Part shown: positions 1-44,609 of the stretch, piece after piece
How positions within the stretch are numbered: position 1 is the first letter of the stretch
How the letters are laid out: every line of letters starts with the position of its first letter
Origin: an uncultured Bacilli bacterium
GTDB lineage: Bacteria; Bacillota_I; Bacilli_A; RF39; UBA660
Assembly (NCBI GenBank): GCA_947588795.1
Contig: CANPZJ010000001.1
Coordinates: 1 to 44,609 of the forward strand
Direction of reading: 5' to 3'
Length of the DNA stretch: 44,609 nt
Made by a program: the position numbers and the translations under genes
Notes under the pieces: model-generated
The model's input: the letters and a program-made list of their open reading frames with translations, nothing else
Told to the model about the DNA's origin: nothing
The model's database searches: none

Positions 1-1263
1 AGCAACTGCAACACTTGCTAGTCCTAAACCTAGATACATTAAAATATTATCACCAGTTTTAGGGTTTTCTTCTTCAGTTTTTTCTGTTGTTTCAGTTTTA
101 TCAGTTGTAGATTCTTGTGTTGCTACTTTCTTAAATGTTGCTTTAACAACTACGTCTTTCTCAGGCATTTTAAATGTTAATTCAGTTTGTTCTTTGCCAT
201 CAACATATAATTTGTCTAATTCATAACCTTCATCAGCTTTAACAGTAATTTTAACTACTTCATCTTTTTGAGCAGATGCTTTATCAACTGTTACTTTACC
301 ATGTTCAGCTTCAGTTGTTACAGCATAATATTTTGTAACTGTTGCACCTTCAGCATATACAACTTTATCACCAGTAACTTCAGCACCAGCTTCAATTGTA
401 ACATCACTTTTGAATGTTAATGTAGCATTATTAGCAGTTTTAATAGTTACACCAGTAGGTACAGTAACTTTTTCTTCTACTTCTGTATCATTATAAACAG
501 TAATATCTGTTGCACCAGTTTTTTCTACTTCTGCTAATGCTTGTTCAATTGTTGGATAATAATATGATCTTTCCCCATTTGATGCAGTTATAGGGAATTC
601 AATATCATATGTAACTCTTACACAAGTATAATTAACGTCTTCTCCTTCAGTAGTTCTCCATACCCAAGCTGTATCACTTTCTGGAACCGCAAAGATAAAA
701 TCTTCACCATATTTTAAATCAGTCTTCTTAGTAAGATCTTCTAATTCTTGTTTTATTGTTTTTGTGCCATCTCCAGTTGCATCAATTTTAGTCCAAACTC
801 CATCTTTGTTATATAGAATTTGTACTCCTAGTGTCCATATAGTTGTATAATCATCATGTTTATTTGTTGCATTTTGAGCATCAGCATTTGCTCTAGCTTT
901 AGCCATAGCACAAGTAAAATCACAATCAGCTGATGTATATGCATAATGGTTATCAAAAGTTTTACCACCTTTTTCAATACCTGGATCAATACTAATATAG
1001 AAAATACCTAAACTAGCTTTTCCATTTTCACTATCAGCATCTTGATAACCAGGACTTTCAGCTAAAATTGTATCAATTGTATCTTGATCAACTCGAACTG
1101 TTACTTTAACAGTTTTGTAATTTGCTCCTTCTGCACTAGGTGTTTCTTGAACTGTTAATCCAGTCAAACCACCATTACCTAATACTAACCCTTCAGCATG
1201 TACACCAACTACTGCTACAAACATAGCAATTATTGATGTTAAAAATAATTTTAATTTTTTCAT
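1..1263 (-). CDS. Secreted, sortase-anchored surface protein, paralog 1 of 3 (3' end cut by window edge)
   Basis: Absent from the ORF track because no stop lies inside the window. My own translation is open from the ATG at 1261-1263 down to base 1. N-terminus is MKKLKLFLTSIIAMFVAVVGVHAEG, the same signal peptide as the two neighbours. The last residues are ...TEKTEEENPKTGDNILMYLGLGLASVAVA, an NPKTG motif plus hydrophobic anchor. Confidence 0.85.
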   Translation of the reverse strand, partial: MKKLKLFLTSIIAMFVAVVGVHAEGLVLGNGGLTGLTVQETPSAEGANYKTVKVTVRVDQDTIDTILAESPGYQDADSENGKASLGIFYISIDPGIEKGGKTFDNHYAYTSADCDFTCAMAKARANADAQNATNKHDDYTTIWTLGVQILYNKDGVWTKIDATGDGTKTIKQELEDLTKKTDLKYGEDFIFAVPESDTAWVWRTTEGEDVNYTCVRVTYDIEFPITASNGERSYYYPTIEQALAEVEKTGATDITVYNDTEVEEKVTVPTGVTIKTANNATLTFKSDVTIEAGAEVTGDKVVYAEGATVTKYYAVTTEAEHGKVTVDKASAQKDEVVKITVKADEGYELDKLYVDGKEQTELTFKMPEKDVVVKATFKKVATQESTTDKTETTEKTEEENPKTGDNILMYLGLGLASVAVA

Positions 1264-1322
1264 AATATCCTCTTCCTTTCTTTAAAACTATTTTGTTTTC
1301 AGTTTTCTCCTTTCCTACCATA

Positions 1323-1353
1323 AGTATACCCCCCCCCGAAATTGCAAAGTCAA
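1323..1353 (-). promoter_or_regulatory. Sigma-70-like promoter with a G9 tract in the spacer (paralog 1)
   Basis: Minus strand reads TTGACT(1348-1353)-TTGCAATTTC-G9(1329-1337)-TATACT(1323-1328), a 19-nt spacer. It lies about 60 nt upstream of the ATG at 1263. The downstream leader is nearly identical to copy 2. Confidence 0.6.
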
Positions 1354-1386
1354 CCACAATTTTTAGTTTAACAATTTTCTTGACAC

Positions 1387-1424
1387 AAAAAAACATATTA
1401 CTTTCTTTAAAGCAATATGTTTTT
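1387..1424 (-). terminator. Intrinsic terminator after paralog 2
   Basis: AAAAACATATT (1389-1399) pairs with AATATGTTTTT (1414-1424), with A/T runs on both sides. It lies just 3' of the stop at 1447. The same element recurs at 3141-3176. Confidence 0.5.
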
Positions 1425-1446
1425 ACATTTAATTTAACTTTTCAAA

Positions 1447-3018
1447 TTAATTAGTTTTTCTTAATTTTTTAACACTTAATGTAGCTACTGCAACACTGGC
1501 AAGTCCTAAACCTAGATACATTAAAATGTTATCACCAGTTTTTGGATTTTCTTCTGTTTTTTCTGTAGTTTCAGTTTTTTCAGTTGTTTCAGTTTTATCT
1601 GTTTCTACTGGGGTTTCTGATTTTTTAAATTCTACAGTTATTGTTACATCACTTGCTGGCATTTTAAACTTAACTCCACTATCAGCACTTGTAAATGTTA
1701 CTGGCTTACCATCTTTATCAGTAATAGTAACTGAATTAATTACATAACCTTTATCAGCTGTAATTTTTACAACTACTTCTTCATCTTCAGCAGCATCATT
1801 ATTTGCTTCTACTTTACCATTTTTAGGATCAGTAATTTTAATTTTATGTACTGTTCCTACTACACCACTTTCAGAAATACCTAAATTATTAGTATAAGCT
1901 AATACATCTTCAGCAGCTTCACCATTATTAGTAAATACTACACCTGCTTCAATAAATGGTTTTTCTTCATATTTTGTATTAAATGCTTCTGATACGCTTA
2001 ATGCATTTCCATCTTCAGAATTAGCAACAAATGTACCATCAGTTATTTTTATATCAACTACATTAGTTTCATCAGCGCCTGTAGCTAAATATTCATTAAA
2101 TACATAACCATTATCACTGGTATATTCTCCACCATTAATATTTACTTTAACATTTCCAGCATAACTGTTATTTGATTCTACTTGAATAGCTGCGCCTGTT
2201 GTTGTATATCCACCAACATTTCCTTCAGTAGTTTTTGCTTCTCCAGTTGCATGAACTTTTGCATTATTTAATGTTAGTGTACCAGCTTTAACAATAATGC
2301 CTGATTTACCTTCAATATATGCACCATTAATAGTAATATCTGAATCACCAGCTTGATATATAGCAGCACCTGTAGCTGTTAATTTTGCTGTTGACTCAAT
2401 AGTTATTTTTGGAGCTACAAAGCCTGGAATTGCACCACCAGTAGTTTTGCCAACATCACCAAGTATAGTTAATGCTCCACCAACTTTTTGAACTCCATTT
2501 GATTCATAAGAAACACCTTCTAAAGTTCCTTTAACTATAATTTGAGTATTAGTAACTTTTACAAGATTAGTAGATTGTTGACCAAAAACTCCAATGGCAT
2601 AACCACCTTTTACAGTGACATCTTTATCAATTTCAAGTTTAGTTGCAGAACCTTGATAATCTATAACTTGAATAGCTGAACTGCTACTATTTACACTAGT
2701 AATCTCAACAGTACCTTTACCAGTTAAAGTTAATATTCCGCCTTCAACAGAAAATACTGCAGAACTTGCTCTTTTGATGTTATGATTATTTAAATCAATC
2801 GTAATATTTTTATTACTATCAATTTTTAATAATGTTGTTGCAGTTACATCACTTTGTAAAATGATTGTTGATTCAGCACTAGTACTAGCATCATTAATAG
2901 CATCTTGTAAAGTAGTTCTACAATCACCATTTAATGTAGCTTCACATTCAGCATGAACACCAACTGTTGCAACTAACATAGCAATAATTGCTGTTACAAA
3001 TAATTTTAATTTTTTCAT
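1447..3018 (-). CDS. Secreted, sortase-anchored surface protein, paralog 2 (beta-helix-like passenger)
   Basis: 523 aa. Signal peptide is MKKLKLFVTAIIAMLVATVGVHA. The passenger has short G/T/N-rich beta-strand repeats (ILTLTGKGTVEI, TLNNAKVHATG). A C-terminal Ig-like module and a TETTEK stalk follow. The tail is ENPKTGDNILMYLGLGLASVAVATLSVKKLRKTN. Confidence 0.9.
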   Translation of the reverse strand: MKKLKLFVTAIIAMLVATVGVHAECEATLNGDCRTTLQDAINDASTSAESTIILQSDVTATTLLKIDSNKNITIDLNNHNIKRASSAVFSVEGGILTLTGKGTVEITSVNSSSSAIQVIDYQGSATKLEIDKDVTVKGGYAIGVFGQQSTNLVKVTNTQIIVKGTLEGVSYESNGVQKVGGALTILGDVGKTTGGAIPGFVAPKITIESTAKLTATGAAIYQAGDSDITINGAYIEGKSGIIVKAGTLTLNNAKVHATGEAKTTEGNVGGYTTTGAAIQVESNNSYAGNVKVNINGGEYTSDNGYVFNEYLATGADETNVVDIKITDGTFVANSEDGNALSVSEAFNTKYEEKPFIEAGVVFTNNGEAAEDVLAYTNNLGISESGVVGTVHKIKITDPKNGKVEANNDAAEDEEVVVKITADKGYVINSVTITDKDGKPVTFTSADSGVKFKMPASDVTITVEFKKSETPVETDKTETTEKTETTEKTEENPKTGDNILMYLGLGLASVAVATLSVKKLRKTN

Positions 3019-3077
3019 AATATCCTCTTCCTTTCTTTAAAACTATTTTGTTTTCAGTTTTCTCCTTTCCTACTATA

Positions 3078-3106
3078 AGGATACCCCCCCGAATTTATAA
3101 AGTCAA
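3078..3106 (-). promoter_or_regulatory. Sigma-70-like promoter with a G7 tract in the spacer (paralog 2)
   Basis: Minus strand reads TTGACT(3101-3106)-TTATAAATTC-G7(3084-3090)-TATCCT(3078-3083), a 17-nt spacer. Confidence 0.6.
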
Positions 3107-3140
3107 TCGCGTTTTTTCATTTATCATTTTATTTGACATC

Positions 3141-3176
3141 AAAAAACATATTACTTATATCAAGCAATATGTTTTT
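3141..3176 (-). terminator. Intrinsic terminator after paralog 3
   Basis: AAAAAACATATT (3141-3152) pairs with AATATGTTTTT (3166-3176). It lies 3' of the stop at 3199 and is homologous to 1387-1424. Confidence 0.5.
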
Positions 3177-3198
3177 CATATAATTTTAATTTTTTAAA

Positions 3199-4497
3199 TC
3201 AGTTAGATTTTCTAAGCTTTTTAACACTTAATGCAGCAACTGCAACACTTGCTAGTCCTAAACCTAGATACATTAAAATATTATCACCAGTTTTAGGGTT
3301 TTCTTCTTCAGGTTTTGTAGTTTGAGTTGTTACTGATGCTGATACTTCTTTTAATCCTTTTATAGCATCATTTAATTCTTTTACAGCTTGATCAATTTTA
3401 TCTTGTTCATCAGCTTTTAAATCTTTTTGTACTGCTTCAGCATTTTTAATAGCAGTTTCTAATGCTTTTACAGTTTCTTCTGTATATTTTGTTTTATCAA
3501 CTGCTTTAGCATCTTTTAATGCTTTTTCTAATTCACTATAATCAGCATCTTTTAATACAACATTACCATTTTCATCTACTTCATGATTATTATCAATGTA
3601 AGTTGCTATATTTGAATCTTCTGAATAATTACCACCAAGAACATTTAATTCATCTTCACCTTGGTTATAAAATAACAATTCAGCATCAAAGTCGCCACCT
3701 TTTATTGTTAATTCTGCGTTATTATCACCTTGTTTTTGGTTAGTAATTAATGAGTTATGTTCATCTTCTCCAGCAGTTTTAAATTCTCCATCTGTAATTG
3801 TCATTTCTTTAGTATTAACTAAAACTGAATAATCATAATTTTGAGTAAATGTACCACCATTAACTGTAGCACTACCATTATTTGATACTGCCCAAGATTT
3901 AGCTATTCCAGTTGAAAAATCACCATCATTTATAGTAAGTGTACCATCATTATGGATAGCAGCAGCTCCTTCTTTTAATGATTTAAATGTACCACCATTT
4001 ACTATCATTTCACCATAATTATAAATTGTAGATAATCCATTATCTGCTTCTGCATTTATTAAATATTCACCAGCTTCAATAGTTAATTTACCATTATTTA
4101 CAATAGTTGACATTCTGTTAGTATCATCTGCTAAAGTAACTTTACCAGCATGATTACTAGATGTATCAATAATTGTTAATTCAGCATCTTCCGCAATATC
4201 AATTGCAACTTCATAATTATTAAGTCCGCAATGATCAGCTTGTCCATCACACCAGTTAGTTAAAGTGTTACCATTTAAGTCTAAAACAACTTTTTCGCCG
4301 GCTTTTACTTGTAGTCCAGCATTTGAATCATGAGTTAATTTTATTGTAACTACATCATTATCACTTGTTACTATAGATTCCCAATCACGTTCATGCCAGT
4401 CAGAAGCATCACCACCAGTAATTCCAGCAGCATGAACACCAACTACTGCTACGAACATAGCAATTATCGATGTTAAAAACAATTTTAATTTTTTCAT
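3199..4497 (-). CDS. Secreted, sortase-anchored surface protein, paralog 3 (beta-helix-like passenger plus helical FIVAR-like segment)
   Basis: 432 aa. Signal peptide is MKKLKLFLTSIIAMFVAVVGVHA. A helical segment reads YSELEKALKDAKAVDKTKYTEETVKALETAIKNAEAV. The tail is EENPKTGDNILMYLGLGLASVAVAALSVKKLRKSN. Confidence 0.9.
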   Translation of the reverse strand: MKKLKLFLTSIIAMFVAVVGVHAAGITGGDASDWHERDWESIVTSDNDVVTIKLTHDSNAGLQVKAGEKVVLDLNGNTLTNWCDGQADHCGLNNYEVAIDIAEDAELTIIDTSSNHAGKVTLADDTNRMSTIVNNGKLTIEAGEYLINAEADNGLSTIYNYGEMIVNGGTFKSLKEGAAAIHNDGTLTINDGDFSTGIAKSWAVSNNGSATVNGGTFTQNYDYSVLVNTKEMTITDGEFKTAGEDEHNSLITNQKQGDNNAELTIKGGDFDAELLFYNQGEDELNVLGGNYSEDSNIATYIDNNHEVDENGNVVLKDADYSELEKALKDAKAVDKTKYTEETVKALETAIKNAEAVQKDLKADEQDKIDQAVKELNDAIKGLKEVSASVTTQTTKPEEENPKTGDNILMYLGLGLASVAVAALSVKKLRKSN

Positions 4498-4562
4498 AAT
4501 ATCCTCTTCCTTTCTTTAAAATCGTTTGTTTAATTTGTAAACGTTTTTCCTTTCTTATTATA

Positions 4563-4592
4563 AGTATACCCCCCCCGAATTTATAAAGTCAA
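4563..4592 (-). promoter_or_regulatory. Sigma-70-like promoter with a G8 tract in the spacer (paralog 3)
   Basis: Minus strand reads TTGACT(4587-4592)-TTATAAATTC-G8(4569-4576)-TATACT(4563-4568), an 18-nt spacer. TATAAT follows immediately. Confidence 0.6.
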
Positions 4593-4624
4593 TATGATTT
4601 TTTATCTCTGTTAATAATTGACAC

Positions 4625-4777
4625 TTATTTTATTTTTTTATCTTTCATCATTTTATTTATTACTAAAACAATGACTACGATACTTATTATTCCTAGTCCA
4701 ACAAAAAGATAGATACTATCTAAAGTATTAGGATTTTCAATTATTACTTGTTTAGCAAGTTCTAATAAATTTGTCAT
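4625..4777 (-). CDS. 50-aa ORF consisting almost only of a degenerate sorting-signal-like tail (possible relic)
   Basis: There is an internal ATG at 4775-4777 with GAAGGGAAG upstream. The product MTNLLELAKQVIIENPNTLDSIYLFVGLGIISIVVIVLVINKMMKDKKIK aligns with the ENPKTGDNILMYLGLGLASVAVA..KK tails of the neighbours. It has no signal peptide and no passenger. Confidence 0.3.
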   Translation of the reverse strand: MTNLLELAKQVIIENPNTLDSIYLFVGLGIISIVVIVLVINKMMKDKKIK

Positions 4778-4812
4778 TTTATTCTTCCCTTCTATTATCA
4801 AAATTAGTTTGC

Positions 4813-4851
4813 ACAAAAAAACATATTATTATACAAATTCAATAATATGTT
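4813..4851 (-). terminator. Intrinsic terminator ending the mraZ-PBP operon
   Basis: AACATATTATT (4820-4830) pairs with AATAATATGTT (4841-4851) across a 10-nt loop. A T7 run follows on the minus strand (A run 4815-4821). Confidence 0.6.
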
Positions 4852-6953
4852 TATTTACTTAATGTTACTTCTAATACTTGATCATTACTAATAGTTGTTC
4901 CTACTGGTATACTTTGTGTAGTTACATAACCATAACCATTTGTTTTAACATCTATACCAAGAAGATTTGCATAAGTCATAATTTCACTTAAACTCCAGCC
5001 AGTTAAATCTTCCATTACATAATCATGTTTATTACTTACTAAAAATACTTTACTACCTTCTAAGGCTTCGCCACCTTTTAATGGGTATTGATTAATAACA
5101 TAACTACCTGTTCCAAGTTTATATACTTTTAATTTTTTATTTTGTAAATCTTCTACTGTAGTATTCATATCTTTACTAATATAATTATCTAGTTTAATTA
5201 CTTTAGTATTTATTTCTTGAGAAGAATTTTCTATACCTAAATTAGATACGATATCATCGACTGCTTTCGTAAGTTGTTCGGCGATTGGTCTTGCACTAGA
5301 TGATGATAATTGTTTAGCAGCCACATAAACAATATATTTTGGATCTTCTTCTGGAAATATTCCCGCAAAAGAACGAACATAATCATAACTACCTTTTAAG
5401 TATCCACCATTTGGTGATGCTATTTGGGCAGTTCCTGTTTTACCCATCATATTTGTAAGCGTTGGCCGATACATTTTATTACTTTCTAGTCCTTCATAAA
5501 CAACATTATGCATTAATTTTTGCATATAATCAGTTGTTTCTTTACTAAATACTTTAGCAACTTCTGTTCTTTTACCATCATAGATAATTTCGCCATCATC
5601 ACCAACTATTTTATCAACAACATAAGGTTTTAAAACAGTACCATCATTAGTAATTGAAGATAGCGCTTGTAACATTTGAATTGGCGTAACTGTAATACCT
5701 TGACCAAAGGCTGCAGTTGCGAGGTCTGTTTTATATTTAATATTTACTTTACCAGATACTTCATTAGCAAGTTCTATCCCTGTTTTTTTACTAAATCCTA
5801 ATTTTTTATAATAATCAGTTAAAGTAGCACTACCAACAGACTCACCAATATAAGTAGCGCCAACATTAGATGAATATGCAAAACCAGTATCAAAGTTAAT
5901 TTCGCCAAAACCATAATCGTTAAAGTCGCAAATTTTCGCATCTGCTATTTCACGACAACCTGATTTAAAAGTTTTAGTGCCATCATATTTACCTTCATTT
6001 ATACTTGTTGCCCACGAAAATATTTTCATAACACTACCAGGTTCATATTCGTAAGACACAAGTGGATTAGTATAAATCTCCAAAGTGCTTAAATCATTTG
6101 GATTAAAATTAGGATAAGTAGAACTTGCTACAATAGCACCAGTTTTCGCATCCATTACCGAAAACACCATAAAGTCCATATCATATTCTGCCGCTAAATT
6201 ACGTGTTAGAGTTTCGGCAAACCATTGAATACGATTATCAATAGTAAGATAGATTCCTGCCCCATCAACCGCATCTTCAGTTATTACTTCCGCACTGGGA
6301 AGAGTATAGCCATAAGCATCAGTTTGATAAGTAGTTTTACCATCTGTACCAGATAGTTCTTTATCATAATAAGATTCAATGCCAAGTTCTCCTACAATAT
6401 CGCCATCTTCTTGCGTTTTAGCATAGCCTACAATGTATGAGGCAAATTGTCCCATATTATAATGTCTTTTTTGGCCTTGAATAAAATCTATTCCTGGCAT
6501 ATTTAATTTTTCTATTTCATTTTTTTTAGCCTCAGATATGCCACTACCCTTACTACCAAATTCAGTTTGATAAATACCTTCCTTACTTAAAAGTTTAACT
6601 GCTTTATCATAATCTATCCCAAGTTCTTCATTAAGCATTTTAGCAGTACCTTCAATATCTACGACGTGTTGAGGTTTCTTTGGATCAGTAGTTCTACTAG
6701 GCTCTAAGTAAGCAATAATTTTATAAGAATTAACTGTTGATGCTAACATATTACCTCTACTATCATAAATATTACCTCTTTTAGCATAGATAACATTACT
6801 TTTAGTATTTCTGTTGCTAGCAAATTCATGTAAGTTAATTCCATCAATATTATTACTTAATGCAATAAAAGATAATCTTCCAATAATGGCTACAAATAAA
6901 AAAGCCACAATAAAAATTAATATCCTTGGTATTTTTACTGTAACTTTTCTCAT
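4851..6953 (-). CDS. pbpB: Class B penicillin-binding protein (FtsI/PBP2B/SpoVD family) with two C-terminal PASTA domains
   Basis: 700 aa with an N-terminal TM. Transpeptidase motifs SVMK, SSN and KTGTA are present. There are two PASTA-like repeats at the C-terminus. It lies downstream of ftsL in the dcw cluster. Confidence 0.95.
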   Translation of the reverse strand: MRKVTVKIPRILIFIVAFLFVAIIGRLSFIALSNNIDGINLHEFASNRNTKSNVIYAKRGNIYDSRGNMLASTVNSYKIIAYLEPSRTTDPKKPQHVVDIEGTAKMLNEELGIDYDKAVKLLSKEGIYQTEFGSKGSGISEAKKNEIEKLNMPGIDFIQGQKRHYNMGQFASYIVGYAKTQEDGDIVGELGIESYYDKELSGTDGKTTYQTDAYGYTLPSAEVITEDAVDGAGIYLTIDNRIQWFAETLTRNLAAEYDMDFMVFSVMDAKTGAIVASSTYPNFNPNDLSTLEIYTNPLVSYEYEPGSVMKIFSWATSINEGKYDGTKTFKSGCREIADAKICDFNDYGFGEINFDTGFAYSSNVGATYIGESVGSATLTDYYKKLGFSKKTGIELANEVSGKVNIKYKTDLATAAFGQGITVTPIQMLQALSSITNDGTVLKPYVVDKIVGDDGEIIYDGKRTEVAKVFSKETTDYMQKLMHNVVYEGLESNKMYRPTLTNMMGKTGTAQIASPNGGYLKGSYDYVRSFAGIFPEEDPKYIVYVAAKQLSSSSARPIAEQLTKAVDDIVSNLGIENSSQEINTKVIKLDNYISKDMNTTVEDLQNKKLKVYKLGTGSYVINQYPLKGGEALEGSKVFLVSNKHDYVMEDLTGWSLSEIMTYANLLGIDVKTNGYGYVTTQSIPVGTTISNDQVLEVTLSK

Positions 6954-6957
6954 AATC

Positions 6958-7293
6958 TTACTCTCCTAATTCTTCTGTATCATTTATTTCACTATTTTGT
7001 CCATCTACTTTTACTATATTACCACTTATATATGAAAGTCCATACTCATCGGCTATTTTTTGGATATTTTCCATACTAACTAGTTCATTTATTTGCATTT
7101 CTAAACTTTCATTAATATCTTCTTGTTTTTCTATTTTACTTTTAATCTTTTCGTTTTTAATATTAGTTTCACTTAATAATGCTTTCGAAAAAACATTAAC
7201 AGTAGGTATTGCTAAAAGAAGTAATAAAAGTATTACATACATGAATTTTTCTCCCTTTAAAAATTTTAATCTTGTTTTCTTTCTTCTTTGCAT
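6958..7293 (-). CDS. ftsL: Cell division protein FtsL-like (bitopic, coiled coil)
   Basis: 111 aa with a basic N-terminus, one TM (YVILLLLLLAIPTV) and a coiled coil. The canonical position between rsmH and the PBP supports the call. Confidence 0.7.
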   Translation of the reverse strand: MQRRKKTRLKFLKGEKFMYVILLLLLLAIPTVNVFSKALLSETNIKNEKIKSKIEKQEDINESLEMQINELVSMENIQKIADEYGLSYISGNIVKVDGQNSEINDTEELGE

Positions 7294-7295
7294 TA

Positions 7296-8222
7296 TTAAA
7301 TCCTTTCTACTATTCTAAGTTTAGCACTATGGCTTCTACTATTTATTTTTAACTCATCTTCACTAGGTAAGATAGGTTTTTTATTAATTATTTTAATTTT
7401 TGGTTTATACTCATCTGGTATATCAGGTAATCCTTTAAATATTTCATTAACTTCACTATACTTTTTAAAAGTATTTTTGACAATGCGATCTTCTAAGGAA
7501 TGAAAAGTAATGACTGAAAGTCTACCACCACTCTTTAGTAAATCAATGGCATCTGGTAAAACACTTTCTAATACTGATAGTTCATTATTAACGGCAATTC
7601 TTAATGCCTGAAATATTTTTCTTTCGGGATGAGTTTTATAAAAGTAATTAGCACCAGTAGCACTTTTAATTATATCGACTAATTCTAAAGTTGTCATTAT
7701 TTTTTTTGATTTTCTCACGTTCACTATTTTCTTCGCTATTACTTTTCCTAATTTCTCTTCCCCATACTCATAAAAGTATTTCGTTAACTCTTCTTCTGAT
7801 GCATTATTTACTAAATCACTAGCATTAAACTCCTCATCTTGATTCATTCGCATATCTAAAGGTGCATCTTTCATAAAGGAAAATCCTCTTTTTTCATCAT
7901 CTATTTGGGGTGATGAAAAACCTAAATCAAAGATAATACCATCAACTTTGTCTATCCCTAAATCTTCTAAAGATTTCTTCATATCAACAAAGTTTATCGG
8001 TAATATTTGGTAATTACTACCAATTTTTTTTAGTTCTACTTCAGCATCTTCACGAGCATCTCTATCTTGATCAATACCAATAAGCATTCCATCTTTATCT
8101 AATGCTTCAAGTATTTTCTTACTCATACCAGCATAACCTAAAGTAGCATCAACATAAATACCTTTCGGATTTATATTTAATGAATCAATTATTTCATTTA
8201 AGAGAACACTATAATGCTTCAC
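7296..8222 (-). CDS. rsmH: 16S rRNA (cytosine1402-N4)-methyltransferase RsmH
   Basis: Motifs are HYSVLLNE, DATLGYAGMS and FDLGFSSPQIDD. The track starts at a TTG at 8249. I prefer the GTG at 8220-8222 (VKHYSVLL) because GAGG lies 6 nt upstream. Confidence 0.9.
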   Translation of the reverse strand: MKHYSVLLNEIIDSLNINPKGIYVDATLGYAGMSKKILEALDKDGMLIGIDQDRDAREDAEVELKKIGSNYQILPINFVDMKKSLEDLGIDKVDGIIFDLGFSSPQIDDEKRGFSFMKDAPLDMRMNQDEEFNASDLVNNASEEELTKYFYEYGEEKLGKVIAKKIVNVRKSKKIMTTLELVDIIKSATGANYFYKTHPERKIFQALRIAVNNELSVLESVLPDAIDLLKSGGRLSVITFHSLEDRIVKNTFKKYSEVNEIFKGLPDIPDEYKPKIKIINKKPILPSEDELKINSRSHSAKLRIVERI

Positions 8223-8646
8223 TAGATACCTCAAATAAATTTTCGGCAATTTCTTCTAATTTAGAAGAGTTATCATCCATAAATGATTCAAATAAATCCT
8301 TATCCCATATTTCAATACGGTCATTTACGCCAATCACTACACATTCTTTCGTAAGATTGGCGTAACTAACCAATGGGGAGGTAATATTGATTCGACCCAT
8401 TTTGTCGAATTCGCATACAGAGGCACCGGCAAAAAATGATCTCATAAATGTTCGTGCATCTTTTTTGGTAAAAGGTAATTCATTTAATTTATTAACTACT
8501 TTTTCCCAATCTTCCATCGTATATAGATAAAGGCATTTTTCAAGTCCCCTAGTAACTACAATCTTTGTTCTGTCTTCTCTAAATTTACCAGGTAAAACAA
8601 TTCTGCCCTTTTCATCGATGTTGTGATGATATTCTCCCATGAACAT
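8209..8646 (-). CDS. mraZ: Transcriptional regulator MraZ
   Basis: 145 aa with GEYHHNIDEKGRIVLPGKFRE and a second SpoVT/AbrB-like half (FDKMGRINI). It is the first gene of the dcw cluster. Confidence 0.95.
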   Translation of the reverse strand: MFMGEYHHNIDEKGRIVLPGKFREDRTKIVVTRGLEKCLYLYTMEDWEKVVNKLNELPFTKKDARTFMRSFFAGASVCEFDKMGRINITSPLVSYANLTKECVVIGVNDRIEIWDKDLFESFMDDNSSKLEEIAENLFEVSSEAL

Positions 8647-8655
8647 TTATATCAC

Positions 8656-8690
8656 CCACTTTCTGCCACAGTTATCCACTGTCTACCACT
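8656..8690 (-). promoter_or_regulatory. MraZ operator: four direct GTGG repeats with exact 10-bp phasing
   Basis: Minus strand reads AGTGGTAGAC AGTGGATAAC TGTGGCAGAA AGTGGGTGAT. The plus-strand CCAC(T/A) copies end at 8660, 8670, 8680 and 8690. The array sits immediately upstream of the mraZ ATG, and the last repeat overlaps the SD. Confidence 0.7.
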
Positions 8691-8834
8691 ATTGTACTAT
8701 AAGCTACTTTAAAAGTAAATAAATATTCCCAATTTATTTTTCATTCATAGTAAATTGACATGTTTTTGACAAAAAGCAACTCATAATTGCTTTGGATATT
8801 TAGATGGTAAAAATATAGAATTTTTATTTAAGAA

Positions 8835-8843
8835 TGATATAAT
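8835..8843 (+). promoter_or_regulatory. Extended -10 element (TGATATAAT) for the Abi gene
   Basis: TGnTATAAT lies at 8835-8843, about 24 nt upstream of the ATG at 8867. No good -35 is present. Confidence 0.35.
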
Positions 8844-8866
8844 ATTTCTATAAGAAAGGCTACATT

Positions 8867-10384
8867 ATGGAAACAAATTCAACTAGTAAACTTATCGAAA
8901 TTGCAAAAAATAAAGGAATTATATTTAGAAGAGGAGAAAAAACTTTATTTACAAAATATAGTTATTTTCAAGTTATAAATGCTTATAAGAATCTTTTTAC
9001 TTATGACGAGGATACTATTGATGAAATAAAAAATAACATTGTTAATAAAGTAAAAGTTGAATTTTATAAAACATCATTTCAAATAAAAAATGATGTTTCT
9101 GATGATAAATTGTACGAAACAATATGCAATAAAATATGTAAAAAATATGGATTAAGTGGTCAAACTTTGTTAGAAAAAGAAGAGCAAATAAAAAGTATAA
9201 AATACCACCATCATATCTATAATCAAGGTACATTGTATACTGATTTCGTAAGAATGTATAAATTTGAACATGAATTAAGAATGATGTTATTAAAATATAC
9301 TTTAATAGTAGAAGAAAGTATAAAAAACATTTTTATTTCTTATCTTAATGACAAAAATGCTGAACCAAATTATTTAGTGAATATGGATAATTATAATACC
9401 AATTCTTTAAAATCAAAATCTTTTGATACAATGAAATTGATAATCGATAAATATGATAACCAAAAATCAAAACCAATAAAACGAAAAAGAGATCAACATT
9501 TAATTGTTCCATACTGGATTATTATTAACGAATTAGCGATGAATCAAACATATTATGCAATGGCAAATTTAAATTCAGATGATTCATATAAGATATTTTT
9601 AAGATGTTTAAATTTTTTTACAAATCTTAATTTGTCAGAAGAAAAAAGAGGAAAAACACCAAAACAATTAAATTATGAAAAGAAAATGGTTAACAATTTT
9701 AAAACTTTATTATGTTATTTAGGTGAATTTAGAAATATGTTAGCACATAACCAACCTATATATTGTTATAATGTATTAAATTATAATATTAATGGTAATC
9801 CTAAGTTTGAATATGAATTGCCACTAGTTAATCCTTCATATATAGATAAAACCGGAAATAAAGTAGATATAAAAAAACAACAAATAAATATAATGGGATC
9901 TTTAATGAATAGTTTAAAAGAATATTTTGGCAGTGATAATTTCAACTCAAATAATTCAACTAAATTAGATCTTTCAAAAATAATATATATTTTATATAAA
10001 ATGCTAAAACATATTGATAAAAACACTAATTTTTATTCTGAATTAGTCGAAATATATTCAAAATATAATATAATTTTAAGTAAATCAGTTATTAATGTGG
10101 AAAATCCCAAAAAAATCAACGAAATGAAAAATGCTATTTCAAAATTGTCTACATATGATATGGAAATATCTAGTTTTATTAAAAAAATAGAATCTGGTAA
10201 AGCTTATAAATCAGGTTTAAAGTCTAAAGAAAGACAGTTAAAGGATATAACAAAACAAATAAATACCATATTAAAAAGCATTAATGTCAATGTGGTTAAA
10301 TCTAAATATAAACATTTTCCAGTAGGAAAACGATATACTGAATTTACAGGAATTAATTCAAACTTTTTTAATAATATAAAATAA
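8867..10384 (+). CDS. Abi_2 (AbiD/AbiF-like) abortive-infection protein, HEPN-type, with a long C-terminal extension
   Basis: 505 aa. Family hallmarks are YKFEHELRMMLLKYTLIVEESIKNIF and LGEFRNMLAHNQPIY, where RNMLAH is the RX4H HEPN motif. The last ~170 aa are an unrecognised, K/N-rich, coiled-coil-like extension. Confidence 0.75.
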   Translation: METNSTSKLIEIAKNKGIIFRRGEKTLFTKYSYFQVINAYKNLFTYDEDTIDEIKNNIVNKVKVEFYKTSFQIKNDVSDDKLYETICNKICKKYGLSGQTLLEKEEQIKSIKYHHHIYNQGTLYTDFVRMYKFEHELRMMLLKYTLIVEESIKNIFISYLNDKNAEPNYLVNMDNYNTNSLKSKSFDTMKLIIDKYDNQKSKPIKRKRDQHLIVPYWIIINELAMNQTYYAMANLNSDDSYKIFLRCLNFFTNLNLSEEKRGKTPKQLNYEKKMVNNFKTLLCYLGEFRNMLAHNQPIYCYNVLNYNINGNPKFEYELPLVNPSYIDKTGNKVDIKKQQINIMGSLMNSLKEYFGSDNFNSNNSTKLDLSKIIYILYKMLKHIDKNTNFYSELVEIYSKYNIILSKSVINVENPKKINEMKNAISKLSTYDMEISSFIKKIESGKAYKSGLKSKERQLKDITKQINTILKSINVNVVKSKYKHFPVGKRYTEFTGINSNFFNNIK

Positions 10385-10494
10385 AATGTATAATTGCCCT
10401 AAAAAAAGCATATAAATATAATGGTTACATATTTACAAGCATATTAAAATATGATATTATGAATATGTAATTAAATTCCGTTGTTAATGGGGGA

Positions 10495-10519
10495 AAGAGA
10501 AACTGAGGTTTCTTTTTTC
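10495..10519 (+). terminator. Intrinsic terminator after the Abi gene
   Basis: AGAAAC-TGAG-GTTTCT is followed by T6 (10514-10519). Confidence 0.55.
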
Positions 10520-10565
10520 TTTATATAAATTTTATATAAGAATTACAAAAAATCTCATTTGAAAA

Positions 10566-11297
10566 TTATTTAATTCTTTTTAAAGTTATTGTATGATTAT
10601 TTTGTTTTGCCATTTCTAACAATTTCATTAAATCACACTCATCAGTTTTTAAATCACTTTGAAGCATTTTTATTAAATACATTATAGTATTGCTATCCAT
10701 TGGTAAGATAATATTATTATCAAAATAATTATTTAATACTTCTTGGGCTTTATTAAATAAATCTAAATCTTTAGTAAATGTTGATTCATTTTTATCTTTC
10801 TCACTCTTTAAATTATTTCTTTTAGTATTATGCAAAATATTTTCTATTCTTTGTAATTCATTTAAAGCAATCTTACTATTTCTTTTATCTTTTTCTGCTA
10901 CTTTCATAAACGAATCAGATAAATAAGCAAAACGATAAGCCATTAAGAAATTAATTAAAAACAAAAGAATAGTAATTAATAAAGGAATATTTGTTATAAT
11001 TAAAGCAAAAGATACTAAGGTTAGAAAAGATGATCCTAAAAGATTAGTAATAATTTTTAAATTAATATTTTCATTTTCTTTTAATATATTATTTATTAAT
11101 TCTTTTAATTTATTAACTTGTTCTTGTAGTTTATCTATATCATTATCATAATTTAATAAATCATTTAAAGATGCATACTTAAAAGAAGCAAAATAAAGAT
11201 TACTAGATTTGCTTTCTAATATATTAATAGATTCATATATTTCTTTAAAGCTTTCTTCTGGCTTTAAAAAAAGTAAATTAATAAAATCTTTTAACAT
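10566..11297 (-). CDS. Hypothetical coiled-coil membrane protein (2 central TM helices)
   Basis: I prefer the ATG at 11295-11297 (MLKDFINLL), which has AAGGTGAG upstream. The central hydrophobic hairpin is LGSSFLTLVSFALIITNIPLLITILLFLINFLMAY. No recognisable family. It is convergent with the Abi gene. Confidence 0.6.
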   Translation of the reverse strand: MLKDFINLLFLKPEESFKEIYESINILESKSSNLYFASFKYASLNDLLNYDNDIDKLQEQVNKLKELINNILKENENINLKIITNLLGSSFLTLVSFALIITNIPLLITILLFLINFLMAYRFAYLSDSFMKVAEKDKRNSKIALNELQRIENILHNTKRNNLKSEKDKNESTFTKDLDLFNKAQEVLNNYFDNNIILPMDSNTIMYLIKMLQSDLKTDECDLMKLLEMAKQNNHTITLKRIK

Positions 11298-11340
11298 ATA
11301 ACTCACCTTTAATGAAAAAAGCAACCAAATTGGTTACTAA

Positions 11341-11526
11341 TTAATTTTCTTCTTCAACTTTTAAAACGTTTGAACCTTTATAATTACCACATTTAGTACA
11401 TGCTCTATGTGGTCTTAAAGGAGCACCACATTTTGGACAAGTAGTAACTGAGCCAACTTCTTTTTTTAAATGAGTTCTTCTCATATTCTTTTTAGTTTTA
11501 CTTGTTCTTCTAAAAGGAACTGCCAT
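11341..11526 (-). CDS. rpmF: 50S ribosomal protein L32
   Basis: MAVPFRRTSKTKKNMRRTH... with CPKC...CTKC zinc-ribbon cysteines. Confidence 0.95.
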   Translation of the reverse strand: MAVPFRRTSKTKKNMRRTHLKKEVGSVTTCPKCGAPLRPHRACTKCGNYKGSNVLKVEEEN

Positions 11527-11528
11527 AA

Positions 11529-12005
11529 CTAATCATCACCTTTCAATAAATCTTCTAATTTTTGAAGTCGTGGATCAATATCTTGTGATTTCTCTCCACT
11601 TCCTAATTCCCAACCATTACCTTTAAGATTCTTATTAGTTACAGTAGTATAACTAATGGGAACTTCCAATACAATATTTTGCCATAAAATTTGCTTTAAA
11701 TCAAGTGTATTTTGACTATTTTGATAACTTCCTTCATAATTTTCCACTAAATCTTCTAAATTTTCTTCTATTTTGGTATTTATTTTATACCAAACTTTAT
11801 CGAGAGAGATAGAATCTTCAATTAATATTTGACCAGATACAATAGCATTTAAACTAATATCATTATTACTATTTTCGGAAATAGACCCTTTAATATTTAA
11901 ATCTTTTACCCCATATATTCTTTTATCAGTACCATCATAATCATTTAAAGTTTCATTAAACTCTATGACATTTTTATAATTTAATTCATCTAAGTTAATT
12001 AACAT
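11529..12005 (-). CDS. yceD: YceD/DUF177 family protein (large-subunit rRNA accumulation protein)
   Basis: 158 aa and acidic, with a C-terminal DIDPRLQKLEDLLK motif. The conserved position directly upstream of rpmF supports the call. Confidence 0.8.
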   Translation of the reverse strand: MLINLDELNYKNVIEFNETLNDYDGTDKRIYGVKDLNIKGSISENSNNDISLNAIVSGQILIEDSISLDKVWYKINTKIEENLEDLVENYEGSYQNSQNTLDLKQILWQNIVLEVPISYTTVTNKNLKGNGWELGSGEKSQDIDPRLQKLEDLLKGDD

Positions 12006-12025
12006 AATAATCCCTTTCTTTGATA

Positions 12026-12077
12026 ATTATAAATGCTTTAGGAAATTATTGCAAGAAAGATAAATAAATGCTAATAT
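12026..12077. promoter_or_regulatory. Back-to-back divergent promoters sharing one palindromic -35 hexamer
   Basis: TTGCAA sits at 12049-12054 and is its own reverse complement. On the plus strand it gives TTGCAA-17 nt-TAATAT (12072-12077). On the minus strand it gives TTGCAA-17 nt-TATAAT (12026-12031), serving yceD-rpmF. Confidence 0.5.
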
Positions 12078-12093
12078 TTATTTAGGTGGTATA

Positions 12094-12387
12094 ATGTATC
12101 GATTGAAAATATATTCTTTAAGTAAAGAAGAAAGAAATAAATTAAAAGAAGAATTTTATCAAACAGATATAGGTAAAGATTTAAAATTAAGATTAACTAG
12201 ATTACTTATTATAGGTATCTTGGGCATATTATTTAGTATTTATCTATTTATTAGTAATACATCTATCTTTGATATTATAACTGGTATTATTTTAGTAATA
12301 GCATCTTTAGTATTTATCATCGCAAGTTTTAGATTAAGAATTACTAAATTAAATGATTATTTAGTAAAAAGCAAGAAAAAGAAATAA
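12094..12387 (+). CDS. Small 2-TM membrane protein, unknown function
   Basis: 97 aa. GGTGG lies upstream of the ATG. There are two hydrophobic helices. A hairpin plus T-run follows at about 12375-12410. Confidence 0.6.
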   Translation: MYRLKIYSLSKEERNKLKEEFYQTDIGKDLKLRLTRLLIIGILGILFSIYLFISNTSIFDIITGIILVIASLVFIIASFRLRITKLNDYLVKSKKKK

Positions 12388-12427
12388 GTTACCAAATAAT
12401 TTATTTCTTTTTTAAATACAATTTAAT

Positions 12428-12802
12428 ATGAAGGATTACTTACGCGATTTAAAATTATTAAAAGAAGAAGATATTATTTGGTATATATATTATTTTATTG
12501 TAACATTTGCCATTATTGCTAATAGTTTTGAAGAAAAATATATTTATGAAGGTAATAAAAAAGATCGCTTAAATGGTCGTAAAATAAATGTTGTTCTTTT
12601 AATAATTGCCCTACTTATTTATATTTATTATGTAATTATTGCTATTCAAGATTTAAATTTAAGTAAAAGTAAAGATGCAAATAGACAAAGAATTGCGATG
12701 GAAAGATTAATTACAACTTTAGTATTTTTAGTTGGTGGTGCCTTATCTTTATATACTGAGCTAGATGATAATGCTGGTGATGTAGATTTAGCTATCTTCT
12801 AA
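12428..12802 (+). CDS. Small 3-TM membrane protein, unknown function
   Basis: 124 aa with three hydrophobic segments. No family recognised. Confidence 0.55.
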   Translation: MKDYLRDLKLLKEEDIIWYIYYFIVTFAIIANSFEEKYIYEGNKKDRLNGRKINVVLLIIALLIYIYYVIIAIQDLNLSKSKDANRQRIAMERLITTLVFLVGGALSLYTELDDNAGDVDLAIF

Positions 12803-13936
12803 CTAACATTATAATATATTTTATTTTTTTCTAAAGGAACATTTTTTAATTTAAATAATTCCGATACACTCATTACTTGATAACCTTTACTATATAAAAT
12901 AGGTAGTAATTCTTCAATAGCAGAAGCACTACTATCATAAGCATCATGAAATAAAATAATATCACCATCTTTAATATTATCAATTACATAATTAACTAAA
13001 TAATCACTACTACGATAACGCCAGTCATTAGTGTCTAGACTCCATAATATGTATGATGCATCAAGTAAAGTTTGTTGACTTTCATTTATAGAACCATATG
13101 GTGGTCTTATTAAATTCATATTCTCGTTAAATATGCTTTGATAAAATTCATTCATATTTTTAAAATCATTTATTACTTCTTCATCACTAAGTTTTTTCAT
13201 ATTTTGATGATGATAAGTATGACTACCTATTTCATTACCTAAATTTTTAATATTTATAAGTAAATCTTTATTATAGACTGCTCTTTCGCCAACAATAAAA
13301 AAAGTTGCATGAAAATGATTATCTTGAAGTGATGCTAAAATACGATCAGTTTTATTTTTATTAGGACTATCATCAAAAGTAATGGCGACACTTTTCTTCG
13401 CATTAGTATAATCATATCCAGATTCATTTTGATAATCTTTATCTAAAGATGCGGTAAAATTAATACAATCTTTTATTTCATTATAATTTACTTTTAGATA
13501 TAGAAGCTCTTCTACTTGTGGGTTAGTTTCGACATTATTAAAATAAATTACTAATTCATTATCTCTTAAAATATAACTTTTATTTATGTTTTCATTTATT
13601 AAAGTATCGGCGACAAATTTCGGATATTTTAATATTATAATCTTCTATTTTTTCTTCTTTAATCAAATCTTCTATTTTAAGTTCATTTTCGGTTCCATAT
13701 TCATATATTTTACTTAAATAATTATCATAACTATCTTTATATAAATAACTAGTTATACTTTCGCCTAGAGTATTTTTTTCGACTAAAACATAATTATTAT
13801 CATTCTCATAAAAACATAAATCTACCTTAGATTCTTCTTTTTTATTACTAAATATACTAATAGTTACTATATTTACAATAACCATTAAAAATATTATAAA
13901 AATAGCTATTTTTAAATATAAACTCTTTCTTTCCAT
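12799..13936 (-). pseudogene. Polysaccharide deacetylase (NodB/CE4 domain) split by a 1-nt frameshift
   Basis: ORF 13592-13936 encodes the TM-anchored N-terminus. A second frame is open from 13644 to 12799 with no start codon until 13200. That frame carries all five NodB motifs: TFDDSP, HTYHH, RPPYG, DTNDW and ILFHD. Both frames are open only across 13592-13644. Confidence 0.7.
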
Positions 13937-14022
13937 ACCACATCATTTTTAGTATGGTTATATTTTAAAATTTCATTTACAAAATAAGTTATTTTTTTTA
14001 TAATTTAAAGAGAGGTAATGTT

Positions 14023-14508
14023 ATGAGAGTTGATAAAGTAAATTATTATTTAGATATTGCGGAAGCAGTAGCAGAAAGAGGCACTTGTTTAAGAAGAAAT
14101 TTTGGGGCTGTTATTGTTAAAAATGATGAAATAATTTCGACAGGTTATGTGGGAGCTCCGCGTGGTAGAAAAAATTGCTGTGATTTAAAATATTGTACAA
14201 GAGAAAAATTAAATATTCCAAGAGGAGAAAGATACGAATTATGTCGTAGTGTTCATGCGGAACAAAACGCAATTATTTCGGCTTCAAGAAAAGAAATGAT
14301 TGATTCTACTCTATATTTAGTTGGCATAAATTATGAAGATGGCAAATATGTGGAAAATGCAAGACCATGTGCACTATGTAAAAGAATGATTATTAATGCT
14401 GGTATTAAAGAAATATATGTGAGAAACACTAAAAAAGAATTCACCAAAATAGATGTTGATGAATTCATTAAACAAGATGAATCATTAGAAGGAGTTAAAG
14501 GTTATTAA
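14023..14508 (+). CDS. comEB: dCMP deaminase (ComEB type)
   Basis: 161 aa with zinc motifs HAEQNAI and PCALCKRMIINAGI. Confidence 0.9.
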   Translation: MRVDKVNYYLDIAEAVAERGTCLRRNFGAVIVKNDEIISTGYVGAPRGRKNCCDLKYCTREKLNIPRGERYELCRSVHAEQNAIISASRKEMIDSTLYLVGINYEDGKYVENARPCALCKRMIINAGIKEIYVRNTKKEFTKIDVDEFIKQDESLEGVKGY

Positions 14509-14515
14509 CTTCTTT

Positions 14516-14944
14516 TTATTTATGTAAAATTCTTCTCGTATATTTTTCTTTAACAACTGGTACACCATTTTCCCAACGGCCACAATGTTCTTTTTCAAAA
14601 CTATTTAAAATACTATCTATATATAATATATTTTGAATATCAAGAAACCCTTTAACTTTCATATCAATCATTTCACTCGTAATTGCATCAAAGCGATCAG
14701 GATCAATAACTCCAATAATATGTAAATAAGGATGAGAAGTAGAACGATTTAAAACCGCTACATTCCATTTTTTAAACCCTTTGCCATATCCTAATTTACT
14801 ACATTCACATTTGGGCACTAATAAATGATGTAAATCAAGTTCAGCTGAAATTGATTCAAAAGAATATCCCATAAAATCGAAACCTAATTTATCTATTTTA
14901 TATTTTCTAATCATTTCTCTGTGAATTTTACGCATGACTATCAC
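14516..14944 (-). CDS. Small His-Me finger (HNH-like) protein, function unknown
   Basis: 142 aa. LDLHHLLVP...WNVAVLNRSTSHPYLH fits an HH...N...H spacing. The assignment is tentative. Confidence 0.4.
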   Translation of the reverse strand: MIVMRKIHREMIRKYKIDKLGFDFMGYSFESISAELDLHHLLVPKCECSKLGYGKGFKKWNVAVLNRSTSHPYLHIIGVIDPDRFDAITSEMIDMKVKGFLDIQNILYIDSILNSFEKEHCGRWENGVPVVKEKYTRRILHK

Positions 14945-15063
14945 TACCCTCTGAAATTAATACACTCTCTAATAAAGTTATAACATAATTTTTATTGTTT
15001 GAAAACAAAAAATCACTTAAATTTAAATATTGTTTTAAAATTTATTATACTCACTATTTTTGG

Positions 15064-15102
15064 GCAAAAAAATAGTACTCAATCTTTGAAAGATTAAGTA
15101 CT
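15064..15102 (-). terminator. Intrinsic terminator of the tRNA pair
   Basis: Minus strand reads AGTACTTAATCTTT-CAA-AGATTGAGTACT, a 14-bp stem with one mismatch. It is followed by ATTTTTTTG. Confidence 0.6.
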
Positions 15103-15193
15103 TTTACCAATTTGTTAGGTAAGTACTCAACTTGACATAGCTAAGTATTTCCTTTTTTATTCTATACAAGTTTCCTTGACATATTCAAAATTT

Positions 15194-15278
15194 TGGTGCA
15201 CCTGAAGGGACTTGAACCCCCACGGATATTTCCACTAGATCCTAAGTCTAGCGCGTCTACCAGTTCCGCCACAGGTGC
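15194..15278 (-). tRNA. tRNA-Leu (anticodon UAG)
   Basis: Reverse complement is GCACCTGTGGCGGAACTGGTAGACGCGCTAGACTTAGGATCTAGTGGAAATATCCGTGGGGGTTCAAGTCCCTTCAGGTGCACCA. It has a long variable arm, a CTTAGGA anticodon loop and an encoded CCA. Confidence 0.9.
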
Positions 15279-15285
15279 ACTTAAA

Positions 15286-15362
15286 TGGTGGACCTCGTAG
15301 GACTCGAACCTACGACCGCCCGGTTATGAGCCGGATGCTCTAACCAACTGAGCTAGAGGTCC
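15286..15362 (-). tRNA. tRNA with CAU anticodon (Met by anticodon; body resembles lysidine-type tRNA-Ile2)
   Basis: Reverse complement is GGACCTCTAGCTCAGTTGGTTAGAGCATCCGGCTCATAACCGGGCGGTCGTAGGTTCGAGTCCTACGAGGTCCACCA. It forms a cloverleaf with a CTCATAA loop and an encoded CCA. Confidence 0.9.
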
Positions 15363-15373
15363 ATTGCTTTTTC

Positions 15374-15402
15374 ATTATACTATAATTGTAGTGAACTTGC
15401 AA
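15374..15402 (-). promoter_or_regulatory. Near-consensus promoter of the tRNA pair
   Basis: Minus strand reads TTGCAA(15397-15402)-17 nt-TATAAT(15374-15379), about 12 nt upstream of the tRNA 5' end. Confidence 0.7.
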
Positions 15403-15424
15403 GAGCAATTCTTGCAAAATGGCA

Positions 15425-15473
15425 TATGTTGTATTTTTGCAATTTCATTTTGTTTTTGCAAAAATACAACATA
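15425..15473 (-). terminator. Strong hairpin ending the 16-gene surface/lipoprotein block
   Basis: A perfect 17-18 bp inverted repeat: ATGTTGTATTTTTGCAA (15426-15442) pairs with TTGCAAAAATACAACAT (15456-15472), with a 13-nt loop. It lies 3' of the stop at 15492. On the minus strand, ATGCCATTTTGC follows. Confidence 0.6.
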
Positions 15474-15491
15474 ATAAACTTATTAGAACAT

Positions 15492-16343
15492 TTAACCAAT
15501 ATATTTTGAAACAGTAGTTTGATTACTTAATTCATTATCATTATTTACATTATAATTAGCATACTTTTTATCGCCTTGATATAAGCATAAACAATAATTA
15601 ATTGAACCACCATAACTTTCTAAATCACATTCTTTATATGTTCCACTTATTTTACTATTATCTTCTGTCAAAATAAGTTCAAATTCACCATTTTCTTTTA
15701 ATTCTATTGTACTAATCAAATCACTAGATGTTCCATTATCTTGCCACATTTCATATTTTCCAAATGATAATTTAAAATCACCAACAGAAATACTTTTATT
15801 ATTTTCATTTCCTATTTGGTTATCATCATTATCAAATTCAATAATTGGAACATCACTACTACCATAACTATTATCTTTTGTTTGTTCAAAGAAAATATAA
15901 ACTTTGGCATCTTCAAAATCATATAAATACATTTGCATTAAATCTTTATCTTTATAATTAATTAATTTTATCTCTAAATTTTTTTCTATATCATCAGTAT
16001 TATTAATATTTGTATCAGTTGTATCATAAAAACTAATAGTATTATTTTCATATTTATATTTACCACTTAAATTATAGTAACAGCCGATATTTAATTTAAA
16101 AGTATTATCATCATTAATTGTTAAAGAATTATCACTATCTTTTAGACAAGTTCCAAACAAAGAATTAAGATTGGTATAATTATCATTATTAGCTCTAACA
16201 TTAGTATTTAAATGCCAAATACCTAAAATGTTTTTAGAAGCATTATCATTATCCTTTTCTAATGTTTTACCACAACCTGTCATACTTAAAGTAATAATTG
16301 CTAACAATAAAATTGTTAATATTTTACTTTTATTATTCTTCAT
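15492..16343 (-). CDS. Lipoprotein, unknown function
   Basis: 283 aa. The signal peptide MKNNKSKILTILLLAIITLSMTGCGK contains a lipobox. Confidence 0.8.
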   Translation of the reverse strand: MKNNKSKILTILLLAIITLSMTGCGKTLEKDNDNASKNILGIWHLNTNVRANNDNYTNLNSLFGTCLKDSDNSLTINDDNTFKLNIGCYYNLSGKYKYENNTISFYDTTDTNINNTDDIEKNLEIKLINYKDKDLMQMYLYDFEDAKVYIFFEQTKDNSYGSSDVPIIEFDNDDNQIGNENNKSISVGDFKLSFGKYEMWQDNGTSSDLISTIELKENGEFELILTEDNSKISGTYKECDLESYGGSINYCLCLYQGDKKYANYNVNNDNELSNQTTVSKYIG

Positions 16344-16755
16344 TTAAAAGATCTTCTTTATAACTAGCAAGATAGCTTAAATATTGTTGGTATCCGCCTT
16401 CTTCATCACCATTTTTAAATTTGTAAACATTTGATAAGCAACCACCACAAGTTAATTTTTTATACCATCTAACTTCTATATCATTGCCCGTATTTTTATC
16501 TTTACCAGTTAATATTATAGCCCCACTTCCATCAGTAGCAATATAACTATCATCTTCACTCCATTTTTGATCTAAAACACAATAGTCTAAATATTCACCA
16601 ACTGTATGGCTTCCTAAAAGACCAATAGTGTGATTTCTTTGTTCAATCATGGCTTCCGTAAATTCAAATTTAGAATTACTTCCACCATTATTACCACAAC
16701 CCATTAAAGTTAAAGATAAAACCCCTATTAATAATATACTTAATATTTTTTTCAT
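16333..16755 (-). CDS. Lipoprotein, unknown function
   Basis: 140 aa. MKKILSILLIGVLSLTLMGCGNN contains a lipobox. It overlaps the next gene by 11 nt. Confidence 0.8.
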   Translation of the reverse strand: MKKILSILLIGVLSLTLMGCGNNGGSNSKFEFTEAMIEQRNHTIGLLGSHTVGEYLDYCVLDQKWSEDDSYIATDGSGAIILTGKDKNTGNDIEVRWYKKLTCGGCLSNVYKFKNGDEEGGYQQYLSYLASYKEDLLNEE

Positions 16756-16771
16756 AAATTAAAATTCCTTC

Positions 16772-17746
16772 CTATAAACTAAAATCCCCTATTATAGTGC
16801 CATCTTTTTTTGTAATAACTACTTCTTTACCTTCTTTAAAAAGATATACATCATCATAAATATAATAATTAGAATACTTAGGTTCCACTATTACTTTTTT
16901 ATTTTCAAGATCATACAATCCGGTTAAAAGATAACCTTCACTACTATTCTTCATAATAAATATAATTTTTGGATTATCTAAATCAAATTCATAATTATCA
17001 TATTCTCCAAGTTTAAAAACATAATTTCCGTTTGTATCAATAATGCCTTCGCCTTCATCCTTTGTTCTAACTTTGGCATATCCTAATTTGTTAAAATCAT
17101 ATACATAATCATACATCTTATCCCCAAAGACTTGTTCATGTGTTTCTTTATCAACAAAGAAATATTTTTCTTCATTACCTATCCATTTATAAGATGCTTC
17201 AACATCGAAAAGATCTTCTTCTTCAGGTTTTTCTACTTCATTACCATTTTTATCTATATAAATTGTTTCACCATATTCAGGCATGACACGAGCAACACCA
17301 TTATCAAAGCTACCACATTGATAGAAAGTTTTATCAAAAATATTTTTTCCTGTCTTATCGATGTATATGCATTCATTAATGCTACCCGTTAAAACTGCTG
17401 CAATTCCATCAACAAAATTACTTCTATAAAATGAATCATAAGTTCTTTTTTCTGGTGGTAATTCAAATTGTGGTTCAATAACATACTCGCCTTTATTATT
17501 GATATAACCCATTTTATTGTCCTTAAAAACTGCTGCTAGGTCTTCATAAAAACCATAAGCTGTATCATATTGTGATTCTATTACTATTTTTCCTTTAGCA
17601 TTAACATAGCCCCAAGTTGCACCAGTTTGAACAGGATATAAATCTCCATTATTATTAGATCCACCTTTAGAATCTTTACTTCCACATCCCGTTAAACTAA
17701 CTATTAAAACTCCAATTAATAATATACTTAATATTTTCTTCTTCAT
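16772..17746 (-). CDS. Lipoprotein with WG-containing beta-propeller-type repeats
   Basis: I prefer the start at MKKKILSILLIGVLIVSLTGCGS (17744-17746). WG-repeat signatures are TWGYVNAKGKIVIESQYD and KMGYINNKGEYVIEPQF. Confidence 0.8.
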   Translation of the reverse strand: MKKKILSILLIGVLIVSLTGCGSKDSKGGSNNNGDLYPVQTGATWGYVNAKGKIVIESQYDTAYGFYEDLAAVFKDNKMGYINNKGEYVIEPQFELPPEKRTYDSFYRSNFVDGIAAVLTGSINECIYIDKTGKNIFDKTFYQCGSFDNGVARVMPEYGETIYIDKNGNEVEKPEEEDLFDVEASYKWIGNEEKYFFVDKETHEQVFGDKMYDYVYDFNKLGYAKVRTKDEGEGIIDTNGNYVFKLGEYDNYEFDLDNPKIIFIMKNSSEGYLLTGLYDLENKKVIVEPKYSNYYIYDDVYLFKEGKEVVITKKDGTIIGDFSL

Positions 17747-17762
17747 ATTTACCTCAATCATC

Positions 17763-18095
17763 TTAATAAAAGAATGTCCATAAATTTTTAGCATTACATT
17801 TAGGGCATACTTTTTCTCTATTATCGGGATTATTTCTAATTGCTGCTACTACACCAATGTAAATTAAACCAGGAACAATACCCATTACTAAAAAGATAGC
17901 ACCTAAAACATAATCGATTGGTCTTAGTAATGGTCCGAGTACCCAATCGCCTTCATAACCACAACATGTGCATTTTGGCTTATCATGCTTTTTTTCTTTC
18001 TTTTCATCCTTTTCATCTTCTTTTACTTTTGCCCCACAATTAGCACAAAATTTCACATCTTCATCTAATTTACTTCCACATTCTTTGCAATACAT
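17763..18095 (-). CDS. Zinc-ribbon plus LITAF-like membrane-inserted zinc-knuckle protein
   Basis: Start is the ATG at 18093-18095, with AAGGAGAG 8 nt upstream. MYCKECGSKLDEDVKFCANCG is a zinc ribbon. Then comes CTCC, a 25-aa hydrophobic stretch (YVLGAIFLVMGIVPGLIYIGVVAAI) and CPKC, which is the LITAF/SIMPLE-like layout. Confidence 0.7.
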   Translation of the reverse strand: MYCKECGSKLDEDVKFCANCGAKVKEDEKDEKKEKKHDKPKCTCCGYEGDWVLGPLLRPIDYVLGAIFLVMGIVPGLIYIGVVAAIRNNPDNREKVCPKCNAKNLWTFFY

Positions 18096-18127
18096 TTTTA
18101 TCACTCTCCTTCAATTTTTATATATTG

Positions 18128-18649
18128 CTAATTTTCTTTTAATTCATAGATGTTTTTATATTCTTCTACGCCAATTTCACCTTTCATTGATTCAAAATTA
18201 ATTTTATTATTTTCTATATAACCAATATATTCTTCATCTATTTCATCATCATATGGCTCACCAAAACTAGTCATACCAGTACTTTTTGTATAATTAATAG
18301 TTATTTTATTACCTTCTATTTTATAAGTACCTGTTTTACTAGCTTCCCAATATTCATTATAATAAGATGCCTTATTATTTTCTAAAGTTATAGTTAAATT
18401 ATATCCTTCGGCTTCTGTTCCTTTAGTACCTGGATCTATTTCTATATATGTGCCTTCAGTAAAAGCAACCTTATTTTCATTAACATTTTCTTCCTTTGGT
18501 ATATCGTTTGTATTAGTATTAACATTATTTGTATTATTAGGTTCTTCCTTAGATAAGTTATTAGTACCACATCCAGTTAAGGCTATCATTAATATACCTA
18601 TAAGGAATATATTACATAATTTTTTTAATCTATTTATTTTAATATCCAT
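18128..18649 (-). CDS. Lipoprotein, unknown function
   Basis: 173 aa with the lipobox LIGILMIALTGCGTNN and an N-rich linker. Confidence 0.75.
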   Translation of the reverse strand: MDIKINRLKKLCNIFLIGILMIALTGCGTNNLSKEEPNNTNNVNTNTNDIPKEENVNENKVAFTEGTYIEIDPGTKGTEAEGYNLTITLENNKASYYNEYWEASKTGTYKIEGNKITINYTKSTGMTSFGEPYDDEIDEEYIGYIENNKINFESMKGEIGVEEYKNIYELKEN

Positions 18650-19665
18650 GGACTTGACTCACTCCCATCTCCACTAGATAATTCTATATTTGCTTTTAAG
18701 GTAACAATTGGTTTAATATTGCCATCAACTGAGTATTCAAAACTTTCACCTTTTGTATAAGCACCGTCACTACCTTTTAAATAAAGTTTATAAATATTTT
18801 CACTTATATATTTATAAGTATTTAATTTACTATCATAACTAAATCTAGGTAAATCATAATCTATATAATCAGAATTCCAATTTAAATCATGAGCAATTAA
18901 TGTTTCAACATCACCATAAAGCCATACAGCCCAACTATTATTAATTAAGCTTTTATAATTTTCATCAGTAATACAATCATTTAAACCATTATTCATTATA
19001 TAACTTCTATTAAAAGTTACTTCTTGATTATCTAATTTAATTGTATCCCCATAAGTATGACCAGTCATAGAACTATAATAAGTTTTACTAATACTATTTA
19101 AAACATCTTTCTTTGAACCACTTGTATCAATATTTTCATCTCTCGTGTATAAAGATGATTCAGCATCATATGTTTTTAAAAAATATTTTACGGTAGCATC
19201 TATATCTAGCATATTTTCTAAATCTTTTTTACTAATACTTCTACTTGATATAGCATAATTACTATTAGCATATATTTGCGCTATATTATTTAATTCACTT
19301 TTATAATTATCAACACCAATTTGGCCTTTAAAACGTAGACCTGAATCAATTATAGATTTAGCATAACCATCTAAAATTAAGTCAATTGTTCCATCATTAT
19401 TAAGGCTCATTACTCGCCATTTTTCTTCACCAGTTACTTCAAATGTTTGGTCTTTATCATAACCAGTTTTATTTTTAGTAGCTGTATATGATTTTCCTTT
19501 TTCGGCTTGATAATTAACATAATCACCTACTTTTATTTTCGATACTAAACTATTTTTAACAGGCTTATTATTAGTAGTTCCATTTGTAACAGTTTCACTA
19601 CCACATCCAGTTAAACTAATAAGTAAAACCCCAATTAATAATAAACTTAATATTTTCTTTTTCAT
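18634..19665 (-). CDS. Lipoprotein, unknown function
   Basis: 343 aa. MKKKILSLLLIGVLLISLTGCGSE contains a lipobox. Confidence 0.8.
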   Translation of the reverse strand: MKKKILSLLLIGVLLISLTGCGSETVTNGTTNNKPVKNSLVSKIKVGDYVNYQAEKGKSYTATKNKTGYDKDQTFEVTGEEKWRVMSLNNDGTIDLILDGYAKSIIDSGLRFKGQIGVDNYKSELNNIAQIYANSNYAISSRSISKKDLENMLDIDATVKYFLKTYDAESSLYTRDENIDTSGSKKDVLNSISKTYYSSMTGHTYGDTIKLDNQEVTFNRSYIMNNGLNDCITDENYKSLINNSWAVWLYGDVETLIAHDLNWNSDYIDYDLPRFSYDSKLNTYKYISENIYKLYLKGSDGAYTKGESFEYSVDGNIKPIVTLKANIELSSGDGSESSPWILK

Positions 19666-19672
19666 TATTTAC

Positions 19673-20419
19673 TCACTTTCTTTTTTGATAGAATTGTCCA
19701 CCATTACTATTAGCATATCCAGTACCAATTGAATTACCTTTTTTATCACGATACATTGTATTACCTAGATTATCTTTAACAGCATCACCAACAATGTTAC
19801 CTTTTTTATCCATAAATACTTGTGAATCATGCATTCCTTTAAAAGAAGAACCTATAACATTACCTTTAACATCTTCAAAAACTAAGCCACCGTTTAAACC
19901 AGCATAACTTCTGCCAATAACATTACCATTTTTATCTTGATAGATATATCCACCATTATCATTAGCATAACTATAAGCAACATCACCAAAATCCATACCA
20001 GTATTATTAGTTTCTAAAGATTCAAGACTAATATTAAAGATAAGTTTAATTAAGAATTTAAAGATTGGTAATAAATTAGTTAAGAAAATACTAACTAAAA
20101 TTGCTTCAATAATTCCACTTCCTCCAAATAAGGCAAAGATAAAATAAACTATATAATAACTTGCTTGTGATAAGAAATCAAAATAATCAGTATCACCAAT
20201 ATAACCTTTAGCTATTTTAAATTTAATTACAAATTTAGCAATAAAACGATATACAATAGGAAAGAAAGCACAGATAGGAAATAATACCATATTAGCATCA
20301 TTTTTAACAAATAATGTTGTAATAAATAAAAGTAACATACAGATAGGTCCTGCTACTAAACCATATATTACATAGAAAGAACTTTTTTTAATATTATCTA
20401 TTTTGAATAAATCACTCAT
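19673..20419 (-). CDS. Polytopic membrane protein with C-terminal 21-aa YD-like repeats
   Basis: 248 aa with about 4 N-terminal TM helices. The C-terminus has 4.5 repeats of xNGGxh(Y/F)xDxKGNxIGxS(Y/F)xG, for example GGYIYQDKNGNVIGRSYAG and NGGLVFEDVKGNVIGSSFKG. Confidence 0.75.
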   Translation of the reverse strand: MSDLFKIDNIKKSSFYVIYGLVAGPICMLLLFITTLFVKNDANMVLFPICAFFPIVYRFIAKFVIKFKIAKGYIGDTDYFDFLSQASYYIVYFIFALFGGSGIIEAILVSIFLTNLLPIFKFLIKLIFNISLESLETNNTGMDFGDVAYSYANDNGGYIYQDKNGNVIGRSYAGLNGGLVFEDVKGNVIGSSFKGMHDSQVFMDKKGNIVGDAVKDNLGNTMYRDKKGNSIGTGYANSNGGQFYQKRK

Positions 20420-20438
20420 TTTTTAAACACTCCTTTAA

Positions 20439-21401
20439 TTAACCTTGATACGTTACATCAGATCTAGTATCAGCAAAGCCATTATTTTTAAAGACTGAGA
20501 AATACTTATCATCTTGACCACTTATATGGAAAATAATATGATATCCTGAAACATATTCACCAAATTCCATACCAGAATATTTTTTTATTTCAAAAGTACA
20601 ATCAGTTGTATCTATCTTATAATCATTATCTTTATAACTACAAGTATTATCGGTATTTAAAGTAATATCGACAAAAGAATTTTTATACCTACCATATTTT
20701 AATGTATATTCGCCTGCAGTAATTACTTTACTTTCTTCTTCTTTAATTTTTGCTTTTACTTCTTCTACTTTTTTATCTGTTTCTTCTTTTATTTTATCAG
20801 TTACTTGATTTACTTCTTTATCTTCAACTAAATTATAAACAATATCTTTAGCTTTAGAAATATCCTCAACTTTTGCTTTAGATACTTCATCTATAAGAAC
20901 ATATTTTTTTTCAAATTCTGATTTTGTGAAATTTTTAGTAACACCATTTCCATAAGCATCTTCAACAAATAAATCAATTAATCTAATTTCTATTTTGCCA
21001 TCTTCTAATTCACGATAAAATATCCACTCATATTTTTCATCTGCAATATTATATAAAAGTTTTAAATCAAAACCATTATCACGGTAAACACTAAACTTAT
21101 AATCAGAATTTTCATCAAGATATACTGTTCCAATAGCACCATCTGGACTATCTCCTTCAGCATCTGATCCTTGTCCTAATAAAACCATAATAGGTTCAAC
21201 AAAGGCATCTAATTTAATAAAGGCAACTTCAAAATCTTTTTGCTCTGTAAACAAACTATGATCGCCCGAAATATATTCAGCATACTTCTCTTCCCAATCT
21301 TCTTTTAAGAAGGTTTCTTTTTTATTAGTATTATTGTTTCCACAGCCTATTAAAGTTAAAGATAAAATACTAATTAATAATATACTTAACACTTTTTTCA
21401 T
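20439..21401 (-). CDS. Lipoprotein, unknown function
   Basis: I prefer the start at MKKVLSILLISILSLTLIGCGNN (ATG 21399-21401, AAGGAG 11 nt upstream). There is a K/E-rich coiled segment mid-protein. Confidence 0.8.
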   Translation of the reverse strand: MKKVLSILLISILSLTLIGCGNNNTNKKETFLKEDWEEKYAEYISGDHSLFTEQKDFEVAFIKLDAFVEPIMVLLGQGSDAEGDSPDGAIGTVYLDENSDYKFSVYRDNGFDLKLLYNIADEKYEWIFYRELEDGKIEIRLIDLFVEDAYGNGVTKNFTKSEFEKKYVLIDEVSKAKVEDISKAKDIVYNLVEDKEVNQVTDKIKEETDKKVEEVKAKIKEEESKVITAGEYTLKYGRYKNSFVDITLNTDNTCSYKDNDYKIDTTDCTFEIKKYSGMEFGEYVSGYHIIFHISGQDDKYFSVFKNNGFADTRSDVTYQG

Positions 21402-21420
21402 AAACTCACACACTCCTTAA

Positions 21421-22677
21421 TTATATTTTTTTATTTAATTGTCTATAACTAATAATTATACAGCTTATACTAATTAGTATAAGTGATATAAATACATTTA
21501 TATCATCGCCTGTTTGAGGTGGTATTAAATCATTAGTATTAACTACTTCATTTTTATCTACTTTATCACTAGTAGGAATAGTTTTATCGCCAATATATTT
21601 AGCATTAATAGTAAATCCGCTATTATCACCAATAACTTCATATTCATAATCTTTGGTATCATCTAATTTTAAATTATATTCTATTTGTTCTTTTCCAAAA
21701 GAATATTTAATATTTTTAAATAATTCTAAATCAGTTTGCCATTTATCTAAAGTTATTTCTTCTTCTACTTCATCATATTGATTAATTGTTTTAATTAATA
21801 ATTTACTAGGCCTTTTCTGATAAATATTATTATCATCTAACCAATTAACCTTTATAGGTACTTTTATTCTCTCTGCTTTATGATTTATAGTATATATAAT
21901 ATTACCATCTTCATCGGCTTCAACTGTATATGTATAGGTATCATCGGTTAAATTTTTAACTTCGTCTAAAATACCATATTCATATTCTATTTTATTTAAT
22001 TCATTATCAGTTACATCAGTAACTAAATATTTAACTAATTCCATTATATAACTATATTCATCTACTTTTAATTTTACTGTACCACCGACACTATAATAGG
22101 TATCTATTGTATTTATTCCTTTCATATAGAAATAAATATAACGATAATTATCACGACCATTATCATCATTAAATATTTCTTTTACAGGAATATCTCTAGA
22201 TACATCTTTAACTAATGTTATTTCTAAAACATTGGCATCAAAATTACTACAATATGTAGGAGTAACACAGCCAAGTTGACCCTGCTCAAAAATATCAATG
22301 CCTTTTATGTAACTTCTTGGTAAGTTAAAATCTACCGAACTATCAAATTCAAATTTTAAATTTATATTAGTAGAATTGAAAGGAAAAGATATATTAAATG
22401 TCCAATAAGTATAGATACCATTTTCAGTTATTTGAGCATCTTTCTTGTTTAAAGTTAATTCATACTGTACCGTTTTAGTTTTACCACCACTCCAAACTTC
22501 TGCTTTTAAAGGTATTGTAATTTCATCAGGGCGCATATTAAGTTTATTATGAGCATCAACCCACTTTATTACTACTTTGCCACCATAATCAAAATTCCCT
22601 ATCATTATTGCTTTTGTCACTAGTGGAAATAGAAATAAACAAATTAATACAAATATAAAATTTTTTATTTTTTTCAT
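21421..22677 (-). CDS. Cell-wall-anchored protein with CnaB-type domains and a PPQTG sorting signal
   Basis: 418 aa with signal peptide MKKIKNFIFVLICLFLFPLVTKA. CnaB-like segments are KWVDAHNKLNMRPDEITIPL and VNWLDDNNIYQKRPSKLLIK...IEYNL...YEYEV. The tail is IPPQTGDDINVFISLILISISCIIISYRQLNKKI. Confidence 0.85.
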   Translation of the reverse strand: MKKIKNFIFVLICLFLFPLVTKAIMIGNFDYGGKVVIKWVDAHNKLNMRPDEITIPLKAEVWSGGKTKTVQYELTLNKKDAQITENGIYTYWTFNISFPFNSTNINLKFEFDSSVDFNLPRSYIKGIDIFEQGQLGCVTPTYCSNFDANVLEITLVKDVSRDIPVKEIFNDDNGRDNYRYIYFYMKGINTIDTYYSVGGTVKLKVDEYSYIMELVKYLVTDVTDNELNKIEYEYGILDEVKNLTDDTYTYTVEADEDGNIIYTINHKAERIKVPIKVNWLDDNNIYQKRPSKLLIKTINQYDEVEEEITLDKWQTDLELFKNIKYSFGKEQIEYNLKLDDTKDYEYEVIGDNSGFTINAKYIGDKTIPTSDKVDKNEVVNTNDLIPPQTGDDINVFISLILISISCIIISYRQLNKKI

Positions 22678-23627
22678 TTTTTCAATCCTTTCTTCTCTTT
22701 TTTACTATTTTTCTTCTTTTTATTTTTAATAACTATTATAATTACTACACTTATTAATATTACTAAACCTATAATTGGTATTAAATAGTAATTAGACCAT
22801 TTAAATTTTTGAACATTTTGTTTTTCTTTAACTTCTGGTTTATTTTCTTCTTTTATTTCTTCTACTTCTTCTTCATCTCTGGTAATATTTAAGATATAAG
22901 ATGATTCTGATTTATCTTCGGCAGTTACTTTTATAGTAATTATATTTTCACCTACATTTAATTCATAATCTTTTAAACCATCTACTTTAGCTTTACTAGA
23001 ATCAGTTTTACCACTTATCGTAATATTACTAGTTTCATATGGTACATTTAAAATATAAAAATAATTATCTTTAGTAAAATCGAAATCAACACCTTCAATA
23101 GTTAAACTTTTTAAATTACTATTATTTGATTTTTTAGTTGTTGTGATAGTTGTACTTGCTGAACTAGAAGAATTACTAGCAGTTTTAGGTTCCGTTATAT
23201 AGATAAAACCAATTAAGTAAAGATCACTTGCTTCGCCTGAACCAATACCTTTACTTCTATTTCCTTCAGTTTTACCTTCACCACTACCTTTATTTTCAAC
23301 CACATGCATCGTTTCATCATCTACTGATACAACAAAAGCAACATGACCATAACCTTGAAAGCCGGAATAAACCGCAATTGAATTAGGTCTTGCTTCACTT
23401 CCTACTTGATAGCCGGCATTTGCAGCATTTCGATACCAATCAACGGCATTACCCCAACCAGGAAGAGCAATACCAAGTCGATCATAAGCTTCTTGCCAAG
23501 CAACTCTAGTACATGGAGTACTAACTACACCATTAAAAGTTTGAGTTCTAGGATATGGATTAGATGCAGCATAACTTATAATAGGAATTAATAACAAAAA
23601 CAATATTATAAATAATCTTTTTTTCAT
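22674..23627 (-). CDS. Secreted CHAP-domain peptidoglycan hydrolase with cadherin-like beta-sandwich domain and C-terminal TM anchor
   Basis: 317 aa. CHAP Cys/His motifs are STPCTRVAWQ, WGNAVDWY and GYGHVAFV. The SNLKSLTIEGVDFDF...ITIKVTAEDKSESSYILNITR module follows. The C-terminus is a TM plus a K-rich tail. ATGA overlap with the downstream gene. Confidence 0.85.
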   Translation of the reverse strand: MKKRLFIILFLLLIPIISYAASNPYPRTQTFNGVVSTPCTRVAWQEAYDRLGIALPGWGNAVDWYRNAANAGYQVGSEARPNSIAVYSGFQGYGHVAFVVSVDDETMHVVENKGSGEGKTEGNRSKGIGSGEASDLYLIGFIYITEPKTASNSSSSASTTITTTKKSNNSNLKSLTIEGVDFDFTKDNYFYILNVPYETSNITISGKTDSSKAKVDGLKDYELNVGENIITIKVTAEDKSESSYILNITRDEEEVEEIKEENKPEVKEKQNVQKFKWSNYYLIPIIGLVILISVVIIIVIKNKKKKNSKKEKKGLKK

Positions 23628-23630
23628 ACA

Positions 23631-24653
23631 TTACCACCGATCACAAACTAAATTATATTCTTCACATAATTTTTCGGATAAAAGACCTGCTTCATATTTA
23701 CCATAAACACCATAACCAGGAAATACTACTTTAATAGAGCCACTTAAAGCACTAGAAATCTCAGAATCTAAACCATCTCTTACACTTTTCATTCCATTAT
23801 ATAAAGTTGTAAATGGTGTTTTACTAACAGTTATATATTCATATTTATAATCAACACTATGATTTTCACTATAATTTTGAAATTGACTACCAACAATTGG
23901 TGTAAATTTAACTCCCTTATATGTTTTATTTTTAATATTATTTAATATTGTTTTAGCATTATTTTCTTTGGCTGTATCAAATTGTAATTTATCAAAAGCT
24001 GCATACCATTCATCTATTCGTAAATCTAGTCCTTGACTAGCAGGATCTTCATCTTCCCAAGAAAGTTCTATACGACTTTTACCAGCAAGACTTGGAAAAA
24101 CATCACCTAAATTTGTAATAAAATAATAACCAGTAGGTTGGGTATAATTTTCGTAATCAATAGATGTTGTCATATTTTCATTTAAATTTATTTTATCAAT
24201 AGTTGAAGTATATTTAGTACTATTACTACTAGATGTATTTTTGCTACTACTAGAACTACTTGTTGAAGATTTATCTTCTTCTTTTTTCCAAGTAGCTGTT
24301 AATGTTATATTTTCATTTATTTCTGTTTGAAAATCAAAATCTTCTTCGTTTATTTTCCAACTTACAAATTCATAACCAGTTCTTTTGGGATCTTCTGGTT
24401 TAGTTATTTTTTCTCCCTTTTTAACAGTAATACTTTCTACAACAGATCCACCATTAGGATTAAAAGTAACTTTATATTCTTCTACTTCTTCTGTTTGTTT
24501 ATCTTTTTCCTTTTCTTCTATTTTTGGTGTATTATCATTATTATTTTTCTTACTATTTAAGTAAAGAATTGTACATGTGGTACCAATAGCAGCTAAAATT
24601 AAAATAATAATAACAGTTATTATAAATTTTTTATTTTTAAATAATTTTTTCAT
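23631..24653 (-). CDS. Membrane-anchored protein with Listeria-Bacteroides (Flg_new) repeat
   Basis: N-terminal TM (the track start at 24668 is also possible). YKVTFNPNGGSVVESITVKKGEKITKPEDPKRTGYEFVSWK matches the repeat. The C-terminal domain is unknown. Confidence 0.8.
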   Translation of the reverse strand: MKKLFKNKKFIITVIIILILAAIGTTCTILYLNSKKNNNDNTPKIEEKEKDKQTEEVEEYKVTFNPNGGSVVESITVKKGEKITKPEDPKRTGYEFVSWKINEEDFDFQTEINENITLTATWKKEEDKSSTSSSSSSKNTSSSNSTKYTSTIDKINLNENMTTSIDYENYTQPTGYYFITNLGDVFPSLAGKSRIELSWEDEDPASQGLDLRIDEWYAAFDKLQFDTAKENNAKTILNNIKNKTYKGVKFTPIVGSQFQNYSENHSVDYKYEYITVSKTPFTTLYNGMKSVRDGLDSEISSALSGSIKVVFPGYGVYGKYEAGLLSEKLCEEYNLVCDRW

Positions 24654-24718
24654 ATATATCACATCCATTTTTTTTGTATTGTTTTAAATAATTCTTTCAT
24701 TACATCATCTTTTAAATT

Positions 24719-25960
24719 TTATTTTTCAAATAATATAGAATAAAAATATTCATTATTAAACTTAGAAATTCCTATACCTATCTTAGTAAATTTTTCATTA
24801 AAAATATTTTGACAATCCACATCACCATAATCACAATAAAAAACTAGTGACTTATAAACTTGTTGCATGTCTTTTCCACCTCTAGAAGAAGACTCTGACA
24901 TAACGCTACCATGTTCTATTCCTAAATCATCTAAAACTGTAGTATAATATTTACCATTTGGTCTATCATGGTTATAATCATTCATATATCCTACTTCCAT
25001 TGCTCTTATAGAAGCTCCTAAAGATAAACTATTATCTAATTTATATTCATATAGACTATTAGCTTTTCTATTTTCATTAATAATATTAAATAATTGATTT
25101 ATTTCTTGTTTATAAGTTGTCAAATTACTACTTGCTTCACTACGCATTTCTTTAGCGTCATCCCTAAATTTAGATGGGTCATAATAAGTTTGCCTAGAAT
25201 CTTCAATTTTTTCTTCTGTTCCATCTTTTCTAGTAGTAATTTTATACTTTACAATCGTATATTGTTCTATTCCATATTTATATTCTTTTCTATCAATCTC
25301 TTCTTCTTCATATTTAGTTGCTGTATCAGTTGTTGTTGAATTATTATTAGTAGTAGTATTCTTATTTGTGGTATTAGTTGTTTTTTTCTTATTAACTTTT
25401 AAAGTAAAATTTTCTTCTGTTTTATTATTACTACTATCATTAGCAACATATTTTAATTTATAAGTTCCTTCTTTATTAAAATCATATTCACCTTCAACTA
25501 TTACTTCTATTTTTTCTTTTGAATTATCACTAGCTTTAACTTTTTTTAATAAATTTATTTTAGTTCCCACAGTTGTACTTAATTCTTTAGAAAATTCTAT
25601 TATTGGCTTAGTTGTATCGACTATATTTATTTTAAAAGGATATTCTTTTTCTTCTTCATTTTCTAAATATTTAACAATTAATTCTTTTTCTCCTAAAGAA
25701 GTAGTATCTATTTTATCATCAATATTTATAATTTCGATATCATTATTTTCTTCTAACAAATCTGTAATTTTTACTTCACTATTAATTTCAACATTTAAAT
25801 TTTCTTTTAATTTAATAACTATTTTTTCTTGTTTATTATCTTCTACCTTTTGTTTATCTTTAGAATTATTAAATAAATTAACCCCTAGTACAACAACCGT
25901 CGTTAATCCTAAAACTCCTAAAATTATTCCACTAATTATTTTAATCATTTTTTCTTTCAT
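24719..25960 (-). CDS. Membrane-anchored protein: Ig-like (DUF5011-type) domain plus degenerate CAP/SCP-like domain
   Basis: 413 aa with AGAGAGG upstream of the ATG. DTTKPIIEF...GTYKLKYVANDSSNNKTEENFTLKV is the Ig-like module. The C-terminal INENRKAN...NHDRPNG...IGIGIS resembles YkwD/CAP. Domain calls are tentative. Confidence 0.75.
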   Translation of the reverse strand: MKEKMIKIISGIILGVLGLTTVVVLGVNLFNNSKDKQKVEDNKQEKIVIKLKENLNVEINSEVKITDLLEENNDIEIINIDDKIDTTSLGEKELIVKYLENEEEKEYPFKINIVDTTKPIIEFSKELSTTVGTKINLLKKVKASDNSKEKIEVIVEGEYDFNKEGTYKLKYVANDSSNNKTEENFTLKVNKKKTTNTTNKNTTTNNNSTTTDTATKYEEEEIDRKEYKYGIEQYTIVKYKITTRKDGTEEKIEDSRQTYYDPSKFRDDAKEMRSEASSNLTTYKQEINQLFNIINENRKANSLYEYKLDNSLSLGASIRAMEVGYMNDYNHDRPNGKYYTTVLDDLGIEHGSVMSESSSRGGKDMQQVYKSLVFYCDYGDVDCQNIFNEKFTKIGIGISKFNNEYFYSILFEK

Positions 25961-26018
25961 AAATAAACCTCTCTTTTAATTATATTAAATCGTTATTTAA
26001 TTTAATAATACATAGTAT

Positions 26019-26783
26019 TTAGTCACTTATTTTCTTGGCCACTACAACAAAGCGACCATTTTCTCTTGAATATTCACAAGTTGATAAAGTAATTAATTTA
26101 TCACCATATTTGGCATCTACTCCAGTATCAAATTTTGATGCCTTTTTGGCATTACTGACAAAATCATTATATGCTTCTTCACTTTCGGCATTAACAAAAT
26201 AATAATAACGAAAAACATTAGTCTCATTTGAATAATATACTCTACTATAGAATATTGCTAATATTTCATAAGTAGCATCTTCTTCTAAAGTAGTTAAATT
26301 AATCGTTTTATGTTCTTCATAAAAATCTTTTTTCGCATATTTAATTAATGGTTCAAACATTAAACCATATTTATTTCGATGACCATATATTTGTAAATTA
26401 TCACTTTCATTTATTTTGACATCTTTATCAAAATAAATGGCTCCCGCTGATGATTTTTCATTTTTATAATTATGGTTTAAATAATAGTCATTATCCGTTG
26501 TTTCTACTACTGGATAATTAATATCTGTTCCTTCTATTTCTAACCAAGCTACGACATTTTCATAACTTTTATGTAACTCTTTTAATTTATTAATTTTTTG
26601 TTCATGAATATCTTCTTTTTGATCTATATCATGAAATATATTAGATACATCTTTGTAAGTATTTTTATCATTACTTGCATTAGTTAATTCTACTACTATA
26701 TATGATATGCCTAGAATTATAATTAGTAACAATATAATAATTATAATAATTTTTATCGGTTTTTTGAGTTTTCTCTTATGCAT
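26019..26783 (-). CDS. srtB: Class B sortase
   Basis: 254 aa with an N-terminal TM. Motifs are VAWLEIEGTDINYPVVETTDNDYYLNH, IYGHRNKYGLMFEPLIKY, the catalytic LITLSTCEY and a downstream RFVVVAK. Confidence 0.9.
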   Translation of the reverse strand: MHKRKLKKPIKIIIIIILLLIIILGISYIVVELTNASNDKNTYKDVSNIFHDIDQKEDIHEQKINKLKELHKSYENVVAWLEIEGTDINYPVVETTDNDYYLNHNYKNEKSSAGAIYFDKDVKINESDNLQIYGHRNKYGLMFEPLIKYAKKDFYEEHKTINLTTLEEDATYEILAIFYSRVYYSNETNVFRYYYFVNAESEEAYNDFVSNAKKASKFDTGVDAKYGDKLITLSTCEYSRENGRFVVVAKKISD

Positions 26784-26796
26784 AATATTCCTCTAT

Positions 26797-26833
26797 CTAA
26801 AAAGTAGAATTAAGTTTTAAACTTAATTCTACT
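26797..26833 (-). terminator. Hairpin plus T5 between the third TPxLG paralog and srtB (partial terminator/attenuator?)
   Basis: AGTAGAATTAAGTT pairs with AACTTAATTCTACT (26803-26833), a 13-14 bp perfect AT-rich stem. TTTTTAG follows on the minus strand. The srtB SD (AGAGGAA) begins about 12 nt later. Confidence 0.5.
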
Positions 26834-26844
26834 AACTATCTATC

Positions 26845-27285
26845 TTAGTCTTTCTTTAAAACTTTGATTAAACATACACCGGCACATAATACAAGTAAAC
26901 TAGCTAGTCCAATATAACTTGGTACTCCTAAAGTTGGTGTACTATCAGCTTTAACATTGCTTAAGGCAATTACAAATGGTGATAATTCATCTACTTCTAC
27001 TGTTACTTTACCATCTATTATTTCTTTTTCAAAAGTTTCTATTGTACCATTACTTTTTTTATGAAGTACTGTCGCCTTTTCTCCATTATATTTACTATCT
27101 ACATTAAATGATACATTTAATTTTCCTTCATAATCACCATTTAATTTTACTTCATATGATCCAAGTACTTTTTTACCTTCTAATTTTTGATTTAACTCTT
27201 TATAAACATCAGAATTTGTATCTAATTTTTCAACTGCTAAAGTACTATCAATATCTTTTTTACCAACAACTGCTACACCATTATT
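26845..27285 (-). repeat. ~440-bp conserved 3' module, copy 3 of 3 (direct repeat)
   Basis: About 90% nucleotide identity by eye with 27900-28340 and 29171-29611. Boundaries are approximate. Confidence 0.7.
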
Positions 27286-27882
27286 AGTATCTTCTACACT
27301 AGTTTCATTTAAGACATATTTCCTTGTTAATGAAATTCTATAGACTTCTGTTCCTTCAGCATCATAACCAATGTATTCACCAGTACTTTCAGGTTTTAAC
27401 GCAAAGCTTTGTTCATCATAAACATTATTAACATTATAATGTTCTTTTACATCACCATACTCTGCATGATAATAAATTAATGGTGTATTACCACCAAAAC
27501 CATCAGGAAATTCATCTTTATCATATGTTACATCACCAGACACAACTCTGACAACATCATCTATAAACATCTTATGATTAAGATTGAATGTAATACTATT
27601 CTCACCAAATTCTTTTTTAAATTTATCAAATAATTCGTTACCAGCATAAATTGTTTTACCATCTATTAAAGCCTTATATACATCATAATCATTTATCTTG
27701 ATTAATAAAGTATTATCTTCAATAGAATAATCAAATACATTTCCTTTATAATTATCACTTGCCCATTCAAAATCCAATAAAGTTTTACCATCAACCTCAA
27801 GAGCTTTAACACTAGGTGTTACTACTACAAGCATTGCTAGCATAAAAATAGGAAATATTAATTTTTTTAAAATATTTTTCAT
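26845..27882 (-). CDS. Secreted surface protein, TPxLG-tail family, paralog C
   Basis: 345 aa with signal peptide MKNILKKLIFPIFMLAMLVVVTPSVKA. The variable N-terminal domain is followed by a conserved 146-aa C-terminus ending VDELSPFVIALSNVKADSTPTLGVPSYIGLASLLVLCAGVCLIKVLKKD. Confidence 0.9.
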   Translation of the reverse strand: MKNILKKLIFPIFMLAMLVVVTPSVKALEVDGKTLLDFEWASDNYKGNVFDYSIEDNTLLIKINDYDVYKALIDGKTIYAGNELFDKFKKEFGENSITFNLNHKMFIDDVVRVVSGDVTYDKDEFPDGFGGNTPLIYYHAEYGDVKEHYNVNNVYDEQSFALKPESTGEYIGYDAEGTEVYRISLTRKYVLNETSVEDTNNGVAVVGKKDIDSTLAVEKLDTNSDVYKELNQKLEGKKVLGSYEVKLNGDYEGKLNVSFNVDSKYNGEKATVLHKKSNGTIETFEKEIIDGKVTVEVDELSPFVIALSNVKADSTPTLGVPSYIGLASLLVLCAGVCLIKVLKKD

Positions 27883-27899
27883 AATTATCTTCTCCTAAA

Positions 27900-28340
27900 T
27901 TAGTCTTTCTTTAAAACTTTAATTAAGCATACACCAGCGCATAATACAAGTAAGCTTGCTAGTCCTACATAACTTGGTACTCCTAAGATTGGTGTACCAT
28001 CGGCTTTGACATTACTTAGGGCAATTACAAATGGTGATAATTCATCTACTTCTACTGTTACTTTGCCATCTGTTATTACTTTTTCAAATGTTTCAACTGT
28101 ACCATTACTTTTCTTATGTAATACTGTTGCTTTTTGGCCATTATATTTACTATCTACATTAAATGATACATTTAATTTTCCTTCATAACTACCATTTAAT
28201 TTCACTTCAAAAGCTCCAAGAACTTTTTTACCTTCTAATCTTTCATTTAATTCTTTATAAATATCTGCATTTGTATCTAACTTTTCGACTGTTAATGAAG
28301 AATCATTATCAATTGCACCACTAACACTAACATTTTTTTC
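27900..28340 (-). repeat. ~440-bp conserved 3' module, copy 2 of 3
   Basis: See 26845-27285. Confidence 0.7.
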
Positions 28341-29159
28341 TTCATTAGTAACAGTCGTACCAGCATATTCCATTCTTATTTTTAAAGTTGTATAACCACT
28401 ATTATCTCTTTCACGAACAATTCCAGTATCAGCCCATAAATAAGCATCTGTTTCTTTATAATTTCTAATCAAAAATTCAGAATTTATATAAGATGCAATT
28501 GGTGCTCCAACAGGAAAACCTGATCTCCAACTATTATTTTCTTCATCATAAGCAAATAAAATTCCAGAATAATCTAAATAAACAAAATTACCTTTACTAT
28601 CTTGACTATGAAAATCATCATCAACACTATATGATCTAGTTCCTGATTGATAAGTCACTAAGTCATCTGTGATTGGTGCTATAGTTATGTCTTTTATATC
28701 ATCTTGAAAATATATTTTAATCATTAGGCTAACAACTCCATCATTTACATATGGCACTAATTTTTGCCATAATTCTGGAGTTTCTTTTTCAGTTATATCT
28801 TTTTTATTCACTATTGCTTTATATAAATCATAATCTTTTACTTTAACTACAATCTCGTTATTTGCATAAGTAAAATCAAATATATTATTTTGATGAGCAA
28901 CATTATAACCAACTGTAATATAATCTTCAGGTTTTAATTCTGTATTACCTTTATATATCGGATAAATAAGTTCACCTTGATAATTTTCGTGATCTTCAGA
29001 TTCCTTATATTTTTCATATTCTTCATTAAACTTTTTATAACTTTCTAAAACTTTATCTTTATCAGTAAACATTTCTGTTTTCATTTCTGCCATAGTTACT
29101 ACTGGTAATAACATAATAGCAAATACTATAGCAAAACATATTTTATTAATTTTTTTCAT
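27900..29159 (-). CDS. Secreted surface protein, TPxLG-tail family, paralog B
   Basis: 419 aa with a signal peptide ending VTMA. The conserved C-terminus ends ...NVKADGTPILGVPSYVGLASLLVLCAGVCLIKVLKKD. Confidence 0.9.
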   Translation of the reverse strand: MKKINKICFAIVFAIMLLPVVTMAEMKTEMFTDKDKVLESYKKFNEEYEKYKESEDHENYQGELIYPIYKGNTELKPEDYITVGYNVAHQNNIFDFTYANNEIVVKVKDYDLYKAIVNKKDITEKETPELWQKLVPYVNDGVVSLMIKIYFQDDIKDITIAPITDDLVTYQSGTRSYSVDDDFHSQDSKGNFVYLDYSGILFAYDEENNSWRSGFPVGAPIASYINSEFLIRNYKETDAYLWADTGIVRERDNSGYTTLKIRMEYAGTTVTNEEKNVSVSGAIDNDSSLTVEKLDTNADIYKELNERLEGKKVLGAFEVKLNGSYEGKLNVSFNVDSKYNGQKATVLHKKSNGTVETFEKVITDGKVTVEVDELSPFVIALSNVKADGTPILGVPSYVGLASLLVLCAGVCLIKVLKKD

Positions 29160-29170
29160 AGCTTTTTCTC

Positions 29171-29611
29171 CTAATCTTTCTTTAAAACTTTAATTAAACA
29201 TACACTGGCACATAACACAAGTAAACTAGCTAGTCCTACATAGCTTGGTACTCCTAAAGTTGGTGTACTATCTTCTTTGACATCACTTAATGCAATTACA
29301 AATGGTGATAATTCATCTACTTCTACTGTTACTTTACCATCTGTTATTACCTTTTCAAATGTTTCAATTGTACCATTACTTTTCTTATGAAGTACTGTTG
29401 CCTTTTCTCCATTGTATTTACTATCTACATTAAATGATACATTTAATTTTCCTTCATATTCACCATTTAATTTTACTTCAAAGGCTCCAAGTAATTTTTT
29501 GCCTTCTAATCTTCCTACTAATTCTTTATATACATCTGCTTTTGTATCTAACTTTTCTACTGTTAAAGTAGTATCCATATTTTTTTTACCTGTAACTGAT
29601 ACACCATTATT
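29171..29611 (-). repeat. ~440-bp conserved 3' module, copy 1 of 3
   Basis: See 26845-27285. Confidence 0.7.
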
Positions 29612-30355
29612 TTCATCTGCTACACTTGATTCACCAAGTTCATAACTAAATTTTATTTTAGAAGTAAATACTTCATTGCCATTTGCATCAAGGCCAACAA
29701 ACTTATAAGTATAGCCCCAGTTGTAATCCCATTCTCCGCTCTTTTGTAATGGTGTCCAAACAACAGTCGTTTTACCATCAACAGAATCATACCAGGCATC
29801 AAATAAAACACCAGCTCTATCGGAATCATAATAATATTTACCATTTTCATCTTGTTTAATATTTATACCACCATTTAAATCAAAAACACCATTATCTTCT
29901 TCTTTGCCATCTTGGTTATATAATAAAAATGAAATTTTTGTAACATTATCAGGAAAATAAATATGCGGATGTAACCCTAGTGTCCCTTGAACTTCGGTTC
30001 TATCTTCATCTTCAATTGGAATTTCTTTTAAATATTTAGATAATTTATTATAAAGTGGTGTTCCTTCTCTTATTAAAGTATCAGTTTTTGAATCAGAGCC
30101 ATTAATACTTTCTTGCCAAGTTTTGTCTACTAACACTAGCTCATTGTAAAGATCAATATCTTTAACTTTTAACACTACTTCACCATTTTCATAAGTATAA
30201 TCAAATACTTCGCCTAATCCTTGATATGGTATTAAAGTAATAAATTCCTTTGAGTCAATTTCCTCTGCTCTAACCATTGTTGGTACCATAAATAACATCA
30301 TTGTTAAACATAATATTGTTGAAAATATACTTGTTAATTTTTTCAATTTTCTCAT
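29171..30355 (-). CDS. Secreted surface protein, TPxLG-tail family, paralog A (first gene of the block)
   Basis: 394 aa with a signal peptide ending MVRA. The conserved C-terminus ends ...DVKEDSTPTLGVPSYVGLASLLVLCASVCLIKVLKKD. GGAG sits only 1 nt from the ATG at 30355, so the in-frame TTG at 30344-30346 (MKKLTS...) is an alternative start. Confidence 0.85.
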   Translation of the reverse strand: MRKLKKLTSIFSTILCLTMMLFMVPTMVRAEEIDSKEFITLIPYQGLGEVFDYTYENGEVVLKVKDIDLYNELVLVDKTWQESINGSDSKTDTLIREGTPLYNKLSKYLKEIPIEDEDRTEVQGTLGLHPHIYFPDNVTKISFLLYNQDGKEEDNGVFDLNGGINIKQDENGKYYYDSDRAGVLFDAWYDSVDGKTTVVWTPLQKSGEWDYNWGYTYKFVGLDANGNEVFTSKIKFSYELGESSVADENNGVSVTGKKNMDTTLTVEKLDTKADVYKELVGRLEGKKLLGAFEVKLNGEYEGKLNVSFNVDSKYNGEKATVLHKKSNGTIETFEKVITDGKVTVEVDELSPFVIALSDVKEDSTPTLGVPSYVGLASLLVLCASVCLIKVLKKD

Positions 30356-30374
30356 TCTCCATTTCTATAAGATT

Positions 30375-30404
30375 ATTATAATATACCCCCCCCGAAAAAA
30401 TCAA
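30375..30404 (-). promoter_or_regulatory. Promoter with a G8 tract in the spacer, heading the TPxLG/sortase block
   Basis: Minus strand reads TTGATT(30399-30404)-TTTTC-G8(30386-30393)-TATAT-TATAAT(30375-30380), an 18-nt spacer. The core TTC-G(n)-TATA is shared with the three promoters at 1323-4592. Confidence 0.55.
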
Positions 30405-30472
30405 TATACAAATTATTGTAAATGGGAATTGTAAAAAATTGCCAAGAATATTATTGTAAATATATTAAATAA

Positions 30473-30501
30473 TAAAAAGATTACCAATTTCTTGATAATC
30501 T
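30473..30501 (-). terminator. Intrinsic terminator of the upstream membrane-protein gene
   Basis: Minus strand reads AGATTATCAAG-AAAT-TGGTAATCT (one mismatch) followed by TTTTTATTATTT. It insulates the G8 promoter from read-through. Confidence 0.5.
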
Positions 30502-30537
30502 AAACAAAGCAATTTGTATTTATTATTTATAGATATT

Positions 30538-31500
30538 TTATTTTTTCGTTGACTCTTTCCATTCTTCATTATTTGATTTTTCAAATGAATTAGTACGAAT
30601 ATTTAGTTTGTAATAGTTATATTTATTTGTTTTTCGATCAACAATATATAAAATGACACTATCATCATCAATCCATTTATGATCAGTCATTTTAAAACCA
30701 TATCTTTCTAATTTAACTTTAGTTAATAATTCTTCTTTTAATTTACTATAATCATTTTCTTCACTAATATTATAAGTTTTAGATAATTCTTCCAAAGTAT
30801 TAAGATAACTTATTTTTAAAAATTCAAAATTATCTGTAATTTTTTCTTTGCTTCTAATTTCATCATAAGAATCATCATCATAAACAAACCAAGATGTCAA
30901 AGTATTTTTAGCCTGAGGACTATCTTTAAAAGCGGTATCAGCTGCAAAAACAAATGTTGTAGCAAAAATGAAACCAAATACATATTCCAAAAATAATATT
31001 GGAAAAGAATAGCCAAAGCCTTCATCTCTTGTATAATTAATAATATTAATAACTAGTAAAGGAATATATATTCCTGAAAGAATTCGACATATCCAACCAT
31101 TATAAGTAAAATTCAATAAGATTCCATGCGGTAATTTAATTAAAGAATAAACTACAAATGCTATAATTATAAGACATTCTACTATTATAACAAATTTATT
31201 GCGATCTTTCTTAACTACTTTATTTAATTCATAATCAGTTTTAGGCTCTTTATTTTTCTTAAATAAAGATTTAATTTTAGCAAAAATAGCTTTAGGAGTT
31301 ATTTCAATATTTTGATCCGTAAAAATATACATAATAAATTTACCTAATTCCATTAAAGATACTAGCATAACTATTAAAGCTAAAGCATATCCCGAAATAT
31401 GAGCCATTTCTAATAAAATATAATAAACTAAAAAGCCAATTCCTCCTGTAACAAAACCCACTATTAATAAAAAGATAAACATTCCTGTTGTTCCCATCAT
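30538..31500 (-). CDS. Polytopic membrane protein with a C-terminal soluble domain, unknown function
   Basis: 320 aa with AGGAG 7 nt upstream of the ATG at 31500. There are about 6 TM segments. It is in frame with the decayed zinc-ribbon leader upstream. Confidence 0.75.
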   Translation of the reverse strand: MMGTTGMFIFLLIVGFVTGGIGFLVYYILLEMAHISGYALALIVMLVSLMELGKFIMYIFTDQNIEITPKAIFAKIKSLFKKNKEPKTDYELNKVVKKDRNKFVIIVECLIIIAFVVYSLIKLPHGILLNFTYNGWICRILSGIYIPLLVINIINYTRDEGFGYSFPILFLEYVFGFIFATTFVFAADTAFKDSPQAKNTLTSWFVYDDDSYDEIRSKEKITDNFEFLKISYLNTLEELSKTYNISEENDYSKLKEELLTKVKLERYGFKMTDHKWIDDDSVILYIVDRKTNKYNYYKLNIRTNSFEKSNNEEWKESTKK

Positions 31501-31509
31501 TTCACACTC

Positions 31510-31608
31510 CTAAACATTATTTTTTTGGTTTTCTTTTACTTTTACACCACAATTAGCACAAAATTTCATTTCTTCATCTAATTTACTTTCGCATTCTTTT
31601 CAATACAT
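31510..31608 (-). pseudogene. Decayed zinc-ribbon N-terminal module (duplicate of the 5' end of 17763-18095)
   Basis: Reads M Y * K E C E S K L D E E M K F C A N C G V K V K E N Q K N N V *. The TGA at 31600-31602 replaces the TGC (Cys) of the intact paralog. About 90% nt identity to 18021-18115, including the AAGGAGAG SD. It is in the same frame as 30538-31500. Confidence 0.55.
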
Positions 31609-31764
31609 ATTTCTTACTCTCCTTCAAATTCAAAATTATTAGAATTTGTATTCCTATTTAATTATACTATATTATTTTATAATATGCCACACAGTTTTTT
31701 CTAAAATTATATGGTTAATTTTCATTTGAAAGTGAGTTTTAATAGCAAATTAAAAATAATTCTT

Positions 31765-31798
31765 AAAAAAAATATCAGTTCTTTCAAACTGATATTTT
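31765..31798 (-). terminator. Intrinsic terminator
   Basis: ATATCAGTT pairs with AACTGATAT, and T8 follows on the minus strand. It lies directly 3' of the stop at 31802. Confidence 0.65.
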
Positions 31799-31801
31799 CA
31801 A

Positions 31802-32224
31802 TTAATGTTTATCTTGTAACATATTTAGTAAGTCAATTTTAAACATATCTTTTGAAGCATTAGCTTTAGATATCATTATACCTTTATAAGTTGTAAGTTC
31901 AGACATATGTCCTTCAAGTAAGATATCTCTAGGTGTAATTTCTTCAAGCATAACAACACCTTCTTTTTTATGAACTGTATAAATTAATTTAACTTCACCA
32001 TGTATTTGCGTAAACATTTTATCACTTGGTAATTTAAGTTCATAAGTTTCCGTACCATTAGCTCTATTAGAAGAAATCTTTTCCCCTAAAAACTTACCAT
32101 TTCTAAGAGCTGGATAGAATTCAAAGTTTAACTTTTTAAAAGCTAACATATTGTATTTCTTTAAAGCTCTTTCTAATTTTTTAAATTCATTTTCGTTTAT
32201 GTAATCCAAAATATAACCTTTCAT
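31802..32224 (-). CDS. Hypothetical protein
   Basis: About 140 aa. I prefer the ATG at 32222-32224 (MKGYIL), 10 nt after AAGGGGG. No confident family. The GEVKLIYTVHKKEGVVMLEEITP strand-turn-strand is vaguely RelE/ParE-like. Confidence 0.6.
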   Translation of the reverse strand: MKGYILDYINENEFKKLERALKKYNMLAFKKLNFEFYPALRNGKFLGEKISSNRANGTETYELKLPSDKMFTQIHGEVKLIYTVHKKEGVVMLEEITPRDILLEGHMSELTTYKGIMISKANASKDMFKIDLLNMLQDKH

Positions 32225-32364
32225 AACTGTCATACCCCCTTAATTACGAGATAAGTATAACACAAATAAAAAGAAATGTCAACTATTTGTATATTAAAAA
32301 CAAATTGTTGGCGTTTTTACTTAAAAGTTTGATATAATTATACAACTTAATTTTGACAAACTTT

Positions 32365-32610
32365 TTATTTTAAATTAACAATGGTTTCACCTAAATTCCA
32401 ATTATTTAACGCAAAACTTTGCACATTTTTATTTTCTTTTAAAATTTGGTGTACTTCTCTAGTCAAAATATTAGTGCTTTTGCCATGAATAATAACTATT
32501 TCTTTATTACCCATTTTGACATTATCATTAATAAATTCGGTAACTAAAGCATAGATGACCGCTACTTCTTCACCATGTAAATCAATTCTAGGCGTTTTGG
32601 GAGTTATCAT
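32365..32610 (-). CDS. Smr (small MutS-related) domain protein
   Basis: 81 aa. IDLHGEEVAVIYALV...VIIHGKSTNILTREVHQIL...GETIVNL matches the Smr pattern. AGGAG lies 6 nt upstream. It overlaps the end of the kinase gene by 23 nt. Confidence 0.8.
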   Translation of the reverse strand: MITPKTPRIDLHGEEVAVIYALVTEFINDNVKMGNKEIVIIHGKSTNILTREVHQILKENKNVQSFALNNWNLGETIVNLK

Positions 32611-33742
32611 TATTTACTCCTGTAGGAGTTACCGGTGGCACAGTATTAGGATTGGCTGGAGCACTTGTTACTGGTGGAACTGGTGCTTGATTTGGCATTG
32701 GTGTTGGAGTAACATTCGGTGTTACTGACGTTTGATTTATTGGAGCTTCTGTTGTATTCATATTAACTTGATTTGAATTAACATTTGGATCTTGAACATT
32801 TTGTGTTGTTGTTTGGTTTTGAACTTGATTTTGATCCTGTTTACCAAATTTACTTTCATAATAATTTGATACTTCTGTTAAAGCTGGTATAGCAAGTCTA
32901 GATGTAAGTTTAGTAGTACTTAAAGAAGCCGCAATGGTAGCATAAGTAACAGCTTTCTCTAAATCAAAACCACGACCAATCGAATAAGCAAAAGCACCAC
33001 CAAATGTATCTCCTGCTCCATTAGTATCAACTATTCCTACTCTTACTGGTGGAAGAATTTTAACTTGATCATTTAAAGCATATAAAGCTCCTCTTTCACC
33101 TAAAGTAATCACTATTTCAGCTTTACTAAATTTTTGTTTCAATTTATTATATATATTTACTAAAGTAGCACTGTTATTGAAATCTATTTGCATATTAGTA
33201 AATCCTTCAGCAGTTCCTCTATTAAACACAATATATCTAGCATATTTACCTAATTCTAATACTTCGTTATTTGAAGAAGTTCCTATTAAAAAATTTAAAG
33301 CTTTCGGATATTTATCAAAAGCTGCTACAGTAGCATTTAAATCTTTACCATCACTAATAATTAAATCTGGTTCTATACCAAAAGAATATTTTTTTAAAGT
33401 AGCATTACTAGATAATTCAAATACTGTTTTATTTTTACTAGTAGTATTTACAATAACCAATGATTTATCAGTTGGCTTATCATAACTAGTTTCTATATAT
33501 TCTGTTTTAACGCCAATCATTTCATAATCTTTTTTTATTTTAGAGGCTGCATCATCTGCTCCAAGCATACTAGCGATGTATGTTTCAACACCCCATTTTG
33601 CCATTAAATAAGCAATATTACCAGCATGTCCTCCCCCACACTCGTGTCTTTCACTTAAATGCATTGTTTTATTTTCTGTAACTATTTCATTAACTGGACA
33701 AGTCGTTTCTAAAAGAGAACTACCAATACTTAACACCTTCAT
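32588..33742 (-). CDS. PfkB-family carbohydrate kinase with an ~85-aa N/Q/P/T-rich C-terminal tail
   Basis: 384 aa. It has the ribokinase-like fold signature DTNGAGDTFGGAFAYSIGRG. The tail reads QDQNQVQNQTTTQNVQDPNVN...PVPPVTSAPANPNTVPPVTPTG. Confidence 0.85.
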   Translation of the reverse strand: MKVLSIGSSLLETTCPVNEIVTENKTMHLSERHECGGGHAGNIAYLMAKWGVETYIASMLGADDAASKIKKDYEMIGVKTEYIETSYDKPTDKSLVIVNTTSKNKTVFELSSNATLKKYSFGIEPDLIISDGKDLNATVAAFDKYPKALNFLIGTSSNNEVLELGKYARYIVFNRGTAEGFTNMQIDFNNSATLVNIYNKLKQKFSKAEIVITLGERGALYALNDQVKILPPVRVGIVDTNGAGDTFGGAFAYSIGRGFDLEKAVTYATIAASLSTTKLTSRLAIPALTEVSNYYESKFGKQDQNQVQNQTTTQNVQDPNVNSNQVNMNTTEAPINQTSVTPNVTPTPMPNQAPVPPVTSAPANPNTVPPVTPTGVNNDNSQNA

Positions 33743-33795
33743 TTTTATTCCCTACTTTCTTATTCTTCTTTAATTATACAATAATTAAGATGATT

Positions 33796-34119
33796 TTAAA
33801 AGAGAGATTTAACAACATCACTAACAAATTTCATACCATCTGTAATAAATACTTCTATCCCACTTGTTAAATTATCACCTAAATTAGACATACTACTACT
33901 ATAATCTTCTCGATCATTTTTTAAGAATGCCGTTATATCTATTTCTTCTCCGTTTTGCACCTTTTCTTCAAATTCTTTAATACCTTCTTCCGTAACAATT
34001 ACTTCATCTTTGATCTTACCTTCATAATAACCACTGATATTAGCAATAAATAAAGCAATATAAACAATAAATAAACAAATAAGTATTTTTAAAATAGGAT
34101 GTAATTTTTTCTTTTTCAT
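33796..34119 (-). CDS. Small membrane-anchored protein, unknown function
   Basis: 107 aa with an N-terminal TM. ATGA-type overlap with spoIIP. Confidence 0.6.
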   Translation of the reverse strand: MKKKKLHPILKILICLFIVYIALFIANISGYYEGKIKDEVIVTEEGIKEFEEKVQNGEEIDITAFLKNDREDYSSSMSNLGDNLTSGIEVFITDGMKFVSDVVKSLF

Positions 34120-35045
34120 AATAAATTTTCCTTTACATAACCAGCAAGTATTTTGGCTAAAACTTTAAGAGAATTATTTACTTCCGTAATATTATTATAT
34201 TGACCACCCATTTCAATTAAAACTGTATTAGGATCAAAATCTTGATTATAAATTCCATTTACTCCTTTACCACTTTTTTTCATAATACCACGATATAAAT
34301 CTTCATTATAAGCTTTTATTCTATCTCGTAACTTTTCTGCTAAAGAGAGATTTGGTTCATAATTTTCGTTATCAAGTCCTACTACAAATAGGATTCGCGC
34401 ATAAGATTCATTATCTATTTTTGTAGTGGTTTTATCATAAACAGAAGAATCTCTGTGTAAATCAATAAAGAATTTTAAACTAGGATTATTCTTTTTGGCA
34501 TCTTCTAAAAACATTCTCGATACTTTATAACTACTACCATATTTTAAATTCATACTGCGTAGAGTATCTGCTACATTATTTTCTTCTACTAAAGTTGGTA
34601 TTCCTTCATCTTCTAAATATTCTTTTAACATTTTACTCGCCATAAATATAGTTGGTGTTATATTATAAGGAAGAAGAGTTCCACTTTGATACTTTTCTTC
34701 TTGATGCGTATTATAAATATATATAATAGGTTTAGTTGTATCTATTTGAGTATTTTCTTTTTCTACTACTTCTACCTTATCTTTATTATCTTCCTCTTTA
34801 GTAACTTCTTTTTCTTCTTTTTTTAAATCAACATTTAAAGCATATTTTAATAAAAAATCTACATCTGTAATTTTATTATTTTTATAATTACCTAAATTAT
34901 CACTTATTAGGAGATCCACTATGGTATTATTGTTTACTAAATTATTATCATATAAAAATTTAATAGTTAATGCTACACTTATTAAAAACAAACCTAAATA
35001 GATAAATATATTATTAAATTTCTTTTTACTTTTAAATCTAGCCAT
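34116..35045 (-). CDS. spoIIP: Stage II sporulation protein P (SpoIIP)
   Basis: 309 aa with an N-terminal TM. Motifs are IYIYNTHQEEKY, FIDLHRDS and VLIEMGGQYNNITEVNNS. Neighbourhood with rpsT matches Bacillus. Confidence 0.85.
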   Translation of the reverse strand: MARFKSKKKFNNIFIYLGLFLISVALTIKFLYDNNLVNNNTIVDLLISDNLGNYKNNKITDVDFLLKYALNVDLKKEEKEVTKEEDNKDKVEVVEKENTQIDTTKPIIYIYNTHQEEKYQSGTLLPYNITPTIFMASKMLKEYLEDEGIPTLVEENNVADTLRSMNLKYGSSYKVSRMFLEDAKKNNPSLKFFIDLHRDSSVYDKTTTKIDNESYARILFVVGLDNENYEPNLSLAEKLRDRIKAYNEDLYRGIMKKSGKGVNGIYNQDFDPNTVLIEMGGQYNNITEVNNSLKVLAKILAGYVKENLL

Positions 35046-35167
35046 AACTATTCACCTTTATAATATTATAAATACTTAAACTTAAAATTTATGTCTAATT
35101 ATAGGACATTAAAATAAAATTTAGTAAAATTGATTGACTTATAAGAAAATTAAAGTTAAATTATAGA

Positions 35168-35266
35168 TGTAAGGCAAGAAAACTTGTCTAATGTTGGTCA
35201 ATAAAGTGGCCAAAACCGTGTTGGCACATTGCCGCTTAAAAAAGTAACCTTTATGGTTGCTTTTTT
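35168..35266 (+). ncRNA. Candidate ~100-nt small transcript (orphan promoter plus terminator)
   Basis: TTGACT(35134-35139)-17 nt-TAAATT(35157-35162) precedes three short hairpins (GGCAAG/CTTGTC, TTGGTC/GGCCAA, GGCA/TGCC). A terminator follows: AAGTAACC-TTTAT-GGTTGCTT plus T4-6 (35242-35266). There is no ORF. rpsT has its own promoter downstream. Confidence 0.2.
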
Positions 35267-35320
35267 AATTATAGAAATCTTTTTTTATCAATTTTTTTAA
35301 TATTTTTCTCATTTCTTCTT

Positions 35321-35352
35321 CGAAAATTATGTTAAGTTTAACATAATTTTCG
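35321..35352. promoter_or_regulatory. Perfect 15-bp inverted repeat (possible operator)
   Basis: CGAAAATTATGTTAA-GT-TTAACATAATTTTCG. It lies about 50 nt upstream of the rpsT -35. No flanking T-run. Confidence 0.3.
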
Positions 35353-35403
35353 TGAAAAAAATTGTTATTTTTGCGTTATTTATTAACTTCTGACAATTTA
35401 AAC

Positions 35404-35432
35404 TTGCACACTAGCATATTTTTTGGTAGAAT
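35404..35432 (+). promoter_or_regulatory. rpsT promoter
   Basis: TTGCAC(35404-35409)-17 nt-TAGAAT(35427-35432), preceded by TGG. AAGGAGGG SD lies before the ATG at 35460. Confidence 0.65.
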
Positions 35433-35459
35433 TAATATGAATTTTTAAGGAGGGACATA

Positions 35460-35720
35460 ATGCCAAATATCAAAAGTTCAAAGAAAGCTGTTAAAGTTAT
35501 TGCTAAAAAAACAGATGCAAATCATGAACTAAAACAAAGAGTTAAAAATTTAATTAAAGCTTGTGAAAAAGAAATAGCAGCAAATAATAAAGAAAATGCT
35601 AATAAAGTTTTTAAAGATTTACAAAAAAATATTGATGCTGCCCTACAAAAAGGTTTAATTAAAGCAAATACTGTTGATCGTGAAAAGAAAAGACTAAATG
35701 ATAAAATTAAAGGTATGTAG
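35460..35720 (+). CDS. rpsT: 30S ribosomal protein S20
   Basis: 86 aa beginning MPNIKSSKKAVKVIAKKT... It is basic and helical. Confidence 0.95.
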   Translation: MPNIKSSKKAVKVIAKKTDANHELKQRVKNLIKACEKEIAANNKENANKVFKDLQKNIDAALQKGLIKANTVDREKKRLNDKIKGM

Positions 35721-35768
35721 TTATTTACTACTTACTTTTTTTTTGGTAAAATTAAATAGTGATTTAAT

Positions 35769-36716
35769 ATGAAGAAAATTATCATACCGCTTATATGTTA
35801 TTTATTAATTTTAGTAATCTTACTTAATGTTAATAAAATTACCAATTTTTTAGTTAAAACAGTTTCTAGTAATCCGGTTTTAACAATTGATAATGGTAAT
35901 GAATATACGAAAGATTATGATTTTTCTTTTGTACAAAATAGTGAGACTTATGTACCATATTCCTATAATGATTTAATAAATATTTTTTATAGTATTATTA
36001 ATCAAGGGTGGGAAGAATTCACATTTTATTGCCCTGCAGAATATACTGATTGTGTTAAAGATGCTTCTAAAATAACTAAAGATGAAACATTGCTTACGCA
36101 TATTAATAATTTTGTTCATCCATTTAATAGTTTTAATTCCATTAAAACATCTATTACGGAATCTGGTGAAATTACAGTCACAGTTATTTATTTATATACT
36201 GATGATGAAATAATTAAATTAAATGAATATGTTGATGATTTAATCGAAAAACAATACAAAAAAGATAGTAATTTATATGATAATTTAAAAAGAATACATG
36301 ATTATATCGTAAATAATACAAAATATGATATTGAAAGAAATGATAAAGGCGAAAGTAAATATCGTTCTTATAATGCTTATGGTCCTGCTTTTGAAGGCTA
36401 TGCTACTTGCAATGGATATGCTGATTTAATGGCAATTATTCTTTCTAAATTAAATATTCAAAATTATAAGATAGCTACCACAAAAGAAGAAATAAGTTAT
36501 GAATCTAATGGTCATGTTTGGAATGCTTTATTATATGAAGATAAATGGGTTCACCTAGATTTAACTTGGGATGATCCAGTTAGTAGTAATGGTGAAGATT
36601 TTCTCCATCATAAATATTTCTTAGTCGATAATGAAGCATTAAAAAAAGCCGATGAAGGCAGCGTTAATGTCGAAGAACATAATTTTAATAAAGCTATTTA
36701 TCAAGAATTTAATTAA
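35769..36716 (+). CDS. Membrane-anchored transglutaminase-like cysteine peptidase domain protein
   Basis: 315 aa with an N-terminal TM. The Cys-His-Asp core is ATCNGYADLMAIIL...NGHVWNALLYEDKWVHLDLTWDDP. Confidence 0.8.
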   Translation: MKKIIIPLICYLLILVILLNVNKITNFLVKTVSSNPVLTIDNGNEYTKDYDFSFVQNSETYVPYSYNDLINIFYSIINQGWEEFTFYCPAEYTDCVKDASKITKDETLLTHINNFVHPFNSFNSIKTSITESGEITVTVIYLYTDDEIIKLNEYVDDLIEKQYKKDSNLYDNLKRIHDYIVNNTKYDIERNDKGESKYRSYNAYGPAFEGYATCNGYADLMAIILSKLNIQNYKIATTKEEISYESNGHVWNALLYEDKWVHLDLTWDDPVSSNGEDFLHHKYFLVDNEALKKADEGSVNVEEHNFNKAIYQEFN

Positions 36717-37555
36717 CCGATATAATTAATAACTTCTTTAATAGTTTCAGCAAAATTATCATAATTTGTTTGAAACCATTCTATAGGCATTTGATTATTA
36801 AACCAAGTATATTGTCTTTTCGCGTAATGGCGCGAATTTTTTTTGATTAAGTCTTTAGCTTCTTCTAAAGATAATTCACCATTTAAATATGAAATAACCT
36901 CTTTATAACCAATGGCTCTTTTTAATATTTTATTATCCGGATATTTATTATATAAATCTTTTACTTCATCTACTAATCCTAATTCAAACATTTCATCTAC
37001 TCTCTTATTTATCTTATCATATAAAATATTTCTATCAGTAGTAAGACCAATAAATTTAACATCATATAGTAATTTAGATGATTTTTCTACTTTTCCTTCT
37101 CTTTTTAAATAATTTTCGAGTCTTATTCTATTATTTACATGAATATCAACACTCGGATCTATTTCCCTACACATTGTTAATAATTCCTCATTACTAAACT
37201 TAGAATAATCGACACTTTTAAATTCTTGAAAATGATAATCATATAATAATGCTTTTAAATAAAGGCCAGTGCCACCAACTAAAATGATATTTTTATCTTT
37301 ATTTTCTTCGATTATTTTACGAGCATCTTTTTGAAAGTCTGCTACACTATAATCTTCATCCGGATTTTTGATATCAAGAAGATAATGTTTTATACCACTC
37401 TTTTCTTCTTCCGTAATTTTAGCACTACCTATATCTAGTCCTTTATATATTTGGGTAGCATCAACACTTATTATTATTCCCTTATATTTTTTTGCTAGTT
37501 CAATACTTAATTTAGTTTTACCTACACCAGTCGGACCTACTACTGCTATAATCAT
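36713..37555 (-). CDS. miaA: tRNA dimethylallyltransferase MiaA
   Basis: The P-loop is MIIAVVGPTGVGKTKLSIELAKKY. Start preferred at the ATG at 37553-37555, with GGGTGA upstream. The track start at 37609 adds 18 implausible residues. Confidence 0.9.
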   Translation of the reverse strand: MIIAVVGPTGVGKTKLSIELAKKYKGIIISVDATQIYKGLDIGSAKITEEEKSGIKHYLLDIKNPDEDYSVADFQKDARKIIEENKDKNIILVGGTGLYLKALLYDYHFQEFKSVDYSKFSNEELLTMCREIDPSVDIHVNNRIRLENYLKREGKVEKSSKLLYDVKFIGLTTDRNILYDKINKRVDEMFELGLVDEVKDLYNKYPDNKILKRAIGYKEVISYLNGELSLEEAKDLIKKNSRHYAKRQYTWFNNQMPIEWFQTNYDNFAETIKEVINYIG

Positions 37556-37646
37556 AAAATCACCCAAAATCTTTAATAAAATTATATAAAATAAATAATA
37601 ATTTGACAATAAATTATTAAATTGCTATATTAATTTTGTGATTTAT

Positions 37647-38759
37647 ATGCATGTTATTGGTATTATTTGTGAATATAATCCATTTCATAATGGTCATTTA
37701 TATCATTTAAAAAAGATTAAAGAAATGTTTCCGGATAGTCTAGTCATTTTAGTTTTAAATGGCTACTTTTTAGAACGGGGAGAAATATCTATTATTAGTA
37801 AAGAAAATAAAACTAAAATTGCCCTACAATCAGGTATTGATTTAGTTATTGAGCTTCCTTTTGTATATGGAACACAAAGTGCCGATATCTTTGCCAATAT
37901 TAGTATTACTATCTTAGAAAAACTACACTGTGAATATGTCGTATTTGGTAGTGAAATAAATGATATTAATACATTAGAAAAAATTGCTGATTATACTCTA
38001 AACAATAAAGAATACGACAAAGATGTTAAGAAATATTTAGATGAGGGTGTAAATTTTCCTACTGCTCTAGCTAAAGCGATAAAAATAGATTTTGATTTTA
38101 AACCAAATGATTTACTAGGTATATCATACATAAAAAGTATCAAAATGAATAAATATAAAATTAAACCAATAACTATTAAAAGAACTAATGATTATTTAGA
38201 TACTACTTTAGATAATGATATAGTAAGTGCCTCAAATATTAGACTTAGAATAAAAATGGGAGAAAACATAAGTAAATATGTACCAAAATATACTTTAGAC
38301 TATTTAGAAAAGATAGATGAAGATAAATTATTTAACTTACTAAAATATAAAATAATTACCGATGAAGATTTAAGTATTTATTTAGATGCTGATGAAGGTA
38401 TTGAAAATAGACTTAAAAAAGTCATAAATGAAGCAAATAATATAGATGAACTAATAAATAAGGTTAAATCCAAAAGATACACTTTTAATAAGATTAGAAG
38501 AATGCTTATTCATATCTTAATTGGTTTAACAAAAGATGATAATAAATTATTAAAACTTGATTATATAAAAGTACTAGGATTCAATAAAAATGGTCAAAAA
38601 TATCTAAACAGTATCAAAAAAGATGAGGACATTGATTTTATTCCTGATAAAAATTCCTTAATATACAATTATGAATTAAAAGCGAGCAAAATATATGATT
38701 TAATAACTAATACTAATACCACTCTTTTTGAAGTTAAAAACAAACCAATTAAATACTAA
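37647..38759 (+). CDS. tmcAL: tRNA(Met) cytidine acetate ligase TmcAL (YlbM/UPF0348 nucleotidyltransferase)
   Basis: It carries the GIICEYNPFHNGHLYHLKKIKE signature. Start is the ATG at 37647 (MHVIG...), whereas the track uses a GTG at 37638. Confidence 0.85.
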   Translation: MHVIGIICEYNPFHNGHLYHLKKIKEMFPDSLVILVLNGYFLERGEISIISKENKTKIALQSGIDLVIELPFVYGTQSADIFANISITILEKLHCEYVVFGSEINDINTLEKIADYTLNNKEYDKDVKKYLDEGVNFPTALAKAIKIDFDFKPNDLLGISYIKSIKMNKYKIKPITIKRTNDYLDTTLDNDIVSASNIRLRIKMGENISKYVPKYTLDYLEKIDEDKLFNLLKYKIITDEDLSIYLDADEGIENRLKKVINEANNIDELINKVKSKRYTFNKIRRMLIHILIGLTKDDNKLLKLDYIKVLGFNKNGQKYLNSIKKDEDIDFIPDKNSLIYNYELKASKIYDLITNTNTTLFEVKNKPIKY

Positions 38760-38852
38760 AAAGTATCATAATTTCCCTTATCAATTACCGCTTGACATTT
38801 ATATACATTAGTGTTATTATAGACGACAAATTCACAAAGGGGGGATTTTGAT

Positions 38853-40211
38853 ATGAACGGTGAATTAGAAAAAATAAAAGAATATGAGGCAAAATTAGCT
38901 GCCCGAAAGGCATTAAAGAAAACCTATGATGACCAAATCAAAAAAGGTAGAATTTTAACAGATGAAGAAACTAAGGAACATCTAGCATTATGTGATGAAA
39001 TTAAACTTTTAAAGGATAAAATTAAAGAACTAAAATCTCATAAAGCTAATGATAATCAAGATATTGAAGAAGCCGAAACAGAAAAAAAACAAAAAAGAAT
39101 TCAAGCTGCTTTAATTGGCCTTGCATGTCTTACAAGTATGGGAATTGGAATAGTTGCAACTAAAGTTTTTTCAGAACCTAAAAATAATTCTGAAAAAACT
39201 AGTGATGATACTAAAGCAACTGAAGAACCAGTTGCTACAATAGCTCCTACTGATGCTTATAACTATGAAGAAAACACTTATGTAGCACCTGAAACTGAAG
39301 TTATTAATACTCCTGAACCTACTGTTATACCAGAACCTGCTGCTACACCAGTTCCAACACCTGATGTTACGATAACTCCTGAACCTACTTTAACTCCAGA
39401 ACCAACTGCTACACCAGTTCCAACACCAAGTAATCCATTTATGAATGTAATGGGTTATAATGAAGCATATTTAAAAGATTATGAAGATGCAATGAATAGA
39501 TATAATATTTTAGCTGAAAAAGCAGTTGACTATGTTAATCGTACTCATATTATTCAAGATAATTATCATTTCTTTGCAGAAACAAGTATTAATGAAGCTC
39601 TTAAAGTAATAATGGCTATTGATCAAAGAGAAATAATGACAGATGAAAATAACAATGTTGCTGATGCAATGAATAATTCACTTAATACTGTTTTAGATGG
39701 TGTCTTATGGAAAGGCTTAACTGATGCCGATATAGCTAAGTTAGATGCTATACCTTATTTTGCGGAAGAAGGTACTGATTTAAATATCCATTTAAAAGAA
39801 TATGCAAGACTTGCTAAAGATGCAATTGTTAACCAAACTGAAGAAGCATTTAATAATATGTATCAATACTTACAAATATTTACATTAAGTCAATTTGATA
39901 ATACTTTAGCGGTAAATATCATAGAACCTGATGGTTCAATTACTGAAAGACCAGTAAATGAATCAACTGTTGAAATTGTTGGTACTGTAACAAGAGAATT
40001 TTATGATGCTGCAACTGTTAATAATGTTTTTGATTGGTGGATGGCTTACAATTCATTTATAAAACCACTTTATAGTACATACTTTCCTTATGATTATTAT
40101 GATGAAAGAGTTAGAAGATGGGAAGACTTGCAATGTATTATGCAATCTGGTATGGAAGATCCTAAATTTGATGAAGTATGTGGTAATTCATTAACACTTG
40201 GAGGTGAATAA
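38853..40211 (+). CDS. Bitopic protein: N-terminal coiled coil, TM, PEPT-rich linker, unknown C-terminal domain
   Basis: 452 aa. The promoter is TTGACA-17 nt-TATTAT upstream, with SD AAAGGGGGG. The linker PEPTVIPEPAATPVPTPDVTITPEPTLTPEPTATPVPTP is encoded by a duplicated ~66-bp unit. Confidence 0.8.
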   Translation: MNGELEKIKEYEAKLAARKALKKTYDDQIKKGRILTDEETKEHLALCDEIKLLKDKIKELKSHKANDNQDIEEAETEKKQKRIQAALIGLACLTSMGIGIVATKVFSEPKNNSEKTSDDTKATEEPVATIAPTDAYNYEENTYVAPETEVINTPEPTVIPEPAATPVPTPDVTITPEPTLTPEPTATPVPTPSNPFMNVMGYNEAYLKDYEDAMNRYNILAEKAVDYVNRTHIIQDNYHFFAETSINEALKVIMAIDQREIMTDENNNVADAMNNSLNTVLDGVLWKGLTDADIAKLDAIPYFAEEGTDLNIHLKEYARLAKDAIVNQTEEAFNNMYQYLQIFTLSQFDNTLAVNIIEPDGSITERPVNESTVEIVGTVTREFYDAATVNNVFDWWMAYNSFIKPLYSTYFPYDYYDERVRRWEDLQCIMQSGMEDPKFDEVCGNSLTLGGE

Positions 40212-40212
40212 T

Positions 40213-42279
40213 ATGTATACAGAAGATACAAGAAGAAGTATTGATTGGCCTAGTGTTATCAAAAAAGGATTAATTATTTTAATAGTAGCCTTAGTTATAT
40301 TCTTAATTATTTGGCTATTTGCTAGAAATAACAATAATAATGTTAATGTCAATGTTGGTAATGACAATAATACTAATAATGGTACTTTAACTAATCCAGA
40401 TGCTTATTCTAATGAATTTATTAATGGTTTCCATTATGTTCATGATATTGCAAAAGATTACTTCTTAGTTAAAGAATTACCTGCTAATGGACAAACTATT
40501 AAATATACCTTAAGAGAATTAATTGACAAAGGTTTAATTCTTCCGTTTACTTATAAAGATAATGAAACTTGTGATGTTGAAGCAAGTTATGTAACTGTTA
40601 CAAATGAAAATGGTAAATATAGTATGACTACTACTCTAGTTTGTGGTAGAGAAGTTGCTAAAACTACAGAAGAATTAGGTTGTAATCAATTATGTGTAAG
40701 CGGAAATTGTAAAGTAACGATTGTTGAAAACAAACTTGCCTATGAATATCAATTTAGACAAGCATATAGTACAACAGAAAATGTTTATATTTGTCCTGAT
40801 GGCTATACTAAATCTATGAATGGTAACAACGTTATTTGTGTTAAAGGTGATGAAACAACAATTAATTCAACAAAATTAACAGAATACAATTGTCCAGAGG
40901 GTTATACTAAAACTGGTAGTGGCAGTAATACAATGTGTGTAGCTGACAAAAATAAAACTACTGCTCCAACTTGCCCTGATGGTTATTATCAATCTGGTGA
41001 TAAATGTACTAGAGTAAGTTCTAGCCAAAAAACTGAAACAACTGAAGCTACTTGTCCTAGTGGCTATACTAAATCTGGTAGTGGTTCAAATATCACTTGT
41101 TCTAAAATAAATACTAGTACTAGAGTTGAAACTATTGAAGCTATTTGTCCAAATGGCTATACTAAATCTGGTAATGGTTCAAATATCACTTGTTCTCAAA
41201 GTGTAGCATCATCTAAAACAGAAACAACTAATCCAACTTGTCCTAAAGGATATACTAAATCTGGTAGTGGTTCAAAAATCAAATGTACTAAAACTACTTC
41301 TTCAACAGTTAATGCAACTGCTAAAAAATCATATAGTTGTCCAAATGGTGGTACTTTAAGTGGTACTAAATGTAAATATACTGCTACAGGTAAAAAATCA
41401 ACATATTATCAAAGTTTTATAACATCAAAAGGAAAAACATATAATGGTTGTTCATTAGTAGGAACATATACTTCACCATGTGCTAGTGGTAAAAATTGTA
41501 CTCAAACATATTATAGATATTTATGTACAACCACAACTTATAGTTGTCCAAAAGGTGGCTCTGTAAGTGGTACTACATGTTCTTATAATGCAACTTCAAA
41601 AACTACATATAGTTGCTCTAAAGGAACTTTAAGTGGTACTAAATGTAAAATATCAGATACTCAATCTGCTAATCCAACTTGTCCTAGTGGCTATACTAAA
41701 TCTGGTAGTGGTTCAAACATTAAATGTTCTAAAAGCGTTCCAACTACTATAACTCAAACTGCTAATCCAACTTGTCCTATTGGTTATGTACAATCTGGTA
41801 GCGGTGCATCAATAAGCTGTTCTAAAAATGTTGTTGCTAACACTACAGATACTACTAATCCAATTTGTCCTAGTGGTTATGCTCAAATTGGTAGTGGTGC
41901 ATCAATTCAATGTTCTAGAACTACAGCATTTTCTTCTGCCGAAAGTAAAGACTTTATTTGTCCAGATGGTTTCACAAAAACAGGAAGTGGTGCTAATACT
42001 AAATGTACTGCTAAAGAAACTTTAAAGAAAAATGCTACAGTACATACAGATTATGTATGTCCTAATGGTTATACAAAATATGGTATTGGTTCAAATTCTA
42101 AATGTACAAAAGGTATTACAAGTACTGTAAATCCAACTAAACAAACTAAAGAAGTAACAAAATATAGATATAAATGGAGTTGTGAAACAACTCTTACAGG
42201 TTGGGAAAGAACAGGAAACTATCGTCAATCAACAACTTGTACAAATACTAATACAAATGAAGAAGTTATTGTCAAATAG
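40213..42279 (+). CDS. Membrane-anchored protein with ~14 tandem CPxGYTKSGSGSxxxC cysteine repeats
   Basis: Start is the ATG at 40213, with GGAGGTGA 5 nt upstream (the track uses a TTG at 40198). It has an N-terminal TM, an N-rich spacer and a ~110-aa domain. Repeated units then follow, such as CPSGYTKSGSGSNITC, CPNGYTKSGNGSNITC and CPKGYTKSGSGSKIKC. Confidence 0.85.
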   Translation: MYTEDTRRSIDWPSVIKKGLIILIVALVIFLIIWLFARNNNNNVNVNVGNDNNTNNGTLTNPDAYSNEFINGFHYVHDIAKDYFLVKELPANGQTIKYTLRELIDKGLILPFTYKDNETCDVEASYVTVTNENGKYSMTTTLVCGREVAKTTEELGCNQLCVSGNCKVTIVENKLAYEYQFRQAYSTTENVYICPDGYTKSMNGNNVICVKGDETTINSTKLTEYNCPEGYTKTGSGSNTMCVADKNKTTAPTCPDGYYQSGDKCTRVSSSQKTETTEATCPSGYTKSGSGSNITCSKINTSTRVETIEAICPNGYTKSGNGSNITCSQSVASSKTETTNPTCPKGYTKSGSGSKIKCTKTTSSTVNATAKKSYSCPNGGTLSGTKCKYTATGKKSTYYQSFITSKGKTYNGCSLVGTYTSPCASGKNCTQTYYRYLCTTTTYSCPKGGSVSGTTCSYNATSKTTYSCSKGTLSGTKCKISDTQSANPTCPSGYTKSGSGSNIKCSKSVPTTITQTANPTCPIGYVQSGSGASISCSKNVVANTTDTTNPICPSGYAQIGSGASIQCSRTTAFSSAESKDFICPDGFTKTGSGANTKCTAKETLKKNATVHTDYVCPNGYTKYGIGSNSKCTKGITSTVNPTKQTKEVTKYRYKWSCETTLTGWERTGNYRQSTTCTNTNTNEEVIVK
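40792..42105 (+). repeat. Coding tandem-repeat array (~80-95 bp units, several near-identical at DNA level)
   Basis: The recurrent string is TGTCCTAGTGGCTATACTAAATCTGGTAGTGGTTCAAA(T/C)AT. The first Cys codon is at 40792 and the last at 42103-42105. Confidence 0.75.
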
Positions 42280-42297
42280 GCAATAACTTCTTTTTTA
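42261..42297. terminator. Bidirectional intrinsic terminator shared by convergent genes
   Basis: AGAAGTTATTG (42261-42271) pairs with CAATAACTTCT (42281-42291), followed by T6. The TAG stop of the plus-strand gene sits in the loop. Confidence 0.65.
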
Positions 42298-42945
42298 AAT
42301 TAAATCTTCAAAATATTTTGGTACTGGTATAGTTATATTTATTAACTCTTTAGTAATAGGATGTTTAAATTCTAAATGATTAGCATGTAAATATAAGTAT
42401 TTAACTTTATTTTTAATCTTACTATATTTTTTATCTCCAACTATTGGATATCCTAAATCATTTAAATGAACTCTTATTTGATTCTTTCTTCCGGTTAAAA
42501 GATTAATTTTAAGTAAAGTATATAATTTATTACTTTTAATTTTTTCATATTCAGTTATAGCTAATTTACCATTTTTATTATTAGTAGAATACACTAAATT
42601 AGTTTTAGTTTCTTTCAAATAAGATTTAATTATTCCCTTATTATTTTTAACATTACCATTTACTACTACCATATATTCTCTTTTAACATTAGACCAATTA
42701 TCTTGCATTAATCTTTTTATTTTTTCTGACTTAGCAAACATAATTAAGCCAGATGTATCTTTATCTAAACGATGAATTATAAATACTTTATTGTTTTTAT
42801 TTTGTTTTTGTAAGTATTCTCTTACCTGATGATATAAAGTATTTATTTTCTCTTTATCAGTACTTATTGTAAGCATACCACTTTTTTTATTTACAATAAT
42901 TAAATATTTATCTTCGTAAACTATATCTAACTTCTCTTTTTTCAT
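42295..42945 (-). CDS. RluA-family pseudouridine synthase
   Basis: 216 aa with the catalytic motif HRLDKDTSGLIMFAK, plus GRKNQIRVH. Confidence 0.9.
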   Translation of the reverse strand: MKKEKLDIVYEDKYLIIVNKKSGMLTISTDKEKINTLYHQVREYLQKQNKNNKVFIIHRLDKDTSGLIMFAKSEKIKRLMQDNWSNVKREYMVVVNGNVKNNKGIIKSYLKETKTNLVYSTNNKNGKLAITEYEKIKSNKLYTLLKINLLTGRKNQIRVHLNDLGYPIVGDKKYSKIKNKVKYLYLHANHLEFKHPITKELINITIPVPKYFEDLI

Positions 42946-42965
42946 AAGTTAATTATAATTTAATA

Positions 42966-42993
42966 ATTAAAAAAAGTCTACATTACATAGACT
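42966..42993 (-). terminator. Intrinsic terminator
   Basis: Minus strand reads AGTCTA-TGTAATG-TAGACT followed by T7. It lies directly 3' of the stop at 42994. Confidence 0.5.
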
Positions 42994-44298
42994 CTATTTA
43001 TTTTGGGTATTTGGTCCTCTTTGAACATAATCTTCATATTTAACTTCAGTTATATCACTATTCTTAGTTAAATTAACTTCAACCATTTTAGTACAAGTAT
43101 ATTGACCACCGAATACTTCAAATTCTACTCTTAAAATTAAATCGTTATCAGCATTTCTAAATACTAACTCTGGACTAGCTAAAGTTTCATCTAATTTCTT
43201 TTTAATATTAGCAAGTTCAGTATCATATTGATCTCCCCAATATTCTTTAAGATTTAAATCTTTACCAGACTTCTCCATCATATTAACAGCATATTCTTTT
43301 ATTTTGGCATTTACATCTGTTAAATCAACATCTTTAAGTAAATCTTGAACTCCTATTTCTTTACCAGTTTTAAGATCAATATTATAAATAGTATTCCAAG
43401 TTGATTCATTACCACCATGTAGTAATACTACTGATAAGATATTATCATTTACATAATAATCATAAGTAATAACTTCAATTTCACCAAAAAATCCGGTTTC
43501 TATATCCATATCATCATATTGATTATTCTTAGCAATATCTTTATTAATGGCAATAATATCTTCATTATTAATATTAATAGCAGGATATTCATAATAGTTA
43601 TGTAAAGTTTGTCCAGTAACATTAGCATAAACATCAGATTTCACTGATTTAACTGTATATACTAAAGGTTTACTATCATCTATTTTATCAACACTACTTA
43701 ACATTTTTGTATTTTCTACTTTTTCTTTTACTTCATCTGTTATTAAGCTATCATTCTTAGTATAAGATTTTTCTACTGAACTCCATACATCATTATTTTT
43801 ATTGTCTACTTGATATTCTATCTTTTCTTCAGCCTTTTTAACTACCACAATATCATTTTCATAATTTAAATCTGTTTCTTTAACTGTTTCTTTTGCACCG
43901 ACATTTACTTCATATACTTTTTTAGATTCTTTAGTTACAGCATACCATTTATAAGCATCTTCTTTAATATTATATAGATATTCAAATAGATAATCTTCAT
44001 AAGATGCTACCATATTAACTATGTATTCTTTATCTTTTACACTAAATATTTTGGTAATATAATTACCATCTTTTTCTGGCATTGTCATTAATAGTTCTGG
44101 TACTTTATTATTATCTAAATCAATTAAATTTAAACCAACTTTATTTGCCCCTTCAAAGTTTTCGGCTTTTTCTAAGACACCTGCTAAAATATTTTGCCAA
44201 TTTTTAGGACCTACCCCAAAAACTAAAAGATATACTACAACTGCTGCAACTAGAACAGCAACTGGTATTAACCATAATAATAATTTTTTATTTTTCAT
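42994..44298 (-). CDS. Membrane-anchored extracytoplasmic protein, unknown function
   Basis: 434 aa with the N-terminal TM LLLWLIPVAVLVAAVVVYLLVF. The YYEYPAININNEDIIAINKDIAK segment is reminiscent of DUF4163/DUF3298-type proteins. That assignment is weak. Confidence 0.75.
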   Translation of the reverse strand: MKNKKLLLWLIPVAVLVAAVVVYLLVFGVGPKNWQNILAGVLEKAENFEGANKVGLNLIDLDNNKVPELLMTMPEKDGNYITKIFSVKDKEYIVNMVASYEDYLFEYLYNIKEDAYKWYAVTKESKKVYEVNVGAKETVKETDLNYENDIVVVKKAEEKIEYQVDNKNNDVWSSVEKSYTKNDSLITDEVKEKVENTKMLSSVDKIDDSKPLVYTVKSVKSDVYANVTGQTLHNYYEYPAININNEDIIAINKDIAKNNQYDDMDIETGFFGEIEVITYDYYVNDNILSVVLLHGGNESTWNTIYNIDLKTGKEIGVQDLLKDVDLTDVNAKIKEYAVNMMEKSGKDLNLKEYWGDQYDTELANIKKKLDETLASPELVFRNADNDLILRVEFEVFGGQYTCTKMVEVNLTKNSDITEVKYEDYVQRGPNTQNK

Positions 44299-44311
44299 TT
44301 CCTTTTACTCC

Positions 44312-44608
44312 TTACTTTTTATCCTTAAAACTTTTAATTGCATCAATTAATTCGATTGGTAAACAGAATACCACTGTATTTGATTTATCAGCACTAATAT
44401 CTGATAACGTTGATAATGTTCTTAAATGAAGAGCGCCAGGTGTTTTACTCATTATTTCAGCAGCTTTAGCTAAATTATTAGAGGCTTCAACCTCACCTTT
44501 AGCTTTAGTTATTACTGCTAGTTTTTCACGTTCGGCTTCTGCTGCAATCGCTAGAACTCTTTTCATATCTTCTGGTAAAGACACATCTTTAAGTTCAACA
44601 TTTTCCAC
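44312..44608 (-). CDS. SPFH/band-7 (stomatin-like) protein, C-terminal part (5' end outside window)
   Basis: LPEDMKRVLAIAAEAEREKLAVITKAKGEVEASNNLAKAAEIMSKTPGALHLRTLSTL matches the stomatin/prohibitin C-terminal region. Confidence 0.8.
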   Translation of the reverse strand: MENVELKDVSLPEDMKRVLAIAAEAEREKLAVITKAKGEVEASNNLAKAAEIMSKTPGALHLRTLSTLSDISADKSNTVVFCLPIELIDAIKSFKDKK

Positions 44609-44609
44609 T

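Follow-up and report, generated by a model that had tools for sequence, protein, structure and literature searches.

Tandem surface-protein genes and a class B sortase

The window, meaning the whole 44.6-kb stretch of DNA that was analyzed, has a GC content of 26.6%. Three tandem genes lie on the minus strand at its start. Copy 1 (positions 1 to 1263) is cut by the window edge and encodes at least 421 amino acids (aa), with a signal peptide, a Flg_new_2 domain, a TEKTE linker, and an ENPKTGD sorting motif. Copy 2 (1447 to 3018) encodes 523 aa comprising a signal peptide, a beta-rich passenger for which no homologue above 40% identity was found, a Flg_new_2 domain, and an NPKTG sorting signal. 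The 432-aa product of copy 3 (3199 to 4497) contains a signal peptide, a predicted beta-solenoid (residues 39 to 315), a three-helix bundle (residues 321 to 380), a linker, and an NPKTG sorting signal. A structure search with the copy 3 model found nothing in the PDB below E = 0.01; the predicted solenoid was only weakly similar to known solenoids, and the bundle looked FIVAR-like. The organism itself is a spore-forming inhabitant of the rabbit gut known from metagenomes only.

Copies 2 and 3 share the N terminus MKKLKLF...VHA and the C terminus ENPKTGDNILMYLGLGLASVAVA..KKLRKSN, that is, ENPKTGD, then a run of hydrophobic residues, then the tail KKLRK. Both therefore have the signal peptide, sorting motif, hydrophobic segment, and positively charged tail of a sortase substrate. 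Copy 1 matches them in signal peptide and ENPKTGD motif, and the window ends within its hydrophobic segment, before the tail. The signal peptides have an AxA-type cleavage site and no lipobox cysteine. From these features, copies 1 to 3 are predicted to be sortase-anchored surface proteins with a class-B-type sorting signal.

A second group of surface genes, also on the minus strand, occupies positions 26845 to 30355 and encodes three secreted paralogues (394, 419, and 345 aa) that share a TPTLG-type C-terminal sorting signal. This operon is closed by a terminator with a 14-bp stem (about 26784 to 26844) and is adjacent to a class B sortase gene on the same strand (26019 to 26783; TIGR03064, 174.5 bits against a cutoff of 153.75). 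Class B sortases process NPKTG/NPQTN-type signals, and this enzyme is a candidate for processing the NPKTG proteins or the adjacent TPTLG proteins. Exact-protein look-ups for the window's penicillin-binding protein (PBP), sortase, and copy 2 returned no record. At the same locus, the passengers are wholly different between lineages, having been swapped while the 5' and 3' ends stayed conserved. As surface proteins with such variable passengers, the products are typical of contingency genes.

Poly-G tracts in predicted promoter spacers

On the minus strand, each of the three genes is preceded by a predicted sigma-A-type promoter with a run of G in the 3' part of its spacer. Promoter 1 (1323 to 1353) reads TTGACT-TTGCAATTTC-G9-TATACT, with the -35 element at 1353 to 1348, a 19-nt spacer made of 10 nt and G9 (1337 to 1329, a C run on the plus strand), and the -10 element at 1328 to 1323. 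Promoter 2 (3078 to 3106) reads TTGACT-TTATAAATTC-G7-TATCCT, with the -35 element at 3106 to 3101, a 17-nt spacer of 10 nt and G7 (3090 to 3084), and the -10 element at 3083 to 3078. Promoter 3 (4563 to 4592) reads TTGACT-TTATAAATTC-G8-TATACT, with the -35 element at 4592 to 4587, an 18-nt spacer of 10 nt and G8 (4576 to 4569), and the -10 element at 4568 to 4563. The fourth such promoter (30375 to 30404, minus strand), in front of the TPTLG-type operon, consists of TTGATT, an 18-nt spacer with G8 (30393 to 30386), and TATAAT, and its tract lies 30 nt 5' of a secreted-protein start codon. The tract and spacer lengths that a sequence-only reading had given for the three tandem promoters were thus reproduced when the minus strand was read again.

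Promoters 1 to 3, their 5' untranslated regions (UTRs), and the starts of their signal-peptide coding sequences align closely, so tract length is the main difference among the three promoters, as that reading had held. Two further differences accompany it: promoter 2 has a weaker -10 element (TATCCT) than the TATACT of promoters 1 and 3, and promoter 1 carries three substitutions in the 10-nt segment 5' of the tract. The conserved 5' UTR, about 60 to 70 nt long, spans 1264 to 1322 for copy 1 and includes AGGAAAGGAG close to its 5' end as well as the true Shine-Dalgarno sequence GGAAGAGGA; its minus-strand equivalents lie at 3019 to 3077 (copy 2) and 4498 to 4562 (copy 3).

Long G/C runs are rare in this DNA. 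A count over the full window found no G/C run of 7 nt or more besides the G9, G7, and the two G8 tracts, the same four that had been picked out by eye; the next longest, a G6 at 38839 to 38844, is a ribosome-binding site. An independent-and-identically-distributed model of window composition predicts runs this long about 0.1 times for C and 0.006 times for G, which bears out the earlier remark that such runs are unexpected in DNA of more than 70% A+T. G/C homopolymers of about 7 nt or more were taken as long enough to slip. All four lie inside promoter-like spacers 5' of signal-peptide genes, and all four of these genes carry sortase signals, in agreement with the claim that the tracts precede genes for secreted proteins.

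The transcription units of copies 1 and 2 are insulated. Intrinsic terminators on the minus strand follow copy 2 (1385 to 1428; 16-bp stem and U run; folding z = -5.0) and copy 3 (3136 to 3181; folding z = -5.1), each about 30 nt 5' of the -35 element of promoter 1 or 2, respectively. Because these strong terminators lie just 5', copies 1 and 2 rely on their own promoters. Some 220 nt 5' of promoter 3, after the PBP gene, lies a weaker terminator-like hairpin with a 13-bp stem and U7 (4812 to 4852, minus strand; folding z = -2.0). Terminators were called by folding, since a consensus terminator scan misses AT-rich terminators in DNA that is 73% AT.

Promoter 3 was the top consensus match within positions 1 to 5000, and matches in the consensus promoter scan were no commoner in the 73% AT window than in shuffled sequence. 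The promoters were therefore assigned from position, conservation, and terminator insulation, and not from the scan; TTGACT- and TATACT-type hexamers flank the tract at 17 to 19 nt, and this layout is kept in 40 promoter copies of the assemblies examined. Sporulation-sigma promoters were rejected by eye, since the hexamers match sigma-A rather than the sigma-E or sigma-K consensus. A G-quadruplex was ruled out because there is only a single G run, and transcriptional slippage was ruled out because the tract lies 5' of the predicted start.

Tract retention and length in related genomes

The relatives compared were rabbit-gut metagenome-assembled genomes labelled "uncultured Bacilli bacterium," assembled with SPAdes (contigs numbered with an L prefix). 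The assemblies examined contain 33 poly-G promoters of the same layout, 29 of them in addition to the window's four. Promoter 1 is homologous to the G8 promoters of L006, L016, and L050, and promoter 3 is identical in L020, from another sample. In other species, the -35 element and flanks differ (TCGACA-N8-G9, TCGACA-N7-G10, and TTGCTT-N9-G8), with the spacer still at 17 to 18 nt. Since the repeat and the total spacing are kept while the flanks change, it is the repeat itself, not the neighboring sequence, that is conserved. At about 27% GC, such retention across species would be hard to explain by descent alone. The tract also precedes unrelated families, namely, the NPKTG proteins, the TPTLG proteins, and secreted proteins of about 320 aa in L003. 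A scan of JGI metagenomes for TTGACTTNNNAANTTCGGGGGGG gave 25 matches and no relative; 24 belonged to one unrelated repeat family on contigs of 37 to 53% GC, and 1 was a chance match.

Comparison of tract lengths in related genomes, one of the checks that the sequence-only reading had proposed, gave a divided answer. Contigs L001 and L002, from different samples, align over 8,108 nt with no mismatch and a single indel, which is G9 versus G8 in the promoter tract; the coverage of these contigs is just 5 to 6x. The window's G7 and G9, both from a single assembly, stand against G8 in four sister lineages. In contrast, most same-lineage pairs are invariant, and contigs of one lineage from different samples (L006/L047/L008, L016/L049, and the window/L020) showed no change in tract length. 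Within the window's cluster of five lineages, which differ by 6 to 9% in flanking DNA, 11 of the 13 distinct promoters have G8 with an 18-nt spacer, the exceptions being the window's own G7 and G9. The same G8/18-nt state is found in 21 of the 22 listed promoters of other assemblies and in the window's promoter 3 and fourth promoter. The consensus tract length in the window's cluster is stable, and because G8 dominates the consensus assemblies, it looks like the state favored in vivo. Contig ends near the tracts of L007 and L004 were considered as a sign of heterogeneity and set aside, since repeated promoter and UTR sequences explain assembly breaks equally well.

A sister species carries a different repeat at this promoter position. 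A scan of the genome collection with a family alignment, in which at least four loci were confirmed, was the source of this species. In L017 to L019, the promoters read TTGACA-(TA)n-TATAAT, with n equal to 8, 10, or 11 and spacers of 13, 17, and 19 nt, and their 5' UTRs and signal peptides are homologous to those of the poly-G genes. Between L018 and L019, two of the five indels fall in the (TA)n repeats, as (TA)10 versus (TA)11 and (TA)11 versus (TA)8. This second type of repeat points to selection for mutability. Together, these data show the anatomy of the predicted promoters, the nonrandom placement of the repeats, their clade-wide conservation, and length polymorphism between near-identical genomes.

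A candidate promoter-spacer dial for surface proteins

We consider it probable that the run of G represents a slippage-prone promoter-spacer repeat that tunes surface-protein expression. Each tract would be a simple-sequence repeat in the spacer of a sigma-A-type promoter driving one insulated surface-protein unit. A constant 10 nt lie between the -35 element and the tract in the window's lineage, and the -10 element directly follows the tract, so that tract length alone sets the distance between the two elements, at 17 nt for G7, 18 nt for G8, and 19 nt for G9. Slipped-strand mispairing during replication would add or remove one G, and the altered spacing would shift promoter strength heritably and reversibly. 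Each gene of a hypervariable family of beta-solenoid surface proteins, and also the three-gene TPTLG-type operon, would thereby have its own volume or ON/OFF dial. The slipped-strand switch proposed in the sequence-only reading is thus upheld in part: nonrandom spacer placement, retention across species, and the G9/G8 and (TA)n polymorphisms speak for it, while the predominance of G8 in the cluster and the invariance within lineages speak against it.

Where transcription starts, how often slippage occurs, and which lengths would be ON are our inferences. A reasonable expectation, which draws on the general behavior of sigma-70/sigma-A promoters, is that promoters with G7 and G8 (17 to 18 nt) would be active and those with G9 (19 nt) weak. 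A step from 17 to 18 nt usually shifts promoter strength only modestly, and here a graded volume control is no less likely than a clean ON/OFF switch. Combinatorial display of the three passengers would be an extrapolation. More broadly, and tentatively, at somewhat less than an even chance, this clade of uncultured, walled, spore-forming gut Bacilli may run a contingency system in the manner of Mollicutes or Neisseria, with cassette-swapped arrays of genes for predicted sortase-anchored surface proteins, each gene being dialed by a hypermutable promoter-spacer repeat that was re-invented within the clade as poly-G or (TA)n. The conserved 5' part of such a cassette would be the promoter, UTR, and signal peptide, and the 3' part would be the sorting signal and terminator.

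The stability of G8 in five lineages 6 to 9% apart, and its constancy among same-lineage contigs of different samples, would also be expected if the tract were a fixed promoter element, a rigid G/C block tuning geometry or a G at -14, with G8 under purifying selection and one-nucleotide variants arising as rare neutral or mildly deleterious slips. We regard this as unlikely. Constant spacing needs no hypermutable sequence, other species have G8 to G10 tracts with compensating flank lengths, and the sole difference between L001 and L002 over 8.1 kb falls in the tract. Replacement by (TA)n in the sister species argues against a fixed element as well, since spacers of 13, 17, and 19 nt cannot all be functional.

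Less probable still is that the tracts are real and the G9/G7/G8 differences are assembly or consensus errors, the true state being G8 at all three promoters. G7 and G9 are absent elsewhere in the cluster, and the other contigs matching the window's lineage have 1.8 to 2.4x coverage. However, the genes of the window's dcw region are intact and of orthologue length, the single broken gene found stems from a 23-nt deletion and not from a homopolymer slip, the related assemblies are SPAdes contigs, and the window agrees with L020 at copy 3. Even if the differences within the window were errors, the G9/G8 and (TA)n polymorphisms elsewhere would remain. The occurrence of the tract before unrelated families could mean a regulon, and the swapping of passengers between conserved ends could mark a site of cassette exchange; we consider it very improbable, however, that the tract is bound by a regulator of its own or serves as a landmark for recombination, and that such a factor, and not length, controls expression. 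The distance from the tract to the -10 element varies from 0 to 5 nt, the flanks are unconserved, and a sequence-specific site cannot be reconciled with the (TA)n seen in homologous promoters; for recombination, the conserved UTR, signal-peptide, and sorting-signal sequences suffice.

Repeat-driven promoter switches are textbook in Neisseria, Haemophilus, Treponema, and the mycoplasmas, and hif of Haemophilus influenzae has a (TA)n promoter repeat. Switching through a poly-G, poly-A, or (TA)n repeat in the -35/-10 spacer is proven for porA, tp0126, vlp, and Vmm (PMC7864442, PMC10502178, PMC2628566). In Neisseria meningitidis porA and Treponema pallidum tp0126, spacer poly-G of about 8 to 11 nt gives graded expression with an optimum at 17 nt (PMC7864442). 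The window's predicted promoters resemble these in having a G homopolymer in the spacer of a surface-protein promoter, where its length would set the -35/-10 distance. They differ in that porA and tp0126 encode Gram-negative or spirochaete outer-membrane proteins whose start sites and reporter effects are experimental, whereas the present features are predicted from sequence, in walled, spore-forming, low-GC Bacilli with several tandem tract-bearing paralogues whose products are predicted to be sortase anchored.

In Mycoplasma hyorhinis, the Vlp genes are likewise a tandem surface family with individual transcripts, conserved promoters, 5' regions, and signal peptides, a promoter homopolymer, variable external domains, and combinatorial potential (PMC10502178, PMC11868660). 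Vlp proteins, in contrast, are lipoproteins of a wall-less Mollicute with a poly(A) tract and short repeat regions, whereas the genes here have poly(G), AxA signal peptides, NPKTG signals with a sortase, and beta-solenoid passengers. Membership in the Vlp-type lipoprotein family was rejected, as there is no lipobox cysteine and the tract is poly(G); the design is analogous only. The (TA)10 promoters of L017 to L019, with 17-nt spacers, have the same kind of spacer dinucleotide repeat as Vmm of Mycoplasma mycoides (PMC2628566, PMC10502178), but they occur in the relatives and not in the window, are known from sequence, and drive another protein family. In Bifidobacterium breve, also a gut commensal, a G homopolymer controls expression of sortase-dependent pili (PMC9187656); that tract lies within the coding sequence of an actinobacterium and acts by frameshifting, whereas a spacing effect of a promoter tract is proposed here. 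The mechanism class is already known, then, and the lineage and protein class are new. The searchable literature yielded no account of a promoter-spacer repeat switch for walled, spore-forming Firmicutes, which fits the sequence-only reading's statement that it knew of none for sortase-anchored proteins of a low-GC spore-forming Firmicute. Where that literature describes phase variation in gut Firmicutes, the mechanism is DNA inversion, e.g., Clostridioides difficile cwpV, pdcB, and cmrRST.

If true, this would be the first such contingency system in endospore-forming Firmicutes, and promoter-repeat phase variation would be a commensal strategy discoverable straight from metagenomes. In the rabbit gut, host immunity or phages probably target the hypervariable beta-solenoid surface family. 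Confirmation would mean that an uncultured commensal varies its cell-wall proteome through localized promoter hypermutation and that one gene family can recruit repeats of two chemistries, poly-G and (TA)n, to a single place in the promoter. The loci could then be tracked in metagenomic reads as markers of expression in vivo.

Poly-G tracts in surface-protein promoters

The sequence-only reading had described promoters of the form TTGACT-N10-G(n)-TATACT/TATCCT upstream of the three tandem NPKTG surface-protein genes (copies 1, 2, and 3; minus strand, 1-1263, 1447-3018, and 3199-4497), and this description was confirmed in every detail. On the minus strand, copy 1 has TTGACT-TTGCAATTTC-G9-TATACT (C run at 1329-1337; spacer, 19 nt), copy 2 has TTGACT-TTATAAATTC-G7-TATCCT (3084-3090; 17 nt), and copy 3 has TTGACT-TTATAAATTC-G8-TATACT (4569-4576; 18 nt). 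As the reading had also held, tract length is the main difference among them, the promoters, 5' untranslated regions (5'UTRs; about 60 to 70 nt), and signal-peptide starts being near-identical to one another. Since the segment from the -35 element to the tract is constant at 10 nt and the -10 element directly follows the tract, spacer length is set by tract length alone. A homopolymer count over the window bore out that the only other G/C run of 7 nt or more is a fourth tract at 30386-30393 (minus), within TTGATT-18-TATAAT. Such runs are indeed unexpected at a GC content of 26.6%, with about 0.1 C runs and 0.006 G runs of at least 7 nt expected in the window by composition. In DNA this AT-rich, a consensus promoter scan did not outperform shuffled sequence.

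Within the same 5'UTRs, a Shine-Dalgarno-like element, AGGAAAGGAG, lies a few nucleotides past the predicted start site at 1303-1315 and 3058-3070 (minus), and the copy 3 version is AAGAAAGGAA (4545-4556, minus). It is distant from the real Shine-Dalgarno sequence and the ATG and is kept as AAGGAAGGAGG in a related species whose promoters carry (TA)n repeats. It is reminiscent of the 5' STAB-SD mRNA stabilizer of Bacillus cry3A.

The sole G6 in the window (38839-38844) sits in the ribosome-binding site of the gene upstream of one (40198-42279, plus) encoding a 693-aa protein without a family match. This latter gene contains two arrays of 93-nt tandem repeats (41029-41293 and 41659-41917; 2.8 copies each), which encode Cys-containing 31-aa repeats.

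Surface proteins, transcription units, and host

The products of the three tandem genes begin with a signal peptide (MKKLKLF...VHA) and continue through a passenger that varies and a Thr/Glu/Lys linker, whose coding DNA is a series of 9-nt tandem repeats, to an ENPKTGD sorting signal with a hydrophobic segment behind it. A KKLRK tail is present in copies 2 and 3; the window edge cuts copy 1 ahead of it. Tandem repeats of 9 and 18 nt at 73-108 and 1536-1604 encode a TEKTETTEK linker just ahead of NPKTG and could permit size variation of the stalk. Copies 1 and 2 contain a Flg_new_2 domain. The AlphaFold2 model of copy 3 (mean pLDDT, 83.6) comprises a beta-solenoid (residues 39 to 315) and a three-helix bundle (residues 321 to 380), and its PDB matches, to beta-helix proteins and FIVAR-like bundles, are weak.

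Strong intrinsic terminators (16-bp stems; z about -5) lie 3' of copies 3 and 2, so that copies 1 and 2 are insulated units that need their own promoters. A weaker hairpin (z = -2.0) lies 3' of the penicillin-binding protein (PBP) gene that precedes the tandem genes, and copy 3 is probably likewise an insulated unit with its own promoter. The first surface gene and the PBP gene flank a 50-aa open reading frame (ORF; 4625-4777, minus) that contains little beyond a sorting-signal-like sequence (ENPNTLDSIYLFVGLGIISIVVIVLV..KMMKDKK), without signal peptide or passenger, and resembles the NPNTLD-type tails of the homologous proteins P0004, P0006, and P0022. It also occurs in the related contigs L006 (13870-14022), L007, L008, and L050 (50 aa) and, with 47 aa, in L049. 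This ORF could be what is left of a surface gene since deleted, or it could code for a small membrane peptide.

The fourth poly-G promoter precedes, and is predicted to drive, three paralogous secreted-protein genes (29171-30355, 27900-29159, and 26845-27882, minus) that share a TPTLG-type sorting signal, which is unusual. Across this unit (26845-30404, minus), the C termini of the paralogues are almost identical (VDELSPFVIALS..TPTLGVPSY..hydrophobic..KVLKKD). Class B sortases are known to handle NPKTG/NPQTN-type signals. A strong terminator with a 14-bp stem closes the unit, and directly downstream of it is the gene for a class B sortase (26019-26783, minus; TIGR03064, 174.5 bits).

The window also encodes mraZ-rsmH-ftsL-PBP and spoIIP, and TGA serves as a stop codon. 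The host is therefore walled and possesses one sporulation gene or more. In the related contig L001, the homologous surface genes adjoin an exosporium BclA-like gene. An Abi_2 (abortive-infection) gene (8867-10384, plus) is found upstream of mraZ in four contigs (the window, L007, L009, and L010); L006 and L049 have none there, which makes it a strain-variable defense insertion.

Repeat length and passenger turnover among relatives

Homologues of the surface proteins were found, among the matches listed, only in rabbit-gut assemblies, whose metagenome-assembled genomes NCBI labels "uncultured Bacilli bacterium, isolate Lapin-0xx." Contigs that encode the identical MraZ can be sorted into five lineages (the window with L020; L006, L047, and L008; L016 and L049; L050; and L007), with 91 to 94% identity to the window across the dcw region. 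In the four lineages whose contigs extend beyond the first promoter, the PBP gene is followed by the 47- to 50-aa ORF and three surface-protein genes; L007 stops at that promoter. At this locus the passengers are wholly unlike between lineages, with protein sizes of 432, 523, and at least 421 aa in the window (1-4497); 584, 481, and 440 aa in L006 (14149-19038); 565, 504, and 418 aa in L049 (8121-12954); and 585, 456, and 453 aa in L050 (3955-8816). No homologue of copy 2 above 40% identity was found. What all lineages compared have in common is the promoter, UTR, signal peptide, and sorting signal. The pattern looks like cassette replacement through recombination between conserved ends.

We tabulated 40 repeat-bearing promoters across the window and related assemblies. 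All promoters of the window's cluster are TTGACT-N10-G(n)-TATACT, except for TATCCT at copy 2 of the window. G8 (18 nt) is found in 11 of the 13 distinct promoters of this cluster, the only deviants being the G7 and G9 of the window, which rest on one assembly. Assembly artifacts would be another source of these two lengths; no indication of noise of the homopolymer type was seen. Genes of the dcw region are intact, and a 23-nt deletion accounts for the single pseudogene encountered. This is the polysaccharide deacetylase gene (12799-13936, minus), which is split in the window and intact in L006 (385 aa) and is likely a pseudogene in the window's lineage.

Other species carry repeats at the same promoter place. 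In a second species (L001 and L002; 65% protein identity), the promoters TCGACA-N8-G9-TATAAT and TCGACA-N7-G10-TATAAT differ in flanks and tract length, and both have a 17-nt spacer. L001 and L002, from different samples and with a coverage of only 5 to 6x, differ in 8,108 nt by a single indel, which makes the tract of the first promoter G9 in one and G8 in the other. In a third species (L003 to L005), poly-G promoters (TTGCTT-N9-G8-TATAAT or TTGCAT-N8-G8-TA-TATAAT; spacer, 17 to 18 nt) stand before all four genes of a tandem set from a different family of secreted proteins. P0002, the nearest homologue of copy 3 in L003, has TTGACA-N10-G5-TAGAAT with a 15-nt spacer (about 8240-8275), and its four neighbors carry G8; the G5 tract may be decayed or locked. 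In a fourth species (L017 to L019), the 5'UTRs and signal peptides are clearly homologous and the spacer is TTGACA-(TA)n-TATAAT, where n is 8, 10, or 11, giving 13, 17, or 19 nt (L017 at 1820; L018 at 2079, 3907, and 5562; L019 at 2103, 3905, and 5562). Five indels separate L018 from L019 (97.7% identity), two of them in (TA)n repeats. L048, a more distant homologue, has a promoter without a repeat.

A fixed promoter element could also account for conserved tracts, and within the window's cluster tracts are identical in every same-lineage comparison of contigs from different samples. Selection for a mutable spacer is favored over such an element because the repeat persists between diverging flanks, because spacing is compensated to 17 to 18 nt, and because a second repeat type occupies the same promoter place. 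The single L001/L002 indel and the (TA)n differences show that repeat length can shift within very short spans of evolution. Given that G8 predominates in consensus sequences, slippage cannot be very fast unless the 18-nt state has a strong advantage in vivo. The proposal of a slipped-strand switch thus stands in part, upheld by the kept repeat and the length differences within the second and fourth species and tempered by the predominance of G8. On balance, these comparisons lean toward the tracts being functional, mutable spacing switches.

Proposed switch and known systems

Replication slippage would alter G(n) by +1 or -1, and each base added or lost would move the -35 element relative to the -10 element by about 34 degrees and 0.34 nm, values that are established promoter biology. 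Start sites of the poly-G promoters are putative placements. Because the G run gives G at -14 and -15 at any length, only spacing changes with tract length. Poly-G, with 1-nt steps, would be expected to give graded output, and (TA)n, with 2-nt steps, behavior nearer ON/OFF. By comparison with porA and tp0126, the sigma-A holoenzyme would use spacers of 17 to 18 nt well and those of at least 19 or at most 16 nt poorly (PMC7864442). In the window, copy 2 (17 nt; weak TATCCT -10 element) and copy 3 (18 nt) are predicted to be active and copy 1 (19 nt) to be weak.

The molecular mechanism proposed, with poly-G between -35 and -10, operates at Neisseria meningitidis porA and Treponema pallidum tp0126. 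The closest system design is Mycoplasma hyorhinis Vlp, with tandem paralogues each having a conserved promoter, 5' region, signal peptide, and homopolymer of its own; the window family is not a Vlp member, since it has no lipobox and no poly(A). The (TA)n promoters of L017 to L019 mirror Mycoplasma mycoides Vmm. The sortase-dependent pili of Bifidobacterium breve also have a G tract, yet inside the coding sequence. In the literature searched, phase variation reported for walled, spore-forming Firmicutes is by inversion, as in Clostridioides difficile. The literature searched on phase variation, including a 2025 review, contained no promoter-spacer repeat switch in such Firmicutes, in agreement with the novelty that the sequence-only reading had suggested. 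What would be new here is the lineage and the protein class, the kind of mechanism being already known, and the duality of poly-G and (TA)n and the cassette-like turnover of passengers add to its interest.

Follow-up and report, generated by a model that had tools for sequence, protein, structure and literature searches.

The 16-gene block described here is a sortase-substrate cluster. Together with the mechanism proposed below, it probably represents a mosaic chromosomal island of surface-protein genes with a small operon as its core. This core would be made up of a sigma-70-type promoter with a G8 spacer, the genes of three paralogous wall proteins, a terminator-like hairpin and a class B sortase gene. 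The genes that follow may be exchangeable accessory surface cassettes that are carried along in the same transcription direction. The window, the whole stretch of 44,609 nucleotides that was analysed, comes from an uncultured, low-GC (about 26%), spore-forming Bacilli lineage of the rabbit gut. The locus is chromosomal, with mraZ, mraW and a PBP gene on one flank and SpoIIP, PfkB and miaA on the other, and two related loci (L003 and L007) are syntenic with it. Its features are the following, promoters and terminators being predicted from sequence:

30538..31500, minus strand: up320, 5-TM protein directly upstream of the leader promoter
30375..30404, minus strand: leader promoter TTGATT-18-TATAAT, with a G8 tract in the spacer (30386-30393, between TTGATT and TATAAT)
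29171..30355, minus strand: g01, paralog A, 394 aa, TPTLG-VPSY tail
27900..29159, minus strand: g02, paralog B, 419 aa, TPILG tail
26845..27882, minus strand: g03, paralog C, 345 aa, TPTLG tail
26803..26833, minus strand: terminator-like hairpin with a 14-bp stem and, behind it, TTTTT; the start codon of srtB follows after about 15 nt
26019..26783, minus strand: srtB, class B sortase, 254 aa, N-terminal TM anchor; His135, Cys236 and Arg conserved
24719..25960, minus strand: g05, N-terminally anchored Ig-like and CAP protein
23631..24668, minus strand: g06, N-terminally anchored Flg_new (Listeria-Bacteroides repeat) protein, frequent srtB neighbour
22674..23627, minus strand: g07, secreted peptidoglycan hydrolase (CHAP plus a Cadherin-like domain, TM at the C-terminus), frequent srtB neighbour
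21421..22677, minus strand: g08, CnaB-domain protein whose sorting signal, PPQTG, is of the canonical SrtB type
15492..21413, minus strand: variable cassette region g09-g16, mosaic presence and absence in L004, L006 and L008; it comprises the next eight entries
20439-21413, minus strand: g09, lipoprotein
19673-20419, minus strand: g10, 4-TM repeat protein
18634-19665, minus strand: g11, lipoprotein
18128-18649, minus strand: g12, lipoprotein
17763-18104, minus strand: g13, zinc-ribbon TM protein
16772-17794, minus strand: g14, lipoprotein with WG repeats (WG_beta_rep)
16333-16755, minus strand: g15, lipoprotein
15492-16343, minus strand: g16, lipoprotein
15425..15473, minus strand: 18-bp perfect hairpin 3' of g16
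15374-15402: TTGCAA-17-TATAAT promoter match
15286-15362, minus strand: tRNA-Met (CAT), directly downstream of the block
15194-15278, minus strand: tRNA-Leu (TAG), downstream of tRNA-Met
15074-15102: canonical terminator after both tRNA genes
1..4576, minus strand: region of three sortase substrates with an ENPKTGDN signal (1-1263, truncated where the contig ends; 1447-3018; 3199-4497)
1329-1337, 3084-3090 and 4569-4576: G9, G7 and G8 tracts before the ENPKTGDN genes

The 16 ORFs are tightly packed between 30355 and 15492, all of them on the minus strand. The largest intergenic gap, between g03 and srtB, is 61 nt, and overlaps occur at g07/g08 (4 nt), g11/g12 (16 nt) and g15/g16 (11 nt); a 32-nt overlap of g13 and g14 is only apparent and vanishes if g14 starts at the methionine of MKKKILSILL. 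Hydrophobic segments, one or more per protein, are present in all 16 products, which carry a signal peptide, a lipobox or a membrane segment. Thus, the preliminary description was correct in reporting a dense co-directional run of 16 genes for exported or membrane-bound products, led by a G-tract promoter, and the six lipoproteins that it counted all have lipoboxes (g09, g11, g12, g14, g15 and g16). Its domain assignments were mostly right, but the labels "YD-like" for g10 and "LITAF-like" for g13 found no Pfam match, even at E <= 10. The CnaB domain of g08 is marginal (23.3 bits, cutoff 22.3). The hairpin at 15425-15473 (-20.2 kcal/mol, z = -4.5), which had been taken for a strong terminator, does have 18 perfect base pairs; however, it is not a canonical terminator, because it has a 13-nt loop and lacks a T-run. 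A promoter-consensus scan is uninformative in this AT-rich DNA (135 sites vs 144 expected) and leaves room for internal promoters.

A single orientation, gaps of at most 61 nt, several overlaps and envelope-targeted products throughout would suit one obligate co-functional envelope machine or organelle, made from a single transcription unit. Given the comparative data this reading is largely refuted, and we regard it as highly improbable. Our comparison set comprised about 15 related loci, all from MAGs of uncultured gut bacteria and mostly from rabbit-gut Bacilli. Constant across them is only the order of paralog(s), hairpin and srtB, with the Flg_new and CHAP genes usually next, and not the 16-gene unit that had been suggested. 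The Ig/CAP, CnaB, lipoprotein, zinc-ribbon and TM genes occur in varying combinations, and the scattering of genes among relatives extends to g05, g08 and all of g09-g16. For example, g05 is an accessory gene that is present in L004 and L009 and missing from L006 and L008, and g08, likewise accessory, is limited to the window and L006-type loci. Even close relatives (80-97% amino acid identity in the shared genes) each lack different gene subsets: CnaB is swapped for zinc-ribbon membrane proteins, other genes are inserted, or the island stops after CHAP and g16. The upstream gene up320 is also part of the variable island, since a copy with 95% identity is found in L006 and none in the syntenic L003. 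IS elements adjoin the core in L003 and L016. In L006/L017-19 and in L008 a separate TTGACT-N10-G8-TATAAT promoter lies between srtB and the Flg_new gene, and the downstream part would therefore be transcribed independently in these loci. Since relatives retain no more than a small core, the block is not a fixed 16-gene machine.

The core itself is widespread. A paralog stands directly before srtB in L003/7, L004, L006, L008, L009, L010, L011, L012, L013, L014 and L016, and this adjacency reaches down to SrtB identities of 27-30%. The number of paralogs varies from one to three per locus, and in L001 one paralog is solitary. The 3' approximately 420 nt of g02 share 85-97% DNA identity with g01 and g03; common 3' (stalk/anchor) cassettes and common 5' cassettes (lipoprotein signal peptide) would favor recombination and copy-number variation.

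All three paralogs have the TPxLG tail that had been noticed earlier; in each of them a variable head and a constant domain precede it, and a TM helix and a KVLKKD end follow. In paralog A (AF2 model of g01, pLDDT 82) a signal peptide is followed by a variable head, a constant pre-anchor domain of about 110 aa, TPTLG-VPSY, a TM segment and KVLKKD. The signal in the window lineage, TP(T/I)LG-VPSY with a near-invariant TM tail, is tripartite and consists of motif, hydrophobic helix and basic end. The constant domain is found in 713 protein clusters, mostly directly N-terminal of (S/T/E/N)PxTG sortase-B signals, and is a general pre-anchor domain. At the homologous tail position relatives have SPKTG (L012), NAQTS or VPKTS (L013, L014) and, in most family members, TPKTG-type motifs, and hence TPxLG occupies the exact site of the SrtB motif. 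T-P-x-L-G is invariant in 17/17 clade members, including two (P0017 and P0018) in which the identity of the domain is only 46-52%, which argues for selection on the motif. The enzyme encoded next to the paralogs scores 174.5 bits against TIGR03064 (cutoff 153.75) with an intact His/Cys/Arg triad. Its best PDB match is B. anthracis SrtB 1rz2 (4e-31), and Lmo2181, C. perfringens 5b23, S. aureus SrtB and C. difficile SrtB are among the further best matches. SrtB may thus cut the TPxLG signal, a likely lineage-specific derivative of a TPKTG-type SrtB signal, and join the paralogs to peptidoglycan. Its further clients probably include g08, the CnaB protein with the PPQTG signal, as well as the NPKTG proteins.

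We know of no characterised sortase signal in which Leu replaces the Thr beside the scissile bond, a position at which Thr is otherwise universal. It is therefore conceivable, although we find it doubtful, that TPxLG is a degenerate and uncleaved sorting signal, that the paralogs stay permanently membrane-anchored by their C-termini, and that SrtB has no clients other than the canonical NPKTG and PPQTG proteins; the location of the paralogs next to srtB would then be a legacy of an ancestor with a PKTG-type signal. A retained functional helix is expected to leave a near-invariant TM helix and basic tail, and the last 24 aa are indeed 85% identical in the TPxLG group, partly due to close relatedness, vs 14% among the other family members. 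At least four proteins with canonical sorting signals (NPKTG, PPQTG) are encoded on the window contig and could be the true and sole clients of SrtB. Alignment of the TPxLG-linked sortases with the SPKTG-linked enzyme of L012 revealed no obvious difference in the specificity loop. However, a signal free to decay agrees poorly with the invariance of the motif across the clade, with the adjacency to srtB, the hairpin alone lying between, in every clade locus, and with a JGI metagenome scan in which no drifted copies were found.

Three tandem paralogs beside a sortase, with a CnaB-domain LPXTG-like protein and a wall hydrolase nearby, also resemble sortase pilus islands, where CnaA/CnaB pilins are accompanied by a class C sortase or, in S. 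pyogenes, by a class-B-fold polymerase. The paralogs might accordingly be pilins that are polymerised by a class B sortase, as in the FCT pili of Streptococcus pyogenes, with CnaB as minor or basal subunit and CHAP opening the wall. Class-B-fold pilin polymerases do exist, and one of them, Spy0129 (3psq), is a weak match of srtB (2.4e-16); in addition, the lysine pair of VLHKK is invariant in the constant domain. We nevertheless consider a pilus or fibre quite unlikely, and the resemblance proposed in the preliminary description gained no support. Neither a class C nor a second sortase is found in any locus, and the nearest sortases are housekeeping-type SrtBs. The varying paralog number, down to a solitary one, speaks against pilins, and CnaB is optional and missing from most relatives. 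The constant domain is also C-terminal in hundreds of proteins that are not pilins, among them glucosaminidase, LRR, RCC1 and CBM proteins, with lengths of up to 2058 aa. Its AF2 model is a confident one (pLDDT 88.8), and comparison with the PDB yielded nothing at E < 0.01 and no pilin or CnaB structure.

Returning to the sortase-substrate operon, its expression may be set at two points. In the 44.6 kb there are four runs of G>=7 vs 0.31 expected, and 4/4 lie in promoter spacers of sortase substrates. The ENPKTGDN genes each have their own TTGACT-N10-G(9/7/8)-TATACT/TATCCT promoter, with near-identical 5'UTRs and signal peptides, and the C-G(n)-TATA module is common to orthologous and paralogous promoters. 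Tract length differs among orthologous promoters (G8 in the window, G7 in L015, G9 in L003) as well as among the paralogous ones on the contig (G7/G8/G9), giving spacers of 16-19 nt. The G7, G8 and G9 tracts before the NPKTG genes and the G8 of the leader suggest slipped-strand phase variation of surface-protein promoters, and the leader promoter is a putative slipped-strand promoter, variable in phase or strength. Slippage would change the distance between -35 and -10 and so switch or tune the whole operon. In L017-19, one locus assembled from three samples, both promoters have G8 and no within-lineage length polymorphism was seen. The second point is the hairpin before srtB (-15.5 kcal/mol), which we propose to be a partial terminator or an mRNA-stabilising stem. 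Three divergent loci (L011, L012 and L013) have a hairpin at the same position, between last paralog and srtB, and its stem sequences are unrelated. This conservation supports the read-through valve suggested earlier and fits partial termination that sets the ratio of substrate to sortase. Most transcripts would be halted or stabilised at the hairpin, yielding much substrate, and a minority would continue into srtB and the genes behind it, yielding little enzyme.

Clusters of a class B sortase and its substrates are known from B. anthracis (SrtB/IsdC, NPKTG), S. aureus (SrtB/IsdC, NPQTN) and C. difficile, whose SrtB recognises (S/P)PxTG and NVQTG signals (PMC4155245, PMC5118464, PMC5569036). 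Like these, the window encodes an enzyme above the TIGR03064 cutoff with catalytic triad and N-terminal anchor, substrates with tripartite C-terminal signals beside it (PMC4155245, PMC5118464), and NPKTG and PPQTG proteins on the same contig. Unlike these, it lacks an Isd/NEAT haem-uptake context, its adjacent substrates are one to three head-variable paralogs with Leu for Thr in the signal and a near-invariant TM tail, and it has a terminator-like hairpin before srtB and a leading poly-G promoter. Dedicated pairs of sortase and variant signal are described by NCBIfam models, such as TIGR03065 for the QVPTGV-class SrtB signal. In such pairs, too, a class B sortase is encoded next to targets that have one highly conserved, non-canonical signal in common. 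Another of these models is NF040525 ("class B sortase, LPKTxAVK-specific"); however, the window sortase reaches only 59.5 bits against it (cutoff 200), and neither the TPxLG tail nor the constant domain matches a Pfam or NCBIfam model. Phase variation by a homopolymer in the promoter spacer is found in Mycoplasma hyorhinis vlp, where the tract is poly-A. In Neisseria and Bordetella, homopolymeric promoter tracts drive phase variation of N. meningitidis porA, opc and nspA and of B. pertussis fim (PMC5084427, PMC6389960, PMC1891110). As in the latter, the tracts of the window lie between -35 and -10 of surface-protein genes and vary in length, with spacers in the same 16-19 nt range given above. 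They differ in that they are poly-G tracts of a Gram-positive gut lineage with 26% GC, and in that the leader tract would control sortase substrates and, via read-through, possibly the sortase itself.

The sixteen genes between 30355 and 15492 (g01 to g16) all lie head to tail on the minus strand, as the preliminary description had them, separated by gaps of at most 61 nt or overlapping by 4, 11 and 16 nt. Its statement that every product is exported or membrane-bound holds as well, since lipoboxes are found in six of the proteins and a signal, anchor or TM segment in 16 of 16. Pfam and NCBIfam confirm the Ig-like and CAP protein, the Flg_new protein, the CHAP and Cadherin-like hydrolase, the zinc-ribbon TM protein and a WG-repeat lipoprotein in the block. 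The CnaB call on g08, which carries the C-terminal motif PPQTG, is marginal, and for the labels 'YD-like' (g10) and 'LITAF-like' (g13) Pfam offers no match even when the threshold is relaxed to E <= 10. The block opens with three paralogous wall proteins (g01 to g03), followed directly by the sortase gene srtB, and further sortase substrates and a tRNA pair lie outside it:

26019-26783, minus strand, class B sortase (TIGR03064 of NCBIfam at 174.5 bits against a cutoff of 153.75; Pfam Sortase at 2.9e-15)
1-1263, 1447-3018 and 3199-4497, minus strand, three tandem surface-protein genes with ENPKTGDN and a TM segment
1329-1337 (G9), 3084-3090 (G7) and 4569-4576 (G8), minus strand, G tracts of these NPKTG genes, in TTGACT-N10-G9/G7/G8-TATACT/TATCCT
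15194-15278, minus strand, tRNA-Leu(TAG), directly after the block
15286-15362, minus strand, tRNA-Met(CAT), directly after the block

Four of the lipoproteins (g09, 20439-21413; g11, 18634-19665; g14, 16772-17794; g15, 16333-16755) have nearly the same signal peptide, MKK(K)ILS(I/L)LLIGVL..SLTGCG, and unrelated mature parts. This signal peptide is a shared 5' cassette, the counterpart of the 3' cassette that the three paralogs have in common.

The window proteins were mapped onto 19 related loci (L001 to L019), which come from 'uncultured Bacilli' MAGs of the rabbit ('Lapin') gut and, for the distant ones, from a Clostridia MAG and a 'Tenericutes' MAG. One to three paralogs followed directly by srtB are always kept (L003/7, L004, L006/17-19, L008, L009, L010, L011, L016), and the adjacency is found again in L012, L013 and L014, at 50%, 30% and 27% sortase identity. 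The sole lone paralog is in L001/L005, and another contig of the same MAG (L011) carries the paralog-srtB pair. Downstream of srtB the gene content is mosaic, with at least seven arrangements among loci whose shared genes are 80-97% identical, for example:

L004, srtB-Ig/CAP-Flg_new-CHAP-g16-x-CAP, then housekeeping genes
L006-type, srtB-Flg_new-CHAP-CnaB-g09
L008, srtB-Flg_new-CHAP-two zinc-ribbon membrane proteins-g09-g11-g12-g14-g15
L009, srtB-Ig/CAP, then unrelated genes
L003, 13269-13883, minus strand, IS3-type transposase after srtB, replacing the last SrtB residues
L016, 675-2483, minus strand, DDE_Tnp_1 transposase upstream of the paralog-srtB core

The IS elements at the core are consistent with the mosaic structure and explain some contig breaks. 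In L006/17-19 and L008, which lack Ig/CAP, the stretch from srtB to Flg_new contains a TTGACT-N10-G8-TATAAT promoter. This promoter and the mosaic downstream content indicate that the sixteen genes are not inherited as one unit and that part of them is independently transcribed in relatives. The preliminary description had proposed to look for co-occurrence of the sixteen genes as a unit; only the paralogs and srtB turned out to be constant. That the block is a single sixteen-gene machine is highly unlikely: the dense layout may invite such a reading, but the gene set does not co-occur in relatives, and envelope genes packed tightly on the same strand need not constitute a system. We consider it fairly probable that the locus is a plastic surface-protein island: its conserved core would be a sortase-B operon that is probably phase-variable and whose substrates have variable heads and a derived TPxLG signal, and the remaining genes would be exchangeable cargo. 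In the distant locus L013, five tandem near-identical paralogs of ~315 aa (MHEQDYFNEI...YITSFKLLNN) lie downstream of the sortase cluster (13787-18663).

Housekeeping genes flank the island, mraZ-mraW-PBP (4.8-8.6 kb) on one side and SpoIIP, PfkB, Smr, MiaA and TmcAL (32-39 kb) on the other, and GC is about 26% throughout the window, which is an entire contig. A megablast of the whole block against plasmids gave no match, and no integrase, relaxase or T4SS gene was found in the window. With these genes absent and the GC of the block like that of its flanks, an origin as a mobile element or ICE was rejected; the IS elements and border tRNA genes account for the plasticity but do not amount to an ICE. 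Rfam finds two tRNAs in the window and neither a riboswitch nor a leader. The hairpin at 15425-15473, taken earlier for a strong terminator at the end of the block, does have 18 perfect pairs, but its loop is 13 nt long and it lacks a T-run. The tRNA genes behind it had been overlooked; they have their own promoter match (15374-15402), and the canonical terminator comes only beyond them, at 15074-15102. The tRNA-Leu/tRNA-Met pair separates the surface island from a region that is very AT-rich. This stretch, a possible defence or variable islet between mraZ and the tRNAs (8800-15000), has the lowest GC of the contig (21-22%). It contains the gene of an Abi_2 (abortive-infection-like) protein (8867-10384), that of a small deaminase weakly matching anti-phage dCTP deaminase (14023-14508), and a deacetylase-like ORF that is truncated (12799-13200).

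Aligned with each other, the paralogs show a signal peptide at one end, a C-terminal region of about 150 aa that hardly varies at the other, and between them a head that has diverged (~30-50% identity). In their DNA, g01 to g03 are 85-97% identical over the last ~420 nt and similarity collapses upstream; synonymous codon differences are about as many as non-synonymous ones. The pattern suggests that the 3' cassette is under concerted evolution. In a word-indexed search the paralog family appeared small (16 matches among 5.8 billion proteins); a full HMMER scan with the C-terminal 150 aa found 713 clusters, counted as 50% representatives, at E <= 1e-3 and 232 at E <= 1e-10. The type copy of this pre-anchor domain, a constant ~110-aa module, is at 29174-29623 of the window, and the members are P0017-P0159. 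It is always C-terminal, in host proteins of 108-2058 aa, joined to N-termini that include glucosaminidase, BspA-type LRR, RCC1, Flg_new and CBM_X2. Pfam gives no match over the domain in any of ten diverse members (0/10) or in the window copy, and the family is without a Pfam or NCBIfam model. The AF2 models, with a pLDDT of 82 (whole protein) and 88.8 (domain), are confident and show beta-sandwiches. Against the PDB, the whole g01 model finds only generic Ig-like sandwiches (TM <= 0.16), and the domain alone finds nothing below E = 0.01; neither matches a pilin or CnaB structure.

A canonical xPxT[G/N/S] motif with TM segment and basic tail ends 112 of the 159 family sequences compared. PKTG is the commonest motif (56 sequences), usually as [DE]x[TE]PKTG, which is the C. 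difficile-type SrtB signal (PMC4155245, PMC5118464, PMC5569036). A few members have dockerin-like repeats at the C-terminal end. The pre-anchor domain is almost always the final globular domain ahead of a SrtB signal of the xPxTG type. In 15 of the 159, all close relatives of the window paralogs, TP(T/I)LG(V/I)PSY stands in place of the canonical motif, so that TPxLG fills exactly the slot of the SrtB motif. Compared with the commonest form, TPKTG, it keeps Thr at P4, Pro at P3 and Gly at P1', and P1 is Leu. When a sorting signal is defined by Pro at P3, Thr (rarely Ser) at P1 and Gly, Asn or Ser at P1', the full pentapeptide is present in g08 and the three NPKTG proteins, which makes at least four canonical substrates on the same contig as srtB. 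The paralogs have the hydrophobic helix and basic tail, YVGLASLLVLCAGVCLI and then KVLKKD at the extreme C-terminus. Over the last 24 aa (TM segment and tail) the TPxLG group is 85% identical, against 14% in the rest of the family, and P0017 and P0018, only 46-52% identical in the domain, still keep most of this tail. The degenerate DNA pattern for TP[TI]LG[VI][PA]SY... gave 0 matches in JGI metagenome contigs, which fits a very narrow distribution of the TPxLG tail.

The sortase itself is of class B. Besides exceeding the profile cutoff, it has a TM segment from residue 4 as N-terminal membrane anchor, and the catalytic YGH135R, TLSTC236 and GRFVVV motifs, with the His, Cys and Arg, are shared by six homologues and line up with B. 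anthracis SrtB; its activity is predicted. Exact-protein look-up returned no record, probably because a different start was called. The closest PDB match is B. anthracis SrtB (1rz2, 4e-31), an NPKTG enzyme, and matches also include Lmo2181 and the SrtBs of C. perfringens, S. aureus and C. difficile. Aligning TPxLG-linked with PKTG/AQTS-linked sortases brought out no clear specificity-determining difference, and relative to the SPKTG-linked enzyme of L012 the window SrtB has no obvious specificity change. The main rival reading takes TPxLG as a degenerate signal that has lost cleavage, and we regard it as rather doubtful. A more far-reaching reading of the locus is also less likely than not. 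TP(T/I)LG-VPSY with its near-invariant TM/KVLKKD tail would then be a truly new sorting signal that has Leu at the scissile position and is read by a dedicated class B sortase branch; the pre-anchor domain would serve sortase-B substrates throughout Firmicutes as a general module for recognition or for spanning the wall, and enzyme and substrates would be jointly phase-varied by a poly-G promoter. If SrtB does cleave TPxLG, known sortase specificity widens to a non-Thr P1, which would be relevant to sortase engineering and to the prediction of surface proteomes from genomes.

The resemblance to pilus or fibre loci seen in the preliminary description did not survive the comparison, and a sortase-dependent pilus is unlikely. 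Such a locus would account for a sortase next to tandem paralogs, but there is a single sortase, a SrtB, and no pilin-specific enzyme, be it class C or Spy0129-like: the class C model is absent from its six NCBIfam matches, Spy0129 (3psq) is the weakest among its 15 PDB matches, and the best are housekeeping SrtBs. Nor is there a Pfam pilin domain, and the paralog models gave generic Ig-like matches or none in the PDB, so that subunits of CnaA/CnaB-type domains with a pilin-motif Lys and an E-box are not in evidence; the paralogs do have an invariant VLHKK. Loci carry one to three paralogs and CnaB is missing from most of them, so that no fixed set of subunit genes accompanies the sortase.

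Between g03 and srtB lies a hairpin of 14 bp plus a T-run (26803-26833), with only ~15 nt, including a GAGG Shine-Dalgarno, from the T-run to the srtB ATG in the window. It had been suggested that srtB and the genes behind it depend on read-through, which would set stoichiometry. Close relatives have the identical hairpin, which is uninformative; in L011, L012 and L013 a hairpin and T-run of other sequence occupy this place. L011 reads NPKTG, NPKTG, TPTLG, hairpin, srtB. We take the kept position to favour the suggested read-through, which may set the stoichiometry. In a scan for the sigma-70 consensus the window did not exceed shuffled sequence in its number of matches, and the scan is therefore no ground for excluding internal promoters.

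Runs of seven or more G are strongly enriched in the window, with four found against 0.31 expected and 0 of 100 shuffles reaching four. All four are on the coding strand of the next gene, within a promoter spacer (TTGAC(T/A)...TATAAT-like), before sortase-substrate genes. The G-tract promoter proposed to lead the block is among them: the G8 at 30386-30393 lies in a TTGATT-18-TATAAT match (TTGATT-ttttc-G8-tatat-TATAAT). The other three have spacers of 19, 17 and 18 nt, and their promoters, 5'UTRs and signal peptides are near-identical; the NPKTG genes look like a family of individually phase-variable sortase substrates. Between loci the g01 tract changes from G8 in the window to G7 in L015 and G9 in L003. 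A C-G(n)-TATA module precedes the first paralogs in L003 (G9), L006 (G8), L009 (G8) and L015 (G7), Flg_new in L006 and L008, and four surface-protein genes in the distant L013 (G9, G9, G6, G9). L015 has two tracts 70 nt apart (1569-1576, G8; 1646-1652, G7) before a g01 ortholog of 93% identity, which may be two tandem tract-containing promoters. Slipped-strand contingency promoters are recognised by just this combination, near-identical promoters that differ in tract length and spacers that fall on either side of the 17-nt optimum (PMC5084427, PMC6389960, PMC1891110). Within one locus no length variation was seen in three samples (L017-19), all G8. On this pattern the window promoters are probably phase-variable.

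The locus is thus of interest for an unusual TPxLG signal, an unannotated pre-anchor family and a promoter design with poly-G tracts that is lineage-wide. The pre-anchor family is sizeable, marks SrtB-anchored proteins in gut Firmicutes and merits a profile model. The poly-G promoters point to variation of wall-anchored surface proteins in uncultured low-GC gut Bacilli, of the kind that mycoplasmas and Neisseria show. Such variation bears on how bacteria in the gut evade phages and host immunity.

Follow-up and report, generated by a model that had tools for sequence, protein, structure and literature searches.

Natural sortase signals of non-canonical form include NAKTN and NPKSS of Listeria monocytogenes SrtB and LPLAG of Streptococcus pyogenes FctB. 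The non-Thr residues at the scissile position (P1) in these signals are Ser and Ala, and to our knowledge none has a large hydrophobic residue there; a natural signal that has Leu at P1 is not known to us, and a literature search found none. In S. pyogenes, sortases of the class B type join pilins into polymers. A 2014 paper by Jacobitz reportedly has "substrate-stabilized oxyanion hole" in its title. The substrates of Clostridioides difficile SrtB carry (S/P)PxTG and include the putative adhesins CD2831 (PPKTG) and CD3246 (SPKTG). For this enzyme, Thr/Gly cleavage and mDAP linkage have been shown (PMC4591827), and a model of the enzyme with PPKTG has the hydroxyl of the P1 Thr bonded to the catalytic Arg (PMC5118464). 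Bacillus anthracis SrtB requires residues flanking the pentapeptide on both sides (PMC11987632). Streptococcal SrtA enzymes favour LPxLG over LPxTG in vitro (Schmohl et al. 2017, as cited in PMC8248031 and PMC9126251).

Here, we describe three tandem genes that end in TPxLG next to a class B sortase gene, within a window (the whole stretch of DNA analysed, 44,609 nucleotides) from an uncultured Bacilli lineage. As in C. difficile, a class B sortase occurs with signals of the x-P-K-T-G type, to which the ancestral TPKTG belongs; unlike C. difficile, P1 is Leu, P4 is Thr, the genes for the putative substrates are in an operon, just upstream of srtB, and the host is an uncultured Bacilli lineage. 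The arrangement also recalls B. anthracis SrtB and IsdC (D-NPKTG-D-E), where a dedicated sortase adjoins its substrate, and the window has E-NPKTG-D-N tails as well; unlike IsdC, the TPxLG proteins lack NEAT and haem-uptake domains, and they carry Thr at P4, Leu at P1 and Val rather than Asp at P2'. Acceptance of, and even preference for, Leu at the scissile P1 would parallel the streptococcal enzymes, which are of class A and were studied with synthetic peptides, no natural LPxLG substrates being reported in the citing papers' account of them, whereas TPxLG is natural, evolutionarily fixed and linked to class B.

Gene arrangement

Features of the window are as follows (all on the minus strand unless stated).

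1-1263, strand not given: third NPKTG gene copy, cut by the window start
1447-3018 and 3199-4497: complete NPKTG surface-protein genes, E-NPKTG-D-N tails
21421..22677: PPQTG gene, Cna_B-domain surface protein, PPQTG-D-D tail
26019..26783: class B sortase (srtB), 254 aa, N-terminal TM anchor, directly downstream of the paralogs
26803..26833: terminator-like hairpin, 14-bp stem and T-run, between the last paralog and srtB
26845..27882: paralog 1 (P0009), 345 aa
26845..26940: paralog 1 tail, TPTLG (26926-26940), VPSY, hydrophobic segment, KKD, stop
26962..27282: paralog 1 "ELSPF" pre-anchor beta domain
27900..29159: paralog 2, 419 aa, architecture as paralog 3, tail motif TPILG
27900..27995: paralog 2 tail, TPILG (27981-27995), VPSY, hydrophobic segment, KKD, stop
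28017-28337: paralog 2 "ELSPF" pre-anchor beta domain
29171..30355: paralog 3, 394 aa, divergent beta-rich N-terminal part, "ELSPF" pre-anchor domain, TPTLG tail
29171..29266: paralog 3 tail, TPTLG (29252-29266), VPSY, hydrophobic segment, KKD, stop
29288-29608: paralog 3 "ELSPF" pre-anchor beta domain
30375..30404: promoter-like site, TTGATT-18-TATAAT, upstream of the first paralog; a consensus match, with no enrichment over shuffled sequence

The three paralogs are on the minus strand (span 26845-30355). In each sequence a putative Sec signal peptide can be read, with basic n-region, hydrophobic core and AxA-like site (…PTMVRA|EE in paralog 3). All three share the end ...ELSPFVIALS[N/D]VK[A/E]D[S/G]TP[T/I]LGVPSY[I/V]GLASLLVLCA[G/S]VCLIKVLKKD, in which D-x-TP[T/I]LG-VPSY is followed by about 19 hydrophobic residues (VGLASLLVLCAGVCLIKVL) and then KKD, as in a sorting signal. 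The open reading frames are as described in the original prediction, which had pointed to a shared TPxLG-VPSY tail of sortase-signal architecture, to a variable x position as in LPxTG and to the absence of xPxTG from all three paralogs. T-P-x-L-G stands 31 residues ahead of the stop codon, Pro (P3) and Gly (P1') are invariant in 15 of 15 distinct gene ends, and P1 is Leu in every TPxLG member rather than the canonical Thr. The peptide for the Leu-type signal of the locus is KADSTPTLGVPSY.

The AF2 model of paralog 1 (pLDDT, 76.7) is all-beta and places a TM helix at the C-terminus (residues 324-344); the segment with the motif (314-323) is disordered. The last ~145 residues of the paralogs, beta domain and tail together, are ~90% identical, and their C-terminal region is a 300-nt DNA repeat (88-91% identity). 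It had been argued that a conserved tail against divergent N-terminal domains implies function; that argument is weak because conservation extends over this whole C-terminal part, and the idea is rescued by the wider evidence below.

A GAGGA ribosome-binding site lies between the terminator-like hairpin and srtB; the hairpin position is kept in related loci with differing stem sequences. As originally noted, the window has three NPKTG copies (two complete, one truncated) and one PPQTG copy. The NPKTG genes are the Thr-type signal class of this genome. The PPQTG gene lies four genes downstream of srtB, an order repeated in another locus (L015), and in L012 two NPKTG genes lie directly upstream of the TPTLG gene and its srtB. 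Canonical NPKTG-D and PPQTG-D tails are retained in TPxLG genomes.

Sortase

The window sortase, which starts MHKRKLKKPIKIIIIIILLLIIILGISYIVV, scored 174.5 bits against TIGR03064 (cut-off, 153.75; profile search) and matched Pfam Sortase (E = 2.9e-15), in line with its earlier assignment to class B. By alignment, its triad is His135, Cys236 (in TLSTC) and Arg244, equivalent to His130, Cys223 and Arg233 of Staphylococcus aureus SrtB. It is also the sole sortase of the window, as previously stated, since a motif scan and SrtB-profile HMM search of all open reading frames of at least 70 aa found no second one. The best matches among PDB sequences were SrtB of B. anthracis, L. monocytogenes, C. 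perfringens, S. aureus and C. difficile; the closest solved relative was B. anthracis SrtB (Ba; 1rz2; E = 4e-31), and C. difficile SrtB (4ux7) and Spy0129 (3psq; E = 2e-16) were detectable relatives.

In TPxLG-linked sortases, the His-Cys-Arg triad is intact, as are the Thr that precedes Cys and the residues contacting P4 and P3. These enzymes share a cluster of four clade-specific changes in beta3 (GS[L/I]FLDKD[F/Y] to GAIYFDKDV), including the Ba F121 equivalent; other clade-specific changes fall in the beta6-beta7 loop and next to the residue equivalent to Ba K143. These substitutions could be plain phylogenetic divergence, because the clade is only ~52% identical to other sortases.

Origin of the tail

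Relatives were collected with a profile of the pre-anchor domain alone, the tail being left out. This domain has no Pfam model; its profile matched 1,021 representative clusters. Among the best 150 of these, it is almost always the last domain and is followed by a tail of the sortase B type, most commonly with TPKTG (25), EPKTG (12) or NAQTS (12). Of 111 tails parsed from the same 150, 106 have Thr at P1; non-Thr residues among relatives include Met, Ala and Ser (P0036, P0045, P0037 and L027).

TPTLGVPSYVGLAS aligns without gaps with TPKTGVNSYLGLAT (L039) and EPKTGVADYTIFAS, and the TPxLG tail matches KD-x-TPKTG-V-x-x-Y tails position for position, from genes in the equivalent slot 5' of srtB. 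Judged by this alignment, the paralog tail is a sortase-type sorting signal by descent. Because the tails align residue by residue, TPxLG reads as TPKTG with Thr replaced by Leu at P1, plus a change of Lys to Thr or Ile at the free x position. The original prediction of a possible new sorting signal therefore holds as to a sorting signal by descent; VPSY, by the same alignment, is the ancestral G-V-x-[S/N]-Y extension and not a new element. Nor do Thr and Leu appear to have swapped places, as had been proposed: the first Thr is the ancestral P4 of TPKTG, and the change is Thr to Leu at P1.

Tails homologous to the TPxLG tail are described by NF033846 ("NPXTG-anchored protein," Rumino_NPXTG) and the TIGR01167 LPXTG anchor. 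The L039 TPKTG tail scored 23.6 against NF033846 (cut-off, 23.5) and 21.8 against TIGR01167 (cut-off, 15.9), and a window NPKTG tail passed TIGR01167. Neither model matched the TPxLG tail or an in silico TPTTG revertant, so this comparison is uninformative.

Distribution and selection

In all nine clade loci that contain the sortase, srtB has a gene ending in TP[T/I]LG immediately on its 5' side. Across 34 loci with related SrtB enzymes (36-65% identity), the gene just upstream of srtB ends in KD-x-TPKTG-V-x-x-Y in 24. In the sortase tree, TPxLG-linked enzymes form one clade nested among TPKTG-linked ones. The single orphan TPxLG gene (L001) comes from a metagenome-assembled genome (MAG) in which another locus (L012) pairs TPxLG with srtB. 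Among neighbouring genes, srtB alone is constant across loci; the 320-aa membrane protein encoded upstream in the window is missing from L005 and without a clear counterpart in L004. The family comprises ~15 distinct sequences, and a single group of rabbit-gut "Bacilli" MAGs supplied them all. The motif is real and not an artefact: assemblies made independently from several rabbits contain it, and so do ENA assemblies and one Logan run.

The TPxLG motif is under strong purifying selection. Over the 15 distinct gene ends, pN/pS was 0.08 for TPxLGVPSY, 0.60 for the pre-anchor domain and 0.53 for the linker; overall, the domain came to 0.6-0.7 and the TM segment, which contains an invariant Cys, to 0.20-0.25. 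Because the family is small and narrow, these statistics rest on few lineages. Synonymous divergence was similar across regions (pS, 0.32-0.41; motif, 0.35 overall and up to 0.72 against L012). Over four non-overlapping pairs, the motif had 14 synonymous and 3 non-synonymous differences, compared with 109 and 286 in domain plus linker (Fisher p = 7e-6). The P1 Leu is encoded by TTA, CTA and CTT, and within the pentapeptide the x position alone varies (T or I).

Interpretation

Our preferred reading, to which we give a probability of roughly one-half, is that the TPxLG tail is a derived, still functional sortase B signal that would be cut between Leu and Gly. The three paralogs would be cognate substrates of the adjacent class B sortase, and the tail a lineage-specific derivative of KD-x-TPKTG-V-x-x-Y with Leu in place of the scissile-site Thr. 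After export via Sec, the hydrophobic segment and the KKD stop-transfer would keep the proteins in the membrane; SrtB would recognise the extended motif D-x-T-P-x-L-G-V-P-S-Y, cut between Leu and Gly to form a thioester between Cys236 and the Leu carboxyl, and transfer the protein to a peptidoglycan amine. This reading draws on the homology of the tail, its synteny with srtB, the purifying selection that acts on the motif and the intact active site of the sortase. The flank requirement of B. anthracis SrtB fits the conserved D-x and VPSY flanks, and the LPxLG preference of the streptococcal SrtA enzymes, as cited, means that the chemistry of some sortases tolerates Leu at P1. What we infer is continued cleavage and wall linkage of the Leu form, and service of the NPKTG and PPQTG proteins by the same SrtB. 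Since the Thr signals persist, the sortase presumably still acts on them, and dual specificity would be required.

The main alternative, which we consider less likely, is a disabled signal: with Leu for Thr the tail would be uncleavable, and the proteins would stay permanently anchored in the membrane through their C-terminal helix and might still dock to SrtB as pseudo-substrates, with SrtB serving NPKTG and PPQTG proteins only. The bond between the P1 Thr hydroxyl and the catalytic Arg is impossible for Leu, which counts against cleavage of TPxLG, and a catalytic role has been proposed for this Thr (PMC5118464). The near-constancy of Thr at P1 in the related tails points the same way, as do the persistence and conservation of canonical Thr signals, which in L012 stand beside the same srtB. 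An unusually conserved TM segment with an invariant Cys is what one would expect of a helix that is kept and binds a particular partner, but Thr-bearing subfamilies, too, typically have strongly conserved TM tails (e.g., EPKTGVxDYTxFAS…LKFKK, in many 50% clusters). An invariant T-P-x-L-G-V-P-S-Y outside the cell is not something that a plain anchor needs, yet no other part of the protein is as constrained; moreover, srtB adjacency and operon layout are fully kept, and the family grew to two or three copies after the change.

Pilus-like polymerisation, in which SrtB would link the paralogs via TPxLG and NPKTG and PPQTG would direct wall anchoring, had been offered as an option and is improbable. 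Several paralogs adjoin a dedicated sortase, the genome has two signal classes, and Spy0129 is a detectable relative; the sortase is nevertheless nearer the Isd/housekeeping type, represented by B. anthracis SrtB, than Spy0129. No pilin-like domain or fold was found with Pfam, NCBIfam or Foldseek against PDB (best E = 2e-3, TM-score 0.13, not a significant match), the tails are identical on all paralogs, unlike the distinct signals of major and minor pilins, and a second sortase-type tail was nearby in only 1-2 of 24 related TPKTG loci, for which the gene directly 5' of srtB alone was tabulated.

Very improbable, too, is a tag for another enzyme (a rhomboid, an exosortase-like enzyme or another membrane protease). 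The motif without canonical Thr and the specific conserved residues of the TM segment would suit one, but the tail can be shown to share ancestry with sortase B signals, and srtB is its sole constant neighbour. No NCBIfam C-terminal sorting-tag model matched the tail at E up to 10, which sets aside tags of the PEP-CTERM and GlyGly-CTERM type (exosortase, archaeosortase, rhombosortase), and none of these three enzymes was found among ten window proteins scanned. Least probable of all is a functionless motif kept alike by recent duplication and gene conversion, a reading that the ~145-residue, 300-nt likeness of the paralogs and the tendency of linker residues to match within a genome (EDN in both L005 copies, EDS in both L004 copies) would favour but that is largely refuted by the selection data, pS in the motif being as high as elsewhere with almost no non-synonymous change; P0027 and P0039, which keep TPTLG-[V/I]PSY next to a domain of ~50% identity or less, also count against it.

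Under the preferred reading of a functional signal, we propose more tentatively that TPxLG is the first natural sorting signal with a large hydrophobic P1 residue (Leu), fixed in a lineage, expanded and served by a class B sortase with a co-evolved groove, for which the beta3 GAIYFDKDV and beta6-beta7 loop changes would be the candidates. If so, the enzyme would be either specific for x-P-x-L-G or dual-specific for Thr-type (NPKTG-D) and Leu-type (TPxLG-V) substrates, and in the latter case the two substrate types would differ in kinetics or fate. The pair would provide a natural orthogonal motif and enzyme for sortase ligation, and the "catalytic" P1 Thr would be dispensable in class B enzymes.

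Sortase-linked genes of the window

Four co-directional genes lie on the minus strand at 26019-30355, namely three paralogs and one 254-aa gene. These and the related features are as follows.

29171-30355, minus strand: paralog 3, 394 aa
27900-29159, minus strand: paralog 2, 419 aa
26845-27882, minus strand: paralog 1, 345 aa
26019-26783, minus strand: class B sortase gene srtB, 254 aa (TIGR03064, Pfam Sortase)
26962-27282, 28017-28337 and 29288-29608: pre-anchor beta domain (ELSPF domain), also in proteins P0017-P0159
1447-3018, 3199-4497 and 1-1263 (truncated by the window start): NPKTG-D-tailed proteins
21421-22677: PPQTG-D-tailed protein

The original prediction placed one shared tail on all three paralogs, and it is present in the ORF translations (…ELSPFVIALS[N/D]VK[A/E]D[S/G]TP[T/I]LGVPSY[I/V]GLASLLVLCA[G/S]VCLIKVLKKD). 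Its argument from a conserved tail against divergent N termini fails, because the paralogs are ~90% identical over the last ~145 residues, not the tail alone, with a 300-nt DNA repeat (88-91% identity) underneath. Paralog comparison therefore cannot single out the motif, and outside evidence is needed. In the AF2 paralog model (pLDDT 76.7) the domains are beta sandwiches, the motif segment is disordered, and the chain ends in a helix; the paralogs matched no family in Pfam or NCBIfam, and a Foldseek search of the PDB with the model returned nothing significant. Every TPxLG tail, those of the divergent proteins P0027 and P0039 included, has a Cys where the helix nears its cytoplasmic end (CL[I/V]KVLK; codons for C-L-I of …VCLIKVLKKD at 26860-26868, 27915-27923, and 29186-29194); TPKTG relatives lack it.

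The sortase scored 174.5 bits against TIGR03064 (cut-off, 153.75) and also matched Pfam Sortase. Its nearest solved structures were SrtB of B. anthracis (E 4e-31), L. monocytogenes, C. perfringens, S. aureus, and C. difficile, and in the alignment its His135, Cys236 (in TLSTC), and Arg244 correspond to the triad of S. aureus. As predicted, it is the sole sortase within the window, and the NPKTG (three, one truncated) and PPQTG (one) tails are all there.

Elsewhere in the window, a 693-aa membrane-anchored protein with Cys-rich repeats (CP.GYT[K/Q]SGSGS…C; 40198-42279, plus strand) has no Pfam match and is conserved in a related MAG (locus L001, 4631-6649). The division cluster is separated from the sortase island by a run of about six genes (15492-21413, minus strand) whose products have signal peptides of lipoprotein type (…L(T/M)GCG…) and no known domains. 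At the head of that cell-division cluster, beside mraZ, lies an Abi_2 (abortive-infection-like) gene (8867-10384, plus strand), where GC drops markedly, to 0.22-0.25.

Descent of the tail

The close family is very small: among 5.8 billion proteins searched there were 13 clusters, every one bearing the TPxLG tail, plus three distant relatives that have NAQTS, NISTG-D, and TPQTS-D in its place. A profile of the beta domain before the tail (tail excluded), run against 1.84 billion representatives, matched 1021 clusters at E up to 1e-3. Among the best 150 of these 1021 clusters, the domain was nearly always last and followed by a sortase-type tail (TPKTG, 25; EPKTG, 12; NAQTS, 12; SPKTG, 4), and of 111 parsed tails 106 had Thr at P1, the residue just before the sortase cut; among the others were two with Met (TPKMG, SPKMG), one with Ala (EPKAG), and one with Ser. 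Two further TPTLG members, both more divergent, were also among them: P0027 (ending …KDNTPTLGVPSYVGLASIIVLTAGFCLVKVLKRD) and P0039 (ending …KDETPTLGIPSYLGIASLLLVSASFCLVKVLKRR).

The TPxLG family (DSTPTLGVPSYVGLAS) aligns without gaps to the Thr-bearing tails DNTPKTGVNSYLGLAT (locus L039) and NEPKTGVADYTIFAS. Hence TPxLG is a TPKTG motif in which Leu has replaced Thr at P1 and the free third position, x, has also changed. The proposal of a possible new sorting signal thus stands in part: the tail does derive from a class B sortase signal, in the form of a modified TPKTG rather than the swap of Thr and Leu first read into it, and VPSY is not a new element, being the ancestral G-V-x-[S/N]-Y extension. 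This lineage-specific origin of the tail from a class B sorting signal is firmly supported.

Anchor-domain HMMs were tried as a membership test and dropped. NF033846 (NPXTG-anchored protein) and TIGR01167 both accept the TPKTG tail of L039 but match neither the TPxLG tail nor an in-silico TPTTG revertant; since the revertant fails too, the failure of the TPxLG tail says nothing. A protein search with an eight-tail, tail-only alignment gave no scored match (the word index seemed unsuited to 47-residue queries), and P0039, the most divergent member, found as a query itself and two known members only. JGI metagenomes scanned with the tail alignment gave no match; the degenerate DNA pattern TPxLG[V/I]PSY…AS gave 23 there, all in spurious high-GC genes (e.g., amidase-like TPEFGMPCYTEP). 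In the literature library searched, no mention of such a TPxLG motif was found.

The ELSPF domain (~105 aa, ending …V(T/E)V.ELSPF(M/V)(I/V)A; at least 1021 representative clusters) is covered by no Pfam model and follows very diverse passenger domains (BspA-type LRR, Big_3, Flg_new, glucosaminidase, CBM_X2). Four 50%-identity clusters (P0019, P0065, P0083, P0087) end …LDNEPKTR[C/N/Y]..RLYNICK…, which is the EPKTG-VADYTIFAS tail one base out of frame from exactly the Thr|Gly junction; this could be a recurrent assembly error or phase variation turning anchoring off.

Coupling to srtB

A genome scan with the window sortase as the query returned 40 loci. The closest (81-96% sortase identity) were in "uncultured Bacilli bacterium" MAGs from rabbit gut, and relatives at 36-65% identity were mostly in uncultured Clostridia or Tenericutes MAGs. 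The gene directly 5' of srtB ends TP[T/I]LG in 9/9 sortase-containing loci of the TPxLG clade, against D-x-TPKTG in 24/34, TPNTS in one, and APGTG in one of the other loci. A distance tree places the TPxLG-linked sortases in a single clade inside the TPKTG-linked ones, which makes Leu the derived state. A sortase is missing near one TPxLG gene (P0003, L001); a second contig of the same MAG (L012) carries, in this order, two NPKTG genes, a TPTLG gene, srtB, and PBP2B. Across loci, srtB is the sole constant neighbor, and genetic coupling of the tail to its own sortase is firmly supported. An upstream 320-aa membrane protein (30538-31500) was rejected as a partner, having no family, no copy in L005, and no clear L004 counterpart.

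A terminator-like hairpin with a T-run (26803-26833, minus strand) follows the last substrate gene and precedes srtB, and such a hairpin with its T-run stands there in all related loci examined (L004, L005, L006, L012, L013, L015, L017, L019, L039). Its position is conserved despite stems that are unrelated in sequence in TPKTG loci, which suggests attenuated read-through into the sortase gene, with substrate made in excess over enzyme.

Two observations bear on mobility. At two separate chromosomal positions (L001, 1854-2543; L006, 9108-9797), the gene just upstream of a TPxLG gene codes for a protein of 229 aa that has a Zn-ribbon (CxxC…CxxC) at its N terminus and, in Pfam, weak deaminase-like matches only. 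One of the two is the orphan copy by an rluA-like gene, and the arrangement hints that the two genes move together. In L003 (3234-5287 and flanks), a distant NAQTS-tailed homologue and its own 254-aa sortase sit amid SSB, resolvase, DnaB-like, RecA-like, and integrase genes, and together resemble a substrate-sortase pair carried by a mobile element.

Selection and the role of Leu at P1

Nei-Gojobori counts over 15 distinct gene ends gave pN/pS values of 0.08 for the motif (TPxLGVPSY), 0.20 for the TM segment, 0.53 for the linker, and 0.60 for the pre-anchor domain, with similar synonymous divergence in all regions (0.32-0.41). Four non-overlapping pairs had 14 synonymous and 3 non-synonymous differences in the motif versus 109 and 286 in domain plus linker (Fisher p = 7e-6). 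P1 Leu is encoded by TTA, CTA, and CTT, and x is the sole variable position inside the pentapeptide. Together with the low motif pN/pS, this excludes recent origin or gene conversion alone as the explanation, and purifying selection on the tail is firmly supported. In Thr-bearing subfamilies the whole tail is typically strongly conserved too, which fits reports that SrtB enzymes read residues either side of the pentapeptide, possibly the TM helix as well (PMC11987632).

The P1 Thr and the Pro are the most conserved positions of sortase signals, and the Thr is credited with a direct catalytic role. Against Leu, models of SrtB-substrate complexes hydrogen-bond the P1 Thr hydroxyl to the catalytic Arg (PMC5118464), and C. 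difficile SrtB cuts PPKTG between Thr and Gly (PMC4591827). For it, streptococcal class A sortases favor LPxLG over LPxTG in vitro, according to two reviews (PMC8248031, PMC9126251), and relatives of the TPxLG family have Met, Ala, or Ser at P1, so that these SrtB systems may tolerate more variation at P1 than has been assumed. Such tails in the same family are TPKMG, SPKMG, EPKAG, and TPKSG (P0036, P0045, P0037; L027, 2925-4250). Also against Leu, conserved NPKTG-D and PPQTG-D tails persist in the genomes that carry TPxLG, so the clade enzyme presumably still handles Thr signals.

Clade sortases retain all catalytic and known contact residues and have 13 clade-specific positions, some adjoining contact residues: a beta3 cluster (GS[L/I]FLDKD[F/Y] to GAIYFDKDV) including the equivalent of the Pro-contacting F121 of B. 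anthracis SrtB, changes beside the K143 equivalent, and changes in the beta6-beta7 loop. The substitutions include Y117, F118, and V122 in beta3, as well as S185 and T188. These are suggestive as an explanation of Leu acceptance, though inseparable from ordinary divergence. An AF2 model of the tail concatenated to SrtB (single sequence, mimicking the natural two-helix topology) had a pLDDT of 43, too low to inform.

We put the probability that TPxLG is a functional x-P-x-L-G signal at about one half. A less probable though serious alternative is an uncleavable derivative serving as a membrane anchor or pseudo-substrate; the proposed catalytic role of Thr speaks for it, but a plain hydrophobic anchor would not constrain an extracellular nonapeptide as strongly as the motif pN/pS indicates. 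Minor alternatives take the remainder. A pilus role, and with it the polymerization step first suggested, is unlikely, as the paralogs show no sign of a pilin fold and all three bear the same tail.

Besides a widespread pre-anchor domain outside Pfam models and a "substrate gene, hairpin, srtB" operon layout conserved in gut Firmicutes, this family offers a natural test case for the proposed catalytic role of P1 Thr in class B enzymes, with Leu in place of Thr, strong purifying selection, and a dedicated adjoining sortase. A functional signal would link to the preference, so far unexplained, that streptococcal sortases have for LPxLG in vitro, and TPxLG could serve protein engineers as an orthogonal ligation motif. 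If the tail is uncleavable, a one-residue change would have turned a wall-anchored adhesin family into a membrane-anchored one, a caution for motif-based surface-proteome prediction.

Follow-up and report, generated by a model that had tools for sequence, protein, structure and literature searches.

A poly-G tract in the promoter spacer of a predicted sortase-anchored surface-protein operon of uncultured gut Bacilli: a probable slippage-type switch

Genes and features of the locus

The window, as the whole stretch of analyzed DNA is called here, is a complete 44.6-kb contig (44,609 nt, about 26% G+C) from a metagenome-assembled genome of an uncultured Bacilli bacterium, whose nearest relatives are rabbit-gut genome bins of uncultured Bacilli ("Lapin"). 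It also carries mraZ, mraW, miaA and genes for SpoIIP and a PASTA-domain penicillin-binding protein, by which the host is taken to be a walled, probably spore-forming Firmicute. On its minus strand lie three paralogous genes followed by srtB (Table 1). The C-terminal part of about 150 aa is nearly identical in the three products while the N-terminal domains are divergent, and all three end in (S/G)TP(T/I)LG, then a hydrophobic segment, then KKD. The family is rare, with 16 homologs of the gene 1 protein among 5.8 billion proteins; searches of Pfam, NCBIfam and PDB sequences gave no match for gene 1, and genes 2 and 3 had no Pfam match. Exact-protein look-ups found no record for gene 1 at either length (394 or 391 aa), for gene 2, for srtB or for the 320-aa gene upstream. 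Since gaps of only 11 and 17 nt separate the paralogs, they are very probably read from one transcript. The view that a single promoter tract gates at least these three genes, put forward in a preliminary description of the locus, is thus well supported by gene packing.

Predicted terminators lie on both sides of this unit, each a stable hairpin with a U tract that is conserved in relatives, one after the preceding gene and one after gene 3. The hairpin upstream of the promoter is contained in a 91-nt stretch (30455-30545) that folds at -16.2 kcal/mol (z -3.64), and its sequence is conserved in four related assemblies (L004 and L006-L008). It is the predicted terminator of the 320-aa membrane-protein gene and as such would insulate the promoter, which bears out the terminator that had been placed there at the outset. 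The perfect 14-bp hairpin downstream of gene 3 is kept in four to five related loci, among them L005, L006, L007 and L201, and is probably a terminator or attenuator of the three-gene unit; conservation of this hairpin with its U5 points to at least partial termination before srtB. No promoter of its own was recognizable for srtB in the 61-nt gap upstream of it, which holds just the hairpin and a ribosome-binding site, so that the srtB transcript may come from read-through alone. By such read-through the G8 tract described below may gate srtB and 10 kb of downstream DNA and, since srtB would then have no promoter apart from it, this one tract could control anchoring of the whole substrate set.

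The products encoded past srtB are CAP/Ig-like, Flg_new (the Listeria-Bacteroides repeat, Pfam PF09479), CHAP/cadherin-like and Cna_B proteins. In relatives a separate poly-G promoter, TTGACT-AAAAAATAT(C/T)-G7/8-TATAAT, stands beyond srtB ahead of a Flg_new-domain gene, which speaks against gating of the downstream genes by read-through; it is absent from the window. A second family of surface proteins (1-4497), 26 kb from the TPxLG block, carries the sorting signal NPKTG. The paralogs adjoining srtB, its candidate substrates, carry (S/G)TP(T/I)LG, which to our knowledge is not among the described SrtB motifs.

Table 1. Features of the window, all on the minus strand
Feature	Coordinates	Strand	Details
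Upstream terminator-like hairpin	30467..30501 (stem 30501-30478)	-	RNA fold: 10-bp stem, GAAA loop, U-rich tail
-35 hexamer TTGATT	30399..30404	-	Consensus promoter scan; whole promoter 10/12 matches
G8 homopolymeric tract	30386..30393	-	Proposed slippage-prone element within 18-nt spacer
-10 hexamer TATAAT	30375..30380	-	Invariant in 9/9 sequences of alignment A1
Ribosome-binding site GGAGA	30356..30360	-	GGAG(A) invariant in alignment A1
Gene 1, 391 aa	29171..30346	-	Signal peptide, variable N-terminal domain, conserved C-terminal domain, TPTLG, transmembrane segment, KKD
Gene 2, 419-aa paralog	27900..29159	-	TPILG signal; 11 nt after gene 1
Gene 3, 345-aa paralog	26845..27882	-	TPTLG signal; 17 nt after gene 2; identical to P0009
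Perfect 14-bp hairpin with U5	26803..26833	-	Between gene 3 and srtB ribosome-binding site; centroid -14.5 kcal/mol, z -3.0
srtB, class B sortase gene	26019..26783	-	TIGR03064 174.5 bits (cut-off 153.75); Pfam Sortase
G8 tract, TTGACT-N10-G8-TATACT	4569..4576	-	Spacer 18; promoter of 432-aa NPKTG surface-protein gene
G7 tract, TTGACT-N10-G7-TATCCT	3084..3090	-	Spacer 17; upstream of 523-aa NPKTG protein gene
G9 tract, TTGACT-N10-G9-TATACT	1329..1337	-	Spacer 19; upstream of NPKTG gene running off the window

Anatomy of the promoter and its G8 tract

The minus strand from 30404 to 30375 reads TTGATT-TTTTC-G8-TATAT-TATAAT, or TTGATT-TTTTC-GGGGGGGG-TATAT-TATAAT with the tract in full, exactly as first described, with a spacer of 18 nt. 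This is the sole 10/12 promoter match between the upstream hairpin and the start of gene 1. Of the 12 orthologous assemblies, 10 have TTGATT or TTGACA at the position aligned with the -35 hexamer; L002 has GTGACA there and L001 a degenerate sequence. The distance from the -10 hexamer to the ribosome-binding site is fixed across the nine sequences of alignment A1, and the position of the start is likewise invariant in orthologs. A run of at least seven G's thus lies between hexamers that were assigned by consensus matches and conservation, and the start of transcription downstream of them is predicted. Promoter-like hexamer pairs are no commoner in the window (60) than in shuffles (64), so that the hexamers by themselves carry little weight. 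The G run, rather than the hexamers, is the outstanding feature of this promoter.

The start codon of gene 1 needs revision. It had been placed at ATG 30355, giving a gene of 29171-30355 that begins 20-30 nt from the promoter, but that codon is only 1 nt past GGAG, and relatives carry ATG where the window has TTG 30346. Called genes of the relatives begin at this position, by which the product is assigned 391 aa; this puts 28 nt between the end of the -10 hexamer and the start codon. The Rfam search of the window returned only two tRNAs and no RNA element near the G8 tract. The word TTTACAAT occurs three times upstream of the -35 hexamer; it was considered as a regulator site and set aside, being not enriched in the window (10 occurrences, 11 expected) and only partly conserved in L006.

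Placement of long G runs in the window

Only four runs of seven or more G's occur in the window, all on the minus strand (Table 1). They contain eight overlapping G7 words, as compared to 0.31 in shuffles, and TTC-G(7-9)-TAT occurs four times as compared to 0.00. The lengths of G/C runs are bimodal, being 5, 5, 5, 5 and 6, then 7, 8, 8 and 9. Intergenic DNA makes up 9.2% of the window, yet it holds all four long runs (p about 7e-5), and in every case the G's are on the sense strand of the next gene, 39-71 nt ahead of its start codon. The spacer equals 10 + n in 4/4 promoters, n being the tract length, which gives 17, 18 and 19 nt. Long G runs are therefore placed non-randomly by each of these counts.

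Three of the four tracts belong to the NPKTG family, in which each heads a monocistronic gene behind a separate terminator hairpin. No similarity is detectable between the TPxLG and NPKTG families (BLASTP E 0.34), in agreement with the earlier observation that the two families are otherwise unrelated. The N-terminal domains of the surface proteins behind the tracts are mosaic and variable.

Orthologous promoters and tract-length variation

The orthologous promoter was compared in 12 assemblies, namely the window and 11 others reached through contigs encoding protein homologs (Table 2). Wherever it is present the G run is pure, with a length of G7, G8 or G9, while its flanks and its place in the spacer drift and the -35/-10 distance ranges over 15-19 nt. 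The tract is therefore not invariant among orthologs, a point on which the preliminary description had made its proposal depend. Ortholog proteins are 46-94% identical, and the tract has nonetheless been kept uninterrupted. The 3' flank of the tract is AATTATAAT in L004; the distal promoter of L001 reads TTGACT-C-G8-TAATTTGCCT-TATAAT, in which the tract nearly abuts the -35 hexamer (1 nt); in L201 and L204 the tract abuts the -10 hexamer. Since the tract persists as flanks and position change, conservation concerns the presence of a G run inside the spacer and not the word TTC-Gn-TATA. In the tract-free ortholog TTGGAACG replaces the G run and the spacer remains at 18 nt. The spacers of 15-16 nt in some orthologs may reflect OFF states or an imperfect assignment of the hexamers.

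Table 2. Orthologous promoters, from the -35 hexamer to the -10 hexamer
Assembly	-35	5' filler (nt)	Tract	3' filler (nt)	Spacer (nt)
Window	TTGATT	5	G8	5	18
L006, L008, L009	TTGATT	5	G8	5	18
L007	TTGATT	5	G9	5	19
L001, proximal	TCGGAC (degenerate)	6	G7	5	18
L001, distal (extra promoter upstream; -10 TATAAT)	TTGACT	1	G8	10	19
L004	TTGACA	7	G8	3	18
L201	TTGACA	7	G9	0	16
L204, L205	TTGACA	7	G8	0	15
L002, L003	(G/T)TGACA		none (18 nt)		18

Length variation was seen between near-identical assemblies. L006-L009, from four samples, are 99.88-99.99% identical over 7.7-8.5 kb, and their sole 1-nt indel is at the promoter tract, which is G8 in three assemblies and G9 in L007; over this stretch, six A7 runs and another G8 run do not vary. 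This close-strain evidence is one indel event in consensus assemblies of about 4x coverage, in which a homopolymer miscall is possible. L201 (G9) differs likewise from L204 and L205 (G8), with identical flanks. At the level of consensus assemblies, tract length thus varies among close relatives while the flanks stay constant. The other tract-bearing promoters behave alike: the NPKTG promoters have G9, G7 and G8 in the window and G8 in L144, L168 and L198, and the promoter of the Flg_new-domain (PF09479) gene has G7 in L197 and G8 elsewhere. Since close relatives differ by one or two bases in tract length, an on/off or volume switch is the most likely function.

Scans beyond the locus

The pattern TTGAYT-N(1-9)-WTC-G7-N(0-2)-TATAHT was scanned against one genome per species in 185,579 species, giving 78 sites at 71 loci. 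The optional positions after G7 were G's, forming pure G7-9 runs, in 63 of the 78 sites, as compared to about 14% expected if these positions were free. Hits cluster in Lapin Bacilli bins (up to five per genome), human-gut (Hadza) Bacilli bins, Candidatus Caccovivens and other gut Clostridia. The modal spacer in the low-G+C Bacilli of the scan is 18 nt, against a canonical optimum of 17. Genes behind tracts of at least seven G's in these low-G+C Bacilli almost all encode NPKTG, NPQTG, TPxLG, Flg_new-domain or prepilin-like proteins or secreted proteins of the tail-collar-like kind. Exported-looking products, with signal-peptide-like or transmembrane-like N termini, were found, over all taxa, for 38 of 54 distinct downstream ORFs and for 48 of 176 control ORFs taken from the same loci (odds ratio 6.3, p 2e-8; p 9e-4 after paralog families were collapsed by eye). 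Signal peptides, TPxLG or NPKTG sorting signals, mosaic variable N-terminal domains and this export enrichment are what contingency genes display. In the JGI metagenomes, a collection without this lineage, the locus-specific pattern had no match and the NPKTG-promoter pattern had just two unrelated chance matches. The generic pattern TTC-G7-N(0-3)-TATA gave at least 120 matches in viral contigs and was uninformative.

Proposed mechanism and alternative explanations

The mechanism that probably applies, and that we favor, is that the hypermutable G8 tract in a sigma-A-type spacer acts as a slippage-driven switch or grader of the three-gene sortase-anchored surface-protein operon. Slipped-strand mispairing during replication would add or remove a G; this would alter the -35/-10 distance among 17, 18 and 19 nt (10 + n) and would switch or grade, reversibly, transcription of the TPxLG operon, which is insulated by the predicted terminator upstream and the conserved hairpin downstream. 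The optimal spacer of sigma-A promoters is 17 +/- 1 nt, by which G7 and G8 would count as ON states and G9 as low or OFF. G8, with 18 nt, is probably an expressing state, since the tract-free ortholog has its spacer fixed at 18 nt. In the window, tract 1 (G9) would then be low and tracts 2-4 (G7, G8 and G8) expressing. The three NPKTG genes 26 kb away, each with its own tract and terminator, would add combinatorial variation of the cell surface alongside the TPxLG operon; each unit, flanked by predicted terminators, would be independent of the others, an arrangement that combinatorial switching needs. Runs of poly-G/C are generally taken as candidates for phase variation from a length of seven upward (PMC6321876). 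Some points count against the proposal: the modal spacer of 18 nt departs from the canonical 17, some orthologs stand at 15-16 nt, and mutation of a G8 run, if the host is a repair-proficient Firmicute, may be too slow for true phase variation. Overall, the tract very probably makes this a phase-variable or tunable promoter of the slippage type, a known mechanism in a new lineage.

The strongest competitor, although unlikely, is that the G tract forms part of the promoter architecture and stays fixed or evolves slowly, as a stiff GC-rich spacer segment or a tuning knob; it would set promoter strength and drift by about 1 nt over evolutionary time, with no reversible high-frequency switching inside a population. 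Most assemblies and species have G8 as their consensus length, just one indel separates the near-identical strains, and the vpma T tract at a Mycoplasma agalactiae promoter, which has no role in variation, is a precedent showing that a homopolymer beside a promoter is not automatically a switch (PMC2268961). On the other hand, pure G7-9 at many unrelated promoters in a genome of about 26% G+C needs a selective reason; zero point substitutions occur in any tract while the flanks diverge, and length is the sole variation, including that between contigs 99.9% identical. The preliminary description had offered selection on the tract itself or a common DNA-binding factor. Selection on the tract fits the data. 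The factor, for which TTC-Gn-TATA would be a shared binding site co-regulating both surface-protein families, is suggested by the TTC 5' and TAT 3' common to the four window tracts and by a 5' C that is frequent at other loci; it is very improbable, however, as the core is not conserved in orthologs. The motif is broken in L004 (TTC-G8-AATT), in the distal promoter of L001 (CTC-G8-TAAT) and in the Flg_new-gene promoter of L204/L205 (ATT-G8), where T stands in place of the 5' C; the tract lies variously next to the -35 hexamer, centrally or next to the -10 hexamer; most promoters owe the 3' TATA to the -10 hexamer beside it; and proteins are unlikely to target a site whose length varies.

Two further explanations bear on the tract less directly. 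An imperfect 31-nt inverted repeat (30313-30343 / 30433-30463, 74% complementary) flanks the promoter, which could suggest an inverton in which the G tract is incidental. This reading was rejected as scarcely credible: promoter orientation is the same in 12/12 assemblies, no recombinase domain was found in the neighboring genes scanned, and seven such repeat pairs per 500 nt of this AT-rich DNA are about what chance gives. Finally, the window is a contig of a metagenome-assembled genome, and two-colour Illumina chemistry gives poly-G artefacts at read ends, by which the tract could have arisen in sequencing or assembly, or be a run due to chance. The probability of this is negligible, since the tract is internal with unique sequence on both sides, recurs in the orthologous promoter of 10 independent assemblies that represent different samples and species, and is not expected by chance in shuffles.

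A broader proposal goes beyond the slippage-driven switch at this one operon. The scan hits could represent an undescribed set of poly-G phase-variable promoters (-35, filler, G7-10, -10) before exported-protein genes across uncultured gut Firmicute lineages, and the switch at the present locus might also throttle srtB; we advance this tentatively, as somewhat short of probable. Behind the candidate promoters, rabbit-gut Bacilli have NPKTG and TPxLG sortase B substrates together with Flg_new-domain proteins; a roe-deer Bacilli genome has prepilin-like proteins, Hadza human-gut Bacilli have tail-collar-like proteins, and Candidatus Caccovivens has lipoproteins. If this were true, spore-forming commensals with a cell wall would possess a combinatorial surface switch like that of Mycoplasma. 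If the tracts switch, wall-anchored surface proteins would vary stochastically and combinatorially, which would matter for evasion of immunity (IgA) and phages, for how strains persist and for the reading of consensus sequences from metagenomes. The significance would rise with confirmation of the lineage-wide promoter pattern at read level.

Comparison with known systems

Phase variation by promoter repeats is textbook knowledge for Neisseria, Haemophilus, Campylobacter and mycoplasmas, while we know of hardly any description for Gram-positive gut commensals. Literature searches brought up no description of promoter-borne poly-G tracts from uncultured Bacilli or Clostridia of the gut, nor of any tied to class B sortase substrates. 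In Neisseria meningitidis, the promoter spacer of porA (poly-G) and opc (poly-C) contains or adjoins a G/C homopolymer, and expression of the surface protein is graded, as a volume control, with each 1-nt change in spacing, a mechanism that matches the one proposed here; TA repeats occupy the promoter spacer of hifA/B in Haemophilus influenzae. These hosts are Gram-negative pathogens with tracts of 9-14 nt, whereas the present tracts are 7-9 nt long and belong to an uncultured Gram-positive gut commensal.

Among low-G+C bacteria, homopolymer indels in the -35/-10 spacer turn transcription ON and OFF for vlp of Mycoplasma hyorhinis, maa2 of M. arthritidis and vmm of M. mycoides (PMC2268961). 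The likeness to vlp is close, with a homopolymer in the spacer, several paralogous surface-protein genes each with its own tract, by which surface variation becomes combinatorial, and a host of low-G+C Bacilli lineage. The Mycoplasma tract is poly-A, however, and the present one is poly-G; the products there are lipoproteins of wall-less cells, while those here are predicted wall-anchored sortase B substrates of a walled, probably spore-forming host; and, in contrast to the vlp type, one tract here heads a three-gene operon.

The nearest case in gut Gram-positive bacteria is the intragenic G tract of Bifidobacterium breve, and the nearest in Firmicutes is the R28 T tract of Streptococcus pyogenes. 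Sortase-dependent pilus clusters of B. breve UCC2003 contain an intragenic G tract that undergoes replication slippage (PMC9187656). This system resembles the present one in being a gut Gram-positive commensal with a G tract and sortase-dependent surface structures, but its tract lies within the coding sequence as a translational frameshift switch, whereas a tract in the promoter spacer would act on transcription. In S. pyogenes M28, the intergenic T tract that separates Spy1336/R28 from Spy1337 is polymorphic in natural populations, and 1-nt indels in it alter how much transcript of a wall-anchored protein is made (PMC7098570). Both systems thus combine a Firmicute host, an intergenic homopolymer and a cell-wall-anchored surface protein; the S. 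pyogenes T tract lies between divergent genes, one of them a regulator, and is a single locus rather than a family-wide promoter design.

Recurrence and possible mobility of the poly-G promoter

The design TTGAYT...TC-G7-9-TATAAT recurs in many metagenome-assembled gut Clostridia and Bacilli genomes (loci L130-L200 of genome_contigs, from a scan of one genome per species), and at many of the Clostridia sites the nominal spacer is just 12-16 nt. In Candidatus Caccovivens, for instance, it precedes a multi-copy family of lipoproteins; in human-gut (Hadza) Bacilli the genes behind it encode tail-collar-like proteins that are secreted, and in isolate RGIG4813 they are prepilin-like. Exported proteins are enriched among the downstream ORFs (38/54 versus 48/176). 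In L164, from a rabbit-gut Bacilli bin of 22% G+C, the promoter TTGACT-CATTC-G9-TATATTATAATAATCCTATAAG is near-identical to that of the TPxLG operon, whose -35/-10 spacer holds a G8 run (tract 4); the L164 gene is glycosyltransferase-like and non-secreted. A tract-4-like promoter before such a gene suggests mobility of the promoter module itself from gene to gene. In all loci read, the tract is a G run and never a C run when viewed on the coding strand of the gene that follows, and its 5' neighbor is usually C; promoter mechanics or replication-strand bias could lie behind the G-only tracts.

In relatives, the interval between the class B sortase gene srtB and a gene with a Flg_new domain holds a second promoter of the poly-G type, TTGACT-AAAAAATAT(C/T)-G7/8-TATAAT. 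At this site the window has an extra CAP/Ig-like gene, and the G tract after srtB is absent from the segment compared with the relatives' promoter. In the related assembly L001, two poly-G promoters stand in tandem before a single gene, the ortholog of the first TPxLG gene.

Coordinates of features in the window and in related loci
Feature	Location	Strand	Detail
Three TTTACAAT copies	window 30415-30460	-	within 46 nt
Imperfect inverted repeat	window 30313-30343 / 30433-30463		31 nt, 74% complementary
TPxLG paralogs	window 26845-30346	-
Gene 3/srtB gap	window 26784-26844		61 nt
Segment after srtB	window 25961-26018		no G tract
CAP/Ig-like gene	window 24719-25960
NPKTG family	window 1-4497
Second poly-G promoter tract	L006 7478-7485
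Second poly-G promoter tract	L007 5177-5184
Second poly-G promoter tract	L190 3255-3262
Second poly-G promoter tract	L197 124-130
Second poly-G promoter tract	L204/L205 2317-2324
Tandem promoters	L001 1563-1665		distal, TTGACT-C-G8-N10-TATAAT; proximal, G7 tract, -35 degenerate (TCGGAC)
Tract-4-like promoter	L164 3495-3560
Low-G+C stretch	window 8000-14000		22-25% G+C; several ORFs without family matches
Abi_2 (abortive-infection-like) gene	window 8867-10384	+	inside the low-G+C stretch
Two tRNA genes	window 15197-15362	-

Repeats at the promoter and mosaic surface-protein genes

Directly upstream of the -35 element of the tract 4 promoter, TTTACAAT occurs three times. This triplet may be a binding site for a regulator or act as an UP-like element; its copies are only partially conserved in the related assembly L006, and the motif is not enriched window-wide (10 copies against 11 expected). 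The promoter is also bracketed by an imperfect inverted repeat, which is probably due to chance: the enclosed segment is inverted in none of the assemblies, and the neighboring genes scanned showed no recombinase domain.

When window 29171-30501 was compared with L006, L201, L001 and L004, identity to L006 was 93% at the nucleotide level across the promoter, 5'UTR and signal peptide and 95% in the C-terminal domain including the sorting signal, while some 650 nt encoding the N-terminal domain were unalignable. The TPxLG genes are mosaics, in which N-domain cassettes appear to have been swapped between conserved ends.

Sortase expression and sorting signals

The gap between gene 3 and srtB contains nothing besides a ribosome-binding site and a conserved hairpin of 14 bp followed by U5. 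No srtB promoter is recognizable there, so that sortase expression may rely on transcription reading through from the poly-G promoter. Beside this class B sortase, the three paralogs end in a (S/G)TP(T/I)LG sorting signal with no NPxTx-type motif, and NPKTG is the C-terminal end of the unlinked family. The sortase may, judging from these motifs, recognize a new substrate motif or serve two classes of substrate.
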